Assembly (NCBI GenBank): GCA_034440235.1
Contig: JAWXBR010000017.1
Coordinates: 12,566 to 76,565 of the forward strand
Source of the DNA: a bacterium
GTDB taxonomy: Bacteria; Bacteroidota; Ignavibacteria; Kapaibacteriales; Kapaibacteriaceae
Length of the DNA: 64,000 nt
Direction: 5' to 3'
Part shown: piece by piece, positions 1 through 64,000 of the stretch
How positions within the stretch are numbered: the first letter of the stretch is position 1
How the letters are laid out: each line of letters opens with the position of its first letter
The notes under the pieces: model-generated
Told to the model about the DNA's origin: nothing
Databases searched by the model: none
Seen by the model: the letters and a program-made list of their open reading frames with translations, nothing else
Position numbers and translations under genes: made by a program

Positions 1-784
1 CGGCCTCGTGGACGACCACAGCCCTACCAGTCTTCCGGACAGATTCGAGCACGGTCTCCTCGTCAAACGGCACAAGGGTGCGTATATCAACAACCTCGAC
101 GTCGATGCCCTCTTCGGCAAGAACTGTAGCTGCCTGCAAGGCCATGTGTACGGCGCTGCCGTAGGTGATGACGCTAACAGAGGCGCCCTGGCGGACGACG
201 CGGGCGAGGCCGAGCGGGACAACATATTCGCCTTCAGGGACATCTTCCTTGATCTTGCGATAAAGCCCCTTATGCTCATAAAAGACAACGGGGTTGTTAT
301 CGCGCATCGACGCGGTGAGCAGCCCCTTAGCATCGGACGGGAAGGCCGGACATACCACTTTTAGTCCGGTCGCATGCACAAACCACGCCTCTGAATTCCT
401 CGAGTGAAACGGGTTGGCGCCAACACCACCACCAGACGGTCCACGTACGACCATGGGAAGACCGATCCCCCACCGATAAGCTGTTGTGCCTGCTACAGTA
501 ACGAGTTGGTTAAAGCCGTTGGTCACGAAATCCATGAACTGCATTTCGACGATCGGACGCATACCGTTGAGTGCTGCGCCGATACCTGCACCAATAATTG
601 CTGACTCTGAGATTGGCGCATCTATAACACGCTTAGCACCAAACTCTTCAATGAAGCCCTTGGTGAGTTTAAATGCGCCGCCATACGTACCGATGTCTTC
701 GCCAATCATAAACACACGCTCGTCCTTGCGCATTTCAATGCGCATGGCGTCGGCAATGGCCTCGAGATAGGTCATCATTGCCAT
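1..784 (-). CDS. 2-oxoacid dehydrogenase E1 component beta subunit (runs off the window edge)
   Basis: Manual translation: MAMMTYLEAIADAMRIEMRKDERVFMIGEDIGTYGGAFK...GIDVEVVDIRTLVPFD...VRKTGRAVVVHEA. Lies directly downstream of E1 alpha. Not in the ORF track because it is truncated. Confidence 0.92.
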   Translation of the reverse strand, partial: MAMMTYLEAIADAMRIEMRKDERVFMIGEDIGTYGGAFKLTKGFIEEFGAKRVIDAPISESAIIGAGIGAALNGMRPIVEMQFMDFVTNGFNQLVTVAGTTAYRWGIGLPMVVRGPSGGGVGANPFHSRNSEAWFVHATGLKVVCPAFPSDAKGLLTASMRDNNPVVFYEHKGLYRKIKEDVPEGEYVVPLGLARVVRQGASVSVITYGSAVHMALQAATVLAEEGIDVEVVDIRTLVPFDEETVLESVRKTGRAVVVHEA

Positions 785-823
785 GCAATGGACTCAGAAA
801 TTTCTAGGGTGTTCATGTTGGAA

Positions 824-1804
824 TCAGGACTCGATAAAAACATTGCGGAATCCTTCTTCTGCTGCAGGCCATGGCCTTTCGAGTGCTCTATCGATTGCGC
901 CGATCATTTCTGCAAGGGTCGACTTCTTCATGTTCTCAACATCGGCTGCTGTTAACACACGGCGTTCAACAAGGGTCTTCGCATACGTTTCGACTGGATC
1001 TTTTTTTGTCCATTCGGCCAGCATTTCCTTCGGCACATACGCATAATCGTCGTGTTCTGCGTGACCTCGCATACGCATCGTAAGTGTTTCGATAATAGAG
1101 GGTCCGTCGCCCGCACGCGCACGCTTTACCGCCCGCGCACACGCTTCGTATACAGTCTCGACGTTTGTACCATCGATAGTCTCGCCGTGTATGCCATAGC
1201 CAATGGCACGATCGGAAAGTTTTGCGCAAGCAAATTCGAGTTCGTTCGGTGTCGAGTATGCGTACCGATTGTTTTCTATGATAAGGACAAGGGGCAACTT
1301 GTGCACCGATGCAAAGTTCAGCGCTTCGTGTACTTCGCCAACCTGTGCGCCACCGTCGCCGATATACGTCATGGCAACACAATCTTCGCCGCGCATGCGT
1401 GCAGCTAGTACAAAGCCTGCTGCCACGGGAATCATCGCACCAAGGTGACTCACATTGCCGTAGATGCGCAGTTTTTCATCTGCATAGTGTCCCGTTCCAT
1501 CCGTCCCGCGCATCTGACTGCCCTCTCGCGCAAGATGATTGACCATCAGTTGGTCGAGGTCGGCGCCAAACACAAAATGTCCGCCAATGTTTCGGTGCAT
1601 CGGAAACAGCACATCGCGTTTCCGATCGAGTGCATAGGCCGAACCAACACTTGTAGCCTCGTTGCCGAGCTGCGAATACACACCACCAAATGCTTTGCCC
1701 TGACGGTACAGACGCAACATGGCAGCGTCGAATTCACGGGCCATGATCATGTACCGTAGAAGCAGAAGTGACTGTTCGGAAGTGGGTCTCAACGTTTTGG
1801 ACAC
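824..1804 (-). CDS. TPP-dependent 2-oxoacid dehydrogenase E1 alpha subunit
   Basis: GDGG-x(n)-ENN TPP motif and RMRGHAEHD loop. Probable GTG start at 1804 after AAGGAAAG. Confidence 0.92.
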   Translation of the reverse strand: MSKTLRPTSEQSLLLLRYMIMAREFDAAMLRLYRQGKAFGGVYSQLGNEATSVGSAYALDRKRDVLFPMHRNIGGHFVFGADLDQLMVNHLAREGSQMRGTDGTGHYADEKLRIYGNVSHLGAMIPVAAGFVLAARMRGEDCVAMTYIGDGGAQVGEVHEALNFASVHKLPLVLIIENNRYAYSTPNELEFACAKLSDRAIGYGIHGETIDGTNVETVYEACARAVKRARAGDGPSIIETLTMRMRGHAEHDDYAYVPKEMLAEWTKKDPVETYAKTLVERRVLTAADVENMKKSTLAEMIGAIDRALERPWPAAEEGFRNVFIES

Positions 1805-2217
1805 GCTTTCCTTACCTCTGCAACAGAGACGGCACCCTTGCTGTTGCCAAACGATGTAAACACGTAGGTAAGCACACATGCAATGTCGTCGCAATTGTAC
1901 TTCTTCGGCATAGGTGCCATTACACCATTGTACACCTTGCCATTCACCGTAATCTTACCGTGTTTGCCGTTCACGACTTCTTTAATAAGCGTGACCTTTG
2001 GTGTCGCTTTGATATAGTCGCTATTGGCAACTGGTGGATAGACCCCAGGCATGCCCTGTCCATTCGGCATGTGACAGGTCTTGCAGTACTCAAGGTACAC
2101 CTTTTTACCCTTGGCCAACGCTGCGGGGTCCGCACCAAAAGCAACAGCGTATGTGCACAAACAGCTGGCGACGATGAGCGAATAAAATCTGATCGAAAGC
2201 ATTTGCAAATTTACCAT
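1789..2217 (-). CDS. monoheme cytochrome c, exported
   Basis: Signal peptide, CKTCH heme motif, GQGMPGVYPP, distal Met in YNGVM. Confidence 0.9.
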   Translation of the reverse strand: MVNLQMLSIRFYSLIVASCLCTYAVAFGADPAALAKGKKVYLEYCKTCHMPNGQGMPGVYPPVANSDYIKATPKVTLIKEVVNGKHGKITVNGKVYNGVMAPMPKKYNCDDIACVLTYVFTSFGNSKGAVSVAEVRKACPKR

Positions 2218-2277
2218 AGGATTGAGAATTAGCCTTGCCTATGTTCGCTCATCGACCTCACAATTCGCGGAAATGCT

Positions 2278-5262
2278 ATGCGGAAACACCTCTATCGTCA
2301 CGCTCTCCAAACAGCCCTGCTGTTGTTTATTGCGGTTCAGTCGCAAGCAACCGACCTAACACCAACAGCTCTAGTATCACCTCGTCAGACACCAGTCAAA
2401 AAGGTCTCAGTGCCAGTTCAGTTCGTCGTTGCAAATCAGAATATTCAGGTAGCTGACGACTATACAATTGATGTTACCATTCGAAACGCTTCGAATCAGT
2501 TGCTGTTGTCGGAGGTTGTAACTGGCAAACGCATTCTTCCGCTTACGAATGTTATGCATACCGCAATCAACACATGGACGCCGTCAGATACAGGTAGATA
2601 TACAATCCGCGTTGCTATCGCATTTGCCCAGGACATCGACACAACTAATAATGTAAAAATTTTTACTGTCAGAGTTGTGCCGGCATCGTACACCCTTTCT
2701 ATGTTCGATGAACAGACGAACGATGCTGATACTGTGAATGCGCAAGATTGTCGCGTGGAGTATATATCGAATGCATCTTCGGTTTGGCAATTTCTAAATC
2801 TGGGTTATGTAACCGGCTCAACAATTCAATGGGTTTTGCAGAATATGCCCCTGCCTCCAAGAGATTTTTTCTACGTGTATCATACCCTTATTAACCTGCC
2901 AATTGTTGGTTTGCATCCACCACAAATTGTCATCGTCCCCTACCTCACCACCCAGCCCCTTGATTCCTTTCCCATCGACTTATCCGATACTGTTCGAATC
3001 GATTATGGAAAGGTTCGTGTGAACATCGGCGACAAAGGCCTGCAGGACACATCTAAGATAACGGTCATCGATTTTGTACCGCCTCCAACAGTGCCAACAA
3101 CTGCACCCATTACCGAAGCGGCAATCCGAAGTTGCGATGTGCCGAACATCGACCTCGACTCGGCGACCTACAATGCGACAACGGTGCCCGGGTACGCGGG
3201 CGACATGAATGCATGTGCACCAACAGCGTGCGCCAACAGTATGCAGTGGCTCGAAAAACATTTTCCTATCAACACGGGGCTTTCGCACCGTCAGAAACTG
3301 GTCGAACTAAGCAAACTCATGGGTCGAGAAAACAATACCGGTGTGTGGTCAGAAGATTTTATTCGTGCTAAGCTCGATTACATCAACAAATACAACCTGC
3401 CGATAAAAGTAAAATTTCAGTTAAGGGGCTTGACGAATGACATCGCAACATCTCCCGAGAGCGATTACGAAAGCAGTGCATCGAATCAAATTGAAGGCGC
3501 ATACCCCAAGTGGGAATGGCTGAAGAAAGAAATGCACGACAGCGAAGACGTCGAGATGTTTGTTGAGTATCACGATCGAAGTGGCGATACGTCGATCGTA
3601 TCCGGACGTCATGTCATCACCGCCAGTGGCGTAGCAGAGGCAGCCGGACAACATCGGTTCTGGTATAAGGACGATGCCGATCAGGCAAAAGCAGGCGGCA
3701 CTCGCGAGGTCGCGAACGAATGGAGATTGCGTGGTGGTACAATTCCTATCATCGACCATGTCGATTGGTCGCCAACGACATCGAGAACAACGGTTGTGTA
3801 CGGCGTGATTTCTGAGTCGTACGATTCGACTGTAAGGCGCAAAGAAAAAGGCTTCTTTGAAAAACTTCGCGATCGCACCGTTGGATGGGCACCCAGATAT
3901 GAACACGACGAAGCAGTCGATTGGGTGAAATCGCATCCGATACGGTTCGGCAACATGTACACACGCCTGCGCGATGGTGTGTATCAGCCTAACGAATGGC
4001 GGTGGGTGCTGCGCAATCATCCCATTGGTGGAGTATTTGACGGTGGCACATCGACAATCCTCAGCCATTATACCCTTGGCATCGACACAACACGATTCCC
4101 CGACCCGATAGAAGTTCGCATTCTCTATACAGACGAGCCAGTAAAAGAACAACCTCCGAATATTGGTCCTGGTATCCTCTATCCTGTTCCACCGACAATC
4201 GGCAACTACGCACAAGGTTCGCCGAACCTCACAACCATCGAGCCACCTCCAACAACGCACAAATTTCTCGAGTATCCACCGGTAGATGGGTTGCCCTTCA
4301 AGGTCGATACTGCCATTATTCACAAAGACGTACCTGGTGCCGATGTCTCTGCAAATGACACAGCCATGGTGGGCGAGTCGTTCATACTTCATGCGGCGGC
4401 TGCAATGTCATGGCTAGGCGCTCATGCTCCAGAAGTAAATCTTAACCGTAGCAACTCGACGTTGCGTAAAGAGATTGCTGAACGTCTTCAGTTTCTTGCG
4501 CCAAATTCTCAGTCGCCACAGATCGAAGCCCTTTTGCGAGAAACACAGAGTGGCTATATGCAAATGAGACCATCGTTTCAGAGCTTCAGACTTCCAGATG
4601 AGGATATCGTAATTTCTTCAATCCCAGAAGGTCCGGTCTACCACGCTAAGAACGTTAGCGTCGACCGCAAAATCGAATGGACATGGCTTCGTGATCGGTT
4701 AAAACGATTTGGTCCGATGCCCGTAGAAATCGGTTACTACAACGCCGACAAACGCACGCACGGAACGTGGGCATTAATCATCGGCGTGGTTGAACACAAC
4801 GGCCTCAAGCGCCTGATTATGAATGTCGACATGGAAGAAGATGCTCCAGGCGGACAGGAAAAACTTGTGCATACCGTACAGACATATAACGGCTACCACT
4901 ACCTTGTCGAGCAATCGTCAAACGTCAGCAGGGCCTACATCGAAACGGTCCTCTCTCTTGAGTACGATCCTTCGATGGTCGATGTGAAGGCCCAGCCCCT
5001 TACCGAAGTGTACAACCTTCGTGTTGTACCACAACCATCGGATGACGTTGTCTCGGTCTCGTGGCAACAAGCCTACACAGCGGGTGCAACAATTAGTGTT
5101 ATCGACTTGCTAGGTGTCGAGCGCTTGCGTGCAGATGTTCCGAATGACGGCTCTGCCACGTGGACAACATCGACGTCGATGTTATCGAACGGACGTTACA
5201 CCATCGTGATTTCCACAACGCTGGGAAGAACATCAATACCACTCATTGTAATTCATGAGTAA
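2278..5262 (+). CDS. secreted T9SS-substrate protein: CARDB/Ig-like domain plus two papain/C39-like modules
   Basis: Signal peptide; DIDTTNN Ig motif; NACAPTACANSMQW and GRHVITASG candidate Cys/His pair; C-terminal VVPQPS...IDLLG...LSNGRYTIVI T9SS-like domain. Confidence 0.7.
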   Translation: MRKHLYRHALQTALLLFIAVQSQATDLTPTALVSPRQTPVKKVSVPVQFVVANQNIQVADDYTIDVTIRNASNQLLLSEVVTGKRILPLTNVMHTAINTWTPSDTGRYTIRVAIAFAQDIDTTNNVKIFTVRVVPASYTLSMFDEQTNDADTVNAQDCRVEYISNASSVWQFLNLGYVTGSTIQWVLQNMPLPPRDFFYVYHTLINLPIVGLHPPQIVIVPYLTTQPLDSFPIDLSDTVRIDYGKVRVNIGDKGLQDTSKITVIDFVPPPTVPTTAPITEAAIRSCDVPNIDLDSATYNATTVPGYAGDMNACAPTACANSMQWLEKHFPINTGLSHRQKLVELSKLMGRENNTGVWSEDFIRAKLDYINKYNLPIKVKFQLRGLTNDIATSPESDYESSASNQIEGAYPKWEWLKKEMHDSEDVEMFVEYHDRSGDTSIVSGRHVITASGVAEAAGQHRFWYKDDADQAKAGGTREVANEWRLRGGTIPIIDHVDWSPTTSRTTVVYGVISESYDSTVRRKEKGFFEKLRDRTVGWAPRYEHDEAVDWVKSHPIRFGNMYTRLRDGVYQPNEWRWVLRNHPIGGVFDGGTSTILSHYTLGIDTTRFPDPIEVRILYTDEPVKEQPPNIGPGILYPVPPTIGNYAQGSPNLTTIEPPPTTHKFLEYPPVDGLPFKVDTAIIHKDVPGADVSANDTAMVGESFILHAAAAMSWLGAHAPEVNLNRSNSTLRKEIAERLQFLAPNSQSPQIEALLRETQSGYMQMRPSFQSFRLPDEDIVISSIPEGPVYHAKNVSVDRKIEWTWLRDRLKRFGPMPVEIGYYNADKRTHGTWALIIGVVEHNGLKRLIMNVDMEEDAPGGQEKLVHTVQTYNGYHYLVEQSSNVSRAYIETVLSLEYDPSMVDVKAQPLTEVYNLRVVPQPSDDVVSVSWQQAYTAGATISVIDLLGVERLRADVPNDGSATWTTSTSMLSNGRYTIVISTTLGRTSIPLIVIHE

Positions 5263-5325
5263 ACTAATGTTGCAATTGACGATCAATCGTTAGGTTCGCG
5301 TACCATTCTAATAAACTAGGACCAC

Positions 5326-5934
5326 ATGAAACCACTTGCAACTATAGTTGCGTTGCTTTTAGTAACTTATGTTAGCGTCTATGCGCAACAGAAAACCATA
5401 GAGACTACGACAACGGTAGATTCTTCTGCAGCAGGCAAAACAACATCAACGCAGACCAGTACGAAGGTTATTCAGGAAGTAGACGTGCCGCGTAACAACA
5501 TGATTACGATTAACCCGTTAAAGTTTTTCATCTTTTACAACTTATCGTTCTATCATGCCTTGTCTGATGTTGTCGTTATTGGCGGTGGTGCACAAGTACC
5601 AACGCTTAGCGCCATAGGTGGCTTTGGCCTAAATGCTGAAGCTCGATTTCATCCGTCTGCACGACGAATGCGAGGTTTCTACGTTGCGCCTAACATATCC
5701 TTCAACACGCTCAATAGTTCGAGTTCTTCGCAAGACGAAACCGCCACTGCTTTCTCTATTGGTGTGCTACTTGGATGGCAGTGGTTTCCTGGAGATGACT
5801 TCGCAATGGGGCTTGGCCTCGGCGTGGACAAGTACTTCCTTTCCGCATCCAATTCTAGTGGTACTGTAGACATCTTCAACGCATTCAATGGCGTAACTCC
5901 GGCATTCCGTTTCGACATCGGTTATGCCTGGTAA
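5326..5934 (+). CDS. outer-membrane beta-barrel protein (DUF3575-like)
   Basis: Signal peptide, alternating beta strands, ends FDIGYAW. Confidence 0.7.
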   Translation: MKPLATIVALLLVTYVSVYAQQKTIETTTTVDSSAAGKTTSTQTSTKVIQEVDVPRNNMITINPLKFFIFYNLSFYHALSDVVVIGGGAQVPTLSAIGGFGLNAEARFHPSARRMRGFYVAPNISFNTLNSSSSSQDETATAFSIGVLLGWQWFPGDDFAMGLGLGVDKYFLSASNSSGTVDIFNAFNGVTPAFRFDIGYAW

Positions 5935-5962
5935 GTCGTCGAGTATTAGAGCTTGGCCAGAC

Positions 5963-8416
5963 TTAGTATAATAGTTTGTATTTGGCCGGATTTGCCTCAT
6001 GCATCATAACATGCGCTGCATCGAACACATGTTCGGCTTCTGGTTTTGACCAGTAGTTGCCGTCGGTGCCATACGCAGGTCTGTGCTCTGCAGCAGTAAG
6101 AGTACGCGGCGCAGAATCGAGATGGCGATAGCCGTTTTGTTCTTCGAGGATATGACGCAACATGAACGACGAAGTACCCCCTGGGATATCTTCGTCGAAC
6201 ACCATAAGGCGATTCGTTTTCTTGAGCGATTCAACGATAACGTGGTGTTTGTCGAACGGCAAGAGCGTTTGTACATCAACGATTTCTAGATCAATTCCTA
6301 CTGCTTCTAACATTGCAGCTGCATCGAGCGCAACGCGAACACATGCACCATACGTAACGAGTGTAATGTCGTTACCGCTGCGCACAATTTCGGGGACACC
6401 AAGTTCAACGGTGTATTCGCCAATGTTCGACGGTAGTTTTTCTTTTAAGCGATAACCATTCAACACTTCGACAACAAGGCCAGGGTCGTCGCCCTTCAAG
6501 AGCGTCGCATACATGCCTGCTGCTTGCGTGAAGTTTCGTGGCACACATACATGCACACCACGCACAAGATTGATGATGCCAGCCATGGGTGAACCGCTAT
6601 GCCAGATGCCTTCGAGACGATGGCCGCGCGTGCGCACAATCACGGGAGCTTTCTGTCCGCCCTTCGTTCTCCAATGCACCGTAGCAAGGTCATCGCTCAT
6701 GAGCTGCAAGGCGTAAAGGACGTAGTCGAGGTACTGTATTTCGGCAATCGGACGTAGACCGCGCATGGCCATGCCAATCGCTTGTCCGAGTATCGTGCAC
6801 TCGCGAATGCCAACGTCCATCACACGCAGCTCGCCAAACTCCGCCTGACATCCTGCCATGCCCTGATTTACGTCGCCGAGTTTGCCCATGTCTTCGCCAA
6901 ATGCGACGATGCGTTTGTCGTTGCGCATTGCATGCTTAAAGAACGCATTAATAACTTCCGAACCGTTTACCGATGTCGAATCGGCACCGTATTGTGCATC
7001 CGACCCAGCAACGTTCAACGCTGAGCGTCCATCGTCCTCGCAAAACAGATGTGATGCATACAACGGCTTTATGCTCTTGTTATAGGACGTGAACCACGCG
7101 GCAAGGGGCTCAGAGCTCACGGGGCTTTGCACCTGTGCACATATACGAAGTGCTGCATGCACAGCAACCATGATGTCTCGACGGAACGGTTCGCGTATCG
7201 CTGCCAGTTCTTTTGAGCTTGCAGCTATGTTCGATGCAATGTCTGCATGTCCTGTTGTTTGCAGTGTGGCAACAAGTGCATCCAGTTGTTCGATTGCTTG
7301 CGCAATCTCGGCACGTATTGGTGCAGTGTAGGCTTCGAATGACTTTCGTTGAGCGAGACGAGCGGACTCGACTGCTTCACGATCGATCGTATCGAGTTCT
7401 TCTGCCGACGCATATCCTTTTTCGAGAATCAGTGCACGGAATCGCGCGATGCAGTCATACTCTTTCTCCCAGTCCATGCGCTCTGCCGATTTATAGCGCT
7501 CATGCGAGCCGGATGTAGAGTGACCTTGTGGTTGCGTGACCTCAATTACGTGTATGATCTGCGGAACATGTTCTGTGCGTGCTGTTTCGGTTGCCTTCGC
7601 ATATGTAGCAACTAGGTTGGGGTAATCCCACCCTTTCACGACGTGTACATCGTATCCCGAGTTACTATCTGGTGTCCGCTGGAAGCCCCTTAATAGTTCA
7701 CCGATGTTCGACTTTGTGACTTGAAGTTCGTTCGGGACAGAAATGCCGTAGCCGTCATCCCAGATCGAGATAACTGCAGGAGCTTTTAGCACACCTATGG
7801 CATTTACAGATTCCCAAAACATACCTTCGGCGCACGAGGCGTTGCCAATCGTGCCAAACGCAACTTCGTTACCCTTGCGAGTGAACATTGTCATGTCATG
7901 CAGGGCTTCGTTTCCTCTGTACAGACGAGAGGCGTATGCCAGGCCAACCAGACGCGGCATTTGCGACCCCGTCGGTGAGACATCTGCCGAGACGTTACGT
8001 GTTTTCGTCTGGTCGAGCCATTTGCCGTTTTCATCGATAAACCGCGTCGCAAAGTGGCCGTTCATCGACCGACCCGCCGAAGCCGGTTCGGCTTGGACGT
8101 CGGTGTGCGCATAGAGTTGGGCAAAGAATTTCTCGACGCTACTCTCGCCAATGGCAAACATGAATGTCTGGTCGCGGTAGTACCCGCTGCGCCAGTCACC
8201 GGGTTGAAATGCTCGCGCCATGGCCAGTTGTGCCAGTTCCTTGCCGTCGCCGAAGATGCCGAACTTGGCTTTTCCGGAAAGCACCTCACGGCGTCCCAAC
8301 AGCGATGCCTGCCTGCTTTCTACCGCAAGACGGTAGTCTTCGAGGTAGGTCGCTGCGGCATTGGCCAAAGCCTTCGACTTCTTCTTTTCTACAGGAGGTG
8401 CGGTTGTTGACTTCAT
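5963..8416 (-). CDS. fused E1 alpha/beta 2-oxoacid (branched-chain-type) dehydrogenase
   Basis: GKAKFGIFGDGKE, GHSTSGSHERYK, FGED, EIQYLDY, GIWHSGSP: Bacteroidota-type fused E1. Confidence 0.92.
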   Translation of the reverse strand: MKSTTAPPVEKKKSKALANAAATYLEDYRLAVESRQASLLGRREVLSGKAKFGIFGDGKELAQLAMARAFQPGDWRSGYYRDQTFMFAIGESSVEKFFAQLYAHTDVQAEPASAGRSMNGHFATRFIDENGKWLDQTKTRNVSADVSPTGSQMPRLVGLAYASRLYRGNEALHDMTMFTRKGNEVAFGTIGNASCAEGMFWESVNAIGVLKAPAVISIWDDGYGISVPNELQVTKSNIGELLRGFQRTPDSNSGYDVHVVKGWDYPNLVATYAKATETARTEHVPQIIHVIEVTQPQGHSTSGSHERYKSAERMDWEKEYDCIARFRALILEKGYASAEELDTIDREAVESARLAQRKSFEAYTAPIRAEIAQAIEQLDALVATLQTTGHADIASNIAASSKELAAIREPFRRDIMVAVHAALRICAQVQSPVSSEPLAAWFTSYNKSIKPLYASHLFCEDDGRSALNVAGSDAQYGADSTSVNGSEVINAFFKHAMRNDKRIVAFGEDMGKLGDVNQGMAGCQAEFGELRVMDVGIRECTILGQAIGMAMRGLRPIAEIQYLDYVLYALQLMSDDLATVHWRTKGGQKAPVIVRTRGHRLEGIWHSGSPMAGIINLVRGVHVCVPRNFTQAAGMYATLLKGDDPGLVVEVLNGYRLKEKLPSNIGEYTVELGVPEIVRSGNDITLVTYGACVRVALDAAAMLEAVGIDLEIVDVQTLLPFDKHHVIVESLKKTNRLMVFDEDIPGGTSSFMLRHILEEQNGYRHLDSAPRTLTAAEHRPAYGTDGNYWSKPEAEHVFDAAHVMMHEANPAKYKLLY

Positions 8417-8437
8417 AGAACCGCGAAAATACGAAGG

Positions 8438-9031
8438 CTAGCTGTCGAACATGCCTTGTTGGATCGGAGACCCTTCTGAGGCGTCGGCTATAAGGGCCTC
8501 GGCGCGAGTCAGAGTGTCAAGTAAGATGTCGTTAACGATGACTTCGGCAAACTCGCCTCTGTGGCCCATTTCCATTTCGGCGCGGGCCATGCGCAAGGAA
8601 ATCTGATCGTCGGTTTCGGTCTTGCGTTCGCGAAGTCTATTTTCCAAAATCTCCAGTGACGGAGGTGCAATAAAGATGAGGAGCGTGTCTTCGGGGAATG
8701 CATGCAAGAGCGAAAGAGCCCCTTTCACGTCGACGTCGAAGACGACGTGAGCCCCTCTATCGAGGGCCGATTGCACCTGCGAACGCAACGTACCGTAATA
8801 ATGACCGAAGATCTCTTCGTATTCGATAAGGTCGCCACGTTCGATTGATGCACGAAATGCTTCGCGCGTAAGGAAATGATAGTCACGACCGTCAACTTCG
8901 TTCGGACGTTGTCCGCGCGTCGTTGCACTCACGCTGAACTCAAGCGCTGGAAAGCGCGTGAGTAAATGACGTGCTACGGTAGTCTTACCCGAGCCGCTGG
9001 GTGCACTAAGAACAATAAGCTGTTTTTTCAT
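8438..9031 (-). CDS. gmk: guanylate kinase
   Basis: SAPSGSGKTT, SVSATTR, DGRDYHF, YYGT. Confidence 0.97.
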   Translation of the reverse strand: MKKQLIVLSAPSGSGKTTVARHLLTRFPALEFSVSATTRGQRPNEVDGRDYHFLTREAFRASIERGDLIEYEEIFGHYYGTLRSQVQSALDRGAHVVFDVDVKGALSLLHAFPEDTLLIFIAPPSLEILENRLRERKTETDDQISLRMARAEMEMGHRGEFAEVIVNDILLDTLTRAEALIADASEGSPIQQGMFDS

Positions 9032-9076
9032 GCCACGTGTTGCACTTGAATGGACATAAGCACTTGAATGTACATG

Positions 9077-9952
9077 TTATTCTACGTTCTGTACTTGTTC
9101 ACGCATGCGTTCGAGCTCTTCCTTCATTCCGACGACAAGGCGGGCTATTTCTGGGTCGTTTGCCTTCGATCCGATGGTGTTTACCTCCCTATTCATTTCC
9201 TGCAGTAGAAAATTCAGCTTACGTCCGACTGCTGTCTCGTCCTGCATGTACTCGCGAAAGAACTTCATGTGACTTCGCAGCCGTACGCACTCTTCCGATA
9301 CGTCAAGTTTTTCTGAAAGCAGAACAATCTCGAGTTGCAGACGATGTTCGTCGACCACGGCATCATCGACAAGCTGGCGCACGCGTTCGCGCAACCGGTT
9401 GCGTTCGAATGGAATACGTTCGGCCGAGCGGACCTCGATGTCAGCCAGGGCAGTGTCTATTGCAAGGATGCGGTTGTCGAAATCTGCGGTAAGCTCAGAG
9501 CCTTCTTTCTCACGCATCTCATTGAGGGAGCGAAGCGCTTCGACGATTGCTGCTTTTAGGTCGGGCCAAGCGTCCGGACGTTCTGCATCTTCTTCTGGTC
9601 GTGCCATGACGGCATCGAACTTCATAAGCGTTTCGATCGTTACGTCGCCTTCGAGGTGTAGCTTGTCTCGCAATACTCGCAGCGACTTTGTGATACGCTC
9701 AGCAGCTTCTGCATTAAACGTCACCTCTTCATTGGCTGCTGCTGCTTCTAAACGAACGTACACAGAAATCGTGCCTCGCGAAACATGCTCGCGCACGGTT
9801 TCACGAACGTTGAGTTCTTTATTCGCAAAGTTTTTCGGAAGTCGTGTTGTGAGTTCCAGATACCGAGCATTTACGCATCGTATCTCTACAGAGCAGGGCA
9901 AACCCTGCAACATCGATTCGCTCTTGCCATACCCCGTCATGCTTCTAATCAT
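9077..9952 (-). CDS. yicC: YicC/YloC family endoribonuclease
   Basis: MIRSMTGYG start, GRKLNFLLQEMNREVNTIGSK, REQVQNVE end; next to gmk. Confidence 0.95.
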   Translation of the reverse strand: MIRSMTGYGKSESMLQGLPCSVEIRCVNARYLELTTRLPKNFANKELNVRETVREHVSRGTISVYVRLEAAAANEEVTFNAEAAERITKSLRVLRDKLHLEGDVTIETLMKFDAVMARPEEDAERPDAWPDLKAAIVEALRSLNEMREKEGSELTADFDNRILAIDTALADIEVRSAERIPFERNRLRERVRQLVDDAVVDEHRLQLEIVLLSEKLDVSEECVRLRSHMKFFREYMQDETAVGRKLNFLLQEMNREVNTIGSKANDPEIARLVVGMKEELERMREQVQNVE

Positions 9953-10030
9953 ATTCTCTGCCTTCTAATCATTTTCTCGACCTTGTAGTCATTTTCTCGG
10001 CCCTGTAGAGATATTCTCGGCCTTGTAGTC
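9942..10030. repeat. imperfect 20-bp tandem repeat (~4.5 copies) over the yicC start
   Basis: cttctaatcatattctctgc / cttctaatcattttctcgac / cttgtagtcattttctcggc / cctgtagagatattctcggc / cttgtagtc. Confidence 0.85.
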
Positions 10031-10032
10031 GG

Positions 10033-10040
10033 CAAAGATA
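10033..10040 (-). promoter_or_regulatory. Bacteroidota-type -7 promoter element for yicC-gmk
   Basis: TATCTTTG on the minus strand matches the TAnnTTTG consensus. Confidence 0.55.
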
Positions 10041-10051
10041 GCGACCGTATC

Positions 10052-10852
10052 TTGCCATCCATGATTGAGGCACTCGCACCATATACTATCAAGGTCTGGA
10101 TTGTCGCTGGTTCGGGCTTTGCCGATGCCATCATTGCGGCTCAGTTGCCTTTACTTACAGAGGTGGCGTACGAAGCGGTTCCGGGCATACCGGCAACAAC
10201 AGTGCACGGACACAAAGCGGTGTTACGCGTTGTAGACTATGGTGGCGCAGCCGTAGGAATATTTCTTGGACGCCATCACCTTTACGAAGGTCACTCTGGC
10301 GATGCTTCGTGCGCACTCGTACGTGTAGCGCAAGAGCATGGAGGCACACACATTATTCTGACGAATGCTTCGGGCGGGCTCGATCCGTCGCTATCCGTAG
10401 GCGACATTGCACTGTTGCACGATGGTATCGATTTTACGTTCGAGAATGCCTCATCATCCCAACGGCAACCATCATCCCATCGACTTCCATCAGCGCATCA
10501 ACCGCCGAAATTCGACAAGGCATGGATAACCAAGACATCGCAACGCTGCTTTGCGCACGGAATCGCAACGAGAGAGTGCTCATACGCGCAGGTGTTGGGT
10601 CCGTCATTCGAAACACGGGCCGAAATCAGAATGCTGCGTCGTATGGGTGCAGACCTTGTTGGCATGTCTACTATTCACGAGGCATCTGCTGCGACAATCT
10701 TGGGCATGCACGTACTAGGCATCTCGTTGGTAACCAACAAGGCAAGTGATACGACGGGCTCTGCTATTTCACACCGAGAGGTGCTCGAGACTGCATTGGA
10801 AGGCTCTGCTAGACTTCGTGTGGTATTGATGGCTGCGTTAGACACAGCATAG
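10052..10852 (+). CDS. punA: purine-nucleoside phosphorylase
   Basis: GSG, TVHGH, GRHHLYEG, TNASGG, GPSFETRAE, VGMST, VTN. The start may be ATG 10061. Confidence 0.9.
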   Translation: MPSMIEALAPYTIKVWIVAGSGFADAIIAAQLPLLTEVAYEAVPGIPATTVHGHKAVLRVVDYGGAAVGIFLGRHHLYEGHSGDASCALVRVAQEHGGTHIILTNASGGLDPSLSVGDIALLHDGIDFTFENASSSQRQPSSHRLPSAHQPPKFDKAWITKTSQRCFAHGIATRECSYAQVLGPSFETRAEIRMLRRMGADLVGMSTIHEASAATILGMHVLGISLVTNKASDTTGSAISHREVLETALEGSARLRVVLMAALDTA

Positions 10853-10886
10853 TGCCCTACAGAACACCGCCTAGGGTCAGGTGCAG

Positions 10887-10894
10887 TATCTTTG
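10887..10894 (+). promoter_or_regulatory. -7 promoter element
   Basis: TATCTTTG 5 nt before ATG 10900. Confidence 0.55.
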
Positions 10895-10899
10895 CTGAT

Positions 10900-11718
10900 A
10901 TGCGAGAACGTTCTGCTGTCTGTTTATTTACTGTGTGTGTGCTGGTGATTACTACGCTCTGCACCACCTCATGTAAGCAAACTTTTTCTAGTCCGTGGAA
11001 ACTGCGCGGACTTCGCGTTGACGGAGAAATTTTTCACGTCAAGGCATTTAAACTCAGCGATTCTACCGTACAGCTTTCATTTGTTGGAACGGCTAACCTC
11101 CGCACGAAGGAGGCTTCTATCCGGTACGTCGATGTAGCAATCGGTACATCGGCAGATGCCCTTCATGATACCGTTGCGTTTTCTGTAGACCACATTGAGT
11201 CGGATGGTGGAGGACCTACACAAGCCATAGGTAATGCTGTATGGGATTCGCCAACGGCTAAATTGTCGACGTCTGCCGTTGGTGATATCAGTGTGCTAAC
11301 TGCGAGCGATCATCTGGTCTTTCGACAGATTATTGAGTACTCCGAAGCAGAAGGTCTATTCTTAACGCCGTTCGCAACGGCTGCCTCTGATACTACCATC
11401 GAAATTGGTGCCCTTGCAAAACGCATTTATTTGCCACCAGGTGAGTATCTGCCTTCTTCCGAAAATTTCCGCGTTATTATTTCAGAACCTAAGGGTGCAG
11501 TTGTTTGGCGCAGCGATGCGGGCATGTCGTTTCTTGCGATGGTAGGCAATGTAGAACCACGCCAGGCCAATCAGGTTCAGCGATATTCACTGCCGTGGAA
11601 CGGACGTGATCTACAACAGAACATCGTAGCTCCGGGCGACTATGTAGTTGAGTTTATTATACCGGCCCGACCAAAGCCATATCAAGCACGTACAACCCTG
11701 CAGTGGCCTCCTCGATAG
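10900..11718 (+). CDS. hypothetical lipoprotein with C-terminal Ig-like (BsuPI/FlgD-like) domain
   Basis: Hydrophobic signal with TTSC lipobox; WNGRD...APGDYVV motif. Confidence 0.65.
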   Translation: MRERSAVCLFTVCVLVITTLCTTSCKQTFSSPWKLRGLRVDGEIFHVKAFKLSDSTVQLSFVGTANLRTKEASIRYVDVAIGTSADALHDTVAFSVDHIESDGGGPTQAIGNAVWDSPTAKLSTSAVGDISVLTASDHLVFRQIIEYSEAEGLFLTPFATAASDTTIEIGALAKRIYLPPGEYLPSSENFRVIISEPKGAVVWRSDAGMSFLAMVGNVEPRQANQVQRYSLPWNGRDLQQNIVAPGDYVVEFIIPARPKPYQARTTLQWPPR

Positions 11719-12821
11719 ACGTACACGAACGATGGATGACCCATGCGCTGGCATTGGCCTTGCGCGGTACTGGGCATGTTAGTCCGAACCCCCGTGTCGG
11801 CTGCGTTATCGTTGCCGATAACATTGTTTTGGCAGAGGGATGGCACGCTGAGTACGGCGGACCTCACGCAGAAGCTCATGCTCTTGCATCGCTGTTTGCA
11901 CGACCAGAATATTCCGATTCGACTTCTATGCACACACTTCCTGAAAACGCAATCGTGTACGTCACACTCGAACCGTGTTCTCATGTCGGCAAAAGAGGAT
12001 CGTGTGCCGATGCTCTTCTTGCAGCGGGTGCCCGTCACGTTGTTATCGGCATGGTAGACCCTTATCCGGAAGTGAATGGTCGCGGCATACAGCGCCTGCA
12101 CGACAACGGTGTTATAGTCGACGTTGGAATTTGTCAGGACGCATGTGCATGGACAAACCGCTCGTTTGTAAAATATGTTACTACTGGCACTCCATACGTC
12201 GTTCTAAAGATGGCGCAAACGCTTGACGGTTTTGTTGCCCCGCCAGATCGCTCACGCATGGCCATCACGGGCGTCGAAAGTCGTACACGTGTACACGCAC
12301 TGCGTGCAGAGTTCGATGCAGTGCTCATTGGTATCGGCACGGCGCTGGCTGATGACCCTGAACTTACCGTGCGCGATGTCGACGGACGCAATCCTGTGCG
12401 AGTTGTCATGGATCGCCGCTGCCTTCTTCCAATAACATCTCGCCTCGTGCAGACTGCGCACTCCATTCGCACACTTGTTGCCTGTAATGCTGAGTACGCT
12501 TTGATCAACGCGCAGTGGATAATCGATGTAGAAGCTCATGGTATAGACGTTATTCAACTCGACAACACAGAAACGTTCGATTCGCTCTTTGCAGCACTTG
12601 CCGAACGTGGCATCGCTTCAGTTTTTTGTGAAGGGGGCGCGCGTCTTGCTGCCGCGCTTATGGGGCAACACTGTGTGGATGAACTACACGTGCATGTTGC
12701 ATCATCCACCATGGGCGTCGGACATCGCTGGACTCCTGACGAGGCTTCTGCATGGCAATTACACACGTGCGAACGCGTCGGCGGCGACGTTCATCTTCTT
12801 CTCTTGCCAACATCTTCATAA
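11703..12821 (+). CDS. ribD: riboflavin biosynthesis deaminase/reductase
   Basis: PNPRVGCV, HAE, TLEPCSH, DDPELT, EGG. Confidence 0.96.
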   Translation: MASSIDVHERWMTHALALALRGTGHVSPNPRVGCVIVADNIVLAEGWHAEYGGPHAEAHALASLFARPEYSDSTSMHTLPENAIVYVTLEPCSHVGKRGSCADALLAAGARHVVIGMVDPYPEVNGRGIQRLHDNGVIVDVGICQDACAWTNRSFVKYVTTGTPYVVLKMAQTLDGFVAPPDRSRMAITGVESRTRVHALRAEFDAVLIGIGTALADDPELTVRDVDGRNPVRVVMDRRCLLPITSRLVQTAHSIRTLVACNAEYALINAQWIIDVEAHGIDVIQLDNTETFDSLFAALAERGIASVFCEGGARLAAALMGQHCVDELHVHVASSTMGVGHRWTPDEASAWQLHTCERVGGDVHLLLLPTSS

Positions 12822-12829
12822 CTTCAGCA

Positions 12830-14161
12830 ATGCTCAAACTATTTCTATCGATTCTTCTGTTCGTGGCCCCATTGGCGAACGCGCAGCGTACGCCAGCCCC
12901 TTCGCCAAAAACGATTCAGGACGCGTCGAAAGCACTAAGTGAAGCCCGCTTTGCTGATGCAGAGGCTGCTGCGACATCGGTGTTGCGTAAAGAACCGGGT
13001 AATGCAAGTGCGTTTCTAATTCGTGCAGTTGCTCGACTCGAAACAACGAAGTACGCCGAAGCAGAAGCAGATGCAACGTCGGCCATTCGCCTCGACGCCG
13101 ATCTCATTCAAGCGTGGCTTGTAAAAGCAGAGGCACAGAAGAGGCGTAATGCCGATGCCGAGGCAATACTCACGCTAAAACAAACACAAGAGAGATTTCC
13201 GAAGTCAGATCAACCATACACCTCCCTTGGCATTTTGTATGCTCAGCGTGATAAGTGTGCCGAGGCCATCATCCCTCTAGAAGAGTCGCTTGTGAGACGT
13301 CCAGACAACTACTCAGCCACACGTCAGCTCGCACAATGTTACCTGCGCATTGGTCGCGCGTCCGATGGTGCTTCGTTGCTCGGTCGTCTTGCCGAAAGTA
13401 AACCAGGCGACGTAGAAGTGCGTGCTGCGCTTGCGGAGGCGCTTGCGGCAATGAACAACATCGATTCGGCGCTGGTGTTGTATGAGTCGATTGTGAAAAA
13501 CGCGCCGACTCGGACGCAAACCTATGGTGCGTATGCTGCTGCACTTTCGGGCGTCGGGAAAGATTCACTTGCATTTGTCATGCTTACGAAGCTCACCGAG
13601 CTGTCGCCCAAGGACGCAAACGCATGGTACGGTCTTGGTGTGATTGCGCAGAGCATGCGTCGACTCGACACTGCAATTCGGTCGTACAAAAAAGCAGTAG
13701 CATTAGACCCGCGCAACGCCAATGCATACTTTAACCTTGGCATTGCAAATCAGAACAGAGGCTTTTCTGACGAGGCGTTGCAAGCCCTGCGTCGCGGTGC
13801 TGTTCTATCGCCGAGTGTTGCACCGGATGCATACAACAACATCGGCATCATCCTTCGCAATGAACGTCGGTACGACGAAGCCATCGTCGCGCATAAACAG
13901 GCAATCGCCCTTAACGACAGCGCAGTGTTGTATTACGCAGCACTAGGCCATACGTATCTCGACGGACAGAAGTATGCAGAAGGCAAGACGATGTTAGAAT
14001 CGGCACTTACTAAACATGTAGACCAACCGGAATTGCTATTTGCACTCGGTCTGATTTACATGCGCCTTGGCGAGCCACAGAAAACAGAACAGATTATTAC
14101 GAAACTCGATACACAACAGTCACCGCTCGCTGCTGAACTACGCACGGTGTTAAAGAACTAA
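12830..14161 (+). CDS. exported tetratricopeptide repeat protein
   Basis: Signal peptide, multiple TPR units (AWYGLG, AYFNLG, AYNNIG). Confidence 0.88.
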   Translation: MLKLFLSILLFVAPLANAQRTPAPSPKTIQDASKALSEARFADAEAAATSVLRKEPGNASAFLIRAVARLETTKYAEAEADATSAIRLDADLIQAWLVKAEAQKRRNADAEAILTLKQTQERFPKSDQPYTSLGILYAQRDKCAEAIIPLEESLVRRPDNYSATRQLAQCYLRIGRASDGASLLGRLAESKPGDVEVRAALAEALAAMNNIDSALVLYESIVKNAPTRTQTYGAYAAALSGVGKDSLAFVMLTKLTELSPKDANAWYGLGVIAQSMRRLDTAIRSYKKAVALDPRNANAYFNLGIANQNRGFSDEALQALRRGAVLSPSVAPDAYNNIGIILRNERRYDEAIVAHKQAIALNDSAVLYYAALGHTYLDGQKYAEGKTMLESALTKHVDQPELLFALGLIYMRLGEPQKTEQIITKLDTQQSPLAAELRTVLKN

Positions 14162-16974
14162 TGCCAAGGCTAACAAGTATCGCTTCTTGGAGGACCATTG
14201 CGAGTAGACTGGCACTCATTGTGCTGCTCGTTATAGGTGCCGTATCCGCATCGGCACAGAGGTCGATGTCCGTGCAACAACTTCGACTCCTCGACAGCGC
14301 CCTGGCGTTAATCGGTCAGCAGCGCTCCGACTGCGCCATGCCGCCAGATCTGTTCCCAGCCGACAGACATCGTCTTCCGTTTCACGATCGCTTGTTCACC
14401 GACCCGTTCTCGTCGTTCGATGTCGCCGATGACATCCGGCAGCAAACGATGTTTGCAAGCGAGAACGACATGGCTTCGTTGGCCGACACGCTCATGCATA
14501 CGCTCGGACTCGGCAAGTACCGCCGACGTATCTACGACATCCGCATCCCTGGTGAAGAAATCGTACGCAAGCTCGGATCCGATCCGTATCCTAAAGCAGG
14601 ATACATAGGTGCAACACTGCTACTGCGCTATGCATCGGCTGTAATTCAGGCACGCGACGGCATGACCGTGGCACACGACCGCATTATAAATCAGCCAATG
14701 CTCGTTGCAATGTGTGATTCGCTCTGGCGATTGTCGCGCGAAAACGAGACCTCATCGATTTGGGATTTGTATGATGATGAAGTGGCTGGACGCAAAAAAG
14801 CTGCTTCATTTTTTCTAGTGGCAAACCCGGGGTCGTACACCGATCTCTATGTAAATGGCCTCTCGCTTTATGAGCAGCTCCTCGACTTCGTCCGACTTAG
14901 TGCAGACTCGCGACAACTCATGAACGACAGCGTAAAGACCACTATTATCGACACGCCGTACGGACGTATTGCTGTTGGTGGTGCTGGCGATGACATCTAT
15001 GAAGGTACGTTCTTTTTAATCGTTGATGTAGGTGGCAATGACGTGTACAGGTGCTCGGACAGCGGTAAAACAGCAGCACTAAAAACGTATGTGCGATGCA
15101 TCGTAGACCTCGGTGGCAATGACACGTACATCGGTGGCGACTTCACGCTCGGCAGCGGCGTTGCAGGCGTTGGCATAATTATAGACAACGATGGCAACGA
15201 TTTGTATCGTGCTGGAGATTTCTCGGTGGCGTGTGGACTCTTCGGTGTTGGTATTGTGCACGACCTGCTTGGAGACGACACGTATACGTCGGGGTCGAAC
15301 GGACAAGGTGCAGGAATTTTTGGCATTGGACTTCTTATCGACGATGCCGGACACGACACCTATCGCGCACATGCACAAGCGCAAGGGTTCGGCGCAACAC
15401 GCGGCGTTGGCATCCTCTCCGATAAATCCGGCAACGATCAGTACCTCGCAGCAAGTCCGTACGTCGACGTTCTCCGCTACGAATCACATCAAACAACATT
15501 CACGCAAGGGGCTGCCCTCGGCTACCGTCCGTTAGCCTCGGGCGGCATGGGTCTACTTATCGACCACGGTGGCAACGATCAGTACGTGTGCGACATCTAC
15601 GGCCAGGGCACAGGATACTGGTTCGGACTCGGTGCGGTGATAGACGTTGCTGGTGATGACCGTTATCAGGCGTACCAATACGCACAAGGTGCTGGTGTAC
15701 ACTTCGCCAGTGGCATCATGCGCGATATGCGCGGCGACGATGTGTACGTGTCGCATGGCGTGTCGCAAGGGTGTGGACACGACATCGCCTTTGGCATGTT
15801 GCTCGACGATGCGGGTAACGACAATTACGTCGTTGAAAGTTTATCGCTCGGCGGTGGTAATGCAAACGCTGTCTCGATAGCGCTCGATGAAAAAGGAAAC
15901 GACTCATACAGTGCAACAAATACATCGAACACGCTTGGCTTTTCAGACTTCAGACGTTCGTACGGAATGATAGGATTGTTTATCGATGGCGATGGCACCG
16001 ACACCTACGGTTCAACATCGCGCAACGAATCACGAAGTATTAAGTCTACCTACGGTGTTTTCTACGACACAAAACGCGTTGTTCGAGAAGACACTGTCGT
16101 TGAATCTCCACTGGCAACAGCAACCACATCGGTAGATCCGACACCTCTTGCAGATACGCCTGAGATGTTGTTTATTCAGGCCTCTGCTGCACCATTACGT
16201 TTTCAGAACAATGTGCAGCCAGCACGCGACAAACTCGCTGCAATGGGCACTGGTGCAATGCCAGAAATCGAAGAGCACCTCACCACACAAATGCCACGTG
16301 AGCGACTTACGCTCGAGGACATCATACCACGCATACATAAGACGTCGCCAGAAGTTGTCGAACTGCTTATTCGAGAATCGTTGCTTTCGAACGACAATGC
16401 AGAGGTGGCCCTTGCTGCTACGCTGGCCGGAAAAATCAAGGCACGCTCGGCAGTACCATCGCTCGTTTATCTTGCTACAGACACGTTGTGGCGATTGCGT
16501 CGGCTTGCCGCATTTACGCTTGGCGAAATTGGCGACAGCTCGAATGTGCCGCTCCTGCAGACCCTTATACGAGACCCTCACCCATACGTGCGTGCACGTG
16601 CAGCGTATGCGTTGGGTCTTGTTGGTGGCAACGACGGCTTCCGACTCGTGCGCGAAGCGCTTGTCGACGACGAAGCAATCGTGCGCAATTCTGCTGTCGA
16701 GGGTCTTGTACGCGGACCCAAACGTCCGATGACAGAATTAACACGCTGGATATCGAGCGTTACCGATCCGCTCGTTCTGGCGACCGGTGTTCGCGTACTT
16801 GCTGCATCTGACACAACAACGCGCGATGCTCAGGCCTTCGTTTCATTCGTACGCACCTCTCCAGAGTCGGTGCGTCGTACAGTTGATATGATACTCCCCG
16901 TTCTGCCTGCGTTCTGGCAAAAGAGTCTAACGCCAGAACTGCCAATAAAGAAGAAGCGCAAGAAACGTCCGTGA
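14161..16974 (+). CDS. exported protein with D-x-x-G-N/D-D-x-Y repeats and C-terminal HEAT repeats
   Basis: Repeated DLGGNDTY-like units; RRLAAFTLG and VRARAAYALG HEAT units. Confidence 0.8.
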   Translation: MPRLTSIASWRTIASRLALIVLLVIGAVSASAQRSMSVQQLRLLDSALALIGQQRSDCAMPPDLFPADRHRLPFHDRLFTDPFSSFDVADDIRQQTMFASENDMASLADTLMHTLGLGKYRRRIYDIRIPGEEIVRKLGSDPYPKAGYIGATLLLRYASAVIQARDGMTVAHDRIINQPMLVAMCDSLWRLSRENETSSIWDLYDDEVAGRKKAASFFLVANPGSYTDLYVNGLSLYEQLLDFVRLSADSRQLMNDSVKTTIIDTPYGRIAVGGAGDDIYEGTFFLIVDVGGNDVYRCSDSGKTAALKTYVRCIVDLGGNDTYIGGDFTLGSGVAGVGIIIDNDGNDLYRAGDFSVACGLFGVGIVHDLLGDDTYTSGSNGQGAGIFGIGLLIDDAGHDTYRAHAQAQGFGATRGVGILSDKSGNDQYLAASPYVDVLRYESHQTTFTQGAALGYRPLASGGMGLLIDHGGNDQYVCDIYGQGTGYWFGLGAVIDVAGDDRYQAYQYAQGAGVHFASGIMRDMRGDDVYVSHGVSQGCGHDIAFGMLLDDAGNDNYVVESLSLGGGNANAVSIALDEKGNDSYSATNTSNTLGFSDFRRSYGMIGLFIDGDGTDTYGSTSRNESRSIKSTYGVFYDTKRVVREDTVVESPLATATTSVDPTPLADTPEMLFIQASAAPLRFQNNVQPARDKLAAMGTGAMPEIEEHLTTQMPRERLTLEDIIPRIHKTSPEVVELLIRESLLSNDNAEVALAATLAGKIKARSAVPSLVYLATDTLWRLRRLAAFTLGEIGDSSNVPLLQTLIRDPHPYVRARAAYALGLVGGNDGFRLVREALVDDEAIVRNSAVEGLVRGPKRPMTELTRWISSVTDPLVLATGVRVLAASDTTTRDAQAFVSFVRTSPESVRRTVDMILPVLPAFWQKSLTPELPIKKKRKKRP

Positions 16975-18509
16975 TTCGTCATCCCTTCACGCTCGACCAC
17001 CTTGCTGCAGCCCTTTCGACTCGCCTCTCGGGTGCCACGCTTGTAGAAGTGTACACACAAGAAAAGTTTACAATCATAATGCGTTTTGTGAAAGACAACG
17101 AGGCCGTTACCGTTCTTGCCAGCGTCGAACCACAATACGGCAGCATTCTCATTCGCGACAATTCCAATCGTGCACGTAAGAATACCATCGATGTTTTTCC
17201 AACGCTAGTTGGTCAGCGTCTAGCTACAGTAACCAGGCATCCGACGGACCGCATTGTTTCGTTCTGGTTCGAGCATGCTCAACTGCACGTGCTTTTATAC
17301 GGCGGTGCAACGGGCAACATCGTTGCAACATCAGACGGCATGGTCGTAGACGCGCTGCGCGACAAACACACACTGGTGCACAAACCATTTGTTGTCCCCG
17401 AGTTCACTCCAAAATTGGGTCCGCACTACGAAGCCCTCGCCCTTGGTGACAAGCAAGCAGACACCGCTCATGTTGCTAGCACCGCTCATACTGCGAGCAC
17501 TTCGCACCCAGGAGATTCATCTGCAATCATCGCTTTATGCGAAGCATCAGCAACGTACTACGTTCTCGAGCGCGAGGGTGACGTGTTGTTTTCGTTATTG
17601 CCGCTGCCGGGTTGGAATGTTCTCGATGCCAGCGATGACATCTTCGTAGCTCTTCAAAAGACCATAAGTCTACGCCGACGTTCGACGCAATTAACAACTG
17701 CTCGCTCGGCAACCGTCAAACAGCTCGAACGCGACCGCTCTAAGCTCGTAAAGGGCATCGCAGGCATGCAGAGCGATGCAGCGCAGACCGACAGAGCATC
17801 GTTGTACAGAATGTATGGCGACATGTTATTGTCCGTGCCCAACCCAAACATCAAGGGCGAAAAGCAAGCCCTACTTGCAGATTGGAACGGCATCGAACAA
17901 ACCATTCCGCTCGACGATCTCAAAACGTACATCCAGAACGCCGATGTTTATTATACACGTGCTCGAAAATCAGAAAAGGCCGCAGAAGACCGTAAACGTC
18001 GTTTGCCTCAATACGTCGAACGTCTTGCGCGCATCGAAGAGCAACTCAGCAACATCGAGCACGCGCAAACACCCGAAGAACTTGGTTCACTTGTACAAAC
18101 CCGCATGGAAAAACGTCCAGAACAACCAGAACCGCAACAGCGCTACCGCACGTTTGAACTCGACGACACATACACACTATACGTTGGACGTAGCGCGGCA
18201 AACAACGACGAACTCACCATGCGTTTTGCAAAGCAGAACGACTGGTGGTTTCATGCGCGCGGCGTAAGTGGCTCACATGCTGTGCTAAGGGGCGGAGAAG
18301 GGGCCGAGAAGCCCCCTAAAAAAATTCTCGAACAAGCCGCTGCAATTGCCGCCTATTACTCGCAGGCGCGCAACGCCTCATACGTACCAGTCGTGTACAC
18401 ACAACGCAAAAACGTACGCAAACCCAAGGGCGCAAACGTCGGCGCTGTTACGCTCGAACGCGAAACGGTAATTATGGTGAAACCCGAAGCTCCGGCTGGA
18501 GCGGAGTAA
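16971..18509 (+). CDS. rqcH: NFACT/RqcH (FbpA-like) ribosome quality-control protein
   Basis: DR motif, NADVYY, VGRSAANND, WFHARGVSGSH, AAYYS, KPKGA. Confidence 0.88.
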   Translation: MIRHPFTLDHLAAALSTRLSGATLVEVYTQEKFTIIMRFVKDNEAVTVLASVEPQYGSILIRDNSNRARKNTIDVFPTLVGQRLATVTRHPTDRIVSFWFEHAQLHVLLYGGATGNIVATSDGMVVDALRDKHTLVHKPFVVPEFTPKLGPHYEALALGDKQADTAHVASTAHTASTSHPGDSSAIIALCEASATYYVLEREGDVLFSLLPLPGWNVLDASDDIFVALQKTISLRRRSTQLTTARSATVKQLERDRSKLVKGIAGMQSDAAQTDRASLYRMYGDMLLSVPNPNIKGEKQALLADWNGIEQTIPLDDLKTYIQNADVYYTRARKSEKAAEDRKRRLPQYVERLARIEEQLSNIEHAQTPEELGSLVQTRMEKRPEQPEPQQRYRTFELDDTYTLYVGRSAANNDELTMRFAKQNDWWFHARGVSGSHAVLRGGEGAEKPPKKILEQAAAIAAYYSQARNASYVPVVYTQRKNVRKPKGANVGAVTLERETVIMVKPEAPAGAE

Positions 18510-18560
18510 CACAGAAAGACGACAAAAGTGCCTTGTGGCTCGTAGACACCTATTCGGTGT

Positions 18561-20459
18561 CTACTCTTCTAGGTACGTGTACCCGTACAAGCCGCTGCGA
18601 TAGATGGCAAGAAATTCTTTGCCTTCGAGGACGCTAATGCGTTTTTCTTTGACGGAGGCGGAGACCCAGGCTTCCATGGTACGGACAAGTTTTTTTGCGT
18701 CGAACTGTACGTAGTCGAGAACGTCGGCAACGGTTTCACCATCGATGACTTTATCGATTTCGTATCCGCCCTTTTCGGTTACGACAACGTGCACTGCGTT
18801 GGTGTCGCCAAAGAGATTGTGCAAGTCGCCGAGGATTTCCTGGTATGCTCCGACGAGGTACACAGCCAGGTAATAGGGCTCTCCATCTGTGAATGGATGT
18901 AATGGCAGAGAGTGTGATGAATCGCGTACGCCGATGAAGTGATCGATCTTGCCGTCGCTGTCACACGTGATGTCTTGAATGGTAGCGAGGCGAGACGGAC
19001 GTTCATTCAGTCGGTGAATGGGCATGATTGGAAAGAGCTGGTCGATGGCCCACGAATCTGGTAGCGATTGAAAGAGCGAGAAGTTGCAGAAGTATTTATC
19101 GGCAAGGAGTTTTTGAAGCTGACGGAAATCTTCTGGTACTTGCTTTAGGTCTACGGTTAGGTCGCCTGCTTTATGTGCAATTGACCAGTAAAGTTTTTCT
19201 GTTTGAGCACGTGTTTTGAGATCGATAAGGCCCAGTGAAAATCTGTCGAGTGCTTCTTCGCGCATTTGTTGTGCATCGTGCCACGACTCGAGCATGTTGC
19301 GACTGTTCATGTTGCCGAGAATGCTATGCATGTCGCGAACAATCTCGTGGTCTTTTTTTGTAACGCGATCCTTCGATGTCCAGACGGGCATGCTCGTTGT
19401 CTCTAGGACATTAAACACGAGCACAGAGTGATGCGCAGTAAGGGCACGTCCAGATTCTGTGATGACATTTGGATGTGGCAAAGAATTCTTCGTTGCAGCA
19501 TCTACGAGTGTTGAAATTGCATCGTTGGCGTACTCCTGAATGGAATAGTTGATGCTCGAAGCAACGGCCGAACGAGAACCATCGTAATCAACGCCTAGAC
19601 CACCGCCAATGTCGACGAAGTCGATGTCACAGCCCATCTGACTCAACTGCACATAGAATTGCGCGACTTCGCGAAGGCCGGATTTAATCTTGCGGATGTT
19701 CGTTATCTGCGAGCCAAGGTGGAAGTGGATTAATCGGAAACAATCGAGTAGGTCGTTCTCGCGTGCAAACTCTACCGCATCGAGTAACTCAGATGCATTC
19801 AGACCAAACTTCGACTGGTCGCCACCTGACTCTTCCCATTTGCCACTGCCAGCGGCTGCAAGTTTAATGCGAACACCGATGTTCGGACGTACCTTGAGAC
19901 GTTTTGCAACGGCATTAATGAGCTTGAGTTCGTTGAGTTTTTCTGCTACGATGTAGATGCGCTTGCCCATCTTTTGCGCAAGCAGGGCGAGCTCGATAAA
20001 CTCTTCGTCCTTGTACCCATTGCAGATAATCAACGCTTCTTCGTTGTCCATAATGGCCAGCACCGCATGAAGCTCAGGTTTCGAGCCCGCTTCGAGTCCG
20101 ATGTTGAAGCGTTTGCCGTGTCGGACGATTTCTTCGAGAACCGGACGTTGCTGGTTTACCTTGATGGGGTAGACGCTATAGTATTTGCCCGTGTAGTCGT
20201 ATTCGGTTGAGGCTTTCACGAAGCAGCCCGCAATCTTTTCGATGCGATCATCCAGGATGTCCGGAAAACGCAACAGGACCGGAACCGAGACATCACGCAG
20301 GATGAGCTCGTCTACAAGCTCCTTGACGTCGATCGTCGGACCCTTCGATTTTCGAGGCATGACCGTAGCATTGCCCTTTGCATTGATACCGTAGTACCCA
20401 ATGCCCCATCCCGTTACATTGTAGAGTTCCGAGGAGTCTTCTGTCCGCCATTTACGCAT
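18561..20459 (-). CDS. speA: biosynthetic arginine decarboxylase
   Basis: YPIKVNQ, EAGSKPEL, HFHLGSQI, DIGGGLG, TCDSDG. Confidence 0.97.
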   Translation of the reverse strand: MRKWRTEDSSELYNVTGWGIGYYGINAKGNATVMPRKSKGPTIDVKELVDELILRDVSVPVLLRFPDILDDRIEKIAGCFVKASTEYDYTGKYYSVYPIKVNQQRPVLEEIVRHGKRFNIGLEAGSKPELHAVLAIMDNEEALIICNGYKDEEFIELALLAQKMGKRIYIVAEKLNELKLINAVAKRLKVRPNIGVRIKLAAAGSGKWEESGGDQSKFGLNASELLDAVEFARENDLLDCFRLIHFHLGSQITNIRKIKSGLREVAQFYVQLSQMGCDIDFVDIGGGLGVDYDGSRSAVASSINYSIQEYANDAISTLVDAATKNSLPHPNVITESGRALTAHHSVLVFNVLETTSMPVWTSKDRVTKKDHEIVRDMHSILGNMNSRNMLESWHDAQQMREEALDRFSLGLIDLKTRAQTEKLYWSIAHKAGDLTVDLKQVPEDFRQLQKLLADKYFCNFSLFQSLPDSWAIDQLFPIMPIHRLNERPSRLATIQDITCDSDGKIDHFIGVRDSSHSLPLHPFTDGEPYYLAVYLVGAYQEILGDLHNLFGDTNAVHVVVTEKGGYEIDKVIDGETVADVLDYVQFDAKKLVRTMEAWVSASVKEKRISVLEGKEFLAIYRSGLYGYTYLEE

Positions 20460-20497
20460 GTATGTCTTCCACGGGCTTGGGGTGATAAACGAAGGCG

Positions 20498-20520
20498 CAA
20501 AACTACGAAGACTATATTTG
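20498..20520. promoter_or_regulatory. back-to-back divergent -7 elements for speA and fur
   Basis: TAGTTTTG on minus (20498-20505); TATATTTG on plus (20513-20520), 5 nt before the fur ATG. Confidence 0.55.
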
Positions 20521-20525
20521 CGGAC

Positions 20526-20996
20526 ATGGCAACGCCTACATCCGACATTGAGCTACTGAAGCAACAGTTTGCCGAATACCTTCGGCTGAAGAAATACCGC
20601 AACACACAGGAGCGGTATAAGGTGCTCGACCGCATAGCAGAACTCGACAGGCACTTTAGTGCCGACGAGCTCTATATGTACATGAATACAAAGGGAGATC
20701 ACGTTTCGAGGGCTACGGTGTACTCTACACTCGATTTGCTCACGAAATGCACGATTCTCATGAAGCACAGGTTTCAGGGAGACAGCGCCCATTTCGAATT
20801 GGCATCCAGAATGCCTGATCATGATCACTTAATATGTGTGGAATGTGGACATATCGTGGAATTCAGGGAAAAGAGCATCGACGACATCCGCAACAAGGTT
20901 GCCGAAGGCCTGGGCTTCAAGCCCTTGATGCACTCCCTTCAAATTTTTGCAGTTTGTCCGGATCCCGTCACATGTGTGCACAACACAAACGAGTAA
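20526..20996 (+). CDS. fur: Fur family transcriptional regulator
   Basis: HFSADEL, SRATVY, HDHLICVECG. Confidence 0.92.
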   Translation: MATPTSDIELLKQQFAEYLRLKKYRNTQERYKVLDRIAELDRHFSADELYMYMNTKGDHVSRATVYSTLDLLTKCTILMKHRFQGDSAHFELASRMPDHDHLICVECGHIVEFREKSIDDIRNKVAEGLGFKPLMHSLQIFAVCPDPVTCVHNTNE

Positions 20997-21071
20997 CAGC
21001 GTCGGCGAAAAACAACACTAGCGAGTAAAGCGGCGGAACACTTTGTTATATAACTGCCTCACCGGAGCCGA

Positions 21072-23507
21072 ATGAACAATCTTGTCATCGTAGAGTCACC
21101 ATCAAAAGCCAAGACCATCCAAAAGTTTCTTGGGGGTGATTTTATCGTGACGTCGTGCATGGGACATATCCGAGATCTTCCGGGTAACGACAAGGCCATC
21201 GACGTAGAAAACAATTTCACGCCAGTGTATGAAGTGTCCGATGACAAGAAGAAGCTTGTAAACGACCTCAAGAAAATGGCGAAGCAGGCAGACGTCGTCT
21301 GGCTCGCGTCCGACGAGGACCGTGAGGGTGAAGCCATTGCATGGCATCTCTATGAGGCTCTCGCGTTAACCCCAGAAAAAACGCGACGCATTGTCTTTCA
21401 CGAAATCACGAAGGCTGCAATTCTTAAGGCGGTACAGCAGCCGCGTCAGATCGATCTGAACCTCGTTGATGCACAACAGGCACGTCGGGTACTCGATAGG
21501 CTTGTGGGTTACGGACTCTCCCCTGTTCTCTGGCGCAAGGTGCAGAAGAACCTTTCGGCCGGACGTGTTCAGTCTGTTGCCGTCCGCCTCGTCGTCGAAC
21601 GCGAACGCGAGATCCAGGAGTTCAACGCAACGAGTCAGTTTCGCATTAAGGCCTTCTTTGATGTCGACGGACGTACTCTTATCGCAGAACTTCCACGCCG
21701 CTTCGATACAGAAGAAGAGGCGCGTGCATTTCTGCAAGCGTGTGTTGGTGCGTCGTTTCACATCTCGAACCTCGAAACCAAGCCAGGAAAGAAATCGCCG
21801 GCAGCCCCCTTCACAACATCTACTCTGCAGCAGGAAGCAAGTCGTAAGCTTGGGTACTCGCTGTCGCGCACGATGAAGCTTGCGCAGGATTTGTACGAGC
21901 AGGGACATATCTCGTACATGCGTACCGATTCGGTGAACCTGTCAGAAACTGCCATTGAAGGGGCTAAGGCAGAGGTCTTGTCGGCGTACGGAACCGAGTA
22001 CAGCAACCCAAAGAACTACACAACAAAGGTTGCAAGCGCGCAAGAGGCGCACGAAGCAATACGTCCGACCGAATTCGGACTGCGTGTTGCGGGCGAAAGC
22101 GACAATCATAAAAAGCTTTACGATCTAATCTGGAAGCGTACTATTGCATCGCAAATGGCAGATGCTAAACTCGAGCGCACAACAGCAACAATTGCCGTAT
22201 CGACTGTCCCCGACTCGCTCGTGGCAACAGGCGAGGTGCTAATTTTCGACGGCTTCCTGAAGGTGTACATGGAGTCGAGCGACGAGGAATCGACCCAGGA
22301 CGATGACGATACATCGAAGATGTTGCCACCGCTGGAGATGAATCAGACGCTGAATTTTCTGGCGATGAATGCAAACGAACGCTTTTCTCGTCCGCCCGCC
22401 CGATATACCGAAGCGAGTCTCGTTCGCAAGCTCGAGGAGCTCGGCATCGGACGTCCCTCTACCTACGCTCCAACTATCTCGACCATTCAAGCCCGCAAGT
22501 ATGTCGTAAAAGAAGACCGTGATGGCAAGCAACGCGAAATACGTTCGTTGCGGCTCGAAGACTTCAACATTACACGTGCTGTAGAGGTCGAGAACACAGG
22601 CGCAGAGCGCTCGAAGCTGTTCCCTACCGATGTTGGCAGTGTTGTAACAGACTTCCTGAAGATGCACTTCGAAGGCATCATGGATTACGGCTTTACGGCA
22701 AGTGTAGAAAAGCAATTCGACGAAATAGCGCATGGTCAGCTCAAATGGACAGAAATGATCCGCGAGTTCTACGTGCCGTTCGATGCCGAAGTAAAAAAGA
22801 CAACAGAAACAGCAGAACGTCAGAGCGGCGAACGTCAGATTGGCGTCGATCCGGTAAGTGGTAAAAATGTTTATGTACGCCTTGCACGTTACGGACCCGT
22901 AGTGCAAATCGGTGAAGCCGACGATCCGGATAAGCGTTTAAAGGGGCTCTCGGGGCCTATGTCTATTGCCACCGTTACAATGGACGAAGTGATGGAGCTC
23001 TTCAAGTTCCCTCGCATGATTGGAACGTTCGAAGACTTCAACATGGATGTGAAGCTCGGACGATTTGGTCCGTACATCGAGCACAACAAAGCCTTCTACT
23101 CCATCCCCAAGGAAGACGACCCATACACCATCGAGGGTGAGCGTGGAGTCGAAGTCATCATTGCACGACGTCAGAACATTCTCGACCGAACCATCAAGAC
23201 CTTCGACGAAGACCCAACGGTAAAAATCATCAAGGGCAGATGGGGTCCGTTCATCTCTTACGGCAAACAGAACGTCCGCATCCCCAAGGGCACCGAAGCT
23301 GCAACCCTAACGCTCGAAGAATGTTTGCAGCTCGCAGCACAACAGGCACCCGTCAAGAAGTCGCGCAAAAAAGCAACCGAAGACGAAGACCCAGATGCAG
23401 TAAAAGCTCCAGCCTCGAAAAAGGCCGCTGCGAAGAAAAAACCTGCAGCAAAAAAGAAGGCCGCTGCAAAGAAAAAGACTGTAGCAAAGAAGAAACCGGC
23501 ATCATGA
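21072..23507 (+). CDS. topA: DNA topoisomerase I with Lys/Ala-rich tail
   Basis: IVESPSKAKTI, DEDREGE, AGRVQS, SYMRTDS, GRPSTY. Confidence 0.98.
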   Translation: MNNLVIVESPSKAKTIQKFLGGDFIVTSCMGHIRDLPGNDKAIDVENNFTPVYEVSDDKKKLVNDLKKMAKQADVVWLASDEDREGEAIAWHLYEALALTPEKTRRIVFHEITKAAILKAVQQPRQIDLNLVDAQQARRVLDRLVGYGLSPVLWRKVQKNLSAGRVQSVAVRLVVEREREIQEFNATSQFRIKAFFDVDGRTLIAELPRRFDTEEEARAFLQACVGASFHISNLETKPGKKSPAAPFTTSTLQQEASRKLGYSLSRTMKLAQDLYEQGHISYMRTDSVNLSETAIEGAKAEVLSAYGTEYSNPKNYTTKVASAQEAHEAIRPTEFGLRVAGESDNHKKLYDLIWKRTIASQMADAKLERTTATIAVSTVPDSLVATGEVLIFDGFLKVYMESSDEESTQDDDDTSKMLPPLEMNQTLNFLAMNANERFSRPPARYTEASLVRKLEELGIGRPSTYAPTISTIQARKYVVKEDRDGKQREIRSLRLEDFNITRAVEVENTGAERSKLFPTDVGSVVTDFLKMHFEGIMDYGFTASVEKQFDEIAHGQLKWTEMIREFYVPFDAEVKKTTETAERQSGERQIGVDPVSGKNVYVRLARYGPVVQIGEADDPDKRLKGLSGPMSIATVTMDEVMELFKFPRMIGTFEDFNMDVKLGRFGPYIEHNKAFYSIPKEDDPYTIEGERGVEVIIARRQNILDRTIKTFDEDPTVKIIKGRWGPFISYGKQNVRIPKGTEAATLTLEECLQLAAQQAPVKKSRKKATEDEDPDAVKAPASKKAAAKKKPAAKKKAAAKKKTVAKKKPAS

Positions 23508-25570
23508 CAAAACGAATAGCACTTGTGCTTTCGTTTGTTCTCGGATTTGTATCCGCCATTGCTACCGTGCCGATTCAAGGACCTACTGTTGTATGCGTTG
23601 GAAGATGGCCCGTAAGCTTGCAAGCCCCCACCGGCTTCCAATCGTATCAGTGGAATACAGGCGCAACAACAAATGAAATTTTCATCACGCGTTCCGGCAC
23701 CTACACGGTAGTCACACGTCGATCGAATGGTACCGTCGATACTGGAACGATTATCGTTCGCGAAGCGCCGCTGCCAAAACCTTTTATTGGTAACCCTATT
23801 GAATATATATGTCGCGGAGATGCGGTCTCGCTCCAGGCGCAGAGCGGATTCGTGAGCTATTTATGGAATACTGGCGAACGCACACAAAGTATTCGCATCG
23901 ATACTGCCGGATTTTACCGCGTTACAGTAACCGATACAAATGGATGCGTAGGCTCTTCCGATTCGCTTCAAGTTGTCGTTGTTGAAAGACCAAAGCCTAA
24001 CATTTACGGTCCGTACACCGTGTGTAGTGGCTCGACGGTGTTGTACAAAACCGAAAACATCGCAGGTGCGATATATCAATGGACGACGGTTGGCGGACAG
24101 GTTACGGGCACAGCGCGAGGTCCTACTGTAAGAATTATCTGGCCCGGTGGCCAAGGCCGCGTAGACGTGCGTGTTAGCATGCTACGTCCGGATGGGGGCT
24201 CATGCGACACAACGGTCGGTTTGATCGTCCGTATCGGATCAAAACTTCAACCGTTGCTGAGCTTCCAATCGCGCATGATTTGTCAGGGCGACAGCACTGA
24301 ATTCGATGCTGGAGGGGGCTTCTCCAGCTATCGCTGGAGCAATGGGGCTACCACGCAAAAGATCATGGTTAAAACTGCCGGTAGTTACTGGGCAGAATTA
24401 ACCGATTCGAGCGGTTGTTCTGGCACCAGCGATACTGTTACTGCGCTTGTACATCCGTTACCTGTTGTCCGAATTGCGGGTGATTCGTCGTTATGCGATG
24501 GCGAAGAAATTGTTCTGAGTGCGTTTGCAACGTGGAACGATGTCATTAGATGGGAATGGAGCAACGGTCTCGTACAACGTTCGATCTTTGTAAACACACC
24601 CGGCACATACACCGTTGTTGGTACTACGGCGAATGGATGCAGAGATAGTATCTCGAAAACTATTCTACCTGCTGCGCAAGCAGTGATTACGGCACCCGAT
24701 TCGCTCGATTTCGATTCGCTTGAAATTGGCAGCGGACGTTTTCTGCCCTTCTTGCTCGAGAACCGAACAGCGTTGTTAATTCGTGTCCTTAGTGCGCGTC
24801 TCGCCTCGGGTCGCACAAACCCAGCCCTATCAGTTCCTTCGCTGCCAAATCAGATTCCCGGCAATGGCGATCTGACGTTTGTCTTGTCGTGGCAGGCCCT
24901 CATTGAGGGTGCGTTTACCGACACACTGCTTATAGAAATTGATGGTCCCGAATGTCCATCTACCGTTCGTATACCCATCAAGGGTTATGCCTTCTTCCGT
25001 CCGCGTGTTCCCGTCAGCATTAGTATCGGCGATACTGTTGTTCCTGTAGGCACCATCCTCGACATGCCCATCCGAATTCGAGCTACTGCGCCTCGCGACG
25101 AGGACCTCACGTTGTTTGAATTTTCTGTGTCGTGGAACGATTGGGTGTACTTCGTCACGGGACTCGATCCGGCGATTGTCGTATCAGACGCATCAATTGG
25201 AGGAATACGCACCGTACGTTTCCGATTTACATCCTTCCACTTTCCCATCGACACATCCATTGTGTTACGCGGTGCAGTGTTACTTGGATCGCCCCTACAA
25301 ACCGAACTAGTGCCCGATAATGTTTCCATCACCGGTACTGGTAAATCTGTTTACGAAGTCACCACCGACCCAGGAAACATCAGCATGTTCGGCTGCTTCC
25401 TAGCCGGACGTCTGGTGCGATACCCTTACCTTGAGTCGACTACCGTTATCACCAACCTGGTTGGTGAAACAATGGCGTGTGACATAGACGAGCTGCCGAG
25501 TGGCAGTTACATTCTCACAACAGTAAGAGGCCCAACGGTGCAAAGCGCGATGATGACAATCGTCCGCTAG
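23504..25570 (+). CDS. secreted multi-Ig-repeat surface protein
   Basis: Signal peptide from ATG 23504 (ATGA overlap with topA); repeated SYxW(N/S)(T/N)G...GxYxV units; degenerate T9SS-like C-terminus. Confidence 0.75.
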   Translation: MTKRIALVLSFVLGFVSAIATVPIQGPTVVCVGRWPVSLQAPTGFQSYQWNTGATTNEIFITRSGTYTVVTRRSNGTVDTGTIIVREAPLPKPFIGNPIEYICRGDAVSLQAQSGFVSYLWNTGERTQSIRIDTAGFYRVTVTDTNGCVGSSDSLQVVVVERPKPNIYGPYTVCSGSTVLYKTENIAGAIYQWTTVGGQVTGTARGPTVRIIWPGGQGRVDVRVSMLRPDGGSCDTTVGLIVRIGSKLQPLLSFQSRMICQGDSTEFDAGGGFSSYRWSNGATTQKIMVKTAGSYWAELTDSSGCSGTSDTVTALVHPLPVVRIAGDSSLCDGEEIVLSAFATWNDVIRWEWSNGLVQRSIFVNTPGTYTVVGTTANGCRDSISKTILPAAQAVITAPDSLDFDSLEIGSGRFLPFLLENRTALLIRVLSARLASGRTNPALSVPSLPNQIPGNGDLTFVLSWQALIEGAFTDTLLIEIDGPECPSTVRIPIKGYAFFRPRVPVSISIGDTVVPVGTILDMPIRIRATAPRDEDLTLFEFSVSWNDWVYFVTGLDPAIVVSDASIGGIRTVRFRFTSFHFPIDTSIVLRGAVLLGSPLQTELVPDNVSITGTGKSVYEVTTDPGNISMFGCFLAGRLVRYPYLESTTVITNLVGETMACDIDELPSGSYILTTVRGPTVQSAMMTIVR

Positions 25571-25584
25571 GATGGCGATTCATG

Positions 25585-25687
25585 CGTAGCGGTTTGGGCA
25601 GCTCTGCGCTGCCCGGTTTGAGCCGCTGGTCACGACGTAGCGGTTTGGGCAGCTCTGCGCTGCCCGGTTTGATCTGCTTCGCAGATC
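25585..25687. repeat. two identical 37-bp REP-like hairpins plus a third hairpin, between convergent genes
   Basis: cgtagcggtttGGGCAGCtctgcGCTGCCCggtttga at 25585-25621 and 25636-25672; GATCTGCttcGCAGATC at 25671-25687. Confidence 0.8.
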
Positions 25688-27842
25688 ACTTCACAAACAA
25701 CATTTCACGGTAGTTCGGAAGCGGCCAGTGCTCGTACGCCACCACTCGCTCGAGCGAGTCTGATGCTTTGCGCACCTCCATCATCGCGGGCACAACACTG
25801 TCGCGCATGTGATGACACTTGCTGTGAAGATCGTCGCCACCGAGATCCATGTTTGCTACGCGCAGATTTTCGATTGCGTCAGAAAGTGCATCGACGCCTT
25901 CGAGCACACGCGCCGTTGTCCTGTCGAGTGCGGTAGACCCCTTCACACCCGTTGCATGCAACTCGCGCAAATACTTTAGCGAGCTAGGCAGAATCTGGGT
26001 TTGCGCCATCCATTCTGTGGTTTCGCCTTCGATGTTTACGGTCTTGAAGTACATGTCGAGCATGACTTCCTGACGTGCCTCCAGTTCGCGTTTCGAGAGC
26101 ACGTTTGCGGCCGAGAACAAGGCAACGTTTTTGTCATCTATGAGATGTTCGATTGCTTCGACAGCACTCTTGTAGTTCTGAAGTCCGCGCTTCTCCGCCT
26201 CTTTCTGCCATTTTATATTATAACCATCGCCATTAAACACAATTCGGCCATGTTTATCATACACGCTCTTCAACACGTCGCGCAATGCCGTTTCGAGAGG
26301 CTGCTTTTTCTTGATGCGTACTTCGACCATTTTGGCCATATCGACAATCGACTCCGCAACAATTGTGTTTAACACAGTAATTGGGAACGACACCGACTGC
26401 GATGAACCCACGGCGCGGAATTCGAACTTGTTGCCGGTAAATGCAAATGGCGATGTGCGGTTTCTGTCACCAGTGTGACGTGGCAGCGGCGGAAGCACTG
26501 GCGAGCCAAGTCCCATGAGACCCGACTTCTTCTGCGCAGTACCCTTACCACTAACGATGCGTTCGTAAATGCCCGTTAGTTCATCTCCAAGAAAGATCGA
26601 AAGAATTGCAGGTGGTGCTTCGTTGGCACCGAGTCTGTGATCGTTCTGTGCCGACGAAACAGAAATGCGCAACAAATCCTGATGCATATCAACAGCACGT
26701 ATCACTGCAGCACAGAAAAACAGGAATTGCATGTTTTCCTGCGGCGTATCACCAGGTTCGAGCAGGTTCACGCCAGTATCTGTCGCCAATGCCCAATTCA
26801 CATGTTTACCTGAGCCGTTAATACCAGCAAACGGCTTCTCGTGCACGAGACACACAAGACCATACTTGCGTGCAGTGTTTTTTAACACCTGCATTACCAA
26901 CTGCTGATGATCGGCCGCAACGTTCGAGTGCTCGAACACTGGAGCAACTTCGTATTGCCCTGGTGCAACCTCGTTGTGACGTGTCTTTATCGGAATACCC
27001 AATGCATACAGCTGATGTTCTGCATCTGTCATGTACGTAAGAATGCGCTCCGGAATCGAGCCGAAATAATGGTCCTCAAGTTCTTGTCCACGCGGCGGCT
27101 TTGTGCCGAACAACGTACGTCCCGTCATCACGAGATCTGGACGTCGGTAGAAAAACCCTTCATCGATGAGAAAGTATTCCTGCTCTGCACCAACCGTCGA
27201 ACTCACCTTCGACACATCCTTTGTTTCGAGCAACTCAAGTGCGCGCCGCGATGCAATGTTCAATGTTTCCATCGAACGCAGCAACGGTGTTTTGTGGTCG
27301 AGTGCTTCACCTGTCCACGATGCAAATGCCGTCGGTATACACAACGTGGCGCCGTTTGTGTGGCGCATGATGAACGCAGCCGACGTTGGGTCCCAAGCTG
27401 TGTAGCCCCTTGCCTCAAACGTTGCGCGCAGTCCTCCGCTCGGAAACGAAGACGCGTCTGGCTCGCCCTGAATGAGCTCCTTGCCCGAGAACTGCGAAAT
27501 AGCAGAGCCGTCGCTCGTCGGCGTCACAAAGCTCTCGTGTTTCTCAGCAGTCAATCCGGTAAGGGGCTGAAACCAGTGTGTGTAGTGTGTTGCACCTTTT
27601 TCCATCGCCCATGTCTTCATCGCAAGCGCAACGGTATCCGCAATCGACGAGTCGATTACAGCACTACGCTCCATCGTTGCATGCAGCGACCTCCATACGG
27701 GTTTGCTGAGGCGCTGACGTAATTCGTCCATCGTCAGCACATCACTCGCAAACATTTCCGAAATCACATCAGAAGGTGTTGGCGTCTGAATACCATCGAA
27801 GCGCCAGTTGCGCGTTGCTGCCGAGATGTCGTAGTTGATCAT
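25686..27842 (-). CDS. glnA: glutamine synthetase type III
   Basis: [45 protein letters not shown]. Confidence 0.96.
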
Positions 27843-28297
27843 GGGGTTGTTTTGAATAAGTTCATGACGAGAGTTTCTTTATGCGTAGAAAGTGCGACGT
27901 TGGTTTGTGTGCGCGATACGCCTTTCCACTGCTGCACGGCCGATAGTAATTGTTCGAGTGCTGCAGTGTTTTTAACGCGTATTTTTAACATGTGTGATGC
28001 GGTGCCCGTGACGGCGTGACATTCGAGGATTTCTTTGCGCTGACGGCATGAACGACGAAAGGAGTCGTAGTGTGCGCTCGAATCGATGTCGACAAAGATG
28101 AAGGCCGTAACGTCCATCCCACACGCAATCGGGTCGAGTATTGCATGATATCCGCGGATCGTCCCCTCTTCTTCCATGCGCTTCACGTGATCACTCACTG
28201 TCGGCACAGAGGAGCCAATACGTTCTGCGATGTCACTCAGGCTAAAACGGGCGTTTTCCTGAAGAAGCGCACATATTTGTCGGTCGAGGTCCTTCAT
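27839..28297 (-). CDS. Lrp/AsnC family regulator
   Basis: DLDRQI...LQENAR HTH, ECHAVTG; ATGA overlap with glnA. Confidence 0.93.
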
Positions 28298-28298
28298 T

Positions 28299-28314
28299 CT
28301 TTACGATCGTAAAG
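28299..28314. promoter_or_regulatory. perfect 16-bp palindrome next to the Lrp start (candidate operator)
   Basis: CTTTACGATCGTAAAG. Confidence 0.45.
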
Positions 28315-28381
28315 TTTTGAATGACCTAACTTAACGTTCGGAAAGCACTCAGACAACAGTTTTGGGGGAGAAATTATTCAC

Positions 28382-29083
28382 ATGGTTAAGAATGTCTTCG
28401 TGTGGCTTTTCAGAACTGCTCTTGCATTTCTAGTTGGGTCGGTGCTTCTCGTGCTCATCTATCGCATTATACCTCCGGCTATAACACCGCTCATGGCGTG
28501 GCGGTTGGTGCAAGCGCCGTTTACCGGACATCGCATGACCGTTCAACATCGTTGGGTTTCCTACGACGATCTGCCACCCGCAATCTTTAAGGCTGTAATG
28601 TCCGGCGAGGACGCTGGCTTCTTACGTCACGAAGGCATAGATTGGAAGGCCGTCGAGCGCGCGCAGAAAGCAAACCCTGGACGCATCAAGCGAGGCAAGC
28701 CTGCGCTCGGTGCAAGCACGATTTCCATGCAGACGGCAAAAAATGTTTTTCTCGTGCCGTGGCGCAGCATGGTGCGCAAGGCATTCGAATTTTACTTCAC
28801 GTACCTAATCGAAGCGCTATGGGGAAAGAAGCGCATTCTCGAAGTGTACGTAAACATGATTGAATGGGGCGACGGTATCTACGGTGTGCAAGCCGCATCT
28901 CGCTTCTACTTCAACAAAGACGCTTCGCAACTCACTGCCGACGAAGCAGCACGCCTTGCCGCTGTAGTCCCCAACCCGCGACGCTTTAACGCCGGTGCAC
29001 CGTCGAACTACACCAAGAAGCGTCAGTCGTTTATAAAGGGACGTATGGGTGGCATCGGGCTGCCGAAAAAATCCACGCGATAG
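28382..29083 (+). CDS. mtgA: monofunctional peptidoglycan transglycosylase
   Basis: GEDAGFLRHEG, GASTISMQTAKN, RKAFE, KKRILEVYVN. Confidence 0.95.
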   Translation: MVKNVFVWLFRTALAFLVGSVLLVLIYRIIPPAITPLMAWRLVQAPFTGHRMTVQHRWVSYDDLPPAIFKAVMSGEDAGFLRHEGIDWKAVERAQKANPGRIKRGKPALGASTISMQTAKNVFLVPWRSMVRKAFEFYFTYLIEALWGKKRILEVYVNMIEWGDGIYGVQAASRFYFNKDASQLTADEAARLAAVVPNPRRFNAGAPSNYTKKRQSFIKGRMGGIGLPKKSTR

Positions 29084-29087
29084 CCCC

Positions 29088-30194
29088 CTACGAATTCCGA
29101 TCTGTGTCATACTCCGCAAGCAAGAACTCTCTTGCGTGCGCCATGTCTGGTGGAAGTTCGGATTCGAACTCGAGGCGCTTGCCTGTTGTAGGGTGTGTGA
29201 AGCCCAGCGTCTTTGCGTGTAGCGCCTGACGTGGCATCATGTCGAGCAGACGTTGTGCGGTGCGGCGGTAGAGGTGGTGAATGGCAGTTACGCCCTCATC
29301 ACGTCCGTTGTAATCGGGGTCGCCGACGACAGAATGTTTTTGTGCCGCCATGTGTACACGTATCTGATGGGTGCGTCCCGTTCTCAACTTGCATTGAATG
29401 AGCGATGCACATGAGTAACGTTCTAACACCGTGATTTCTGTCGCTGCGTATTTGCCGCCCCTTGGCAGGACAGCGCGGAGCTTGCGATCGCGCGGACTGC
29501 GCCCCACATCACCTTCGAGAAGCATTGTATCATTTTTTACTACTCCCCATACCAGTGCTTCGTACAGACGTGATACCGTGCGTTCGAAGAACTGGTTTGA
29601 GAGATGCAGCGATGCTTCGTAGGTCTTGCCGACGACCATGAGGCCTGAGGTGTCTTTGTCGAGGCGGTGGACGATGCCCGGACGTACAGCGTCGGTGCCG
29701 AGCACTGCGGAGTGGTCGATTGGGAATCCTTCTTCGACGTCGATTTCTTCGCGCTCTTCATCTTCGTTTACAAGGTCGATGGCTTCGCGCACACCCATGT
29801 GCCACAGCACAGCATTCACGAGCGTACCGGTTCGGTTGCCGATGCCTGGGTGCACAGTAAGTCCCGCAGGTTTGTTTACAACAAGCAGCTGATCGTCTTC
29901 ATACACCACATCGAGTGGAATGTCTTGTGGGATAAGCTGGATAGGGGGCTGCTTCATCACGACCAGGCGTATGGTGTCGCCCGGACGAACCTTGTAATTA
30001 GAGCGAGAGGCGATACCGTTCACCGTTACCGTACCGTCGTCGATAGCCCTTTGCACACGCGTTCGCGTGGCATACATAACCGAGTGGGTAAGAAAGGCGT
30101 CGAGGCGTTCCGGCTTTTGTCCGCGAGTAATCACGAACTCATGCGTGTGTTCGATCTTGCCCGGTCCCGATGGGAGGTGTTCCGGGTTGTTCAT
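29088..30194 (-). CDS. rluD: RluA/RluD family pseudouridine synthase
   Basis: S4 domain, NKPAGL, HRLDKDTSG, TGRTHQIR. Confidence 0.93.
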   Translation of the reverse strand: MNNPEHLPSGPGKIEHTHEFVITRGQKPERLDAFLTHSVMYATRTRVQRAIDDGTVTVNGIASRSNYKVRPGDTIRLVVMKQPPIQLIPQDIPLDVVYEDDQLLVVNKPAGLTVHPGIGNRTGTLVNAVLWHMGVREAIDLVNEDEEREEIDVEEGFPIDHSAVLGTDAVRPGIVHRLDKDTSGLMVVGKTYEASLHLSNQFFERTVSRLYEALVWGVVKNDTMLLEGDVGRSPRDRKLRAVLPRGGKYAATEITVLERYSCASLIQCKLRTGRTHQIRVHMAAQKHSVVGDPDYNGRDEGVTAIHHLYRRTAQRLLDMMPRQALHAKTLGFTHPTTGKRLEFESELPPDMAHAREFLLAEYDTDRNS

Positions 30195-30726
30195 TCTGTT
30201 TTGAAGGGAGTTTGTGGCTTACAAAGAGTAAGGTCACAACACCCACACTGACGCAGGAATCTGCAACGTTGAAGACAGGCCAGTGTGTGTATCGATCGCC
30301 GAACCATGAGATGTCAGGAATATCAACTTGTATAAAATCTACCACCTTGCCGAAGAACAACGGGTCCTCGTTAAAGATGACACCGTAAAAAGCTCTGTCA
30401 ATTAGATTGCCAACCGCACCGGCAAGTATTAAGCCGACTGCGAGCTGAACAGACCAGTGTGCCGGACGTAGTCGTAGCAGATACCAAACAAGAAATGCCG
30501 CTACCACAATCGTCACCAGCGTTAGTACAATCTTACCCGCACCGAACTCAATGCCAAATGCCATTCCTGGGTTTTCGACGTACGTGAGTCGTACGAATTC
30601 GCCTACGAGCGGATGACTCTCGCCTAGGAACATGTTGTTCTTAACCCAGAGCTTGGTGATCTGGTCGAGCACAACAAGTACACATGCCATCACGACAAAT
30701 CGATATTGAGCGAATGCGAGGTTCAA
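30139..30726 (-). CDS. lspA: signal peptidase II
   Basis: DQITK, NPGMAFG, GAVGNLIDR, VVDF, FNVAD. Confidence 0.95.
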   Translation of the reverse strand: MNLAFAQYRFVVMACVLVVLDQITKLWVKNNMFLGESHPLVGEFVRLTYVENPGMAFGIEFGAGKIVLTLVTIVVAAFLVWYLLRLRPAHWSVQLAVGLILAGAVGNLIDRAFYGVIFNEDPLFFGKVVDFIQVDIPDISWFGDRYTHWPVFNVADSCVSVGVVTLLFVSHKLPSKQNEQPGTPPIGTGQDRTHA

Positions 30727-30739
30727 AATTTCTGACGCC

Positions 30740-31408
30740 TCACTTCACTGCGTCGGTATTCTTAGCCACGATTCTATCGATACCATCGACTGGACACTTC
30801 TGATGAATCTTGTACGAAGCGGAGAGCGTGGTTACTGGTACAGCGAGCAGACGTTCCTTCGCAATGAGGATACCACACATGCGACAGATGCCGTATGTCT
30901 TCTCAGTAATGCGTTGAAGCGCTTCTTCTAGCTTGCGGATATAATCTTGAATGCGCTGAATCTGAGCGTACGTCTTTTCTTTTTCGATTGCTTCTGAACC
31001 TTGTTCTGCCATGTGCATCGAATAGATCGCCGTTTCTTCTGTCGATTCGCTGCTCGTTAAATCGTCGAGACGTTCCTTAAGCATACGCAGTTCTTCGAAC
31101 GCGTCTTCTTTTGAACGCTCGATATTTGCTTTGAAGGTCGCAAGATCTTTGTCGGAATACTTGAGTCCTGGCTTAGGGGCCACTGGAACCATTGGTGGTT
31201 TCTTAGGCACAAGCGGGGCTGCGTTGGGCGTAAAAACAAAAGCTGCCCCGACAGCTTGGTTAACTGTCGGAGCAGCGGGTAGTGGGCCCGAAGACTTCAG
31301 CGACTTTTTCGTCACATTCCTACTCAATGCTGGCTTTGACTGGGCAATTCGGATATTCTCCGAATCATTTTTGGACGCTGTCGCTGAGGACACAGCCTTA
31401 GTCGACAC
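30740..31408 (-). CDS. TraR/DksA family protein; frame stays open upstream to 31514, probably fused to the H1-like ORF by a -1 shift
   Basis: Coiled coil with HMAEQGS tip; ALQRI..KTYGICRMCG..IAKERLLAVP. Confidence 0.88.
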   Translation of the reverse strand: MSTKAVSSATASKNDSENIRIAQSKPALSRNVTKKSLKSSGPLPAAPTVNQAVGAAFVFTPNAAPLVPKKPPMVPVAPKPGLKYSDKDLATFKANIERSKEDAFEELRMLKERLDDLTSSESTEETAIYSMHMAEQGSEAIEKEKTYAQIQRIQDYIRKLEEALQRITEKTYGICRMCGILIAKERLLAVPVTTLSASYKIHQKCPVDGIDRIVAKNTDAVK

Positions 31409-31470
31409 AGGAGCCGCTATCTTCGAGGAAGTCTTCTTTGGCGCCGGAACTGCCTTAGACGTTGGGGCCG

Positions 31471-31710
31471 TTAGGCTGCTTTTTTTTTTGCAGCTGTCTT
31501 CTTTGCTGCCTTCTTAGCAGGCTTAGCCTTCTTAGCTGCCTTAGCCTTCTTAGCAGGCTTTGCCTTCTTTGCAGCCTTCTTAGCTGGTGCTGCCTTCTTA
31601 GCTGTAGCCTTCTTAGCTGGTGCTGCCTTCTTAGCCGCCTTCTTGGCTGGCTTCTTGGCTGCCTTCTTAGCTGGCTTAGCCTTTTTCGCTGCCTTTTTCG
31701 CTGCTGCCAT
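31471..31710 (-). CDS. histone H1-like Lys/Ala/Pro-rich protein
   Basis: 79 aa of AKKAA/PAKKA repeats starting at ATG 31710. Confidence 0.8.
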   Translation of the reverse strand: MAAAKKAAKKAKPAKKAAKKPAKKAAKKAAPAKKATAKKAAPAKKAAKKAKPAKKAKAAKKAKPAKKAAKKTAAKKKAA

Positions 31711-31767
31711 AAACTAATCTCCGAACAGTTGAACATGAAAACGCGTACGCCACTTTGGCGTAAGCAT

Positions 31768-34700
31768 CTACGATGCGAATTGCGCACCTGCGCGCTCGAT
31801 CCGCACGCTGACATTTCGCCCGTTAATCTCGAGAAGCGTCCCAAAGGGACCTTCCCCCCGCTCGAGCGTATCGGCCAGCGTTTCCATTACAATCGAATTC
31901 CGCATGACATGCATTGCTTCCGTCACTTCCTCATCTGCTGCGAACGCAATATCTATACGGTCTGTCACCTCAAATCCAGAGTCCTTGCGGAACTTCTGAA
32001 CCTTACTAACGAACTCGCGTGCCAAGCCTTCCTGAATCAGCACACTGTCCAACTCCGTGTCAAGCGCAACCGTCACGCCATTATCCGAAGCAACCAACCA
32101 ACCTTCGATGTCCTGATTTACAATTTCCACGTCTTCGCGGTCAATCGAGACCGACTCACCGCCGACATGTACTTCCAGAACTAGAGATTGTTCGAGTTTG
32201 CGGACCTGTTCGTTATCCAACGATTTGATCGCCTGCGAAACCAGCTGTGTTTTGTCTCCATACTTCTTCCCGATGATCTTGAAGTTCGGTTTCGTTGAGC
32301 GTTGAACAATGTTCGTATCGTCCGATACATATTCAATGGCCTTTACGTTAATCTCTTCAAGAATGATGTCCTCGACCGTTTGAATTTGTCTACGCATCTG
32401 TGGACCATCGACCGGGAGAAGAATTCGACGCAGCGGTTGTCGCGTTTTGATCTTCGATTTCTCTCTCAAAGAACGTGCAAGGAAAACAATTGTCTGCGCT
32501 TGCTTCATCCGATACTCTAAGTCACTGTTGATAAGTGACGTATCGACCCCGCGCAATATACTACAATGAATGCTCAAATGTTCGTTGTGCAAACGTGCTC
32601 GTAGGAAAATCTGCTCGGCTAAAAACGGAGCGACGGGAGCGATGAGTTGCGCAGTGGTAACAATCACTTCGTGAAGGGTCTGATACGCTGCACGTTTGTC
32701 TTCGTCCATCTCCCCTTTCCAAAACCGTCGACGATTTCTTCGCACGTACCAATTCGAAACATCTTCGATTACAAACTCTTGAACAATCCTGCATGCCTTC
32801 GTTATGTCGTACGCATCCATGCTTTCGGTGTACGATTGAATGACGGTATTTAGTCGCGATAAAATCCAGTGATCGATTTCCGGACGTTCTGCGATTGGCA
32901 CGATGGGTTCTTCGCCAGTGAATCCATCGATACCAGCATACAGCGAAAAGAAACCATACGTGTTTACATAAGAACGGAATAAGTCTGCTAAGACAGTCCT
33001 GGCAACGTCGTCCTCATTGAAGTTGCGCGGCTTCCACGCTGGCGCGGCGGCCATCAAGTACCAACGGATTGCATCGGCGCCGTATTTGTCGAACAACACA
33101 AACGGGTCGAGGATGTTGCCTCTTGACTTGGACATCTTCTGTCCGTTTTTGTCGAGCAACATGTCATTCACAACTACATGTCTATACGCTGGCTTATCAA
33201 ACAGCGCCGTCGATATGTTGTGCATGGTATAAAACCATCCGCGCGTCTGATCGATTCCCTCTGCAATAAAATCGGCTGGAAATGACTTGTTAAACAATTC
33301 TACATTCTCGAATGGGTAATGGAATTGTGCAAAAGGCATCGTACCCGAATCGAACCATGCGTCGATGACTTCTTTTGTGCGACGATATTCGACGCCGTTT
33401 TTGACGAAGACAACGCGGTCGACGAACGGACGATGCAAATCGATGTCGATGGACAAGTTTTCCACAGGAACCTTCGAGCCGTCGTCCTGAACATAGAGTC
33501 CTTTCTTCAACTCATCAATCGATCCGACTGCGAACATGTCACTTCCATCTTCGCTCACCCAAATTGGTAATGGCGTTCCCCAATATCTATCGCGTGATAG
33601 TGACCATTCTTTTACTTCTTCGAGCCAATTACCAAAACGTCCAACACCAATTTCTTCAGGATGCCACGCAATGGTTTTATTCAACGCAACGAGTTGTTCT
33701 TTGTACTCAGGCGATTTTATAAACCACGAATCACGCGCGTAATAGATGACCGGATTGTCGGTTCGCCAGCAATGCGGATAGCTGTGCATGTAATCGAACG
33801 CAGCCTTGTATGCCTTGCCACCAATTTTTAATTCCTTGACGATGTCACGGTCCGCACCCTCTTCAAAAACGAATTCTTCGCCACCCTCTTTCGAAGGGTT
33901 AGGATACCTAAATGTCTTTACCGCACGACCCGCATAGTTCTTAATAACATCGGTGAACTTTCCTGTCGGCGTTACAGGCTGCACTACGGGCAGATTGAAT
34001 TGCTTTGCAATCTCGAAGTCATCCTGTCCGAAGGCAGGCGCGATGTGCACCACGCCAGTACCATCAGCCGTAGTCACAAACGATCCTGGTAACACATGCA
34101 GCACATTTGGATGTGCAGCAGTGTCGAGCACAACGTCTGTAAAGATCTGCTCGTATGTAGAGTTCACAATCTCGCTTCCGAGGAAACGCTCGAGCTCTTC
34201 CGTTTCGCCGTCGAGGATTTCAAGACGGGACTCAGCGAGCACGACGAGTTCTTCGACCTGTGCTGCACCAACAGTTCGTGTGTTACGCACGAGTACATAT
34301 GGAATGTCCGGACCCACTGCGAGTGCAACGTTTCCGAATAACGTCCAAGGCGTCGTTGTCCATACAAGAATAAAAGCCCCTTTGGCTTCGGCCCCTTGAC
34401 TAGTAGCATCCGCTGCTTGAGCAGTACCAATTGACTTTTTGTCGATGATGTTTTGAAGCGAAGCGATTGGCGATGACGTTAGGCGAAGCTTTAGGTAGAC
34501 ATTCGGGTCACGGACGTCTTTGTAGTTCAGCGAAAGTTCGTGCGACGACAACGGTGTGCCGAGGGTTGGCGATTGCGGAACAACCTTGAAGCCTTTGTAG
34601 ATGAGGTTCTTGTCGAAGAACTGCTTGAGTGCCCACCACACCGACTCGACATAATCGTTCGAACATGTGATGTACGGATTATCGAGATCGAGCCAATAAC

Positions 34701-35124
34701 CCATGCGTCGCGTAAGTGTGCGCCACCCCGTGTCGTGTGCGATGTTGTAATCGACGAGGGCTTTGCATGCAGCGTTGAATACATCAACGCCTAGGACTTC
34801 GATCTGTGCTTTATCGGTAATGCCAAGTTGCTTTTCTACAGCAAGCTCAACGGGGAGTCCGTGTGTATCCCAACCCGCCTTACGCGGCACATAAAACCCA
34901 CGCATGGTTTTATACCGACACATCGTGTCTTTAATGGTACGAGCAAACGCGTGGTGAATGCCAGGACTTCCATTAACCGTCGGAGGTCCTTCATTAAACG
35001 CAAACAGCTCGGCACCCTCGCGCTCCTTTAACGAAGCTGCAAAAACACCGTTGCTCTCCCAGTACTCAAGGATGTCTTGTTCGTGGCGGGGATAAGAGAA
35101 ATCGTCGGGAAGCGGTTCAAACAT
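31768..35124 (-). CDS. ileS: isoleucine--tRNA ligase (type 2)
   Basis: EGPP..NG.PGIHH, GWDTHGLP, WTTTPWT, EGIDQTRGWF, KMSKS. Confidence 0.98.
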   Translation of the reverse strand: MFEPLPDDFSYPRHEQDILEYWESNGVFAASLKEREGAELFAFNEGPPTVNGSPGIHHAFARTIKDTMCRYKTMRGFYVPRKAGWDTHGLPVELAVEKQLGITDKAQIEVLGVDVFNAACKALVDYNIAHDTGWRTLTRRMGYWLDLDNPYITCSNDYVESVWWALKQFFDKNLIYKGFKVVPQSPTLGTPLSSHELSLNYKDVRDPNVYLKLRLTSSPIASLQNIIDKKSIGTAQAADATSQGAEAKGAFILVWTTTPWTLFGNVALAVGPDIPYVLVRNTRTVGAAQVEELVVLAESRLEILDGETEELERFLGSEIVNSTYEQIFTDVVLDTAAHPNVLHVLPGSFVTTADGTGVVHIAPAFGQDDFEIAKQFNLPVVQPVTPTGKFTDVIKNYAGRAVKTFRYPNPSKEGGEEFVFEEGADRDIVKELKIGGKAYKAAFDYMHSYPHCWRTDNPVIYYARDSWFIKSPEYKEQLVALNKTIAWHPEEIGVGRFGNWLEEVKEWSLSRDRYWGTPLPIWVSEDGSDMFAVGSIDELKKGLYVQDDGSKVPVENLSIDIDLHRPFVDRVVFVKNGVEYRRTKEVIDAWFDSGTMPFAQFHYPFENVELFNKSFPADFIAEGIDQTRGWFYTMHNISTALFDKPAYRHVVVNDMLLDKNGQKMSKSRGNILDPFVLFDKYGADAIRWYLMAAAPAWKPRNFNEDDVARTVLADLFRSYVNTYGFFSLYAGIDGFTGEEPIVPIAERPEIDHWILSRLNTVIQSYTESMDAYDITKACRIVQEFVIEDVSNWYVRRNRRRFWKGEMDEDKRAAYQTLHEVIVTTAQLIAPVAPFLAEQIFLRARLHNEHLSIHCSILRGVDTSLINSDLEYRMKQAQTIVFLARSLREKSKIKTRQPLRRILLPVDGPQMRRQIQTVEDIILEEINVKAIEYVSDDTNIVQRSTKPNFKIIGKKYGDKTQLVSQAIKSLDNEQVRKLEQSLVLEVHVGGESVSIDREDVEIVNQDIEGWLVASDNGVTVALDTELDSVLIQEGLAREFVSKVQKFRKDSGFEVTDRIDIAFAADEEVTEAMHVMRNSIVMETLADTLERGEGPFGTLLEINGRNVSVRIERAGAQFAS

Positions 35125-35177
35125 GAAGGTCTAGCGTAGTTACAAAACGTCCCAAATTACGGAGCCTTCACGCATCA

Positions 35178-36719
35178 TCAACGCTGCTGCGCTACCAGCC
35201 TGACAATGAACGTCGTGCCCTTGCCGAGTTCGCTGATGACTTCGATTTCGCCGTCGTGGGCATCGACGATCCACTTGACGATAGCAAGGCCGAGGCCGGT
35301 GCCGTATACTTCTTTCGAGCGTGCTTTGTCGACCTGGTAGAATCGGTCGAAGATGAAGGGCAACTCATTTTCCGGAATGCCAATGCCCGTGTCGCTGACG
35401 GTTAACACTGCCTTGCCGTCGACGTATTCGAGTCCGACATGTACATCGCCACCCTCACGCGTATACTTCACGGCGTTTTCGATAATGTTTAGCAGCGCTT
35501 GTTGAATGTGAATCTTGTCGGCCATGACAAGTATGCCGGGCTGAATGTCGTAGTGAAGTTCGATGCGTTTTTTGTCGGCGAGAATCATGACGTCGTCGCA
35601 TACGTTTTCGACCATGGTGCTGTAGCGCACTTCTTCGCGCAAGAGAGTAACCTGACCCGAATCGGCGCGCGATAGTTCTAGCAGACCTTGCACGACCTGG
35701 TTCAATCGTTCAACTTCTTCGAGACAACTCACGAGCACCTTGTGTGCTTCTTCTGCTGTTAGGGGTCTGCGTAGTGCAAGCTCTAACTCCCCCATCATGA
35801 TGGCAAGGGGCGTACGCAGTTCGTGTGATGCATCGGATGTGAATTGCCGCACTTGCGCGAACGATGTTTCGAGACGCGCAATCATATCGTTGACGGTTTC
35901 TGTAAGGCGTCCGAGTTCGTCGTCCGTGCCCTGCTTCGGTAATCGAAGCGAAAGATTTTGTGCTGTGATCTGTCGGGCGGAGGATGTGATTTCGTCGACT
36001 GGACGCAGTGATCGTTTTGCTAAAAACCATCCCGATAACAACGACACCAGAAGTGCGGCTGGCATAGACCATAACATCACAGAGAAGAGTCCGCGTAACG
36101 TGCTGTCGAGTTCACTAGCTGGATATGCAGCAACCACTTCGACTTCGGTGCCGCGCAGAAGGACGATTCTGTAACGCTGACCTCGCAATGTGTAATACGT
36201 ATAGATGCGATTGTCGATTACCTGCGCACCCTGACGTTCGAAGTATGTAAAGCCCGGCAATGCCGTGTCGGCCTTCATTGCAGAATCGGTGAGCATGTTG
36301 TTCGATTTCCAAGCAATGCGGCTCGAACCATCACGAATCTGAAAAAGGAAGTTCGATGAGTTCAGTAGCATATGTTCGTACACGGCCGACCACACTGGGT
36401 CTTCCTCTACCTCTTCGCCAGCAATAGGCAGAATGGGTCCGACGAAGCGCGTCGACTCGCGGTTCAGGAATTCGAAGGCGTTCTTGGTGGCAACGGGACG
36501 TCGCTCGCGGCGGGCGGGAACGAGTGGACGTTTGGCTTGTTTGCGCTGCTGACGAATGACGGCTTCGAGCGAGGTGGCAGCACGCGACAGCGAGGCATCG
36601 AGGTTCTGGTACAACTCGGCCTGCACTGTTATATAGGTTGCCACAGCAAAGGCAAGGATGATGAGCACGACAAGCGTGCTGTACATAAGAGTGAGTCGCG
36701 CGCGAAGAGACAAGGGCAT
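35178..36719 (-). CDS. HAMP-domain sensor histidine kinase
   Basis: Two TM segments, HAMP, ASHELRTPL, ENAVKY, DTGIGI, GTGLGL. Confidence 0.93.
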   Translation of the reverse strand: MPLSLRARLTLMYSTLVVLIILAFAVATYITVQAELYQNLDASLSRAATSLEAVIRQQRKQAKRPLVPARRERRPVATKNAFEFLNRESTRFVGPILPIAGEEVEEDPVWSAVYEHMLLNSSNFLFQIRDGSSRIAWKSNNMLTDSAMKADTALPGFTYFERQGAQVIDNRIYTYYTLRGQRYRIVLLRGTEVEVVAAYPASELDSTLRGLFSVMLWSMPAALLVSLLSGWFLAKRSLRPVDEITSSARQITAQNLSLRLPKQGTDDELGRLTETVNDMIARLETSFAQVRQFTSDASHELRTPLAIMMGELELALRRPLTAEEAHKVLVSCLEEVERLNQVVQGLLELSRADSGQVTLLREEVRYSTMVENVCDDVMILADKKRIELHYDIQPGILVMADKIHIQQALLNIIENAVKYTREGGDVHVGLEYVDGKAVLTVSDTGIGIPENELPFIFDRFYQVDKARSKEVYGTGLGLAIVKWIVDAHDGEIEVISELGKGTTFIVRLVAQQR

Positions 36720-36747
36720 TCGTGAAAATAGCCCTGTATATTTGATA

Positions 36748-37707
36748 ATGGTAGCGACCGAAATGAAAATTGACAAACGACCCATCGGGGTGTTCGATTC
36801 GGGAATAGGCGGACTTAGCGTCCTGAAGCACGTTGTGCAGAAGCTTCCGGGTGAGCGATTTATCTATCTGGGCGACACCGCACGTGTGCCCTATGGCAAC
36901 CGTTCGGTCGATACAGTCAAGCTCTATTCACGTCAGTGTGCAGCCTTCCTCGAGCAGCACGACGTAAAAATGATTGTTGTTGCGTGCAACACGTCATCGG
37001 CAGTTGCTCTAGACGAATTGCGCGCACATTGTCACGTTCCCGTTCTTGGCGTAATCGAACCTGCGGCAGCAGAGGCTGTGCGCAGAACCCGCAACGGACA
37101 TATCGGCGTGGTGGGCACACGTGCGACGATTGCATCGAACGCATACGCCACATCTATTATGCACGCCGCTACTGCAGCTAGTGTTGCAGTTAACACGGCT
37201 ACGGGTGTTGCCAGCGGCAAAGCCGCAGGCACGAACAACGTGTTCGTGCATAGTCAGCCTTGCCCCCTGTTTGTGCCCCTTGTCGAAGAAGGCTGGCTCG
37301 ACACGCCTGCTACACGACTGATTGCTGAGGAGTATCTTCGTCCGCTCGTAGCAAACAAGATTGACACGTTGGTGCTTGGGTGTACACATTATCCGCTGCT
37401 GTCGCCGATGCTTCGCAGTATGTTGCCGGATGTTGTGCTTATCGATTGCGGTGCAAGTGTTGCCCTAGAGGCGCAGGCACTAAATAATGCTCAAGAGAAA
37501 AATGCTCAAGAAAATTCGGATGAAAACACATTAGCACATGAAAACGCAGCAGCACATGTAGTTTCAGCGACGCCAAAAGCCCCTTCACAAACGTATTTCT
37601 ATCTGACGGATAACACGCCCCAGTTTCAGCTCATAGCGCAACAGTTTTTAGGCACAACGGTGAATGAACCTGTGCGCGTAAGTGTTGACCATTTGATTGG
37701 AGTATAA
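36748..37707 (+). CDS. murI: glutamate racemase
   Basis: FDSGIGG, PYG, ACNT, GCTHYP. Confidence 0.96.
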   Translation: MVATEMKIDKRPIGVFDSGIGGLSVLKHVVQKLPGERFIYLGDTARVPYGNRSVDTVKLYSRQCAAFLEQHDVKMIVVACNTSSAVALDELRAHCHVPVLGVIEPAAAEAVRRTRNGHIGVVGTRATIASNAYATSIMHAATAASVAVNTATGVASGKAAGTNNVFVHSQPCPLFVPLVEEGWLDTPATRLIAEEYLRPLVANKIDTLVLGCTHYPLLSPMLRSMLPDVVLIDCGASVALEAQALNNAQEKNAQENSDENTLAHENAAAHVVSATPKAPSQTYFYLTDNTPQFQLIAQQFLGTTVNEPVRVSVDHLIGV

Positions 37708-37709
37708 CC

Positions 37710-38630
37710 ATGGTTACGTATCTCTTGCGGAAGGTGCTCTATGCGATACTCGTCCTCGTGGGCGTTATTGCAGTCACGTTCTTTATACGTCCGCCCGGCG
37801 ACCCGGCACGCGTACTGCTCGGACAGCGTGCAGATGAGCAGAGCATACGCGCACTGCGCGAGCAACTCGGACTCGATAAACCTCTGCCCGTGCAGATGGG
37901 ATACTACATGGTGAATCTGGTGCAGGGCGACATGGGACGTAGCATTGCCACAGGCCGATCGGTTACCGAAACAATCATGGAACGTTTGCCTGCTACGGCA
38001 TTGCTTGCATGTACATCGATGGCAATTGCAACGCTGTTAGGGATTGTACTCGGACTCGTTGCTGCATATAAACCGAACTCTTGGACAGATTCGCTAACGA
38101 TGTCCGTATCACTTCTCGGAATTTCATTGCCAGCATTTGTTGTTGGTCTGTTGCTCGTGTTGCTCTTCGGCGTGGTGCTCGAGTGGTTTCCCAATAGCGG
38201 TTACGTCGATCGAGGTGCAGAATATTTAGTGCTGCCGATGATCACACTTGCAATACGTCCGATGGCCATCATCGCACGTGTTACGCGCTCGAGTATGCTC
38301 GACGTGTTGGGTCAGGACTACGTCCGTACCGCCCGCGCCAAAGGCCTCAACAACTTCTCTGTCTACACAAAACACGCTCTTCGCAATGCGCTTAACCCTG
38401 TTGTTACAACGGTGAGTGCATGGTTCGCAGGATTGCTTGCTGGTACGTACTTCATCGAATACATTTTTAGTTGGCCCGGCGTCGGACTCACCGCGTTTAA
38501 TGCAATCGAAAAACTCGACTTCCCCGTTATTCAAGGCACTGTTCTCTTAACCGCAATTGTATTTGTTGTTGTGAACGTGTTCGCCGATCTTCTGTATGCC
38601 TACATCGACCCGAAGGTCCGTCTTAACTAA
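37710..38630 (+). CDS. dppB: peptide ABC transporter permease (DppB/OppB)
   Basis: PGDP, GLDKP, DYVRTARAKG, DLLYAYIDP. Confidence 0.9.
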   Translation: MVTYLLRKVLYAILVLVGVIAVTFFIRPPGDPARVLLGQRADEQSIRALREQLGLDKPLPVQMGYYMVNLVQGDMGRSIATGRSVTETIMERLPATALLACTSMAIATLLGIVLGLVAAYKPNSWTDSLTMSVSLLGISLPAFVVGLLLVLLFGVVLEWFPNSGYVDRGAEYLVLPMITLAIRPMAIIARVTRSSMLDVLGQDYVRTARAKGLNNFSVYTKHALRNALNPVVTTVSAWFAGLLAGTYFIEYIFSWPGVGLTAFNAIEKLDFPVIQGTVLLTAIVFVVVNVFADLLYAYIDPKVRLN

Positions 38631-38637
38631 TGAATCC

Positions 38638-38753
38638 CATGACCAACTTTGTTAAGGGGCCGCAAGCATGAGCAACTTTGTTAAGGGGCCGCAAGCATGA
38701 GCAACTCTGGTAAGGGGCAAGAAGCATGAGCAACTCTGGTAAGGGGCAAGAAG
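38638..38753 (+). repeat. four 29-bp tandem repeats over the dppC start
   Basis: catga(c/g)caactttgttaaggggccgcaag x2, then catgagcaactctggtaaggggcaagaag x2. Confidence 0.92.
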
Positions 38754-39787
38754 GGGGCGAAAGCCTTTGGTACGTTGCGTGGCGCAGACTTCGCAAAAAT
38801 CCGGGTGCAATCTTCGGCATGACGGTGCTTGCAATTATGATTGTGATGGCGGTGGCTGCACCAATCATTACTCCGTTCGACCCAACAACGCAGATTCTCG
38901 AATACGCAGTAAAGCCTGCTGGTTTTAGGGGTAACGTGTTATTAAAGAAGAATCCATCGGATGTAGATCAGCCTTCGATTGTTGCGGTGTCTACGTGGGA
39001 GCAACGTGGTGATACGGTGTTCTACACCGACCCAGCAGGTCAGCCGTACAAGGTTGCTGTGTCGGCGTTGCAAGGCACAAGCGCAAGCGACTGGCATGAA
39101 GAGCCGCTGTTTCTGTTGGGCACCGATCGGTTCGGACGCGACATGTTTAGTCGGCTCGTGTACGGTATGCGCGTATCGTTAAGTGTTGGTCTTATCGCAG
39201 AATCGATTGCGTTGTCGATTGGCATTCTGCTCGGCTCGTTGGCGGGCTTCTATAGAGGATGGATAGACGACGTTATCATGTGGCTTGTAAATGTTGTGTG
39301 GTCGTTCCCGACAATTCTTCTCGTCATTGCATTCAGCGTCATCCTCGGCAAAGGTTATTGGCAAACGTTTGTTGCCATTGGATTATCGTCGTGGGTAGAC
39401 ATTGCACGTATCGTGCGAGGTCAGTTCTTCTCTATCCGCGAACAGGAATACGTCGAAGCAACACGAGCGTTGGGTTTCGGTTCGATGCGTACGATTTTTA
39501 GGCACATGCTTCCGAATGCCGCCGGACCAATTATTGTGTTATCGACGGCTGGGTTTGCAACGGCCATTATTGCCGAAGCATCACTTTCGTTCATAGGCCT
39601 TGGCGTTCAGCCCCCTACCCCATCATGGGGTCAGATGATTAAAGACGGTTACGGCTACATCGCTCTAGGTACTAATTGGGGAATGACAGTCTTCCCGAGT
39701 ATCGCCATGGCGCTTGCGGTGTTGTCGCTGAATTTGTTTGGTGACGGACTTCGCGACGCACTCGACCCGAAGACAACACAGCGATGA
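38726..39787 (+). CDS. dppC: peptide ABC transporter permease (DppC/OppC)
   Basis: LGTDRFGRD, EYVEATRALG, PPTPSWG, GDGLRDALDP. Confidence 0.9.
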   Translation: MSNSGKGQEGGESLWYVAWRRLRKNPGAIFGMTVLAIMIVMAVAAPIITPFDPTTQILEYAVKPAGFRGNVLLKKNPSDVDQPSIVAVSTWEQRGDTVFYTDPAGQPYKVAVSALQGTSASDWHEEPLFLLGTDRFGRDMFSRLVYGMRVSLSVGLIAESIALSIGILLGSLAGFYRGWIDDVIMWLVNVVWSFPTILLVIAFSVILGKGYWQTFVAIGLSSWVDIARIVRGQFFSIREQEYVEATRALGFGSMRTIFRHMLPNAAGPIIVLSTAGFATAIIAEASLSFIGLGVQPPTPSWGQMIKDGYGYIALGTNWGMTVFPSIAMALAVLSLNLFGDGLRDALDPKTTQR

Positions 39788-39833
39788 GTACGGCTAATCA
39801 GTCATCATACCAGTCAACACTATCGACGCAACG

Positions 39834-40895
39834 ATGATTGATGCGATGATTAAATCTGGTGTCTATCCGCCAGTGCTTTTGTTGTTTGGTGAAGAGGAAT
39901 TACTCGTCGACGAAGCAGCGCGCAACATCTATGCTGCGGCAACTGCTGATGACTTGAGCGGCATGAATAACGACGCTCTCGAAGGCGAAGGTATGTCGCT
40001 CGACGCCATTCTCATGATCGCACGCTCGTTCCCGATGATGGGCGACCGTCGTGTGGTGTGGGTGCGTCGGTTCGATAAAGTCATAGGAGCAAAAGATAAA
40101 AAAGGCAACGATCTTATGGCGGCGTATATGAAGTCGCCGTCCGAGTCGACGTTTCTATTGCTTACGGCGTCGCTGTCGAGCATTGACGGACTCCAGGCAT
40201 CGATGCAAAAAAGTGCAGCAACAGCACAACGTAAAATCGCTGCACAAAAGCCTCCGATCGGAGCATTGTTAAAGAGTGCGAAGTGGCACGAGTTTCCTCG
40301 CATGCGCGAAGCGCAAGTGCGTACGTGGGTACGGGCGCGGGGGACTGCAATCGGACTCGCCATTGACGATGGCGCAATCGATTTTCTTTTGCTGCGATGT
40401 GGCACGCAACTGCGCGACCTTGCGCTCGAGCTCGACAAGCTCAAGACGTATGTTGGCGATCGCACTGCAGCAACACTCGACGACATTAATGCGATTGTTG
40501 GTGCGGGCAAGACGTACAACATCTTCGAACTGCAACGTGCAATCGGACGTGCCGATGTATCGAATGCGTACACCATCCTCACGCGCATGATGGAAGCCGA
40601 GCGTCAGGAAATGCTCATCATCGCAATGCTCACGCGCTACTTCCTCGCACTCTTCAAGCTCACCGACCTGCGAGGTTCTACCGACCGCGCAGACGTTGCA
40701 AAGCGCGCAGGCATCCCCATGTTTGCCGTCGGAGATCACATGGAAGCACTCGACCGACTTGGCGCGGCGCGTGTCGAACGCGCCCTTATGCTGCTTGTTA
40801 AAGCCGACGCAACTATCAAGTCGTCTTCGTCCGACGCACTCACCGTACTTCAGACGGCCCTATCGCAAATCCTCGAACCCGTCACCGCTCGATAG
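39834..40895 (+). CDS. holA: DNA polymerase III subunit delta
   Basis: LLFGEEELL, FPMMGDRRVV, ELDKL, YNIFEL. Confidence 0.9.
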   Translation: MIDAMIKSGVYPPVLLLFGEEELLVDEAARNIYAAATADDLSGMNNDALEGEGMSLDAILMIARSFPMMGDRRVVWVRRFDKVIGAKDKKGNDLMAAYMKSPSESTFLLLTASLSSIDGLQASMQKSAATAQRKIAAQKPPIGALLKSAKWHEFPRMREAQVRTWVRARGTAIGLAIDDGAIDFLLLRCGTQLRDLALELDKLKTYVGDRTAATLDDINAIVGAGKTYNIFELQRAIGRADVSNAYTILTRMMEAERQEMLIIAMLTRYFLALFKLTDLRGSTDRADVAKRAGIPMFAVGDHMEALDRLGAARVERALMLLVKADATIKSSSSDALTVLQTALSQILEPVTAR

Positions 40896-40968
40896 GCATG
40901 TGCATACTCGAATAGATCGCGGCGCCATAGACATGTGCATACTCGGACCGGTCACCGCGCCATAGGCA
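40872..40968. repeat. ~3 imperfect 35-bp copies of the holA 3' end
   Basis: ctcgaacccgtcaccgctcgataggcatgtgcata / ctcgaatagatcgcggcgccatagacatgtgcata / ctcggaccggtcaccgcgccataggca. Confidence 0.75.
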
Positions 40969-40984
40969 GACGTATATTTGCTGC

Positions 40985-41347
40985 GTGATGCCACTGCAAG
41001 AAGATCGCACGCCGTTATGGTGCGCGCAAGAACAACTCGAAGCGTACAACTCTCGCGACATCGAACGCTTTGCGAACGTTTATGCAGATGACGTAGAACT
41101 CATCGACCTGGCAACACACACCATTTTTTGTAAGGGTCTTGATGCGCTGCGCGATCGTTATGGGGCATTGTTTGCATCACGTCCCGACCTTCATTGTACA
41201 CTCACCCAACGCATGAACTGTCCGCCATTTGTTATCGACGAAGAACTTGTTACCGGACACACCGACAGCACCATTCACGCTATTGCCATCTATGAAGTCG
41301 CCGATGGCTACATCCAACGCGCATGGTTCGTAAAGGAACGTGCATGA
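40985..41347 (+). CDS. SnoaL/NTF2-like family protein
   Basis: QLEAYNSRD..F, VIDEE, AIYEV..G.I...WF. Confidence 0.85.
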   Translation: MMPLQEDRTPLWCAQEQLEAYNSRDIERFANVYADDVELIDLATHTIFCKGLDALRDRYGALFASRPDLHCTLTQRMNCPPFVIDEELVTGHTDSTIHAIAIYEVADGYIQRAWFVKERA

Positions 41348-42260
41348 CGCCTCGACTTCAGATGTGCAAGGAACGTGGATGACCAACGATCACGTTCAGA
41401 TTTATGCTGACATGCATTGTCATACGACATGTTCAGACGGACGTCTTACGCCGTATGAACTTATCGACAAGGCAGAGAAGGCCGGAATCCAGTGCCTAGC
41501 AATTACAGACCACGATTGCATAGACGCCCATCATATTCTGAAAGCCGATGGATACAACGGTCCGGTGCGAGTTATCACCGGCATCGAAATCTCCTGTTAT
41601 GAAAACGGACGCGAAGTGCATCTCCTTGGGTATCACGTCAGTCCAGAAAACAAGCGCCTCGCAGAACTCTCGAAAGAATTTCGTCTCGACCGCGAACGTC
41701 GCGCACGTGAAATGGTCGCCCGTCTGCATCGCATTAATGTAAACATATCGTATGCCGAAATCGAAGACGCTGCTGGCAAGGCACCCATCGGCAGACCACA
41801 CGTTGCAAATGTGTTAGTACGCCGAGGTTTTGTGCCCTCTATTCAAAAAGCCTTCGACACGTACCTCGACACCGGACGTCCGGGTTATGTGGCTCGCTCC
41901 CCCTACGCCGTAAAAGACGCCGTCGATCTCATCCATGGCGCAGGTGGCGTGGCATCGGTTGCACATCCGTCGAAGACATACACCGACCCGCGTCTTTTTC
42001 TTTCGTTGATGTCCACCGGACTCGATGGTATAGAAGTTTATCATCCGTCACACTGGCACGTCACACGCGAATACTATCGCGTGCTCGCCATTCAACACGG
42101 CCTCTTAATTACAGGCGGTTCTGACTACCATGGCACACGCGATTACGATGAACGCAACTTTGGCATTTTTGGCGTTACTGTCGAGCTCTTCGAAACAATC
42201 GAACAACGTTCAAAAAACATGCGCATTCAAAACAGTCAGCCTCAGCCCCTTACAGACTAA
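41340..42260 (+). CDS. PHP-domain phosphoesterase (YciV/RNase AM-like)
   Basis: DMHCHTTCSDG, AITDHD, GRPH, AHP, GGSDYHG. Confidence 0.92.
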   Translation: MHDASTSDVQGTWMTNDHVQIYADMHCHTTCSDGRLTPYELIDKAEKAGIQCLAITDHDCIDAHHILKADGYNGPVRVITGIEISCYENGREVHLLGYHVSPENKRLAELSKEFRLDRERRAREMVARLHRINVNISYAEIEDAAGKAPIGRPHVANVLVRRGFVPSIQKAFDTYLDTGRPGYVARSPYAVKDAVDLIHGAGGVASVAHPSKTYTDPRLFLSLMSTGLDGIEVYHPSHWHVTREYYRVLAIQHGLLITGGSDYHGTRDYDERNFGIFGVTVELFETIEQRSKNMRIQNSQPQPLTD

Positions 42261-42273
42261 AGCCCCTTACGTT

Positions 42274-42765
42274 ATGAGTACTTCTGGCGCACCTGCATAT
42301 ACCGACAAGCCCGATGGCAGCAGCAGGCGCATTGGCATCGTGGCTGCTTCGTGGCATAACGACATCGTTCAAATACTTATCGACGGGTGCCGTGATTGCC
42401 TCCTTAGGCACGGTGTACACGAGAACGACATTGTTATCGTTCGTTGTCCCGGCACGTTCGAGATTCCCCTCACCGCAGCCTACATGGCCGATACCGGAGA
42501 GTATCACGCCATCGTTACGCTCGGTGTTGTTGTGCAAGGTGAGACCCCGCATTTCGGCTTTATTGCTGGCTCGGCGGTGGATGCACTTCAGAAAGTCGGT
42601 CTCGACAGTGGCGTTCCTTGTGTATTTGGCGTGTTAACTGTCAACACCATCGAACAGGCATGGGAGCGGGCAGGGGGCGTGCACGGCCACAAAGGGGCTG
42701 AAGCCGCTGAAGTGGCGTTGAGAATGGCGCAGATTATCGACGATTTGACCGATGCATCTGAATAG
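42274..42765 (+). CDS. ribH: 6,7-dimethyl-8-ribityllumazine synthase
   Basis: PGTFEIP, GETPHF, FGVLT, EQAWERAG. Confidence 0.96.
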   Translation: MSTSGAPAYTDKPDGSSRRIGIVAASWHNDIVQILIDGCRDCLLRHGVHENDIVIVRCPGTFEIPLTAAYMADTGEYHAIVTLGVVVQGETPHFGFIAGSAVDALQKVGLDSGVPCVFGVLTVNTIEQAWERAGGVHGHKGAEAAEVALRMAQIIDDLTDASE

Positions 42766-42799
42766 AAGACGTTATTTGACGCAACAATTAGGATAGTAC

Positions 42800-45067
42800 A
42801 TGCTGCACCAGAATCTCTGGTTCCGAATATCGTTTGCGGCGGCAATTGCTGTGATAACGATGGTTGCATTTGTAGCGGCCGTAGGTGTTGGTGCTGCTAC
42901 CGCAACAGCGCAGAGCGTTCAGGTAAGCAACTGGCGCACATACTCGTCGATGCGTGCCGTTGCTGCGGCCGATGTCGACAGCAAGGGACGCATTTGGGCC
43001 GCCACTTCGGGTGGAGTGTTCGTGTACGACCAGGCCAACGATACCGTTATCGAGTTTCGGAATATTGGTGCGTTGTTGTCCTTAGATGTCACCTCGGTCC
43101 TTTGTGATCGAAGCAATACACGCGTGTTTGTTGGTTGCAGTGACGGCGGATTACATGTAGTTACCGAAGACCTAGTCTGGACGGCAATTACAGACATTAG
43201 ACGTGCAACGCAATACCCACGACGAGCCATTAACGACTTTGCCCTCGATGGGTCGACACTGTACATGGCCACTGGGTTCGGCGTTGTTTCGTACGATGTC
43301 GACAGGAATGTTTTTATCGAGACTGTAGACCGCATTGCTACGATGGGTGCGAAGACATCGGTACACGGCATTACAATGTTTCAGGACTCAATCTGGCTAG
43401 CAACCGATTCTGGTGTTGCCGTTGCTGCGAAAAACGTTCCGACGTTGCGACTGCCTTCGGTTTGGACGTCGCTTTCGACCGCAGCAGGACTGCCACGTGC
43501 GAGTGTGACGGGAGTACGAGCAAACGCAACGAACATCTTTGTGTCTGTCGGCAACGGAGTATTTAAGGCCGACGGTCACACATTTTCGCTGTTGTACGGC
43601 TCGTCCGATCCAATTCTTTCTCTGGCATCGATCAATGGCGAGCTCACGTTCTCCGACAAGAAAGAAGTTCGTACGCTCGACGCAGCATTGCCTGTTACAT
43701 GGCCGGGTCCGCTCGTCGGCCACACAGCTCTAATGCTAAACAATGTTATGTCTCACGTCGCCTTTGTGCAGGATAAATCGATTGCCATTTGGCAGAACAA
43801 TGTATTAACACCAGTCGAAGTCAACTCCCCCATCTCGAATCAGTTCGCAAATCTTGCAATGGATACAGATGGTGGATTATGGGTAGCTACTGATGTCGAT
43901 CCGCCGCGCACCGGCGTTGGTGTTGCGTACTTCAATGGTTCGGTATGGCGAAACTTTACGTCGCAAACGGACGACGCCATAAAGACCAATGCCTGTTATC
44001 GTGTATCGGCCCTAGCCGACGGAACAGTATGGATAGGCACGTGGGGTTCGGGCGCAGTTCGCGCTGTGCGCAACAATGGTGCAGTAGAACTAACGCGTTT
44101 TACAAGCAGCAACTCAAGCCTTGTAGGAATTGCTGTCGACAACAACTACGTACTTGTTGGTGATGTTGCTCTTGATAGAAACGGCAATACGTGCCTTGTA
44201 AACGAGCAGTCGGGCACAAAACTCATGGCGACGATTCGCACAGATGGCAGTGGAACATCATTTGAGAATTGTAGCGATCCGAGAAACAACTTCTACCGAT
44301 CGATTGCAGTAGACGGTGCCGGGAATAAATGGATAGGCAGCCCCTTCGCCAATGGTATTGTCGTTGTGAACGACGACCTCTGCAACATCGTTCGCTCAAG
44401 CAACACGCAGCTTCCGGATAACACCGTAAACGCAGTACGTGTAGATCGGTTGGGCGCAATGTGGATTGGCACCATAAAAGGTGTTGCGGTAATCTCGGGT
44501 CCGTCGGCAATTACCAACACCTCGATTCCATTTCTACGACGCATAACAGCACTAACAACCGTTGTCGTAAACGACATTGCCGTTGATGCACTCAATTACA
44601 AATGGATTGCAACAACGGGTGGTGTGTTTGTGCTGAACGAAGACGGTACCGAAGTACTTGCAACCATCACCGCAGCAAACTCTCCGCTCCTCGATGATAA
44701 TGTCCGTTCGGTTGTCGTGGATGATAAAACTGGCACTGCGTTCTTTGGTACAAGTGTCGGACTCTCTACCGCGCGGACACAAAGTATACGTCCGGTAGAA
44801 ACCTACGCCCTCTCCTTCTCGCCCCAACCATACCGTCCGTCGCAATCTGGTGCTCTCACCATCGACGGCCTTGCAGCCGACTCTGACGTACGCATCATGA
44901 CAATCGACGGCGCTCTTGTCGCAGCTCTTCAAAGCCGAGGCAGGCAAGCCTTATGGGACGGCACAGACGTTCAAGGCCGTTTCGTTACACCAGGCGTGTA
45001 CGTCGTACATGTCGTTAGCGCTTCGTCGAAAGAGTCAGCAGCGGGCAAGATCGTCGTTACGCGATAG
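42800..45067 (+). CDS. porZ: PorZ-like T9SS accessory protein (beta-propellers plus Ig-like C-terminal domain)
   Basis: NWRTYSS start, repeated VD..NYKWIAT blades, NSPLLDDNV, WDG...GVY..GKIVV end. Confidence 0.82.
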   Translation: MLHQNLWFRISFAAAIAVITMVAFVAAVGVGAATATAQSVQVSNWRTYSSMRAVAAADVDSKGRIWAATSGGVFVYDQANDTVIEFRNIGALLSLDVTSVLCDRSNTRVFVGCSDGGLHVVTEDLVWTAITDIRRATQYPRRAINDFALDGSTLYMATGFGVVSYDVDRNVFIETVDRIATMGAKTSVHGITMFQDSIWLATDSGVAVAAKNVPTLRLPSVWTSLSTAAGLPRASVTGVRANATNIFVSVGNGVFKADGHTFSLLYGSSDPILSLASINGELTFSDKKEVRTLDAALPVTWPGPLVGHTALMLNNVMSHVAFVQDKSIAIWQNNVLTPVEVNSPISNQFANLAMDTDGGLWVATDVDPPRTGVGVAYFNGSVWRNFTSQTDDAIKTNACYRVSALADGTVWIGTWGSGAVRAVRNNGAVELTRFTSSNSSLVGIAVDNNYVLVGDVALDRNGNTCLVNEQSGTKLMATIRTDGSGTSFENCSDPRNNFYRSIAVDGAGNKWIGSPFANGIVVVNDDLCNIVRSSNTQLPDNTVNAVRVDRLGAMWIGTIKGVAVISGPSAITNTSIPFLRRITALTTVVVNDIAVDALNYKWIATTGGVFVLNEDGTEVLATITAANSPLLDDNVRSVVVDDKTGTAFFGTSVGLSTARTQSIRPVETYALSFSPQPYRPSQSGALTIDGLAADSDVRIMTIDGALVAALQSRGRQALWDGTDVQGRFVTPGVYVVHVVSASSKESAAGKIVVTR

Positions 45068-45139
45068 CCGTTCCGGCATACTAACACAGCTCGTACATTT
45101 TCCGCGACCTTCTTTTTTGTCCGCCGTTTCCGATCTCCG

Positions 45140-45147
45140 TATCTTTG
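45140..45147 (+). promoter_or_regulatory. -7 promoter element of the tRNA
   Basis: TATCTTTG 7 nt before the tRNA 5' end. Confidence 0.6.
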
Positions 45148-45154
45148 TTGCTCT

Positions 45155-45237
45155 GCGGAGGTGGCGAAATGGCAGACGCACTACCTTGAGGTGGTAGCGC
45201 CCGAAAGGGTGTAGGGGTTCAAGTCCCCTTCTCCGCA
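45155..45237 (+). tRNA. tRNA-Leu (anticodon GAG), CCA not encoded
   Basis: GCGGAGG acceptor stem, TGGCAGAC D loop, CTACC-TTGAGGT-GGTAG anticodon arm, long variable arm, GTTCAAG T loop. Confidence 0.96.
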
Positions 45238-45249
45238 CACAGTAGTTTT
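45217..45249 (+). repeat. att core, left copy
   Basis: gttcaagtccccttctccgcacacagtagtttt, identical to 50899-50931. Confidence 0.95.
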
Positions 45250-45287
45250 CTAAGATTTGCAGGTCTTACGCTAAACTCTAAACAAAC

Positions 45288-45322
45288 AAGGCGCTTACGG
45301 GTTTTCTCTCGTAGGCGCTTTT
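45288..45322 (+). terminator. element-supplied hairpin terminator after the tRNA
   Basis: aaggcgcttacggg-ttttc-tctcgtaggcgctttt. Confidence 0.55.
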
Positions 45323-45343
45323 GCTTTATTGCATAACATTTTA

Positions 45344-45396
45344 TGCCCTTACTACCCGTTTTGCCCTTACTTTGTTGCCCTTACTTGCCCTTACTT
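45344..45396 (+). repeat. integrase arm-type sites (4 x TGCCCTTACT)
   Basis: Four direct copies upstream of the integrase; two more at the right end. Confidence 0.75.
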
Positions 45397-45448
45397 GTAC
45401 CATTAACGGATATTGGGGTCAGTTCAGAGTAACTACGAGGGTGCTTTT

Positions 45449-46807
45449 ATGGGAATAGCGATACGGTATAGTGCCAGTTTTGAACTAGCGAATCCAAAGG
45501 GAAACAACCGCGGTTCTATTCGTGCAATCATCACACACGCAAAGCAGCGGTTACGCTTCCCGATTGGCCATGATAGGATCGAAGTAGACAAATGGGATAG
45601 CAAGGCGCAACGCGTAAAGGGCCACACTCGCAAGGCAAAGGACGCCAACGAGCGTATCGAGGAGATTCGCAGCACGGTAGATATGTGGTTCGAGCAAGAC
45701 ACACCCGGCCAACTGTCCGAACTTCAGTTTACACTTACGGGCAAGTACCCGAAGAGCGCAACACTCGATTCGAGCGGAACACCCGTTGCACCGGGCAAAG
45801 GCATAGAGGCATTATTCAGCGCGTACATATCAGACAAAACGAAACCGGGTAAAAAAGTTATCAGCATTGCGACGGTTAAGGGATTCGAGACAGTACAGAA
45901 AGCGTTAGTGCAATTCGAGCAAGGTACACGTACCACCCTCTCCCCTGCCAGTTTCGCAATGAATACGCGTCAACAAGCACACGACGCAAAAGAACTAGAG
46001 CAGTCCATATCGGAGTGGCTCGCAACGCAACACGTCCGACAGGACAAGAACAAGGGAGCGAAGGGGCTGAACGACAATACACGTTATCGTGCCATGCGGA
46101 GACTTTCAACCGTGCTAAAATGGTCAGAGGAACAGGGCATTGCCGGGGCAAACAAATTGCACACTCGATTTGCGTATGGCAAGGTTGAAGCATACGGACA
46201 AGTTGCGCTAACCGATGCAGACATAACCGCAATCGAGGCACTAGAACTTGAACCGCAAACCCAAATGTGGCACACTCGCAATATGTTCTTGCTAGGTTGT
46301 CGAACCGGCCTTCGCGTCTCCGATTGGCACAAGGTAGACCCTAAGCGATGGAAAGAGGAACACCAAACCATACCCACAACCAAAACAGGCGGAACGGCAA
46401 CCGTTGTGCATACCGACGAAGTGGTTGCAATTCTACGACTGTACGAAACGACGGGACTACCGACGTTCCTACGACCGAACAACAATGGGAATATCAATCA
46501 CAACGCAAAGCTAAACTTGTGGATTAAATCGTTGTGCGCAATGGCAGGACTTACGCGTCCTACCGATAAAATCACCAAACAGAACGAACGCAAGCAAGTA
46601 ACGACAGTACCCTTTTACACCTTGGTTTCGACACACACCGCACGTCGGACGTTTGTCACGCTCGCACGTCTTAGCGGCCTTTCGGACGTGCTTATTGCGA
46701 TGCAATCGGGGCACGAAGACCTAGCGACACTAAAAACGTATACAAAGGCAACAGCGGATGATCTGGCGGCAATGGTAAAGGGCAACACAAAAAGGAATAC
46801 GAAATGA
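45449..46807 (+). CDS. int: tyrosine recombinase/integrase
   Basis: Arm-binding N-terminus (KWDSKAQRVK..N), TGLRVSD, KT, HTARRTF, SGH, Y catalytic residues. Confidence 0.95.
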   Translation: MGIAIRYSASFELANPKGNNRGSIRAIITHAKQRLRFPIGHDRIEVDKWDSKAQRVKGHTRKAKDANERIEEIRSTVDMWFEQDTPGQLSELQFTLTGKYPKSATLDSSGTPVAPGKGIEALFSAYISDKTKPGKKVISIATVKGFETVQKALVQFEQGTRTTLSPASFAMNTRQQAHDAKELEQSISEWLATQHVRQDKNKGAKGLNDNTRYRAMRRLSTVLKWSEEQGIAGANKLHTRFAYGKVEAYGQVALTDADITAIEALELEPQTQMWHTRNMFLLGCRTGLRVSDWHKVDPKRWKEEHQTIPTTKTGGTATVVHTDEVVAILRLYETTGLPTFLRPNNNGNINHNAKLNLWIKSLCAMAGLTRPTDKITKQNERKQVTTVPFYTLVSTHTARRTFVTLARLSGLSDVLIAMQSGHEDLATLKTYTKATADDLAAMVKGNTKRNTK

Positions 46808-47718
46808 GTTTAGCATACACCGACCCGGCTGGATTTGAGGCAATGGTTCTGCTTTTGCCCATGGAGAACCGTGCGTTACGCATTGCAAGGGACGTATCGG
46901 ACCTATGCTTCGAGTTGGCGGAAGCTAAACAGCAGCCCGGCTTGCACGATCCCAGTTTGATAAACTTCGCATACGACCATCCCGAAGGTGTGGCTCCGAA
47001 TCGGTTGTATATGCAGTTCGCTTTGCTTCGAGCATACTGTGATGAAGATGGCGCGTCGCTTACCGGGTTTGATCGTATGAAGGTACGACACACGATTCGG
47101 CACTACGTACGAATGTTCAATGCCTGCCAATACGCGATAACCTTGAATATCGAGCAATGGGCCGCGGTGGGCTTCCCCGACGATTGGACGCCTCCAGATC
47201 AAACAATCACACTTGCTTCCATAGGTCCACATCATCAAGGTGAAAAACCGCTCGTGATAGGCAGCGAGACACAACAGGCGATTTCAGATGAGATGGACGT
47301 TTCAATTGGAACCGTCAACCTGATCGTGAACGCTCCCAATTTCAATCTTCAGCATTCACCAACCCCTAGCCCCTTTGAAAAGTTGAAAATTGAAAGTGAT
47401 GCGATGGACGAAGCAACACCCGGCGCATATGCAAATCCACAGTTGAAAGTGTCGCTAGCAGCGTTGTGTGTTTGGTGGAAGCAGCGGGACCACGTTTACA
47501 TGAATTCGGGAGGATTTGACGGATTGTACTCTTGGGTCGTCGAACAACAGATACTTAACTCCCAAGGCACCACCATTACGAAGGCCTCACTCAACACAAA
47601 GTGGAACGGAAGCAGCGACGTTGGTACTACACCTGAGGGAAAGCGTCGAATTGCACCTTGGTCCGACCACTTTGCCAATCTAGACAGGCGTTGGCCACCT
47701 TCTAACGAAACGACCTGA
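46804..47718 (+). CDS. hypothetical protein containing a 53-aa segment shared with the helicase C-terminus
   Basis: 304-aa ORF, ATGA-coupled to the integrase. Confidence 0.7.
   Translation: MSLAYTDPAGFEAMVLLLPMENRALRIARDVSDLCFELAEAKQQPGLHDPSLINFAYDHPEGVAPNRLYMQFALLRAYCDEDGASLTGFDRMKVRHTIRHYVRMFNACQYAITLNIEQWAAVGFPDDWTPPDQTITLASIGPHHQGEKPLVIGSETQQAISDEMDVSIGTVNLIVNAPNFNLQHSPTPSPFEKLKIESDAMDEATPGAYANPQLKVSLAALCVWWKQRDHVYMNSGGFDGLYSWVVEQQILNSQGTTITKASLNTKWNGSSDVGTTPEGKRRIAPWSDHFANLDRRWPPSNETT
47269..47427 (+). repeat. 159-bp direct repeat, copy 1
   Basis: Matches 49279-49437 with 4 mismatches by eye. Confidence 0.93.
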
Positions 47719-47801
47719 AAAATTCCAACGCGTTGTCAACGCGTTAACCTTACCACATCCTTGCATTCTTGCCTTTGAGTTTCATAACAAAAGGAAAGAT
47801 C

Positions 47802-48092
47802 ATGCAACAGACAGTGGTCATCGCGACCGAAGAAATTCTCGACTCGATAAAGCAAACGATCCAACAAGAGTTTGCGCTCGCTAGAAACCATAGGCCTAAC
47901 GCCCTCACTTCTAGCACTTCGGTAGCCAAGGCTCTGACCTTCGCAGACGTTGCCCGACGGCTTCGCATATCAGCCCCGACCTTACGGGCCATGCTCAAAC
48001 GAGGAGACATAGAGGCCTTTCGCGTTGGCTCGAATTGGCGTATCACAGAAGATGCTCTAACCACGTACCAAAGTGGCAAGGGGGCAGCATGA
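47802..48092 (+). CDS. excisionase-family HTH DNA-binding protein
   Basis: LTFADVARRLRISAPTLRAMLKRGDIEAFRVGSNWRI; AAGGAAAG upstream. Confidence 0.88.
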   Translation: MQQTVVIATEEILDSIKQTIQQEFALARNHRPNALTSSTSVAKALTFADVARRLRISAPTLRAMLKRGDIEAFRVGSNWRITEDALTTYQSGKGAA

Positions 48093-48307
48093 CAACCGAA
48101 GAAATGGCCCAATTGTTTGTTGCTTCTGTGTTAGCCGGAGACATTGAGACGGTACTGCGCTTGATAAACGAGCTTATGGCTCGTATACGAGCGCTCGAAG
48201 GGCGAATACGAATGATGGAAAGTCGGGTTGTCACTGCCACCAATGGAGACCGTGACCGAGGCACGAGAGCCGATCTTTTGAAGCGTTATGGGAAGCCACT
48301 CCGATGA
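48089..48307 (+). CDS. small coiled-coil hypothetical protein
   Basis: ATGA overlaps at both ends; heptad LINELMARIRALEGRI. Confidence 0.65.
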   Translation: MTTEEMAQLFVASVLAGDIETVLRLINELMARIRALEGRIRMMESRVVTATNGDRDRGTRADLLKRYGKPLR

Positions 48308-49557
48308 GTGAGCCGACACCGAACTATGTCGAACAATTCGACGCGTTCCCACAAAGCGCAAAGGATGCGATTGTCAACCGCGCACTCGATATGGGCATTG
48401 GTTCTATGGAGCCTGCGCACGGCATCGAAGTGTTACACAACCTTGGTGACGTTCGGCAGCACTGCAAAGCAATATCGTGGGCGTGGCCGCATTGGATCGG
48501 CAATGGCTTACCGACGCTGATTGTTGCTGCACCGGGCATCGGAAAAAGTACGTTGGCGTTATGCCTCGCACACTGTGTGTATGCGGGCACACCGTGGCCG
48601 GATGGTACACCCAACACCACAACACAAGGGCAGACGCTATGGATCGAAACGGAAGCGGGACATAGGATGCACGTAGACCGTGCCGAACGGTTTTGCATTC
48701 CGGACGAAGCCGTCGTGTTCGCAGCCAGGTTCGATGAGACTGTATCCTTTACAGACAAGGAATTTTGCGAACGCGTCATGACCTATGCGTTGCATGATAC
48801 CATACGCATGATTGTCATTGACTCACTTTCGGGCTGGAGCAGCGGAGACGAGAATAGTACAACTGCGGGTGATCCTATGAAGTTTACAGGGTTGCTAAGT
48901 CAGCGTTCGGGAAAGCCAACACTTGTTGTGCATCACTTGTCGAAGGTTGGTTGGTCGTCCGATGTAGACAACCCGCCGACCCTCGCCAATGTACGTGGTG
49001 CAGGCGCAATCGTACAGCACTCTCGCATTGTAGTGGTGATAGATGCACCATTCAAGGACGAACCCGACTTGCTACGGCTGACCGTCATCAAAAACAACTA
49101 CGGAAGTGAACGACCGAGTATTGGTGTTCGACTCCAAAGCAACCGACTAGAAGCGTTCGACCTTCGATCAGCAATTCGCGAAGCTTCACAGTACAACGCA
49201 GACAACCCGAGCCAATCGGCAAAGGCCAAGCGAGCAACCCGAGATGCTCGTATCCGAGAATTGTATCAGCAAGGCGTCACACAACAGGCGATTTCAGATG
49301 AGATGGACGTTTCAATTGGAACCGTCAACCGGATCGTGAACGCTCCCAATTTCAATCTTCAACATTCACCAACCCCTAGCCCCTTGGAAAAGTTGAAAAT
49401 TGAAAGTGATGCGATGGCCGAAGCAACACCCGGCGCAATCGACTTTTACAGCGAACCTCTCCGTATTCCGGGGCTGAATGACACACCCAATCCGTTCGAC
49501 GTCGTAGACACGTTCGATACGCAGCGCAGACAGTACAGCAATCAAGGGGTGAACTAA
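48304..49557 (+). CDS. AAA_25/RepA-like helicase with C-terminal HTH
   Basis: Walker A AAPGIGKST, Walker B MIVIDS, VVHHLSK, RGAGAI, KNNYG; HTH RDARIRELYQQGVTQQAISDEMDVSIGTVNRIV. Confidence 0.85.
   Translation: MSEPTPNYVEQFDAFPQSAKDAIVNRALDMGIGSMEPAHGIEVLHNLGDVRQHCKAISWAWPHWIGNGLPTLIVAAPGIGKSTLALCLAHCVYAGTPWPDGTPNTTTQGQTLWIETEAGHRMHVDRAERFCIPDEAVVFAARFDETVSFTDKEFCERVMTYALHDTIRMIVIDSLSGWSSGDENSTTAGDPMKFTGLLSQRSGKPTLVVHHLSKVGWSSDVDNPPTLANVRGAGAIVQHSRIVVVIDAPFKDEPDLLRLTVIKNNYGSERPSIGVRLQSNRLEAFDLRSAIREASQYNADNPSQSAKAKRATRDARIRELYQQGVTQQAISDEMDVSIGTVNRIVNAPNFNLQHSPTPSPLEKLKIESDAMAEATPGAIDFYSEPLRIPGLNDTPNPFDVVDTFDTQRRQYSNQGVN
49279..49437 (+). repeat. 159-bp direct repeat, copy 2
   Basis: Matches 47269-47427. 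Confidence 0.93.
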
Positions 49558-50036
49558 TGCCCAGACCCCTTACAACCGTGAACGAACGGCTCGTTGAAAC
49601 GCTCGCAAAACATCACCTTACGACCAAGGAAATTGCCTACGTCATCGGCTGTTCGGTTACGACGTTGAACCATCGTTTCCGTTCAACTATTGACCGTGGA
49701 AGGGCTTTGGCGGTCGTAAACCTACGAGAGATGCAATGGAAATCAGCGATGCGGGGCAACGTCCGTATGCTCATACACTTAGGAAAGCATACGTTAGGGC
49801 AGACAGAACAGGGCTTGCGGACTCGCACCGACTACGCTAGTACCATTGGCGACTCGGAGGGCATCGTGCTGGATCGGAGGCGACAACGAACCGACAAACC
49901 GGACAACGAAGCGGACGAAATGACAGTTGCACCCCTACCGACAGAACCGGAAGCACCGCACAAAACCCCGCAAATACTGCCTTTTGTTACATGGGAAACA
50001 GAGGAATACGAGCCAATGGTTGCCAATTTTAAGTAA
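49557..50036 (+). CDS. HTH protein resembling a phage terminase small subunit
   Basis: TTKEIAYVIGCSVTTL HTH followed by LREMQWKSAMRGNVRMLIHLGKHTLGQ; TAATG-coupled to the helicase. Confidence 0.6.
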   Translation: MPRPLTTVNERLVETLAKHHLTTKEIAYVIGCSVTTLNHRFRSTIDRGRALAVVNLREMQWKSAMRGNVRMLIHLGKHTLGQTEQGLRTRTDYASTIGDSEGIVLDRRRQRTDKPDNEADEMTVAPLPTEPEAPHKTPQILPFVTWETEEYEPMVANFK

Positions 50037-50070
50037 GTGGTTATATTCTATACACTTACGTTTTTTGCAC

Positions 50071-50098
50071 CTGTTAAATAACGTATGTTATGTAAACT
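50071..50098 (+). other. dif-like XerC/D recombination site
   Basis: CTGTTAAATAA-CGTATG-TTATGTAAACT, 11-6-11 layout. Confidence 0.7.
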
Positions 50099-50204
50099 AG
50101 AAACGAGATTCATTGCTTAATGGCGGGTTGCTCACAATTAGGTCAAGTCCTGAACAAGCCCGCCAAAAAAAGTATCGAGTTTTTCATATCATTCTAACTT
50201 GCAT

Positions 50205-50394
50205 TGTGCTAGTCCCCGTTTGTTCGTAGCGGGACTCGTGATTGTCAGTTGATAGAAAAGTTTGTGAGTTGTGCAGTCGATGATAGAACTTGAGGCAACG
50301 ATATGTTGTTCTTCCGTAAGTACTCAGCAGGCGATACGTAGCCGACCCCGCTGTGAATGCGTTTGTGATTGTAGAACTGCACCCATCGTGTGAA
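50205..50394 (-). pseudogene. IS3-family transposase 3' remnant with probable terminal repeat
   Basis: 50394-50245 translates FTRWVQFYNHKRIHSGVGYVSPAEYL...*, followed by ...GGGGACTAGCACA end. Confidence 0.75.
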
Positions 50395-50396
50395 AA

Positions 50397-50693
50397 TTAT
50401 GCTGTTCCAAGAATAATATTCCGTGCCGTCTCAAGATTAGCCTCTTTTGCCCTAGCGTTAGCACGGACAATTTCGATAACCCACCAGATCATTAATCCGC
50501 CGCCAGTCACGATATAGAGTAACCACATACCGATCTTACCGAAATAGAGGAATGGGAGACCAAAGATTGCCAAAACAAGCGCAACGGTTCCGCTCTTTTT
50601 CTTGCTAGACCATTGCTGGTATACCATACCTTGTTTTTCAGGCGTCAACTTGTTGAAGTGTGGCATTACTTCCATTGGTAAATCTGTATACAT
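50397..50693 (-). CDS. TM2/NINE-domain membrane protein
   Basis: KKKSGTVALVLAIFG..FLYFGK.G..LLYIVTGGGLMIWWVIE. Confidence 0.82.
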   Translation of the reverse strand: MYTDLPMEVMPHFNKLTPEKQGMVYQQWSSKKKSGTVALVLAIFGLPFLYFGKIGMWLLYIVTGGGLMIWWVIEIVRANARAKEANLETARNIILGTA

Positions 50694-50836
50694 ATACTCA
50701 CCCTCGTTGTGGTTGGAAGACTGCATTCTGCAAGTCTCGAAAATCCTAACGAGAGCAAACTAGCAATTTGAAGCGCGTTTTGAAATAGCCAGTAGTTGGT
50801 ATTTCCTCCGCTGTCAGAGTGCAACCATCTGAGTAG

Positions 50837-50862
50837 TTGCCCTTACTTTGTTGCCCTTACTT
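50837..50862 (+). repeat. integrase arm-type sites, right end
   Basis: ttgcccttactttgttgcccttactt, identical to 45361-45386. Confidence 0.75.
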
Positions 50863-50898
50863 CCGACGCAACGTGTAAACAGGCGCTTTCGAGCGGTC

Positions 50899-50931
50899 GT
50901 TCAAGTCCCCTTCTCCGCACACAGTAGTTTT
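50899..50931 (+). repeat. att core, right copy (duplicated tRNA 3' end)
   Basis: Identical to 45217-45249. Confidence 0.95.
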
Positions 50932-50970
50932 TACGGGTTTCTAGGTAATGGGTTAAAGTCTTACGAATCA

Positions 50971-51005
50971 AGGCCTTGCGTCAAATAGGATGCAGGGCCT
51001 TTTTT
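50971..51005 (+). terminator. intrinsic terminator after the right att site
   Basis: AGGCCTTGCGTC-aaatag-GATGCAGGGCCT-TTTTT. Confidence 0.65.
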
Positions 51006-51071
51006 CATACATTTTACCCCTATTAGTCTATCTGGCCTATCTTCCCATGATTTGCGCAAACAGGAGCTTCG

Positions 51072-51569
51072 ATGAAAACACTATTGGTGCTGCTAATGTG
51101 CTGTCTGACGATGCAAGCACAGAATGAAGTCGAATTTTTGACTACGAGGCTACCGTTCTACACCAACACCCCGTGTGAGATGATGCTGGCCCCTTGGGGA
51201 GCAACGACACAAGAAGTGATGAAACGGGCGAAGAAGGCTAGGTTGACCTTTGTGAGCAAGGAGCACCACGATAGTACCACCTCACTGACCTATCGCAAAG
51301 GAAGGCTTGTTGTGGGTTTTGAGATTGATGACAAAAAAGGCTACTGGATTGTGGGGGCTTCGTTGAAGGCTCTGGATGCAGAAGACGCACAAATACTGGT
51401 AGACCTAGCGTCACAGTACCTACAGGTTGCGTATGCTGGCCCGGAGCACCAAGGTGAATGGACGCAGGAATGCAAGGATGGTACGGTGTACGCTACGTGT
51501 ACGTTAGGTGAAAGCTGGCCTGAAGTCTACGCGATCTATACCGCAAAATGGAGTAAACGGAGAAGTTGA
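51072..51569 (+). CDS. hypothetical exported protein
   Basis: AGGAG RBS, signal peptide MKTLLVLLMCCLTMQA, PWGAT..EV motif. Confidence 0.7.
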   Translation: MKTLLVLLMCCLTMQAQNEVEFLTTRLPFYTNTPCEMMLAPWGATTQEVMKRAKKARLTFVSKEHHDSTTSLTYRKGRLVVGFEIDDKKGYWIVGASLKALDAEDAQILVDLASQYLQVAYAGPEHQGEWTQECKDGTVYATCTLGESWPEVYAIYTAKWSKRRS

Positions 51570-51762
51570 AACTGTTGCGTTTGAGGGTGACCTTTTTTCG
51601 TTTGCGTTGAGTTGATCGGTATACGTCAAGGGTAGAAGCGCAGTCCGACTGCGGCTTCTACGTCAACACAGACCACAGGACTAAAGCCGATGACGGGTGC
51701 AAGTTCGACGAAGATTTCAAGTGGACTTCTCAACGTCTTCACGTAGTATATTTGTTTAGTAT

Positions 51763-51809
51763 AAAAAAACCGACCGGCCAACATCCCAAAGGCAGACGTC
51801 GACCGATCG
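51763..51809 (-). terminator. intrinsic terminator of the minus-strand envelope operon
   Basis: Minus strand CGATCGGTCGACGTC...GATGTTGGCCGGTCG stem (with G-U pairs), then T7. Confidence 0.7.
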
Positions 51810-51851
51810 TGGCAGGGAGACGGATGCCGTCTTTCCTTAGGCTAGAAAGAT

Positions 51852-52568
51852 CTACTTGCGACGCAGCTTTAGGGCACCCCAAAAGCGATCGCGCAGTTGA
51901 CCTTTTAGATTAACATCTTTTGGATCGAGTAGTTTACCGCCAAAGCGAAACGCAAAAACGGGATCGAAGTTCAGCACGACGTTGGTGGTGCTTGATGCCG
52001 TGACTTCAATGTATGGTTCGAATTTTATCCAGAGGTTTGAAGTCTGATCGTCGGTCCAAGTAAAGTCTTCAGGTACACCGTTTACATACAGGGTACCGTC
52101 GACGATAAGAGTGATGCGCTCAGGTTCGGCAAACGGACCAAATGTTGCGTCGCTTCTGTAAGTCAAAGCTTCGTTGCTATTGAATTTGTGCATCTCAAGC
52201 TTAATCTTTTCATAACGCCCCACTGGGATTGGTGTTGAAAAGATGGTTGAGACCTTGTTACGTGTGAAATCGATAACTGCAGGACCTACCTTTACGTCCT
52301 TACCCTTGTTGTCATCTTCCCCATCTTCTGCTGTGTGCAGTTTGATACGGGAAATAAGGATGCGGGTACGATTAACACGCAAGCTGTCTATGACGCGAAA
52401 GCCATCAACACTAGGATCTGACTGCTCACCTGCTACAGTAACCGTGTTCGATGATACTTCTGTCTCCATTACTAAACGAGGTTCGTCGTTAGGGTCTGTA
52501 CCGTTACAAGATGACAGAAATACAAGTGCGGTGAGTGTTACAACCAATGCTAATAATTTGCTGGACAT
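51852..52568 (-). CDS. lipoprotein (DUF4382-like)
   Basis: FLSSC lipobox; IPVGRYEKIKLE and VVLNFD motifs. Confidence 0.72.
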   Translation of the reverse strand: MSSKLLALVVTLTALVFLSSCNGTDPNDEPRLVMETEVSSNTVTVAGEQSDPSVDGFRVIDSLRVNRTRILISRIKLHTAEDGEDDNKGKDVKVGPAVIDFTRNKVSTIFSTPIPVGRYEKIKLEMHKFNSNEALTYRSDATFGPFAEPERITLIVDGTLYVNGVPEDFTWTDDQTSNLWIKFEPYIEVTASSTTNVVLNFDPVFAFRFGGKLLDPKDVNLKGQLRDRFWGALKLRRK

Positions 52569-52663
52569 AGTTCTTGCTCTTCAATGTGGTTGTAATTGGA
52601 GGGTTCGACACGCATGTATGCGGACGGGTTCCATTGCTGTTGAAGGACGCAGTCTACCCAGCT

Positions 52664-54193
52664 TTAGCCTAATTGCAAGACTTTACGAGCGGCAATTGCG
52701 CCGTTTTCTATTGCATTTTCGATTGCTGGTGACGCGTCACAATCGGTGTTTGCAAATACAATTCTGCCGTCAGCAGCAGCAGCAGTCTGTGCGACTCCGC
52801 TGTGCGAACCTGGTGACGGAATAATAAGTCCGTGACCCCAACCCCAACAGTATACGTCGGTAATCGATGCTTGCTGTTCAACTGTCAGCTGCTGTGAGAA
52901 TTCTGCAACAACTTCATTTGCTCTCGCAGCAAATTTTTCGTCGTCTTGTAACAACGACCTATCGCCCCGTGTAATCGGTACGAACAACGAAGAAACATTT
53001 TTGTCGAGTGTGCTGCCAACTACACTATTTGGGTTGATGACATCGGTGTAACCCTTGGCATTCAAATGCCACGTGTCATACATGTCGGGCTTAACTAACG
53101 GCTTATCAGACACCACGTGTAGCGTTGCAAACGGAGAGTACGAAAGCGAGCGGCATGCTGCTGACCGCTCGGAAGAAGAATCGGACAGCAAATACGGTAC
53201 CTGAAACTTCGGCGCTGCAATTACGACGGCCCCTGCCTGACATCGCACGACGTCGCCATGAACGTCTACACAGTCTACGACTACCCCCGCAGCCAACTGT
53301 GATATGCGTACAGCAAGCATGTCTACATGTACGTCATGTAATACCGATGCAAGCCCCGTGCTTAATGCAGATGTACCGCCTGAGAATGTATAACGCGGCG
53401 TGTCGAACGACGGTCCAAACTCTGATATATAAAAATTTAACAAACAGAATGTATTGACGTCGCCTAGCGAACCTCCCATGGCCGACCTTGCGTATGCGTC
53501 GAGAATACGTACGAGCGTTGGTGAGTTGAAGCCACGCACATATTGTTCTGCGGACACATCGTACTGCTGCAAATCTTTTGGAAGTACAGAAGGCAACGGA
53601 TACGAAGGCACGTTATCACCCATGGCAATAAGGCTGTCACGAAAGCGCATCATGCCTTCGCCGTCTTCTTTCGATTTCGCGACCGATCGAATGCCACTGT
53701 CGGACCATAGGTCGGTAACTACATCGGTGCCGGCGAAGACGTAGCCATCTTCTGGACAAAGTTGCGCCTTGACCCCTGCCATCTCAAGCGCCGATTGCAC
53801 AGCTTCGGTTTTCTCCACGAAGTACACAGAGCCGACGGGTACTTGTCCGTGCGCAAGCTTCGCACTCACCGCTGCTCCGCCAGTTCTGTACTCCGCTTCA
53901 ACGAGCATGACATGTTTGCCCTGCTTCTCGAGCAACGCTGCTGCCGTAAGCCCAGACAATCCTGCGCCAACTACAATAACATCTGCGGTAAGGGTCCGAG
54001 AAGGGGCTCCGAGCGCCTTGCGCTCGCGTACATATGCATGTGCACGCAAGAACTGTGGTGTTGCAGTTCGAATGCGAGTGCCTGGTTCGATGAGCTTAAT
54101 CGATGATGGTCGTTCACAGCCTCCGAACGATGTTAAGTACACCGCTCCAGAGCCCATCATGATGGTTCGGATGAAATCCCGACGTGACGCCAC
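52664..54193 (-). CDS. Tat-exported FAD-dependent oxidoreductase (amine oxidase family)
   Basis: SRRDFI Tat motif, VVGAGLSGL, E...RTGG, WGHG. Confidence 0.85.
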   Translation of the reverse strand: MASRRDFIRTIMMGSGAVYLTSFGGCERPSSIKLIEPGTRIRTATPQFLRAHAYVRERKALGAPSRTLTADVIVVGAGLSGLTAAALLEKQGKHVMLVEAEYRTGGAAVSAKLAHGQVPVGSVYFVEKTEAVQSALEMAGVKAQLCPEDGYVFAGTDVVTDLWSDSGIRSVAKSKEDGEGMMRFRDSLIAMGDNVPSYPLPSVLPKDLQQYDVSAEQYVRGFNSPTLVRILDAYARSAMGGSLGDVNTFCLLNFYISEFGPSFDTPRYTFSGGTSALSTGLASVLHDVHVDMLAVRISQLAAGVVVDCVDVHGDVVRCQAGAVVIAAPKFQVPYLLSDSSSERSAACRSLSYSPFATLHVVSDKPLVKPDMYDTWHLNAKGYTDVINPNSVVGSTLDKNVSSLFVPITRGDRSLLQDDEKFAARANEVVAEFSQQLTVEQQASITDVYCWGWGHGLIIPSPGSHSGVAQTAAAADGRIVFANTDCDASPAIENAIENGAIAARKVLQLG

Positions 54194-54196
54194 TAT

Positions 54197-54254
54197 GCCT
54201 ACCTGTCGTTAACGAAGCCAACCTGACGTTAGCGAAGCCTACCTGTTATTAGCG
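54197..54254. repeat. three imperfect 20-bp tandem repeats in an operon gap
   Basis: gcctacctgtcgttaacgaa / gccaacctgacgttagcgaa / gcctacctgttattagcg. Confidence 0.75.
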
Positions 54255-55811
54255 GACGACGGAAACGGGAACGACTGATCGGACACCATTTACCGTTACT
54301 GCGCAAAGGTACGTCCCCGAGGACGAAGGCGACACGCCAATACTTTGTTTACCAGAAAGGACACGTCCGTTCCACAACGTTTCTACGCGACGGCCATCGG
54401 TACTAAACAATTCTATCATCACACGTGCAGCGGTTGGCTGATACCATTCGACGTTTAAGGTCGACGACGTTGGATTCGGGAATGCTTTGATGCTCAGCGA
54501 CTGCGACATCCTGTAATCATCTACACCCGTGGCTTGTGCTTTGATGACACCAAGGGGAAGAATTTTTTCTTCAAAAACTTTTGTTGTATCAGCTTCCGTA
54601 CCACCGAACCAGGTTTCAAGGATGTCGGTGTATACTCGGCGGTAGTCCCATTGATAGATTACATCCTTGTTGGTATTGAGATTGACGAGATTGGGATTGT
54701 TGCCGTAAACACCTGAACGCACCTGGTTGCCCCAGACAAACTGAACGCTGGATGCGCCGTGGTCGGTGCCGCGACTACCGTTTTCGGATGGACGTCGTCC
54801 GAACTCAGAAACGGTCATACCAACAACCTTGTCGGCAAAACCCTGCGCCAATGCATCCTGCATAAACAGACCAACGCCTGTACTCAATGTCTCGAGTAAG
54901 TATGGATGCAGTCCCGAAAGGTCTGCGTTTTGTTGCTGAACGTGTGTGTCGAAACCGCCCATGGATACCAAAAACACTTTCGATTTCAAGCCGCCACTAA
55001 TTAGTCTGGCAACCAATTGCATTTGCTGCACAAAACCATTCTTGGGATACGTAACCGTATTGCGTCCAGCATCGTACGCTTGCTTCACAACGGTCGAATA
55101 CCGATCGCTCTGTTCTGCAACAAGCCGAACAAAGTTGAACTCTTTGCCATACGCCGTGTCTTCAGGCATCGGATCGAGATCGGGTGATAAGCCCTGACCG
55201 AGTTCGAAGAACTTCTGAGGATCGGTGAGTGCAATACCGGTGTCACCCTTCGGGCTTTGGAATAACATCGACAGCGCGCCACCAATTTGCACTGCAGTTG
55301 GGTGCGCTGGCAGTGTTTCTGGAAAACCTTGTATGCGATCTGAGAAAAACCGACCAAGCCAACCATCAACCAAGCGCTTATTCGGATCCGAAGAATTGAA
55401 TCCACTAAGGAAAATGTCCGTCGAGCGAAAGTGCGACAGGCTTGGATTATCGTATCCAATTCCTTGGACAATGGCAAGACGGCCATCCTCGAACATGCGA
55501 CGCATGTTGTACACGCCTGCCGGATCGAATGCAGGGTGCATGTACACACGTGACAGCACTTGTACAGCATTCGCCTTTGGCACTGCAATGCTTGGACGCA
55601 ATCTGTAATACTCATCATCATCCGCAGGGATGATCGTGTTAAGTCCGTCGTTGCCACCAAACAATTGAATAACGATAAGCGTTCGATCGTTATCCTCTTG
55701 CAGCATTGGCTCAAGGTCGACCGGAGAAAATGCCCGTAACGGCACTCCGCCGAGAACTTGTGATCCTACCGCGGCTGCGGCAGTTGTCGAGAGGAAGGTT
55801 CTGCGTTTCAT
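54249..55811 (-). CDS. DUF1501 family protein with Tat signal and T9SS C-terminal domain
   Basis: KRRTFL, GGNDGLNT, SHFRSTD, GGFDTH, SEFGRR, GTDHG; FPNP...GTYL tail. Confidence 0.88.
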   Translation of the reverse strand: MKRRTFLSTTAAAAVGSQVLGGVPLRAFSPVDLEPMLQEDNDRTLIVIQLFGGNDGLNTIIPADDDEYYRLRPSIAVPKANAVQVLSRVYMHPAFDPAGVYNMRRMFEDGRLAIVQGIGYDNPSLSHFRSTDIFLSGFNSSDPNKRLVDGWLGRFFSDRIQGFPETLPAHPTAVQIGGALSMLFQSPKGDTGIALTDPQKFFELGQGLSPDLDPMPEDTAYGKEFNFVRLVAEQSDRYSTVVKQAYDAGRNTVTYPKNGFVQQMQLVARLISGGLKSKVFLVSMGGFDTHVQQQNADLSGLHPYLLETLSTGVGLFMQDALAQGFADKVVGMTVSEFGRRPSENGSRGTDHGASSVQFVWGNQVRSGVYGNNPNLVNLNTNKDVIYQWDYRRVYTDILETWFGGTEADTTKVFEEKILPLGVIKAQATGVDDYRMSQSLSIKAFPNPTSSTLNVEWYQPTAARVMIELFSTDGRRVETLWNGRVLSGKQSIGVSPSSSGTYLCAVTVNGVRSVVPVSVVR

Positions 55812-55827
55812 CTGTGTTCCTATCGAT

Positions 55828-57393
55828 TCAGCACAATTGGAAGTCGGGCGCTTTAGAAATAGTCGTGATCAGCGTCCGTAAGCGCTGACCTGCAGCACTT
55901 GCACTTTCGATGATATTTACCCATTCATATTCTGGCGCACTCTGCATAAGAGCACTAACATAGAAGTCTTCACGCGCTTGTGAAACGCTCACTGGAAGCA
56001 AGTATGCTATAACGCCACGGACAAATTTTCTTACGTCGGTGTGGTCGTCGAACTGCTTAATAAAGGTCACCGCTTGGGCATCGGTCATTTGCCGAATCAT
56101 TAGATCTGTGAGTTGTCTGCGCACTGGATAGGTATTTGTGCTAATCCACGAGCGATAGCCGGGCCACCCCGCAACGTTTGGCGGATCCATCACGTTCTGG
56201 TCCATCTTCGCCATCCAGCTCATCGGATCTGCGGCATCGAGTCCGAGCTGCCGTTGCACACCAACCACAAACTCAAACGGCGTTTTGATTTGAACGCCAC
56301 GCATGGCCTGATCGAAAAAGCGTTCACTTGTAAACAAGGCGCGAGCTAATGCTCGGAGCTGGAAACCAGAGGCCGCAAATACTGTTGCGAGCTCTGCTAC
56401 AAAGGCAACATCGACATCGCCTTTAGAGCTATAAACAAAATACCGGTAGAACTTTTCGGCAATAAATCTTGAAAGCTCGATAGGACGTTCTTCAAAGATG
56501 ATCTTGATTAGCTCAAAGACCTCTTCATTCTTGACCTGGTATTCTGTGTTGTTGTCGGCTGTACGTGCAGGAATTGGCTGACCCATAAACTGTTTGGCGC
56601 CCGTGTCGTGTTTTGCGGCAGCAAACCATGTGTTGTAGATGCCATTCGGACTTGGCTCATCGCTATATCGCGACGCTTTCCAGCCTGTTAACACTCGCGA
56701 CGCTTCTTTAACATCACCTTCTGTATACCAACCGATTCCAGTAGTAAACAATTCCAATAATTCGCGTCCGTAATTCTCGTTCGGCTTCCCAGACTCGTTG
56801 AAGTGTCCGCCGAGGTACCATACCATGGCATTATCAACTGTTACATCAAGTGCCATTTGCTTCATGTCGCCGAGGCGCCCCTTACGGAGCACCTTATACT
56901 GACGGTATAAAGCTTGTGGAAGCGTAACGGTTTCGGCATCGAATGAAAATTCGGACACCCAATGGCTCATCCAGAACAATGAAAGTTTTTCGACTGCCTT
57001 GGTATCGGCCTTCATGTGACCAAGCCACCAGTTGGAGAGCAAGGCATGATAGGTGTACCAGCTTGCTTCGATAGCATTGCGTGTCTGAAGATCGGCACCC
57101 GCTGGGTTTTCGGTAGCAACATCGACCCATGCACCCGGTGAGGGATGATCGGGTTCTGTATCGCTTCCAAGCAGAGCATCGACAACTTCAACGGCCGTTT
57201 TGCCAACCAACGATTTGGCTTGCGCCATCGTTGCGCTGAAGCCCACGCGTCGGTACAAATGGAGTACATCCTCCAGCGTAAGCGGAAGTGTACGTTCCGT
57301 TAGCCCCGCTAGAACCACAGGCATGGTCTCTACGGGTGAAAGGTCGCGCGATGACATGCGGACCAGGTTCGAAAAGAGGTCGCGGCGGTTCAT
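55828..57393 (-). CDS. DUF1800 family protein
   Basis: HLYRRVGF, EKLSLFW..H, PNENYGRELLELFT, PPNVAGWP. Confidence 0.88.
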   Translation of the reverse strand: MNRRDLFSNLVRMSSRDLSPVETMPVVLAGLTERTLPLTLEDVLHLYRRVGFSATMAQAKSLVGKTAVEVVDALLGSDTEPDHPSPGAWVDVATENPAGADLQTRNAIEASWYTYHALLSNWWLGHMKADTKAVEKLSLFWMSHWVSEFSFDAETVTLPQALYRQYKVLRKGRLGDMKQMALDVTVDNAMVWYLGGHFNESGKPNENYGRELLELFTTGIGWYTEGDVKEASRVLTGWKASRYSDEPSPNGIYNTWFAAAKHDTGAKQFMGQPIPARTADNNTEYQVKNEEVFELIKIIFEERPIELSRFIAEKFYRYFVYSSKGDVDVAFVAELATVFAASGFQLRALARALFTSERFFDQAMRGVQIKTPFEFVVGVQRQLGLDAADPMSWMAKMDQNVMDPPNVAGWPGYRSWISTNTYPVRRQLTDLMIRQMTDAQAVTFIKQFDDHTDVRKFVRGVIAYLLPVSVSQAREDFYVSALMQSAPEYEWVNIIESASAAGQRLRTLITTISKAPDFQLC

Positions 57394-59378
57394 TGCTCCC
57401 TCAGCGGTGTTGTGATCGTCAGTGATACTGTTCGACAGTAAAATCGACCTTCTGGCAACGAGTTGTCGTATGGCAGTTCCGATGGGCCGAGGCCCTCTAC
57501 AGACTCAATGCGCACCCCAGGTGCTACAGTCCGAATATACTGCTCAACTGAATGCGCCCGTGCGGTCGATAACTCCATGTTATGCGCCAGTTCTCCCAGT
57601 CTATCCGTCGACCCCTTAATCGTGGCCGTACTACCATTATTTGCGGATGCCGCTATCACACGTTTCATCATTGCCTTGTTAGCGTCGGTTATTCCAGATT
57701 GATCGAAATCGAAAACGATGAGGCTAAGTCTGCTTACTTCGAAGTTGCTTACGGTTTTGCGCAGCGGGAATCGAGTACCACCCGTTACATCGTCACCCGA
57801 GGTCTGGCTAATGCGTACACTGGCATCGAGCGAATCGACGTTGCCGACAACCGGACCCAGCCGGTTTGTCATGTCCTGCGTTAAATCGAACTCGACCTGT
57901 GCAGGAGGAATACCCGGGGCCGTCTTCTGACCAATGTTCTGTCCGTTACGCGTGACGTTCATATTCCATGTCGCACTGCGTTCAGGATTTCGCGTTTGGA
58001 CGCTAAAAACATGCTTCGACTGCACTGGCACAAATTCTTTGAAGCGTGTATGAATGATTGGTCCGAGTATCGAAGCATCACTCGATGAAATCTCGACGCG
58101 CCGGTTTTCTTCAAGCCCTTCGATATACCTATCGTTCGTAGGATACGATGGCGTCTCGACAACACGCTTGGCAAATCGCGACGCAGGCAGAGACCAGCGG
58201 TTACTCAGGTACTCGATAATGACATCTGCTCGTCGACCCGCAAGCTCACGCCTCTCGGAAGCCGACGTTAGTTCACGTCCGTCGGTCGTGCCAGTAACAA
58301 CAAGTGTTGCATCTGGCTTGTCTATTAGACGACGTCCAACAACATCAAGAAGGTTATAATAAATCTGTAGAGTTTGTTTGGGCAAACTGTTTTCACTGAA
58401 CATGTTCCGGTCGGACGTCTGCACATAACGCGAACGCATCGTTGCCTGTGTCGAGTCAAAAAAGATATACGGCAGCAGAGGAAACGTCTGCGTAACAACG
58501 GTCTCGCGTATCTCCAGCGGCGTTGTCGTAATAGACGTTATCACCACAGGCGGTGGCACAGGCACAGGAACAACCACAACGGCGGGAGGAGGGGGCTCCA
58601 CCTGCGGTGGAGGAGGGGGCGGAGTAGGAGGAGGAACATCGTCCCGCATACGATACCGTAGCTGCACACCAGCAAGGATATACGACTGTTTCCAGGTAGC
58701 TGCTTTTGAGACGGAGTTAATGCCGTAGCGAAAGCCGACTTCTGGACATAATTCGATGTTCGCTGAGAGCGGCACCACAGCACCCAGAAAGCCCGAAGCA
58801 CCGTACGATGTGGAGAGCTGCGGGAACTCGCCCGCTGCCGTTACGTGACGTCGTGTGTTGTCCGGAAACAACACCGTTCCAGGGCTCGAGATTTCCTCTG
58901 TTTGTTCATAGTTGCCATTGACGAGGGGATTGCCTGCATCAAATGCTGCGCGGATGTACAGTGGAAGAAAATCGATTGGACGTGATCGAAAGCCAACTTC
59001 AATCGAGACATATCCGAGTGAACTCGAGAATCTGTGAAGTCTGTCGAATGGCAGGTATGTGTTTGTAAGTGGATCGAGGACCTCAAAATCATCATCACTC
59101 GTCATTGTGAGGTCAGCCGGCCGTTGCGAATAGACAATAGCAGCCGTGCCTTCGAGTGCATCACCAAACAACGAGTACTCCCCAGTCAGTCCTGCAAACA
59201 AACCATGCGCAACACCATTGCTGAATGTGCCGCAATCGGTGCTACCTGGGATGATGGGGATGGTTGAAGTATTCATTACGTACAGATAACCACCCTTAAT
59301 ACCTATCGAAGGCACCTGGGCAATCACCGATGTCGAGATGTAGAGCAAGGCCGCCAGGCCTATAAGCAGGTACTTCAC
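57390..59378 (-). CDS. OmpA-family outer-membrane protein (beta-barrel plus two OmpA-like domains)
   Basis: Signal peptide, barrel, Pro-rich linker, FPLLPYIFF, ENRRVE, FDFDQS, GSTD..G...N..LS..RA. Confidence 0.85.
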   Translation of the reverse strand: MKYLLIGLAALLYISTSVIAQVPSIGIKGGYLYVMNTSTIPIIPGSTDCGTFSNGVAHGLFAGLTGEYSLFGDALEGTAAIVYSQRPADLTMTSDDDFEVLDPLTNTYLPFDRLHRFSSSLGYVSIEVGFRSRPIDFLPLYIRAAFDAGNPLVNGNYEQTEEISSPGTVLFPDNTRRHVTAAGEFPQLSTSYGASGFLGAVVPLSANIELCPEVGFRYGINSVSKAATWKQSYILAGVQLRYRMRDDVPPPTPPPPPPQVEPPPPAVVVVPVPVPPPVVITSITTTPLEIRETVVTQTFPLLPYIFFDSTQATMRSRYVQTSDRNMFSENSLPKQTLQIYYNLLDVVGRRLIDKPDATLVVTGTTDGRELTSASERRELAGRRADVIIEYLSNRWSLPASRFAKRVVETPSYPTNDRYIEGLEENRRVEISSSDASILGPIIHTRFKEFVPVQSKHVFSVQTRNPERSATWNMNVTRNGQNIGQKTAPGIPPAQVEFDLTQDMTNRLGPVVGNVDSLDASVRISQTSGDDVTGGTRFPLRKTVSNFEVSRLSLIVFDFDQSGITDANKAMMKRVIAASANNGSTATIKGSTDRLGELAHNMELSTARAHSVEQYIRTVAPGVRIESVEGLGPSELPYDNSLPEGRFYCRTVSLTITTPLREQ

Positions 59379-59389
59379 GTTCTTGCTGG

Positions 59390-60103
59390 TCAGGCGGTGA
59401 ACAGAGCGCGGGAAATGTCATCCCATCGTGTCACAATAATGCGAATGCCGTAGAATGCCCCAAATCCAATAAGGGTTACTCCTGAACCCTGCTGAATGCG
59501 TTTTAGCAGTGTTGGCGTCATACGATCTCTAAATTTTAGCACAAGTTTTACCAGTGTCGCCAACCACAACATGTTGCCGGCACCAAAACCAATTGCGAAG
59601 AAAATATCGCTTGCAACGTTCGCGGTATAGATTTCCTGGGCGCGAACAAAGGTTGTGATCGCCGCCAATGTGGGTATAAAAGTTGGATTAGCAAGATTGG
59701 CAACTGCGAAGCCAATGCCGATGAAGAACGGACCATGTCCTTCTGCCAACGAAACAACCTTCTCGCCACGCATGTGTTTAGGCTTGTCTGCTTCTGCTGG
59801 CGGTGGTTCGCGAAACATGATAACGCCAAAAATCACCATCGCTATGGCGATAAGTATTTGGAGTCCGATTGCAATTAACGGGTACGAAGTTTCAATGCCC
59901 TCGAAGTACGTCTTGATTGCCGCCGAGGCTAACATGGCTAACGCGCAATAGATAACGTCGAACAGTCCAGCGCCCAATGCGAGCTTAAGAGTCGCACTCC
60001 ATCCGTCGCGAATTCCCATGCGAATGCTCGCCATGCCGATCGGACCGGGAGGTATAGCGAGAATAAATCCAACAAGACAGCCGAAGAGTATGGCAATGAT
60101 CAT
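59390..60103 (-). CDS. LysE family translocator
   Basis: AIPPGPI, ANP motif, multiple TM segments. Confidence 0.85.
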   Translation of the reverse strand: MIIAILFGCLVGFILAIPPGPIGMASIRMGIRDGWSATLKLALGAGLFDVIYCALAMLASAAIKTYFEGIETSYPLIAIGLQILIAIAMVIFGVIMFREPPPAEADKPKHMRGEKVVSLAEGHGPFFIGIGFAVANLANPTFIPTLAAITTFVRAQEIYTANVASDIFFAIGFGAGNMLWLATLVKLVLKFRDRMTPTLLKRIQQGSGVTLIGFGAFYGIRIIVTRWDDISRALFTA

Positions 60104-60189
60104 TCAGAGACGCACGGTTGGAGCACACAGAGCTGGTTTAGGTCGGCCGAGGAGGTTGGAGATACCAACAAAAATACGAACTTCGTCCC

Positions 60190-61635
60190 ATGAGCATAAA
60201 TGGAAGTAAGGGAGCCTCGTTGCTTCCAACGCTGGGACTCTTCACAACAACGACCTTGGTTGTGGGTGGCGTAATCGGATCGGGCATCTTTCGCAACCCG
60301 TCGACAATGGCCGGAATTCTGCACTCTCCGGAATTGCTGTTAGGGGTCTGGGTGGTTGCGGGCATCGTAACGCTGTTTGGGGCGTTGACGAATGCAGAGG
60401 TGTCTGGACTCATTCCGGCAACAGGTGGACAGTACCAATACTTCAGAGCGATGTACGGAGAGTTCACGGCGTTTCTTTATGGCTGGGCACTCTTTGTCGT
60501 TATTCAAACCGGATCGATTGCATCGATCACGTTTGTCTTTGCCGAGTACTTCAATCAGATGTTTCCGCTTTGGCAACTAGAACCCTCTGTGTGGAAGTCA
60601 TTTGCGATTTCAATGCCATTTGCAACCATATATCCTCTCGAAAACATTGGCATCAAACTCCTCACATTTGGAGCAGTTGCGTTACTAACCTTTATTAATT
60701 GTCTTGGCGTAAAGGAAGGCGGACGAGTACAGCTTCTGTTTACCGTTGCGAAGGTCGGAGCAATTCTCTTCCTCGGTATCGCTGCATTTACTGTAGGCAA
60801 TGGTTCGTTTGCCAACATTGTGCAGAGTTCATCTGTTGCAGTTCCAACAGGTACAGCACTTGTGTTAGCGATTGTGATGGCCATGAATAAGGCTCTCTGG
60901 TCGTACGATGGCTGGAATAACGTCACTTACGTCGCAGGTGAAATCAAACAACCACAGCGCAATATTCCGCGTGCGTTAATGATGGGCACCGGAGCAGTAA
61001 TAATTGTCTACGTAATAATAAATCTTGCCTACCTCTACGTGATGCCGATTGACAGCCTTAGTGCCTCATCAAGTGTCGCGGCCGATGCAGCGCGCATTAT
61101 CATGGGTCCGATCGGCTTCACATTCGTAGTTCTTGCAGTAATGATTAGCACCATCGGTACATCGAACGGTACGATTCTAGTCAGCTCGCGCGTGTATTAC
61201 GCCATGGCGAACGAGAACATGTTCTTCCGTCGTGTCGGAAAAATTCATCCGAAGAGCCACACGCCCGTAACGTCGCTCCTCTTCCAACTTGCATGGACAA
61301 CTGTCCTGATTTTTTCGGGCACGTTCGACATGCTTACCGACATGCTCATCTTCGTGAGCTGGATTTTCTATGCGCTCGGAGCATACGGTGTGTTCATACT
61401 GCGCAAAAAAATGCCGGATGCGCCACGTCCATATAAAACATGGGGCTATCCGGCCGTACCAATCATCTTTATCACATTCGCTGCAGCGTTTCTCGTGTTC
61501 TCTGTGCAGTCCGACATTACGAACTACATGAACGGGAGCGCACCTGTCATCAACTGCCTATACGGAGCCATCCTGCTCGCAACCGGAATTCCGTTCTATT
61601 TCTGGTTTAGAAGAGCAGGAAGACTACCTACATAA
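60190..61635 (+). CDS. APC family amino-acid permease
   Basis: IGSGIF, GGQYQY, WSYDGW, GEIKQPQRNIP, RPYK. Confidence 0.92.
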   Translation: MSINGSKGASLLPTLGLFTTTTLVVGGVIGSGIFRNPSTMAGILHSPELLLGVWVVAGIVTLFGALTNAEVSGLIPATGGQYQYFRAMYGEFTAFLYGWALFVVIQTGSIASITFVFAEYFNQMFPLWQLEPSVWKSFAISMPFATIYPLENIGIKLLTFGAVALLTFINCLGVKEGGRVQLLFTVAKVGAILFLGIAAFTVGNGSFANIVQSSSVAVPTGTALVLAIVMAMNKALWSYDGWNNVTYVAGEIKQPQRNIPRALMMGTGAVIIVYVIINLAYLYVMPIDSLSASSSVAADAARIIMGPIGFTFVVLAVMISTIGTSNGTILVSSRVYYAMANENMFFRRVGKIHPKSHTPVTSLLFQLAWTTVLIFSGTFDMLTDMLIFVSWIFYALGAYGVFILRKKMPDAPRPYKTWGYPAVPIIFITFAAAFLVFSVQSDITNYMNGSAPVINCLYGAILLATGIPFYFWFRRAGRLPT

Positions 61636-61663
61636 ATCAGCTCGACATCTTGAAAGTGGTCGA

Positions 61664-62335
61664 CTAAAACAGGAGGCCAACACTAATGCTAAGGAATGAC
61701 TTCGTTGGTTCGTTGTCTTCTTTTCCTATAAGGTTCGCCCACGTCGAACGCAACTCTATAAATGGAAAGAACCCGATAAGGCTTATTCCAATACCAACGG
61801 TGGCATCTGCACCAACGCGATTGGTAGTGGGTTCGAGCTCCTGACCGTTGCTGAACACCTGCGAGAACACGCCCTGACCCTCTGAAATGGTAGTGTTCTG
61901 ATTTACAAACACCGCACCAACACCTACATAAGGCTCCAGCAGCGACAGTGGCATGCGAAAAATGACACCTGCATTTATAGGAATCATGTTTGAGACATTC
62001 TTGATGTTAAGGGTCTGTCCAGATTCGCTTGTAAACGTCATGTCCTGATTCGGAAACCTGTGATAGGCAATTCCGCCAGAGAGACTAAAGTTTTCTGTCA
62101 AACCGAACCGGACACGTCCACCGACGTGGAAGCCCATGCCCGAGGCGAAGTCGAACGCGGTGGTCGGATCCGATTCTGTTGTGACGTTGTAGACGTTTGC
62201 AAAGGCATCGTTCGGGAAGGATGGACCGAAATACGGTCCGAACCGTAAACCCTCCGAATCTCCTCGCGCACTTACAGATAAGGCGCTCGAGATTATTAAT
62301 ACAAAAGCAAGAATGCCAATAGTGAGTCTCCGCAT
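61664..62335 (-). CDS. outer-membrane beta-barrel protein
   Basis: Signal peptide, PYVGVG, terminal Phe. Confidence 0.75.
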   Translation of the reverse strand: MRRLTIGILAFVLIISSALSVSARGDSEGLRFGPYFGPSFPNDAFANVYNVTTESDPTTAFDFASGMGFHVGGRVRFGLTENFSLSGGIAYHRFPNQDMTFTSESGQTLNIKNVSNMIPINAGVIFRMPLSLLEPYVGVGAVFVNQNTTISEGQGVFSQVFSNGQELEPTTNRVGADATVGIGISLIGFFPFIELRSTWANLIGKEDNEPTKSFLSISVGLLF

Positions 62336-62359
62336 GACATACCTCTATATAGATGAAGT

Positions 62360-62403
62360 GCCGCCTACTTCCGAACCTGCAGCCGCCTACTTCCGAACCT
62401 GCA
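62360..62403. repeat. exact 22-bp tandem duplication in a divergent intergenic region
   Basis: gccgcctacttccgaacctgca x2. Confidence 0.88.
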
Positions 62404-62490
62404 ACTTAATGCCATGTCGCGGCACGCACCTAATTACGATGTCCCAACCAACAATCTAGCCTCATGTGTTATTAGTGCGATATTTGTACC

Positions 62491-64000
62491 ATGAAGACCA
62501 TCACCCTCTTAATCTGCCTCAGCTGCTTAGCAGTAATTCACACACCAGTCGCTTATTCTCAAGCCATCATACCACCACCTCGCATCGGCGTATACGGTGG
62601 CTTGAACCTGAACTTCAATAGTCCGTCTATCAAGATGTGGCGCTCGGGTACTACGTTCGAGCCGCAGTTCACTCCGTTCGTGCAGGACTCGCTACGCATC
62701 ACAAACGGCGAGACGGTTATGGCTGCGGCGTTTGGCTTTATTGGTGCGTTCCATTTAACAGACAAGATTCACCTCTCGCTTCGCGCCGGCTATAATTCGT
62801 TAAGTACGAGCGCCTCTGCGGAGCAGACCCTTGCCCCAACAACGGTAACACATGACTTTACATCGTCGATGAGCGCGCTTGAACTCTCGCCTGTCGTAGA
62901 GTTTTACGGACTCTTGCCGAACGTGAGTCTGCATCCGCTGGTGGGATTGGAATTTGGAATCCCACTATCGGGCACGTACCGACACGAAGCCACAGCCGTC
63001 TCACAAAACACAACCACGTCGCAAGTGTTCGATGACAACGTAACAGTGCCGAACACGAGCATGCGTGCTGCCCTCTTACTTGGAGTTGGCTACACATTCC
63101 GCCTTGGTGATTCATGGTATTTGCAGCCTGAAGTCAGCTATCGCATACCATTAACGAGTGTATCGTCGGCATCTGACTTTACGCCATGGAAGATCTCGCA
63201 ACTGCGCGTTGGTATGAACATCATGTTCGGCTTCAGTAAGAAGGATGACGTCGTTAGCAGCGACAAATCGAGGCTCGACGTCGGGTTCGATCGGGTGACG
63301 ACGTACGATGCAAACGGACGCGAAGTGAACGTGTCGCAACTAAGTCTCGAAGATGTGCGCTACAACGAAATGTTTCCGCTTGTGCCTTATGTGTTCACGG
63401 GCGAGAACAAAACACAGCCCGATAGTGCACTGCAACAAGGTGGATTCGAAAGCTTTAGCGGTGGTGGCGGCTTCAATCCAGAGCAACTGCCTCTCGATGC
63501 TATCGAAGTAAATCGCAACCTGCTGAACGTCGTTGGTGCACGCATGAAGAAATACAGCAATGCAACGCTTACGGTTACTGGCACAACCGATGGCAAGACC
63601 GAATCGCCGTCGCGCGAGCTCGCTGCAGCACGTGCAGCATGGGCAAAAAATTACCTAGTAAATACCAGCGGCATCGATGCAAGTCGGATTGCAACCACAA
63701 CAACAACCACGCCAGTGAAGCCTTCGTCTGCGAACGACCCCGACGGCATTGCAGAAAACAGACGCATCGAACTTGCCAGCAACGTGCCTGATGTACTTGC
63801 TCCGCTCATCATTACGACTGATAACCAGCGCGTGGCACGTCCGGACGTTGTTGTGTTCCATGCAAAGGTTAATAGCGACGACTCGATTCGCTCATGGACG
63901 CTAACCGTAACACAAGCAGGCAAGGTGTTGCGCGAAATGTCGAGCCGTGGACGTCCGACCGCAATTACATGGGCCATCAAGCCGAACGAACTAAGCGACC
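62491..64000 (+). CDS. OmpA-family outer-membrane protein, paralogue of 57390-59378 (runs off the window edge)
   Basis: Manual translation MKTITLLICLSCLAV...RIGVYGGLNLN...LQPEVSYR...FPLVPYVF...TVTGTTDG...ENRRIE. Confidence 0.85.
   Translation, partial: MKTITLLICLSCLAVIHTPVAYSQAIIPPPRIGVYGGLNLNFNSPSIKMWRSGTTFEPQFTPFVQDSLRITNGETVMAAAFGFIGAFHLTDKIHLSLRAGYNSLSTSASAEQTLAPTTVTHDFTSSMSALELSPVVEFYGLLPNVSLHPLVGLEFGIPLSGTYRHEATAVSQNTTTSQVFDDNVTVPNTSMRAALLLGVGYTFRLGDSWYLQPEVSYRIPLTSVSSASDFTPWKISQLRVGMNIMFGFSKKDDVVSSDKSRLDVGFDRVTTYDANGREVNVSQLSLEDVRYNEMFPLVPYVFTGENKTQPDSALQQGGFESFSGGGGFNPEQLPLDAIEVNRNLLNVVGARMKKYSNATLTVTGTTDGKTESPSRELAAARAAWAKNYLVNTSGIDASRIATTTTTTPVKPSSANDPDGIAENRRIELASNVPDVLAPLIITTDNQRVARPDVVVFHAKVNSDDSIRSWTLTVTQAGKVLREMSSRGRPTAITWAIKPNELSD

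Follow-up and report, generated by a model that had tools for sequence, protein, structure and literature searches.

The question raised by this stretch of DNA (the window, 64,000 nucleotides in all) is why several gaps between same-strand genes are crossed by a micro-ORF that begins at the upstream stop and ends at the downstream start. A first-pass annotation of the sequence had read these bridges as a window-wide pattern, with duplications at gene junctions surviving mainly when they keep a ribosome hand-over. Overall, our analysis supports that interpretation in part: we regard the bridging micro-ORFs mostly as duplication scars, which may still hand ribosomes to the next gene.

Bridges and insertions at the junctions of the window

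An ORF scan reproduced the micro-ORFs in all five of the gaps named in the first-pass annotation and in the yicC leader (Table 1). A sixth bridge, absent from that list, joins snoaL to the PHP-domain gene, where a 35-nt duplication has copied 41333-41348 at 41368-41383. The proposal that several bridges are built from local tandem duplications is borne out by TRF arrays and by local self-similarity, which is significant in 11 of the 18 junction regions of the window. A 29-nt x 3.8 tandem array of the dppC start (38638-38747) gives the dppB/dppC chain, in which dppB is linked to the first ORF by TAATG, and the ORFs to one another and to the dppC ATG by ATGA. The array in the yicC leader consists of copies of the yicC start (self-similarity score 39.5, period 20); its ORFs run from 10058/9992 to 9969 and from 9972 to 9949, the second ending within the ATGA at which yicC starts (ATG 9952). 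Moreover, an 18-nt direct repeat (9042-9075) lies inside the yicC/gmk bridge, and the E1alpha/E1beta micro-ORF copies, in diverged form, the region where E1beta starts (self-similarity period 32, p=0.025). The 50-nt insert between dppC and holA is not significantly self-similar (p=0.105) and may have arisen by duplication, as its CGATGA end, the only indication, suggests. Two further tandem arrays, spanning the stops of holA and of the DUF1501 gene, carry no bridge; for the second we agree with the annotation, which had listed 54194-54248 as a counter-example, though a 20-nt tandem array is present there.

Table 1. Gaps, bridging micro-ORFs and tandem arrays in the window (d, distance from the ATG to the end of the upstream stop; off, position of the micro-ORF stop relative to the downstream start).
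Feature	Position	Strand	Details
E1alpha-E1beta gap	785-823	-	ATG 816, d=+7, 13 aa, TGA off +7
E1alpha/E1beta bridge ORF	775..816 (816->775)	-	E1alpha 824-1894, E1beta start 784
yicC-gmk gap	9032-9076	-	ATG 9075, d=+1, 15 aa, TGA within gmk ATGA
yicC/gmk bridge ORF	9028..9075	-	ORF scan
yicC leader array and ORF chain	9949..10058	-	20-nt x 4.1 array at 9949-10030 (TRF)
ileS-H1 gap	31711-31767	-	ATG 31767, d=0, 17 aa, TAG off -6
ileS-H1 ORF	31714..31767	-	17 aa, between ileS and H1-like gene
dppB-dppC gap	38631-38725	+	three chained ORFs
dppB/dppC chain	38630..38729	+	38630-38671, 38668-38700, 38697-38729; dppC start 38726
dppC-holA gap	39788-39833	+	ATG 39784 within dppC ATGA, 17 aa, TGA within holA ATGA
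dppC/holA bridge ORF	39784..39837	+	present holA start 39834
holA-stop array, no bridge	40872..40965	+	35-nt x 2.7 tandem array spanning holA stop
snoaL/PHP bridge (sixth)	41344..41382	+	12 aa, snoaL-stop ATGA to ATGA of PHP-domain gene start (41379)
DUF1501-stop array, no bridge	54197..54254	-	20-nt x 2.9 tandem array spanning DUF1501 gene stop

The genome studied (G000) was compared with a same-genus relative (G001), a family relative from another genus (G007) and further relatives. At dppB-dppC the gap in G001 is 8 nt, with the start where copy 1 lies, and in 10 other relatives the genes overlap by ATGA. At dppC-holA such an overlap is found in G001 as well as in 6 further relatives (3 have +2 and 1 has +11), and the micro-ORF starts on the ancestral holA ATG and crosses the 50-nt insertion (delta +50 versus G001). 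At yicC-gmk the genes overlap by ATGA in G001 and spacing is -11 to +5 nt in 11 of 11 relatives, while at E1alpha-E1beta the gap is 5 nt in G001 and mostly -4 to +22 among relatives, the G000 spacer being 34 nt longer than that of G001. The yicC leader spacer (+38 nt), the snoaL/PHP junction (+35 nt) and the junction of the holA-stop array (+67 nt) also exceed their G001 counterparts; across a 45-kb syntenic stretch, G000 has the longer spacing at 18 junctions (by 11-87 nt) and the shorter at 4 (by 12-52 nt). On this sequence comparison, four of the five gaps named in the annotation are insertions specific to G000. The inserted junction sequences have no further copies anywhere in the genome, and the four micro-ORFs derived from them are absent from G001, so that none is conserved even within the genus.

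The fifth gap, ileS-H1, had been counted as a member of the pattern and does not belong to it. Its spacer is kept across the family and carries a hairpin (31746-31762) with compensatory changes in 5 of 7 stem pairs among 9 sequences, followed by TTTTCAT, an SD-like GGAG(G) and the start at 31710; the ORF is found in G000 and G001 only, and is a chance ORF across this conserved spacer.

Bridges and tandem arrays across the genome

Genes were called with an ad-hoc caller whose start positions are uncertain, and bridges were counted under four start rules. The main tally (ATG-started chains, PWM-refined starts, co-directional gaps of 25-150 nt) gave 57 bridged gaps among 597 (9.5%), against 35.3 +/- 4.7 in dinucleotide shuffles, 34.3 when every circular rotation of a gap is taken and 32.4 +/- 4.7 under a second-order Markov model. 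With longest-ORF starts the count was 52/493 (25.8, 24.7 and 21.7 under the shuffle, rotation and Markov nulls), with first-ATG starts 54/584 (31.4, 28.8 and 25.9) and with maximum-score starts 53/620 (35.1, dinucleotide shuffles only). The excess, 1.5- to 2.4-fold with z from 3.7 to 7.7, is real but modest, and on this point the annotation is supported. The window, with 6 of its 16 co-directional gaps of 25-150 nt bridged by our own gene calls, is about four times richer in bridges than the genome; bridging is thus no general rule of the window or of operons, a point that the annotation had overstated, and even among array-bearing gaps it occurs in just 20 of 138. The ATG of the bridge lies on the upstream stop in 38 of the 57 cases (28 at d=-4, 10 at d=-1), the ORF closes at offset +1 (ATGA) in 38, and both overlaps occur together in 32. 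An ATG overlaps the stop before co-directional gaps of 25-150 nt at -4 in 68/597 and at -1 in 43/597, against 18/448 and 13/448 at convergent ends.

Tandem arrays scoring at least 11 occur in 266 of the 1346 intergenic regions of G000 and in none of the shuffles. Under a simpler gene call, array-bearing regions number 269/1367 in G000, 59/400 in G001 and 7/344 in G007 (7, 1 and 5 in shuffles), or about 20%, 15% and 2%, the last being the shuffle level. Under the same call the bridge enrichment tracks array density, with 54/619 bridged against 34.1 expected in G000, 11/167 against 6.3 in G001 and 10/177 against 8.0 in G007. In G000 itself a weaker enrichment persists in gaps without a detectable array (28/390 against 20.4). 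Bridges are not a general Bacteroidota design: array-poor G007 shows no enrichment.

Duplication, frame and a possible ribosome relay

We consider it likely that the bridges are by-products of genus-specific, short tandem duplications spanning gene junctions, with a filter against decoy starts and possibly a ribosome relay. The duplications, mostly of 12-45 nt in 2-7 copies, would be tolerated because both gene ends survive intact once: the upstream stop is preserved in the first copy, the downstream start in the last. At junctions whose ancestral genes overlapped by ATGA or TAATG, or lay a few bases apart, the old start codon would remain beside the upstream stop. With a period of 2 mod 3, this ATG would read the copied N-terminal codons in the frame of the downstream gene and then the copied 3' end in the frame of the upstream gene, ending on the TGA within the next ATGA. 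Since both stretches would be open by descent, a bridge, or with several copies a chain, would follow automatically. Thus, duplication of an ATGA at 2 mod 3 makes a bridge by construction, and selection is not needed for bridges to exist. Bridging by period class is 12/60 (2 mod 3), 1/34 (1 mod 3) and 7/44 (0 mod 3).

The annotation had also raised, as a point to check, a bias of junction-spanning repeat lengths to 2 mod 3. Periods of co-directional junction arrays are distributed 67/39/76 over 0/1/2 mod 3, and those of arrays bearing a sense ATG 31/10/34 (2 versus 1, binomial p=0.0004; small numbers from a single genome); the bias is stable across the four start definitions, and G001 has too few arrays for replication (4/3/5 with ATG, 19/7/11 for all co-directional arrays). 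The frame bias is therefore present, but since periods of 0 and 2 mod 3 are equally common, it reflects a scarcity of 1 mod 3 and not a preference for 2 mod 3. Convergent and divergent arrays together give 33/27/24. Co-directional arrays without ATG give 36/29/42 (29 versus 42 not significant), and a comparable bias appears with antisense CAT as control (14 versus 37), probably via the CATG start context, so that the dependence on ATG is not cleanly isolated. The deficit of 1 mod 3 would be expected if decoy ORFs running past the true start were selected against, a filter that appears to act on top of the duplications, leaving 1 mod 3 arrays with decoy ATGs under-represented. Out-of-frame ATGs that open an ORF extending beyond the start are fewer than expected, 83 against 117 in frame 1 and 41 against 55 in frame 2; frame-1 cases are also depleted in divergent leaders (85 against 117), and avoidance of decoy starts is therefore general and not particular to operon gaps. 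Within co-directional gaps, uORFs that stop on the start in the ATGA frame exceed expectation (135 against 97), and in divergent leaders they do not (58 against 76), a difference by gap type consistent with the annotation.

A ribosome initiating at the decoy ATG would terminate on the ATGA and re-initiate, so that the scar may cost little and retain part of a coupling that would be lost across a plain spacer of 30-100 nt, in an organism making little use of Shine-Dalgarno sequences. Re-initiation drops steeply with distance and is nearly abolished by about 20 nt (PMC10666635), and Bacteroidetes do not use SD sequences for initiation or re-initiation (PMC6728339). The reading of the annotation, that the micro-ORFs exist because selection keeps this hand-over and that duplications at junctions persist mainly where it is retained, seems to us less likely. 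It would account for the 1 mod 3 deficit in ATG-bearing arrays, for the enrichment of start-terminated uORFs in co-directional gaps only and for the excess of bridges over three nulls; the affected pairs include the heteromeric partners E1alpha/E1beta and dppB/dppC, and coupling requires near-zero spacing according to PMC10666635. On the other hand, few array-bearing gaps are bridged, 107 of the 182 co-directional arrays contain no ATG, 0 mod 3 periods are common, bridges at 2 mod 3 form by construction, G007 shows no enrichment and 0 of 4 insert-derived micro-ORFs are conserved.

A neutral phase bias, in which slippage between codon-aligned microhomologies of genes overlapping by -4 or -1 would favour 2 mod 3 distances, is unlikely to suffice. 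By reasoning, ATGA and TAATG overlaps have the geometry that this requires, and the lean of non-ATG arrays towards 2 mod 3 points the same way; across intact -4/-1 junctions, microhomologies favour 2 mod 3 by 1.13- to 1.19-fold at k=4-6, but this opportunity is far below the observed 3.4:1 and is no longer seen at k=7-8 (ratio of 1.0 or below, small counts). That short ORFs in AT/GC-balanced spacers simply touch both neighbours by chance is very improbable. Chance alone would bridge a fair number of gaps (32-35 of 597), ATGA stands at 43-49% of gene starts, the ORF at ileS-H1 is an instance and array-free gaps show a weak excess only, but the enrichment holds with three nulls and across four start rules, more than half of the bridges overlap at both ends and the insertions are seen directly in the comparison with relatives; chance is rejected for the set as a whole and stands for individual cases only. 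We give almost no credence to functional micropeptides or regulatory leader peptides, since the frames, although open over 7-17 codons in transcribed operon spacers, are missing from G001 at four junctions, encode peptides that are mutually unrelated or copy the neighbour's N-terminus and, at ileS-H1, are not kept beyond the genus. Equally hard to credit is that a metagenome assembler made the copies. The genome does come in 71 contigs that lack a 16S gene, and the 29-nt array breaks k=31 contigs, but copies are diverged (63-100% matches), coding arrays are nearly all in frame (234/272), independent contigs from other public runs cross the dppC-holA, holA-snoaL and snoaL-PHP insertions without gaps and G001 has arrays of its own.

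Comparison with known systems

Overlapping unidirectional gene pairs (ATGA, TAATG/TGATG) are coupled by termination-reinitiation (Huber et al. 2019, PMC6728339; Huber et al. 2023, PMC10666635). Each chain link described here is such a -4 or -1 stop/start overlap, and the ancestral state of the four junctions is an overlap of this type or a few-base gap; here, however, the overlap is repeated, with ORFs of 7-17 codons and no conserved sequence between two real genes. Ribosome delivery by a short upstream ORF coupled to a gene (PMC12548453) shares its architecture with the yicC leader chain and with the last link of each bridge, but the known examples are conserved leader ORFs, whereas those described here are young duplication products. 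The closest known case is that of the interspersed repetitive units of mycobacteria (MIRUs; Supply et al. 1997, as summarised in PMC12548453). MIRUs are likewise short repeats, often tandem, placed exactly at gene starts within operons, with a small ORF coupled to the downstream gene at -4 (ATGA) spacing. MIRUs are dispersed and apparently mobile in that account, whereas the units here are local copies of their own junction, found nowhere else in the genome; moreover, the MIRU host is an actinobacterium, and the present one is of Bacteroidota type, with T9SS cargo and weak SD use. In the same summary, the small ORF of MIRUs is thought to make the insertion tolerable by delivering ribosomes.

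Micro-ORF bridges in co-directional gaps

Co-directional gaps in this genome are spanned from upstream stop to downstream start by a micro-ORF, or by a chain of them, 1.5- to 2.4-fold more often than expected by chance, and this excess is real. Genes were called with an ad hoc caller built on a 3-periodic, fifth-order Markov model, with starts chosen in four ways (maximum score, PWM-refined, longest ORF or first ATG), and a bridge was defined as a chain of ATG-initiated ORFs in which the first start falls between -4 and +7 nt relative to the upstream stop end, each successive start falls within the same range relative to the previous stop, and the last stop begins -10 to +7 nt from the downstream start. 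Using PWM-refined starts, 57 of the 597 co-directional gaps of 25-150 nt are bridged, against 35.3 +/- 4.7 expected from dinucleotide shuffles, 34.3 when every spacer is rotated through all its positions and 32.4 +/- 4.7 under a second-order Markov model; under the other start rules the counts are 52/493, 54/584 and 53/620, against 21.7-35.1 expected. The bridge frequency is thus above the shuffled expectation, the comparison that the first-pass annotation had set as its check. By their geometry the bridges show the -4/-1 overlaps of the termination-reinitiation type: 38/57 start at -4 or -1, on the upstream stop, 38/57 end at offset +1 (ATGA), and 32/57 overlap both neighbours. No such overlap is found in the E1alpha-E1beta bridge (first ATG at +7, stop offset +7) or in the bridge between ileS and H1, a K/A-rich ORF (0 and -6).

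All five bridges named in the first-pass annotation (E1alpha-E1beta, yicC-gmk, ileS-H1, dppB-dppC and dppC-holA) were reproduced with the geometry described there, the first ATG falling between -4 and +7 nt relative to the end of the upstream stop, the ORFs measuring 10-17 aa and the last stop falling between -6 and +7 nt relative to the downstream start. The ORF chain in the yicC leader was also found, a counter-example lacks a bridging ORF as claimed, and a sixth bridge lies between a SnoaL-like gene and a PHP-domain gene (see the table for coordinates). Bridging had also been described as a window-wide pattern; genome-wide, however, only roughly a tenth of such gaps carry a bridge, and the window is atypically rich (6/16). 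The gene names proposed earlier agree with Pfam. The assembly comprises 3.04 Mb in 71 contigs (50.5% G+C), and a Por_Secre_tail domain in the window fits a Bacteroidota-type organism. Since the assembly contains no 16S gene from which to take an anti-SD sequence, SD use was gauged from 294 confident starts: an SD-like motif precedes 61 of them, versus 24 in a control window, and 43% read ATGA, with an A after the start codon. A 994-aa ORF in the window has no ortholog in the otherwise collinear stretch of a same-genus relative.

Features of the window, with positions and strands
Feature	Position	Strand	Basis or remark
E1beta	start 784	(-)	Pfam
E1alpha	824-1894	(-)	Pfam
994-aa ORF	2278-5262	(+)	no Pfam match
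gmk	8438-9031	(-)	Pfam
yicC	9077-9952	(-)	Pfam
Convergent gap with palindromic unit	25571-25685		TRF period 24 x 3.3
H1, K/A-rich, 79 aa	31471-31710	(-)	no Pfam match
H1-like gene made of repeats	31498-31703	(-)	in-frame 9-33-nt repeats
Hairpin-bearing stretch of the ileS-H1 spacer	31738-31762	(-)	6-7 bp stem
ileS	31768-35124	(-)	Pfam
dppB-type permease	37710-38630	(+)	Pfam
dppC-type permease	38726-39787	(+)	Pfam
holA	39834-40895	(+)	Pfam
Sixth bridge, SnoaL-like/PHP-domain	41344-41382
tRNA-Leu(gag) 3' part	45217-45249		exact repeat at 50899-50931 (regions 45155-45249 and 50837-50931)
Second 26-nt stretch near tRNA-Leu	45361-45386		repeated at 50837-50862
Genes between the tRNA-Leu repeats	46804-47718 and 48304-49557
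Gap without bridge	54194-54248
Por_Secre_tail domain	54249-55811

Probable origin of the bridged gaps by local duplication

Homologous junctions were compared in the same-genus relative and in ten or eleven family relatives. Where the genome under study has the dppB-dppC bridge, the same-genus relative has an 8-nt gap, its start standing at the position of the first copy of the array (a short local tandem duplication), and 10/10 other relatives have an ATGA overlap. At dppC-holA, ATGA overlaps occur in the same-genus relative and six others, with spacings of +2 in three relatives and +11 in one; at yicC-gmk, they occur in the same-genus relative and four others, the rest ranging from -11 to +5. 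The E1alpha-E1beta gap is 5 nt in the same-genus relative and -4 to +22 in 8/10 relatives with both genes found, the other two comprising an ambiguous call (2 or 53) and a pair 990 nt apart. Because overlaps or mostly short gaps prevail at these places, the four gaps are insertions in the lineage of the genome under study. Their four micro-ORFs begin on or beside the ancestral start. The inserts themselves are mostly repetitive: a 29-nt unit in 3.8 copies, which includes the dppC start, makes up the dppB-dppC insert; the E1 micro-ORF encodes a diverged copy of the E1beta N-terminus (period 32); yicC-gmk has an 18-nt repeat; and in the SnoaL-like/PHP gap an ATGA junction is duplicated over 35 nt. 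The 50-nt insert at dppC-holA carries a second CGATGA at its end; its self-similarity is not significant.

The ileS-H1 spacer has a different history. It is conserved family-wide at about 57 nt and holds a hairpin with compensatory changes in 5/7 pairs among nine family sequences, a conserved TTTTCAT after it and, 8-10 nt ahead of the H1 start, an SD-like GGAG(G). A simple scan calls no terminator there because just four T follow, beginning 4 nt past the stem. The ORF is open only in the genome under study and the same-genus relative, the spacers of which differ by one base over 65 nt, and the bridge is a chance ORF. The micro-ORFs do not fit a regulatory leader peptide or attenuator, which would be a conserved ORF with regulatory codons and alternative terminator/antiterminator structures: they are missing from the same-genus relative at four junctions and the only conserved structure, this hairpin, persists without the ORF in other genera.

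The duplications are not confined to the bridged gaps. Over a 45-kb syntenic stretch, 18 junctions exceed their counterparts in the same-genus relative by 11-87 nt, and four fall short of them by 12-52 nt. A scan for ungapped self-similarity (score of at least 11) in all intergenic regions between 8 and 400 nt long, taken together with flanks of 45 nt, revealed arrays in 266/1346 regions, versus 0/1346 shuffles. Similarly, TRF (period of at least 10) found 273 arrays in the intergenic 12.7% of the genome and 272 in the coding 87%. Since the period is divisible by 3 in 234/272 coding arrays, and since the H1-like gene is itself made of in-frame repeats, the same duplication process also lengthens proteins. 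Outside the window, the most extreme junction arrays are a 20-nt, ATGA-containing unit in seven copies that yields a chain of six mini-ORFs (C62:18704-18820), an exact 29-nt unit in four copies (C49:4131-4217) and a stop-spanning 19-nt unit in six copies (C40:795-892). Within it, a convergent spacer 60 nt longer than its counterpart in the same-genus relative contains a 51-nt duplication of a G+C-rich palindromic unit, probably a duplicated terminator.

Arrays of about 12-45 nt occupy 19.7% of intergenic regions in the genome under study, 14.8% in the same-genus relative (1.09 Mb of ~3.0 Mb sampled) and 2.0%, the shuffle level, in a family relative from another genus (0.8 of 2.84 Mb). Processed with one pipeline, the three genomes have 54/619, 11/167 and 10/177 bridged gaps, versus 34.1, 6.3 and 8.0 expected, respectively; the bridge excess follows array density. 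The duplication-prone state is one of the genus. Loss of a slippage-suppressing gene was rejected as its cause for five genes only, the Pol I 5'-nuclease domain, MutS, MutL, XseA and RecJ being present in both members of the genus and in 11/11 other relatives searched. Nor are the inserts copies of a dispersed mobile element, as other copies were not found in the assembly: blastn-short with 17 window spacers returned self and within-array matches, apart from one match of 16 nt, one of 30 nt (on contig C18) and two repeats close to tRNA-Leu. Two genes between the tRNA-Leu repeats have no tblastn match in the relative's contig, which ends soon after the ortholog of the gene at 45413, and the region between the repeats is possibly a small island that inserted at the tRNA gene. 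An assembly artefact is excluded by contigs from other public runs that cross three of the window insertions gap-free; the contigs of four public runs contain no array indels, with k=31 contigs breaking inside the 29-nt array, where copy number is unreadable.

How such duplications could produce bridges follows from their geometry. When a segment with an ATGA junction duplicates, the first copy would keep the upstream stop and the last copy the working start, and the ATG of the first copy would lie p + 1 nt ahead of the TGA of the next (p being the period). If p is 2 mod 3, reading from the old ATG would run through the copy of the N-terminal codons in the frame of the downstream gene and then through the copy of the 3' end in the frame of the upstream gene; both stretches would be open by descent, and reading would end on the TGA of the next ATGA. 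A bridge would thus exist without any selection. Array-bearing gaps are bridged in 12/60 cases at 2 mod 3, 1/34 at 1 mod 3 and 7/44 at 0 mod 3. The first-pass annotation inferred that junction duplications survive mainly when a ribosome hand-over is kept. Its observation holds, and its interpretation is partly supported: bridges exceed three null expectations, but selection is not required for a bridge that arises by construction. Moreover, ATGs overlap the stop before 68 and 43 of the 597 co-directional gaps, compared with 18 and 13 of 448 convergent-end stops, where they are two- to threefold rarer, as expected if many gaps are expanded overlaps. Duplication of the start context does not by itself explain the enrichment: only 20-25 gaps were flagged by an ungapped 21-nt test, and the remaining gaps still showed the excess. 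The more sensitive array scan accounts for more of the excess, yet part remains. Overall, these relay-type mini-ORFs originate in stop/start junctions that were duplicated locally, and the genus is unusually prone to such duplication.

Reading frame of the junction duplications

Among co-directional arrays whose spacer copies include a sense ATG, periods of 0, 1 and 2 mod 3 number 31, 10 and 34 (2 versus 1, p=0.0004), a deficit of 1 mod 3 shown here in small numbers and for one genome. The corresponding tallies are 67/39/76 for all co-directional arrays, 36/29/42 for those without an ATG, which lean alike, non-significantly, toward 2 mod 3, and 33/27/24 for convergent and divergent gaps. The pattern is stable at higher score thresholds and under other start rules; an antisense control of the tally is confounded by the frequent CATG start context. 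In the same-genus relative the ATG-bearing arrays number 4/3/5, too few to replicate the bias, as are the arrays sampled from the relative of another genus. A bias of junction repeats toward 2 mod 3 had been proposed earlier, and it holds for 2 over 1 (34 versus 10) but not over 0 mod 3, which is equally common (31).

We considered a neutral cause for the deficit, that codon-aligned microhomologies across a -4/-1 overlap sit at 2 mod 3. The opportunity ratio, however, is only 1.13-1.19 at k=4-6 (250 intact overlaps), too small for 3.4:1. An independent tally concerns the ATGs themselves. In co-directional gaps the total of out-of-frame ATGs matches expectation, but their classes are shifted: ATGs with an ORF that overruns the start are depleted (83 versus 117 and 41 versus 55 expected), and ATGs whose ORF terminates on the start, in the ATGA frame, are in excess (135 versus 97 expected). 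In divergent leaders, frame-1 overrun is also depleted (85 versus 117 expected) and start-terminated uORFs are not enriched (58 versus 76 expected). We read this as follows: decoy starts that overrun the real start are disfavoured everywhere, junction duplications keep supplying decoys in operon gaps, and the decoys that persist are those with an ORF stopping no later than the real start. We infer that the 1 mod 3 deficit is due to selection on translation, with ribosomes initiating on decoy ATGs and re-initiating at ATGA. This is reasonable because re-initiation needs short spacing, a spacer of about 20 nt nearly abolishing it in the account of PMC10666635, and because neither initiation nor re-initiation is described as SD-reliant in Bacteroidetes in that of PMC6728339.

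The fuller account, in which gene ends duplicate actively, the scars are sorted by frame, and ATGA-linked relay chains carry ribosomes over spacers of 30-120 nt without an SD fallback, is tentative, and we give it clearly less than an even chance. Were the relay to operate, the genome would be a natural experiment indicating that termination-reinitiation matters for fitness in Bacteroidota. If the frame filter is confirmed, it would provide population-genetic evidence for a cost of initiating upstream and out of frame in an SD-independent bacterium, and it would show that termination with the stop on the start neutralises this cost. The filter is measurable, 1 mod 3 being scarce only in arrays with a decoy ATG whose ORF would run past the true start. 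For annotation, the true start in such genomes is the one in the last copy, and the spacers may be mistaken for small genes.

Relation to known systems

Coupling through ATGA is already known, as are MIRU-type ORFs (MIRU, mycobacterial interspersed repetitive unit) that make insertions at start codons tolerable. The literature searched contains no account of local junction duplication as a genome-wide source of relay ORFs and no frame tally of it; the words 'duplication', 'tandem' and 'insertion' are absent from the preprint 10.64898/2026.09.10.750558. The biology of each bridge is ordinary, and by its geometry each link is an ordinary -4/-1 overlap of the kind described by Huber et al. This genome contributes scale and a set of controls: its local junction duplications are independent of one another, number in the hundreds, come with or without a decoy start, and cover the three period classes and every gene orientation. 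With them the genome offers a rare chance to test, by counting, whether selection acts on upstream reading frames. MIRUs are the nearest described system: they are reported to insert at start codons with an internal ORF coupled to the gene at -4, which minimises the cost of insertion (PMC12548453). The bridges share this architecture and its presumed benefit, an ORF being joined at -4 to the starts of dppC, holA, gmk, the PHP gene and yicC, and elsewhere in the genome, for example at C62:18704 and C49:4131. MIRUs, however, are a dispersed family, whereas the units found here are local copies, and on that defining feature they are not MIRUs. If the mini-ORFs do relay ribosomes, they would be a home-grown, non-mobile counterpart of the MIRU.

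Follow-up and report, generated by a model that had tools for sequence, protein, structure and literature searches.

The Streptomyces protein DdbA is encoded by a single ORF and possesses all four cysteines of the zinc finger as well as the two aspartates at the tip; its orthologues have been stated to occur only in streptomycetes. SCO2075, which enters the DdbA comparison, presumably adjoins ileS and lsp, as does the locus considered here. The latter lies in a 64,000-nt stretch (hereafter the window) of a Candidatus Kapabacteria genome, and its predicted 323-aa product shares with DdbA a basic Lys/Ala-rich repeat tail followed by a DksA/TraR-like domain; the tails are of low complexity and orthology is not implied. 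Unlike in DdbA, the two parts are in separate frames joined at a run of ten adenines (A10), with a terminator-like hairpin between them, and the domain carries the first CxxC only, the aspartates probably being replaced by H and E.

A second group of described systems shares the poly-A site. As set out in the main text of PMC3711429, A-runs longer than seven support programmed transcriptional realignment, and nine two-ORF dnaX genes have ten A's, the same run length as here. According to the main text of PMC4666387, A9 is slippery for Escherichia coli RNA polymerase, and in that of PMC5009743 the dnaX candidates obtain their long form from the shift, with the 0-frame stop directly past the site. 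The present locus resembles two-ORF dnaX, Thermus thermophilus dnaX and the OrfA-OrfAB organisation of IS3 and IS630, as the main texts of PMC3711429 and PMC5009743 describe them, in that a short 0-frame product ends just past poly-A and the longer product needs a shift. It differs in combining a nucleoid-type tail with an RNA-polymerase-factor-like domain, instead of encoding a replicase or transposase, and in the hairpin embedded in the shifted frame. The term 'DksA' is absent from the main texts of PMC3711429 and PMC5009743, whose supplementary cluster tables might list such a cluster, and the literature searched, supplementary tables aside, yielded no published case of frameshifting in dksA or in an H1-like gene. 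The genome's own dnaX offers no such precedent either: it is encoded in one frame of 579 aa, and the 3.7 kb scanned contain no A-run of six or longer.

Two further systems offer partial parallels. In E. coli, -1 frameshifting in copA provides a free small N-terminal domain, CopA(Z), as well as the full-length protein from one cellular gene; there it is the short form that depends on shifting, and at a site other than a homopolymer. In leader-peptide attenuators, transcription attenuation depends on the ribosome. The locus would resemble these in having a terminator-like hairpin whose formation could hinge on a translating ribosome, with the difference that the frame taken after the recoding site, not stalling at regulatory codons, would decide the outcome, and that no alternative antiterminator helix was found.

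All features of the locus are on the minus strand of the window. The upstream neighbour is ileS (31768..35124), a 1118-aa ORF; close relatives share 97-100% identity over its last ~140 nt and over the intergenic spacer. A Shine-Dalgarno-like GGAG (31719..31722) begins 12 nt ahead of the ATG of the H1-like AKK-repeat ORF (31471..31710, stop counted), which encodes the 79-aa 0-frame product MAAAKKAAKK...TAAKKKAA; in this genome, SD-like motifs precede 21% of 1219 putative starts vs 6.5% of 1211 internal ATG controls, with motif start positions peaking at -12 to -8. The earlier note had described this ORF as ending GCA AAA AAA AAA GCA GCC TAA, and the sequence and the ORF list agree. The proposed recoding site is the A10 run in GC[A AAA AAA AAA] (31480..31489), and the 0-frame TAA (31471..31473) stands 6 nt past it. 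From stop to stop, the -1 frame spans 257 codons plus the stop (30740..31513) and contains the linker and the DksA-like domain. It had been said to be open from 31514, through the run and into the domain; the open frame is as described, but it begins at 31513, since the preceding TAA occupies 31516-31514. Its translation (...CKKKSSLTAPTSKAVPAPKKTSSKIAAPVSTK...) is exactly that given in the earlier note, GTG 31408 is indeed its earliest ATG, GTG or TTG in the ORF list, and one A added to the run yields the anticipated fusion of about 323 aa (77 + 246 = 323). Peptidase_A8 identifies the downstream neighbour as lspA (30139..30726; 1.7e-41), which begins 14 nt past the DksA-frame stop. Three features go beyond that note: the hairpin in the shifted frame, a frequent GTG/ATG at 31315-31313, and weak protein-level constraint in the early linker.

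We consider it likely that the H1-like and DksA-like genes are a single recoded gene of Candidatus Kapabacteria, joined at A10 by a -1 shift. Standard decoding would yield the free Lys/Ala-rich H1-like protein, terminating shortly past the run, and a fraction of expression events would pass into the -1 frame at A10, by either of two routes: RNA polymerase adding one A (transcriptional slippage, giving an A11 mRNA) or the ribosome slipping on A_AAA_AAA. The shifted product would comprise the H1-like tail, a disordered linker of ~100 residues and the DksA/TraR-like domain.

Evidence for the site comes from 46 distinct, non-duplicate loci of the same clade, a first sample of which covered 24 loci in eight genera. 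As these loci share one origin, agreement among all 46 denotes retention and not 46 independent events. In a comparison of orthologous ileS-lspA loci such as the earlier note had called for, the A-run and the 0-frame stop were retained throughout. Every locus has the form xxA AAA AAA AAA, with A10 in 44 and A11 in two, where the codon that follows has become ATG through G>A with the frame relation unaltered. This runs counter to the local lysine codon preference in all 46 loci: elsewhere in the clade's H1-like ORFs, AAG outnumbers AAA by 1199 to 115 (AAA, 8.8% of 1314), and only 40% of their alanine codons are GCA. Always 0-9 nt past the run (46/46 loci), the 0-frame stop stands in no fewer than 10 distinct sequence contexts; the DksA frame is invariably -1 relative to the 0 frame, and it opens no more than 36 nt upstream of the run in 35 loci and after the run in none. 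The existence of the run alone is within chance (two A/T runs of at least 10 in the 3.04-Mb genome vs 3.8 expected for independent letters), whereas its conservation is beyond chance. It is also the genome's only run of nine or longer that divides two long open frames of real genes.

Beyond the clade, a single ORF is the common state: at 35 of 42 outside loci a K-rich tail is fused in frame to the DksA domain, and on two one-ORF relatives precomputed Pfam annotation places HC2 (PF07382) together with zf-dskA_traR. Relatives had been proposed as a decisive comparison, on the view that one uninterrupted ORF in all of them would speak against recoding; they do not all have one, and the split form makes up a single clade nested among one-ORF relatives (one change on the tree, SH-aLRT 86). 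Because of this nesting, the fusion protein is the ancestral product. The candidacy for programmed recoding put forward by the earlier note is thus supported by comparisons of site, frame and ancestry.

The label of the 79-aa ORF as histone H1-like or HC2-type reflects compositional likeness, namely its AKK repeats; no family in Pfam or NCBIfam matched it. The genome has no other small K/A-rich ORF that stands alone, and MAAAKK... ORFs of 67-121 aa occur at 22 of the 24 first-sample loci, the other two (L007 and L009) ending at a contig edge. For the downstream domain (30743..31168, from the G of GLKY to the final codon), Pfam zf-dskA_traR (PF01258) matched at 30821-30898, residues 206-231 of the -1 frame, with 25.9 bits against a cut-off of 24.9, and NCBIfam models scored below their cut-offs (DksA_like, 45.9 vs 105; TIGR02420, 40.2 vs 115.5; yteA family, 75.8 vs 134.4). 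PDB chains matched by sequence were 6ptg (9e-12), 2kq9, 1tjl (3e-5) and 4ijj. By these matches, the domain is a member of the DksA/TraR superfamily and not an equivalog. Two of the four zinc-finger cysteines are present, the first CxxC being invariant (C99 and C102 of alignment A3); the second CxxC is missing and the four-Cys pattern CxxC-x17-CxxC is not matched. In the alignment, ...avpittlsas lies opposite residues 128-137 of E. coli DksA, so that C135 faces S and, one residue on, C138 faces Y. At the coiled-coil tip, the aspartates are probably replaced by H/E: invariant H56 and E59 (YSMHMAEQG) fall at E. coli D71 and D74 by ungapped extrapolation, the HMMER alignment to 1tjl beginning at residue 89. 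A role as an RNA polymerase secondary-channel factor, which had been assigned to the fusion, would follow from family membership. The downstream part is evidently expressed, because omega is 0.03 in the domain (dS 1.35) and 0.16 between the hairpin and the domain, indicating purifying selection.

The first part of the linker (31316..31479), from the run to the NVT codon, is S/T/K/A/P-rich and has no conserved start codon. Up to the first common start codon past the run, the DksA frame is free of stops at all 46 loci; the other two frames contain 102 and 147. The 10 different lengths of this linker part (43-57 codons) all keep the frame, and when the nucleotides are aligned blind to codons, each of the 22 distinct gap intervals has a length divisible by three. 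Codon-usage log-odds are highest in the DksA frame at 45/46 loci, a measure partly redundant with the stop count. These observations support a linker that, from the run on, is read in the DksA frame. A protein-level signature was not found in linker part 1, where dN/dS, both pairwise and pooled, is alike in all three frames: omega from the run to the NVT codon is 0.83 (0.66-1.09), or 0.73 and 0.89 by halves, and dS is only 0.16-0.23. The segment is constrained at all codon positions (d ~0.2 vs a domain dS of 1.35-1.42), uniformly low divergence as a non-coding RNA element would be expected to have. Selection just past the run is visible only on phase, stops and nucleotides.

Farther into the -1 frame, a 15-bp RNA hairpin with a loop of 5 (31242..31276) encodes AAPTVNQAVGAA and abuts a T-rich, intrinsic-terminator-like tract, TTTTGTTTTT (31232..31241). 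In the window its folding energy is -28.4 kcal/mol (z -5.9), and a hairpin with a stem of 11-19 pairs is present 170-212 nt past the run in 46/46 clade loci. Compensatory changes affect 9 of 11 consensus pairs across these loci; 97.6% of cells are paired, vs 85.4% after shuffling (none of 500 shuffles attains the observed value) and 25-53% with slid partners. It is read as sense-strand RNA, because G.U cells outnumber A.C cells (44 vs 9). The first 8 nt past the core stem include at least five T's in 41/46 loci and at least four in all, so that the anatomy of an intrinsic (Rho-independent) terminator, a G+C-rich stem-loop directly followed by a U tract, is present. The 42 outside loci yielded no comparable hairpin, and Rfam at a relaxed threshold returned only a chance miRNA match on the opposite strand. 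A terminator-like hairpin with a U-rich tail within the putative shifted frame is a new observation here. The genome has canonical hairpin-plus-T9 terminators at other places. Inspection of the linker alignment by eye revealed no covarying antiterminator pairing; pairing of a conserved AGCAGC block with the 5' arm of the hairpin was considered and rejected, the block being unchanged where the arm changes (by eye, uncounted).

The same stretch provides the best case for the leading alternative, which we regard as unlikely: two cistrons without recoding, in which a DksA-like protein of ~170 aa starts at the GTG/ATG of the RNVT motif (31313..31315) or at another internal codon, the spacer remaining untranslated, structured and equipped with an attenuator hairpin. 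An omega of about 0.8 before the GTG, the same across frames, with uniform low divergence typical of an RNA element, is what this reading anticipates, and omega drops to 0.59 just past the GTG column. That column, which might also serve as a second route to the domain beside the shift, holds GTG in 31 loci and ATG in eight (39/46), with purine-rich AGGAA/GGGAAG ahead, and public gene callers do place starts in the region, if at inconsistent positions (proteins of 141-236 aa). Against it, the remaining seven loci have GCG at this column, and the AGGA ahead of GTG 31315 starts at -6, outside the genome's SD peak. A start there would lie 45 nt before a hairpin of -24 to -34 kcal/mol, which would presumably leave a ribosome little time to protect the transcript. 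Other start codons fare no better: GTG 31408, whose use as an independent DksA start the earlier note had named among the observations that would overturn its proposal, is not conserved among clade loci; the first ~50 codons past the run are without ATG, GTG or TTG in most of the 24 loci tabulated; and the hairpin-to-domain stretch has no start codon in 17/46 loci. The two-cistron reading also leaves unexplained why A10 persists in 46/46 loci despite a 91% AAG preference and why spacer stops are missing from exactly the DksA frame, and it sits poorly with the three-nucleotide phase of all gap intervals upstream of the GTG column and with a -1 frame which always opens ahead of the run. On balance, no conserved independent start appears to account for translation of the DksA frame, with the GTG/ATG column as a caveat.

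Heritable phase variation, in which A10 changes length during replication and sub-populations carry either A11 (fused, ON) or A10 (split), is far less probable still. Homopolymer tracts of this length are mutable in replication, as the main text of PMC3711429 notes, and the unitigs of sequencing runs X2 and X3 are interrupted close to A10; yet an in-frame run length is present in 0/46 assemblies, and Logan contigs of four DNA runs report no indel rows at 31480-31489, with the proviso that contigs drop rare variants and a minor sub-population may thus go unseen. One contig of run X4 (record 17, 31405-31717, gapless) spans the site as A10, whereas the contigs of X2 and X3 extend into it with one flank shorter than 31 nt and X5 does not cover it. 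An assembly error, which the earlier note had held to be the main alternative, is excluded as the source of the split: homopolymers are error-prone on some platforms, but the same length and phase recur in 46 independent assemblies from many studies, the separate X4 contig bridges A10, and the 0-frame stop is conserved directly past the run in varied contexts; with the domain under strong purifying selection at saturated dS, the chance that either a miscall or decay of the DksA part to a pseudogene lies behind the split is negligible.

For the single recoded gene, the 46 loci demonstrate, at the level of sequence, family-wide retention of the run, of the nearby 0-frame stop, of the -1 phase and of an open, phase-keeping linker; from this retention we infer that the shift occurs, with some efficiency. 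As to its mode, transcriptional slippage is placed marginally ahead of ribosomal frameshifting, because all ten A's are kept and seven would be enough for a ribosomal shift. Under a rule given in the main text of PMC3711429, a shift conserved in one direction only points to ribosomal frameshifting in preference to slippage, and the direction here, always -1, accordingly counts against slippage at A10. RNAalifold gave no consensus fold for the 132 nt surrounding the run. Of the cells of a 4-bp hairpin 8-9 nt past it, 81.7% are paired (first pair AU in 31, CG in 5 and GC in 2), and a second small helix past the run (alignment A5 columns 66-76) was rejected with only 69% of cells paired. A strong stimulatory structure adjoining the run would thus appear to be absent.

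The position of the hairpin invites a further proposal concerning the recoded gene, namely that the reading frame past A10 sets transcript length. A leading ribosome halted at the H1 stop would let the transcript terminate at the hairpin, leaving a short H1-only mRNA, and a ribosome continuing in the -1 frame would melt the hairpin, allowing transcription and translation to proceed into the DksA domain and lspA. Drawn from anatomy, such gating is a tentative suggestion, to which we give somewhat less than even odds. The full scheme of a frame-gated attenuator, in which one promoter would deliver abundant H1-only transcripts and a set fraction encoding the H1-tethered DksA-like factor and lspA, is rather doubtful. 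If a factor of the secondary-channel type altered RNA polymerase slippage or termination, its own synthesis could become self-limiting, and, were this true, the dose of a transcription factor would be read from the error behaviour of the enzyme which it binds. The idea of a feedback in which DksA lowers slippage is weakened, because E. coli DksA, unlike GreA/B, is without effect on slippage at A9 (PMC4666387, main text).

These proposals bear on annotation as well as on regulation, since recoding would explain the inconsistent public start calls at these loci. By these comparisons, the predicted architecture of an H1-type tail joined to a DksA-like domain, which for DdbA had been called Streptomyces-specific, is also shown to be widespread among Kapabacteria and related bacteria. 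The hairpin in the shifted frame suggests a simple coupling of a recoding event to transcript length. To our knowledge, only a handful of cellular, non-mobile bacterial genes (prfB, dnaX, copA and a few others) have conserved programmed recoding. To these the present locus would add a pair made of a nucleoid protein and a DksA-like factor, retained throughout a whole family of uncultured bacteria of the Bacteroidota group (46 species-level genomes).

The H1-like ORF (79 aa, MAAAKKAAKK...TAAKKKAA) extends from 31710 to 31471 on the minus strand, with ileS upstream of the H1/DksA locus and lspA downstream. It ends in GCA AAA AAA AAA GCA GCC TAA, and the A10 run occupies 31489-31480 within these codons. 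The DksA frame, P0001, lies at -1 relative to the H1-like ORF, is open stop to stop over 257 codons (31513 to 30740, minus strand) and reads ...CKKKSSLTAPTSK... before entering a DksA-like domain. One additional A in the run would yield a computed fusion of 77 + 246 = 323 aa. The earlier note had described the locus correctly except for the opening of the -1 frame, which is at 31513 rather than 31514. From sequence comparison, programmed -1 recoding at the run is considered quite probable. Across 31729-31909 (minus strand), the last ~140 nt of ileS, a 57-nt spacer and the first H1-like codons are 97-100% identical among close relatives, against 80-90% for the rest of their coding regions. A small hairpin follows the ileS stop in this interval, and GGAG stands at -12 relative to the H1-like ORF; the H1/DksA unit likely has its promoter or leader here.

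The DksA frame was present in 40 of the 41 genomes searched (own, genus, family and order), and within the family in 23 of 24 besides the window's own, the missing one being an 82%-complete genome. All 24 family loci carry an AKK-repeat ORF with an ...AAKKKx end, a 0-frame stop 0-9 nt past the run (A10 in 23, A11 in one) and a DksA frame at -1 that opens upstream of the run. Additional loci were taken from GTDB species genomes (Candidatus Kapaibacterium, Kapabacteria, 'Ignavibacteria' and 'Chlorobiota' MAGs) and 22 identical duplicates were dropped, leaving 88 loci: 46 split, in which the run separates the H1-like ORF from the DksA frame, and 42 non-split. L009, cut at a contig end, was placed by hand among the split loci on its visible -1 relation, and L085, with A8 beside masked N's outside the family, was removed by hand from that set. 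The A-run and the 0-frame stop, proposed for checking in relatives, are both kept across the split clade, with the DksA frame at -1. The run is A10 at 44 split loci and A11 at two, both through a next codon changed to ATG with the phase kept. Its first A belongs to GCA at 45 loci and GGA at one, and the three following codons are AAA AAA AAA in 46/46; elsewhere in these ORFs Lys is encoded by AAG 1199 times and by AAA 115 times, and GCA accounts for 40% of Ala codons. P0090 (250 aa, 70% identity; source 'eukprot'), from a TRINITY contig of a eukaryotic transcriptome assembly, is probably bacterial contamination; if genuine, it would represent an RNA-derived sequence from a relative.

An uninterrupted ORF in the relatives, which had been envisaged as evidence against recoding, is not universal: 46 of the 88 loci are split, and 35 of the other 42 consist of a single ORF from ATG, whose tail of at least 100 residues, K-rich (13-32% K) and S/T/A/P-rich, leads directly into the DksA domain. 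The seven exceptions are L027 (an extension of 30 aa only), L071 (a K/A-rich tail of ~350 aa that is in frame with the domain but lacks an ATG), L078 (at a contig edge), and L080, L085, L088 and L100 (masked N's). L099, counted among the 35, has a +1 frame change inside APKKIEAPKAK repeats; its oddity and that of L071 could reflect misassembled repeats, unusual starts or additional recoding events. In a quick-search tree of the domain built from 88 rows and 146 columns, a single branch sets the split loci apart (one change, SH-aLRT 86; 0/500 label shuffles giving as few). They are nested among one-ORF loci, so the fusion is ancestral and the split arose once. The figure of 46 of 46 thus reflects retention, not independent origins; this retention is meaningful given that synonymous change in the domain approaches saturation even between close pairs (dS 1.35-1.42).

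Two A/T runs of at least 10 were observed in the 3.04-Mb genome versus 3.8 expected with independent letters, so the A10 run is by itself unremarkable. Among all genome runs of at least 9, only the studied one lies between two real genes with long open frames. The other run of at least 10, likewise an A10 (C67:1954-1963, outside the window), is in frame (KKSAKKKSLAPK) and falls in a linker within a long ORF; judged from its translation, that ORF resembles a LigD-type DNA ligase. At L111:3061-3069 (own genome, contig C10), an in-frame A9 is found within an 819-aa Eco57I-type restriction-modification methylase ORF, and both other frames hit stops at once after it, a pattern that would suit an enzyme subject to phase variation or to truncation by slippage. 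Other K/A-rich stretches in the genome scan were only the lysine/alanine-rich end (...KKAAAKKKPAAKKKAAAKKKTVAKKKPAS) of topoisomerase I (Toprim, Topoisom_bac and C-terminal repeats; window 21054-23504, plus strand) and part of a 266-aa open frame on contig C58.

Translation of the linker was assessed by dividing the -1 frame into section 1 (run to the conserved RNVT, 43-57 codons), section 2 (RNVT to YSD) and the domain. Over the 46 loci, section 1 contains no stop in the DksA frame and 102 and 147 in the other frames, and each of its ten different lengths is in phase. In A5, a codon-blind nucleotide alignment of the linker region, 22 of 22 distinct gap intervals between the run and the V codon of RNVT (3 to 36 nt), and six of six from there to the end of the hairpin discussed below, are multiples of three. 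Codon-usage log-odds trained on this genome, partly redundant with the stop count, were highest in the DksA frame at 45 of 46 loci. Pooled dN/dS of section 1 was 0.83 (0.66-1.09) in the DksA frame and 0.75 and 1.01 in the others (15 pairs chosen from the tree). Across 18 pairs, omega was 0.73 and 0.89 in two segments of section 1, 0.59 from V to hairpin, 0.55 in the hairpin, 0.16 from hairpin to YSD and 0.03 in the domain, while dS was only 0.14-0.23 up to the hairpin 3' end, then 0.94 and 1.35. From the run through the hairpin, constraint is about equal at all codon positions, and identity profiles agree; the amino-acid sequence of the linker is barely constrained, selection being visible on stops, phase and nucleotides. 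The linker is read here as a presumably disordered segment whose mRNA would have an additional RNA-level role. In A5 columns 146-217 (window about 31380-31310), the blocks GCGTCGAA..AGTTCGGCAA and AGCAGCAAGTAGGAAcGTGACGA hardly vary from genus to genus, even at third codon positions and at a rare AGG codon; a pairing of CGU..C with G.ACG is predicted there by RNAalifold, with no covariation to back it.

Taken alone, the pattern of constraint from the run through the hairpin would fit a non-coding element equally well, and it is the main support for translation of the domain from an internal start. Independent initiation at GTG 31408, named earlier as something that would refute recoding, loses ground in that this codon is not conserved; at most of the 24 tabulated loci the first ~50 codons past the run lack ATG/GTG/TTG. 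A start may lie at the V of RNVT (31315-31313), possibly in addition to recoding: the codon is GTG at 31 and ATG at eight of 46 loci and is preceded by a conserved purine-rich AGGAA, but it is GCG at seven. SD-like motifs, found before ~21% of 1219 putative starts versus 6.5% of 1211 internal controls in this genome, peak in start position at -12 to -8 (-12 for the GGAG of the H1-like ORF), whereas the AGGA before the GTG begins at -6. Moreover, an internal start cannot explain the A-run or the stop-free, phase-preserving 150 nt upstream. Low-level DNA length variation at the run (phase variation) is a further alternative, against which no inserted or deleted letters were reported there in contigs, a source that cannot show rare variants; contigs of X2 and X3 extend into the run, which X5 does not cover. 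A homopolymer assembly error, the main alternative of the earlier note, conflicts with the agreement of 46 assemblies and with the independent run X4, whose contig record 17 (31405-31717, 0 gaps) bridges the A10.

This analysis adds to the recoding reading a terminator-like hairpin in the shifted frame, absent from the earlier finding. The fold of 31500-31230 gave z = -4.8, and a consensus scan placed a 15-bp stem at 31276-31242 (minus strand), with TTTTGTTTTT directly after it; folded alone, the stem reached -28.4 kcal/mol (z = -5.9). All 46 split loci carry the hairpin, whose stem has 11-19 pairs and whose energy in a 46-nt window is -23.8 to -34.5 kcal/mol. It lies 170-212 nt past the run and 53-109 nt ahead of the domain (352 nt at two loci that have a long insert), with at least five T within 8 nt past the core stem at 41 of 46. 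The 42 loci outside the clade yielded no comparable hairpin; their best-folding windows (-5 to -25 kcal/mol) share no common place or tail. RNAalifold on hairpin-centred sequences gave 11 consensus pairs, nine with compensatory double changes; 97.6% of hairpin cells were paired, versus 85.4% in column shuffles (0/500 reaching the observed value) and 25-53% with slid partners. There were 44 G.U cells against nine A.C cells, which indicates selection as sense-strand RNA. The hairpin lies within the reading frame, yielding the palindromic peptide AAPxV...GAA. Since ATG/GTG/TTG is absent between hairpin and domain in 17/46 loci, the conserved domain must be translated by ribosomes passing through the hairpin; residues in this interval behave like ordinary M/L/Q and I/V positions, not like a start. 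Hairpin-plus-T9 terminators occur elsewhere in this genome, making intrinsic termination plausible in this organism.

The domain belongs to the DksA/TraR superfamily, as judged from Pfam zf-dskA_traR (25.9 bits, cut-off 24.9) and PDB sequence matches (6ptg, 9e-12; E. coli DksA 1tjl, 3e-5). It is not a DksA equivalog: the NCBIfam DksA and yteA models match below their cut-offs, only the first CxxC is kept in the alignment to E. coli DksA (the second pair faces S and Y), and H and E stand opposite E. coli D71 and D74 by ungapped extrapolation. The 79-aa ORF matched no Pfam or NCBIfam family model, and its 'H1-like' label is compositional; Pfam HC2 was found on two one-ORF relatives.

As to how recoding would occur, transcriptional slippage is held to be slightly likelier than ribosomal frameshifting. 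Seven A's would be enough for a tandem shift by the ribosome, yet conservation extends to all ten, taking in both the last base of the Ala/Gly codon ahead of the Lys codons and the third Lys codon; this would speak for slippage. Runs of more than seven A's are a known slippage motif, two-ORF dnaX genes with ten A's having been assigned to it (PMC3711429), and E. coli RNA polymerase slips at A9 (PMC4666387). On the ribosomal side, A_AAA_AAA is in the right phase for a -1 shift, and the uniform direction at the split loci would fit a criterion for frameshifting (PMC3711429, section 10), although a single origin would give the same. A weak 4-bp hairpin 8-9 nt past the run in most relatives (A5 columns 46-60; 81.7% of cells paired) may also point to frameshifting; it takes the form AGGG-UAAC-UCCU in most loci and CGGG...CCCG in one lineage, with some double changes, and is out of register in the window's own sequence.

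Among described proteins, Streptomyces DdbA comes closest: its H1-like DNA-binding tail, through which it binds and condenses DNA, is fused to a DksA-like domain, and it is reported as restricted to streptomycetes (PMC3643593). Full-text searches of the published literature returned no account of recoding in a dksA or H1-like gene, and 'DksA' is absent from the main text of the 2016 recoding review and the GeneTack analysis. In public annotation, start positions at these loci are inconsistent; the called proteins measure 141-236 aa and bear the names hypothetical protein, DnaK suppressor or TraR/DksA zinc-finger protein. Slippery-run recoding is classical; what is new is this pairing of genes and the presence of a terminator inside the shifted frame. 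In these bacteria, the hairpin may terminate a transcript once its ribosome has come off at the H1 stop, and a ribosome continuing in the -1 frame may melt it.

Follow-up and report, generated by a model that had tools for sequence, protein, structure and literature searches.

A lineage-specific 29-bp minisatellite, probably a near-neutral duplication of a translation start, at the dppB-dppC junction of a Kapaibacteriota-like genome

In a Kapaibacteriota-like MAG, a series of three very short open reading frames, each of which ends on the start codon of the next, fills the junction between a dppB-like and a dppC-like permease gene. These frames lie in a 29-bp tandem array, which we consider to be probably a lineage-specific minisatellite, i.e. 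a tolerated, near-neutral duplication of the dppC start that preserves the geometry of translational coupling. The stretch of DNA analysed here (the window, 64,000 nt) lies on contig C17 of the MAG, which comprises 3.04 Mb in 71 contigs.

Anatomy and history of the junction array

The features of the junction are the following (positions are those of the window).

37710..38630, + strand: dppB-like ABC permease gene of the Opp/Dpp/Nik/Gsi 'B' type, 306 aa (ORF list, NCBIfam)
38628..38632, + strand: TAATG, a 1-nt overlap of the dppB stop with the first ATG of the chain (38630-38632)
38630..38671, + strand: micro-ORF 1, MNPMTNFVKGPQA and stop, with an in-frame ATG at 38639
38638..38747, + strand: 29-bp tandem array, 3.8 copies, pattern A A' B B (TRF, alignment A1)
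38654..38659, 38683-38688 and 38712-38717, + strand: AAGGGG, similar to a Shine-Dalgarno (SD) motif, each 8 nt before the next ATG (38668, 38697, 38726)
38668..38700, + strand: micro-ORF 2, MSNFVKGPQA and stop, with an ATGA overlap at either end
38697..38729, + strand: micro-ORF 3, MSNSGKGQEA and stop, its TGA overlapping the dppC ATG at 38726
38726..39787, + strand: dppC-like ABC permease gene, 353 aa (ORF list, NCBIfam)

The dppB-like gene ends with ...CTT AAC TAA, and a 95-nt gap separates its stop codon TAA (38628-38630) from the dppC-like start. Within this gap, the TGA of micro-ORF 1 (38669-38671) overlaps ATG 38668 and the TGA of micro-ORF 2 overlaps ATG 38697, the link geometry along the chain being one -1 overlap followed by three -4 overlaps. 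Among the ATGs of the array, only 38726 yields a full-length DppC-like protein, whose N-terminal peptide reads MSNSGKGQEGGESLW... and which shows 93% amino-acid identity to the same-genus ortholog over residues 1-353. A fourth AAGGGG (38741-38746) corresponds to the codons K-G of dppC, while no such motif is present before ATG 38630 or ATG 38639. Sequence and translations thus agree with a preliminary description of this DNA, which had proposed the TAATG overlap, three micro-ORFs chained by ATGA to dppC, and an AAGGGG 8 nt before the ATGs at 38668, 38697 and 38726.

The names dppB and dppC are used here as loose, family-level labels for what appears to be a peptide/nickel-type ABC permease pair, because all NCBIfam scores lie below the equivalog cut-offs. 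The dppB-like protein scores best against Opp2B (297 bits, cut-off 350) and reaches 277 bits against GsiC, also below the equivalog cut-off; the second permease scores best against Opp4C (301, cut-off 350), and the DppB and DppC equivalogs NF008161 and NF008160 are not reached (217 versus a cut-off of 590 and 216 versus 483, respectively). The permease pair is preceded by a glutamate-racemase-like gene (2-nt spacer) and has holA on its other side; neither the ORF list nor NCBIfam revealed a binding-protein or ATPase gene adjoining the pair.

TRF describes the array with a period of 29, 3.8 copies, 92% matches and a score of 164, which excludes a chance pattern. According to the alignment of the four units with the relatives (A1), the repeat unit consists of 1 nt upstream of dppC and the first 28 nt of the gene, so that the array is a local tandem duplication of the gene's own start region. 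The copies fall into two types, A (copies 1 and 2) and B (copies 3 and 4), which differ at 5 of 29 positions; hereof, the ancestral GTT is retained in type A, while type B reads GGT. A single site separates copy 1 from copy 2, no difference exists between copies 3 and 4 over 28 nt, and all four copies carry AAC where the relatives read AAG, i.e. one derived change common to all. The simplest history compatible with this pattern would be one old duplication, divergence, and then separate re-duplication of each copy, amounting to at least three events in the same register. Given this stepwise divergence among the copies, the array is not a fleeting mutation.

The 29-bp unit (2 mod 3) had also been said to recreate an ATGA junction with every copy, and this holds. 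With a 29-nt unit and a start that reads ATGA, the TGA falls at offset 30, in frame, and the ATGA chain is therefore automatic: any 3n+2 tandem unit that contains ATGA yields such a chain, and no independent coincidence is involved. In its head-to-tail copies of one unit (TRF), its stepwise history (A A' B B) and its between-species copy number (4 versus 1), the array resembles minisatellites and VNTRs. No within-species polymorphism was seen in the contigs of four sequencing runs, from which rare variants drop out. Unlike these, its period is not a multiple of 3, yet it spans a start codon while leaving the gene unbroken. We class it as a minisatellite that extends over a gene junction and happens to keep the coupling geometry.

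The array in independent contigs and in relatives

The tandem junctions are real DNA. Logan contigs of four microbial-mat runs (X1-X4), which possibly stem from one sampling campaign and one of which may be the source sample, tile the array without any difference. None of the 13 runs listed as containing the sequence is an RNA run. Contigs of X1 cover 38648-38702 and 38677-38722, and 38695-38751 (or 38693-38751, 38695-38753) is covered in all four runs, with gaps in contig cover at about 38597-38695 in X3 and at 38759-39001 in X4. The junction words A/A, A/B and B/B are present in independently built contigs, and in X1 the short-contig depth is 7-12 on the array compared to about 14.5 on the flanks, although 31-mers cannot count the identical B copies. 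No contig joint that skips copies and no copy-number variant was found in the contigs of the four runs, from which rare variants drop out. An assembly artefact, in which the assembler strung together strain variants of a single-copy start, might be suspected since the source is a MAG in 71 contigs with several arrays at contig ends; in view of junction words recovered without differences in four runs, depths near those of the flanks and the lack of a joint across fewer copies, we consider it highly improbable. In two contigs (X2, X4), two other letters occur next to or within the first copies, with the array still present.

The only same-genus genome compared, the Candidatus Kapaibacteriota MAG G001, carries a single copy and reads ...CTTAAC TAA GGAAACCC ATGAGCAAGACTGTTAAGGGGCACGAAGGGGGCGAAAGC at the junction. 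Two microbial-mat metagenome contigs that represent a third lineage are likewise single-copy and read TAA GGAACTCT ATGAGCAAGTCTGTTAAGGGGCAAGAAGGGGGC. The array is thus absent in 3/3 close relatives examined, and copy number in relatives, which the preliminary description had proposed to compare, is one in each of the three versus about four in the window. ATG 38639 occupies the ancestral dppC start position, 8 nt after the TAA as in the relatives. Where the window has TAATG, the relatives read TAAGG, which there is part of an SD-like TAAGGAA.

At the family and order level, 30 loci were retrieved, two of which were left out for missing one gene. In most of the remaining 28, the dppB stop and the dppC start overlap directly (...NNA TGA), which makes classic ATGA coupling the ancestral state of the family. 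Within the genus, this overlap was replaced by TAA, an 8-nt spacer and an ATG with the SD-like TAAGGAA, the start then having been repeated in the lineage of the window. These comparisons also bear on the idea that the micro-ORFs encode functional peptides, to which we assign next to no probability: the frames are open and have good start contexts, but they are fragments of the DppC N-terminus, they are absent from the relatives, and the N-terminus from which they derive varies across the family.

Tandem arrays across the genome

Applied to the whole MAG, TRF (score ≥ 50) yields 426 non-overlapping arrays, 409 of which have a period of 10-60 (134/Mb), the CRISPR array C22:1-4000 and periods <10 or >60 being left out. 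Among these 409, the period is 0 mod 3 in 260, 1 mod 3 in 60 and 2 mod 3 in 89 cases. The same procedure gives 21 arrays in 264 kb (79.5/Mb) for G001 and 8 arrays per 200 kb (40/Mb) for each of the relatives G010 and G007, periods that are not a multiple of 3 being nearly absent there (4/21, 0/8 and 1/8 arrays, respectively). Based on a crude gene call (2382 ORFs, 92% coding), the array midpoint is intergenic in 185 of the 409 arrays, while intergenic DNA makes up about 8% of the genome. Ninety-five of these 185 arrays end between -30 and +30 nt from the start of the downstream gene, and 72 arrays inside genes lie in the first 120 nt versus 23 expected. Part of this distribution is what one would expect in a compact genome from purifying selection alone. 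Loss of repair genes as a cause of the repeat load is not supported; mutS, mutL and recJ are present with open frames.

The 29-bp unit of the dppC array was not found elsewhere in the genome at up to 6 mismatches, and only 9 unit-sharing array pairs, mostly at contig ends, occur among the 409. Since the units are local and few are shared, the arrays are local duplications and not copies of a mobile element, a candidate which we also rejected for the junction itself because its unit is unique to the dppC locus.

Arrays at gene starts were collected with two scripts. Script 1 (in-frame upstream stop inside the array, ORF ≥ 150 codons, first ATG no more than one period away from the end of the array) returned 21 rows, 14 of which repeat the ATG in register (11 with a period of 2 mod 3, 2 of 1 mod 3 and 1 of 0 mod 3). 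The less biased script 2, which admits in-frame N-terminal arrays and leaves out 0-mod-3 arrays with more than 40 open codons upstream, returned 27 rows (12, 3 and 12 for 0, 1 and 2 mod 3), about 26 of them real, as one 2-mod-3 row on the minus strand of C62 is spurious and represents the opposite strand of the fabD array. ATGA chains before long ORFs amount to six arrays by script 1 and five by script 2. The ATGA-chain arrays are as follows.

38638..38747 of the window, + strand: dppB-dppC junction, 29 bp
C62:18699-18827: before fabD, 20 bp; the fabH TGA overlaps the first ATG, and six 7-codon frames are followed by fabD
C49:4131-4243: before an ABC ATPase gene, 29 bp; TGATG with an HlyD-like gene and three 10-codon frames
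9949-10030 of the window, minus strand: before a YicC-like gene, 20 bp; two frames
C60:333-387: ATGA-chain array
C54:63461-63524: ATGA-chain array

The gene fabD, normally needed for fatty-acid synthesis, is single-copy in this genome (one tblastn match, E ≤ 1e-5), and the unit of its array contains no SD-like run. Hence, six links without an SD are compatible with the expression of a single-copy gene. At the orthologous sites of the fabD and yicC-like arrays, G001 has a single copy. The fabD site is single-copy with a direct ATGA overlap in G017, G008 and G010, and the ABC ATPase site is single-copy in the same three genomes, with no match in G001. The parallel arrays, together with their single-copy orthologous sites, make the dppC array one of many in this lineage and one instance of a lineage-wide process.

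A genome scan for ATGA-linked micro-ORFs (≤25 codons) found 17, 4, 1 and 1 chains with 3, 4, 6 and 7 links, respectively, several of these rows representing the same array; block shuffles produced about 8 three-link chains per genome (24 in 3 shuffles). Non-repeat sequence accounts for 7 of the 23 rows with at least 3 links; the other 16 fall into repeats, 7 of them into the CRISPR array and 9 into tandem arrays. Behind these 9 rows stand 29-bp arrays at two loci as well as 14-, 16- and 20-bp arrays.

Translation signals and competing explanations

To gauge the SD-like motifs, the anti-SD was taken from family members, as neither the genome of the window (G000) nor G001 yielded a 16S gene, a motif scan likewise finding none; in family members, the 16S gene ends with GGATCACCTCCTTTCT and the anti-SD CCUCC is present. 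The duplex energy of AAGGGG with the family anti-SD CACCUCCUUUC is -6.5 kcal/mol before each of the ATGs 38668, 38697 and 38726, a value that 12.7% of 2361 crude gene starts exceed in strength and that thus belongs to the strongest 13% or so. The ancestral single-copy site TAAGGAA gives -5.1 kcal/mol, and the ancestral start position in the window (ATG 38639) gives +0.4 kcal/mol, because TAAGGAA became TAATGAA. This G-to-T change creates the TAATG at the head of the chain and also removes the ancestral SD; it fits a shift to relay use and drift equally well. In the sequence ahead of 2052 first-ATG candidates, GGAG is most frequent at -9 and AAGG at -14 to -11, and the SD potential of the genome is little above random (median -2.9 versus -2.3 kcal/mol). 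SD sites are probably used by a subset of genes in the organism, and the true dppC start has a good predicted SD of its own, which the duplication has supplied.

The array shows no special RNA fold (z = 0.52) and no Rfam match (E ≤ 1), the junction contains no terminator, and one weak promoter-like site lies downstream, inside dppC. An RNA structure or riboswitch was rejected on the basis of the fold score and the lack of an Rfam match and a terminator. We likewise discarded a regulatory leader peptide or attenuator, for which a leader ORF is absent in the relatives and neither an alternative fold signal nor a terminator was detected.

Mechanistically, the junction appears to share the geometry of stop/start-overlap coupling. 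Reporter work describes tight coupling at stop/start overlaps (Huber et al. 2019, PMC6728339), and termination-reinitiation is described as nearly abolished by gaps of about 20 nt in the pairs tested (Huber et al. 2023, PMC10666635). All four links have the overlap geometry of known termination-reinitiation pairs (-4 ATGA, -1 TAATG/TGATG). An SD-like motif inside the upstream frame, common although not obligatory in such pairs, is present here too, and overlaps are enriched among subunits of one heteromeric complex, as which the two subunits of one transporter qualify. In contrast to the known pairs, the overlaps join throw-away, repeat-made frames of 10-13 codons and not two real genes. No measurement of four restarts in series was found in the literature searched.

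Architecturally, the array may be called MIRU-like. MIRUs are described as short, often tandemly arranged units located at the start codons of operon-internal genes (Supply et al. 1997, via PMC3184786 and PMC12548453), and as a family that is dispersed and apparently mobile, with units of 40-100 bp and about 40-50 copies per genome (PMC3184786, PMC12548453); in the account of PMC12548453, the MIRU ORF is coupled at -4 nt to the downstream gene, the expression of which is thought to be little disturbed. The dppC array also lies at a start codon and would work like MIRU-type coupled mini-ORFs with -4 overlaps. It does not belong to the MIRUs on grounds of dispersal, unit size and host: its unit of 29 bp lies outside the range of about 40-100 bp given in PMC3184786, copies the 5' end of the gene itself and is confined to a single locus, and the host is a Kapaibacteriota-like MAG and not Mycobacterium. 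Short upstream ORFs are further said to 'deliver' ribosomes to a coupled downstream gene (PMC12548453). As in these cases, a short ORF without function overlaps with its end the start of the real gene, dppC, but here three such ORFs occur in series, they are not conserved, and they are a by-product of duplication. Outside the MIRUs, we found no description of a local start-region tandem duplication giving serial ATGA mini-ORFs in the literature searched, and the titles and abstract openings of the Kapabacteria literature listed do not mention repeats.

In the minisatellite explanation that we favor, at least three successive 29-bp tandem duplications would have copied the dppC translation start, so that the start in use now lies 87 nt downstream of the ancestral one. 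With a unit length of 3n+2 and an ATGA start, every added copy would become a 10-codon ORF with its TGA on the ATG of the next copy, and no decoy frame would run into dppC. At the same time, the duplication would set the gene's own AAG-GGG codons 8 nt upstream of the next ATG, where they could serve as a possible Shine-Dalgarno sequence. DppC would then be made from the last ATG (38726) along two likely routes, direct SD-assisted initiation at 38726 and the passing on of ribosomes from dppB via the TAATG and ATGA overlaps. As SD and ATG are the same in every unit, the relay and a direct start at the last copy are equally plausible. DppC output is probably little affected overall, and the array may persist as harmless in a genome that generates and keeps unusually many short tandem repeats near gene starts. 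We infer both which ribosomes initiate where and that the array is near-neutral.

The preliminary description had gone further and proposed a termination-reinitiation relay whose copy number tunes the DppB:DppC ratio. As a route of translation, a relay is plausible: the -1, -4, -4, -4 geometry and the SD-like motif before each restart fit, and, with coupling nearly lost at about 20 nt in the tested pairs (PMC10666635), a 95-nt gap would need bridging ORFs if coupling survives. Moreover, stop/start overlaps are widely used in this genome (247 at -4 and 89 at -1 among 2382 crude genes, counted between ORFs of at least 90 codons), and the TAATG at the chain head is a new creation. That the chain has been kept by selection for passing dppB ribosomes to dppC, with copy number setting the ratio, is nevertheless unlikely in our view, given its absence from all three close relatives and the arithmetic by which ATGA regenerates. 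Three tests for selection on the relay property gave no significant result. ATGA is found in 6/11 start arrays of 2 mod 3 versus 45% of all ATG starts (p = 0.37). Start arrays of 2 versus 1 mod 3 number 11 versus 3, compared to 78 versus 57 for other arrays (one-sided Fisher p = 0.11), which may reflect selection for clean stop-start chains. Finally, 0/6 variable sites among the four copies fall in the 10 ATGA/AAGGGG positions (p = 0.057); this sparing of ATGA and AAGGGG in diverged copies of an old array hints faintly at constraint. The ATGA and AAGGGG bases of the last copy are also under coding constraint. As for tuning, the claim finds no support, as no copy-number variant occurs in the contigs of the four runs, where rare variants are lost. 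With the same SD in each unit, the ribosome flux should furthermore converge to a copy-independent value: for equal d per unit, the recursion F(k) = d + r·F(k-1) takes dppC output to d/(1-r), which suggests that extra copies would uncouple dppC from dppB flux and not tune a ratio.

An opposite role is conceivable, in which the upstream SD and ATG copies act as decoys that capture ribosomes and imperfect restarts lose some of them, so that less DppC is made or dppC is freed from dppB translation, be it mildly deleterious or selected; in tested pairs, reinitiation efficiencies are described as widely varying and SD-dependent (PMC6728339). The three decoy starts are identical to the true one in SD and spacing. 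However, six links without an SD precede the sole fabD, a gene that is normally needed, and strong attenuation thus cannot be general; in addition, a 1:1 ratio is expected for two permease subunits. Hence, we regard this role as quite unlikely. A wider proposal, which we rate as improbable, takes start-codon minisatellites as a genome-wide, evolvable setting of the translation of individual genes, operon-internal ones included, with the 3n+2/ATGA chains (dppB-dppC, fabH-fabD, HlyD-ABC) as adjustable attenuators or insulators of coupling. If it were true, serial reinitiation would have to be very processive, given the chain of six links without an SD in front of the sole fabD.

Taken as a single locus, the dppC array is a neat but ordinary structural mutation, and it illustrates that a start codon can be tandemly duplicated without harm, provided that the gene begins with ATGA and the unit length is 3n+2. 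At the level of the genome, about 134 minisatellites per Mb, concentrated at gene starts, can be carried by a free-living mat bacterium. This genome offers a natural set of constructs in which 1 to 6 stop-start restarts follow one another, some with an SD (dppC) and some without (fabD), which precede a transporter subunit gene, an ABC ATPase gene and the sole fabD. Such constructs could reveal the processivity of termination-reinitiation, beyond the published pairwise assays.

Head of the dppB-dppC chain and its surroundings

At the head of the chain of ATGA-linked micro-ORFs, window positions 38628-38638 read TAATGAAT, and the same site in the relatives carries TAAGGAA(A/C), which resembles a Shine-Dalgarno (SD) sequence. 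A single G-to-T change within this segment accounts both for the loss of the ancestral SD and for the gain of the TAATG overlap. The permease pair is flanked by a glutamate-racemase-like ORF of 349 aa, separated from dppB by a 2-nt spacer, on one side and by holA on the other, and no binding-protein or ATPase gene adjoins it (window 36658-39834).

Minisatellite load of the genome

The whole genome contains 409 arrays with periods of 10-60 (134/Mb), an unusually high minisatellite load which corresponds to 1.7-3.4 times the density in the sampled relatives (264 kb of the same-genus genome G001 and 200 kb each of G010 and G007). The arrays cluster between genes and within the 120 nt that follow gene starts, and the period is not a multiple of three in 149 of them. 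mutS, mutL and recJ are all intact, so loss of these repair genes is not supported as the cause of the load. Tandem Repeats Finder (TRF) places 12 arrays within the window, among them:

Window 31498-31703 (contig C17, 44063-44268): 30-bp x 6.8 array, 74% matches
Window 9949-10030 (contig C17, 22514-22595), minus strand: 20-bp x 4.1 array in which the start of a YicC-like gene, ATGA, is repeated

ATGA-linked frames at other gene starts and junctions

The array at the start of the YicC-like gene (product N-terminus MIRSMTGYGK...) generates two ATGA-linked 7-codon frames; the same-genus genome has only one copy there. Elsewhere in the genome the following arrays are found:

Contig C49, 4131-4243 (excerpted locus L074, 732-844): 29-bp x 3.9 array, gap between an HlyD-like and an ABC ATPase gene
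Contig C62, 18699-18827 (excerpted locus L075, 700-828): 20-bp x 6.4 array between fabH and fabD
Contig C22, 1-4000: CRISPR array with the 36-nt repeat GCTTCAATGGGGCCATGCTTCTATGAGCATGGAAAT

The CRISPR array is also a source of spurious ATGA micro-ORF chains.

The HlyD-like gene ends in a TGATG overlap with the 29-bp array, which yields three ATGA-linked frames of 10 codons each (MKCRVSPDNK*). This site holds one copy in G008, G017 and G010, and no match to it was found in G001.

The first ATG of the fabH-fabD array shares bases with the TGA stop codon of fabH, and six ATGA-linked 7-codon frames, none with an SD-like motif, precede the sole fabD of the genome. The corresponding junction in G001 reads TAA, 19 nt and then ATG, and three further family members show a direct ATGA overlap.
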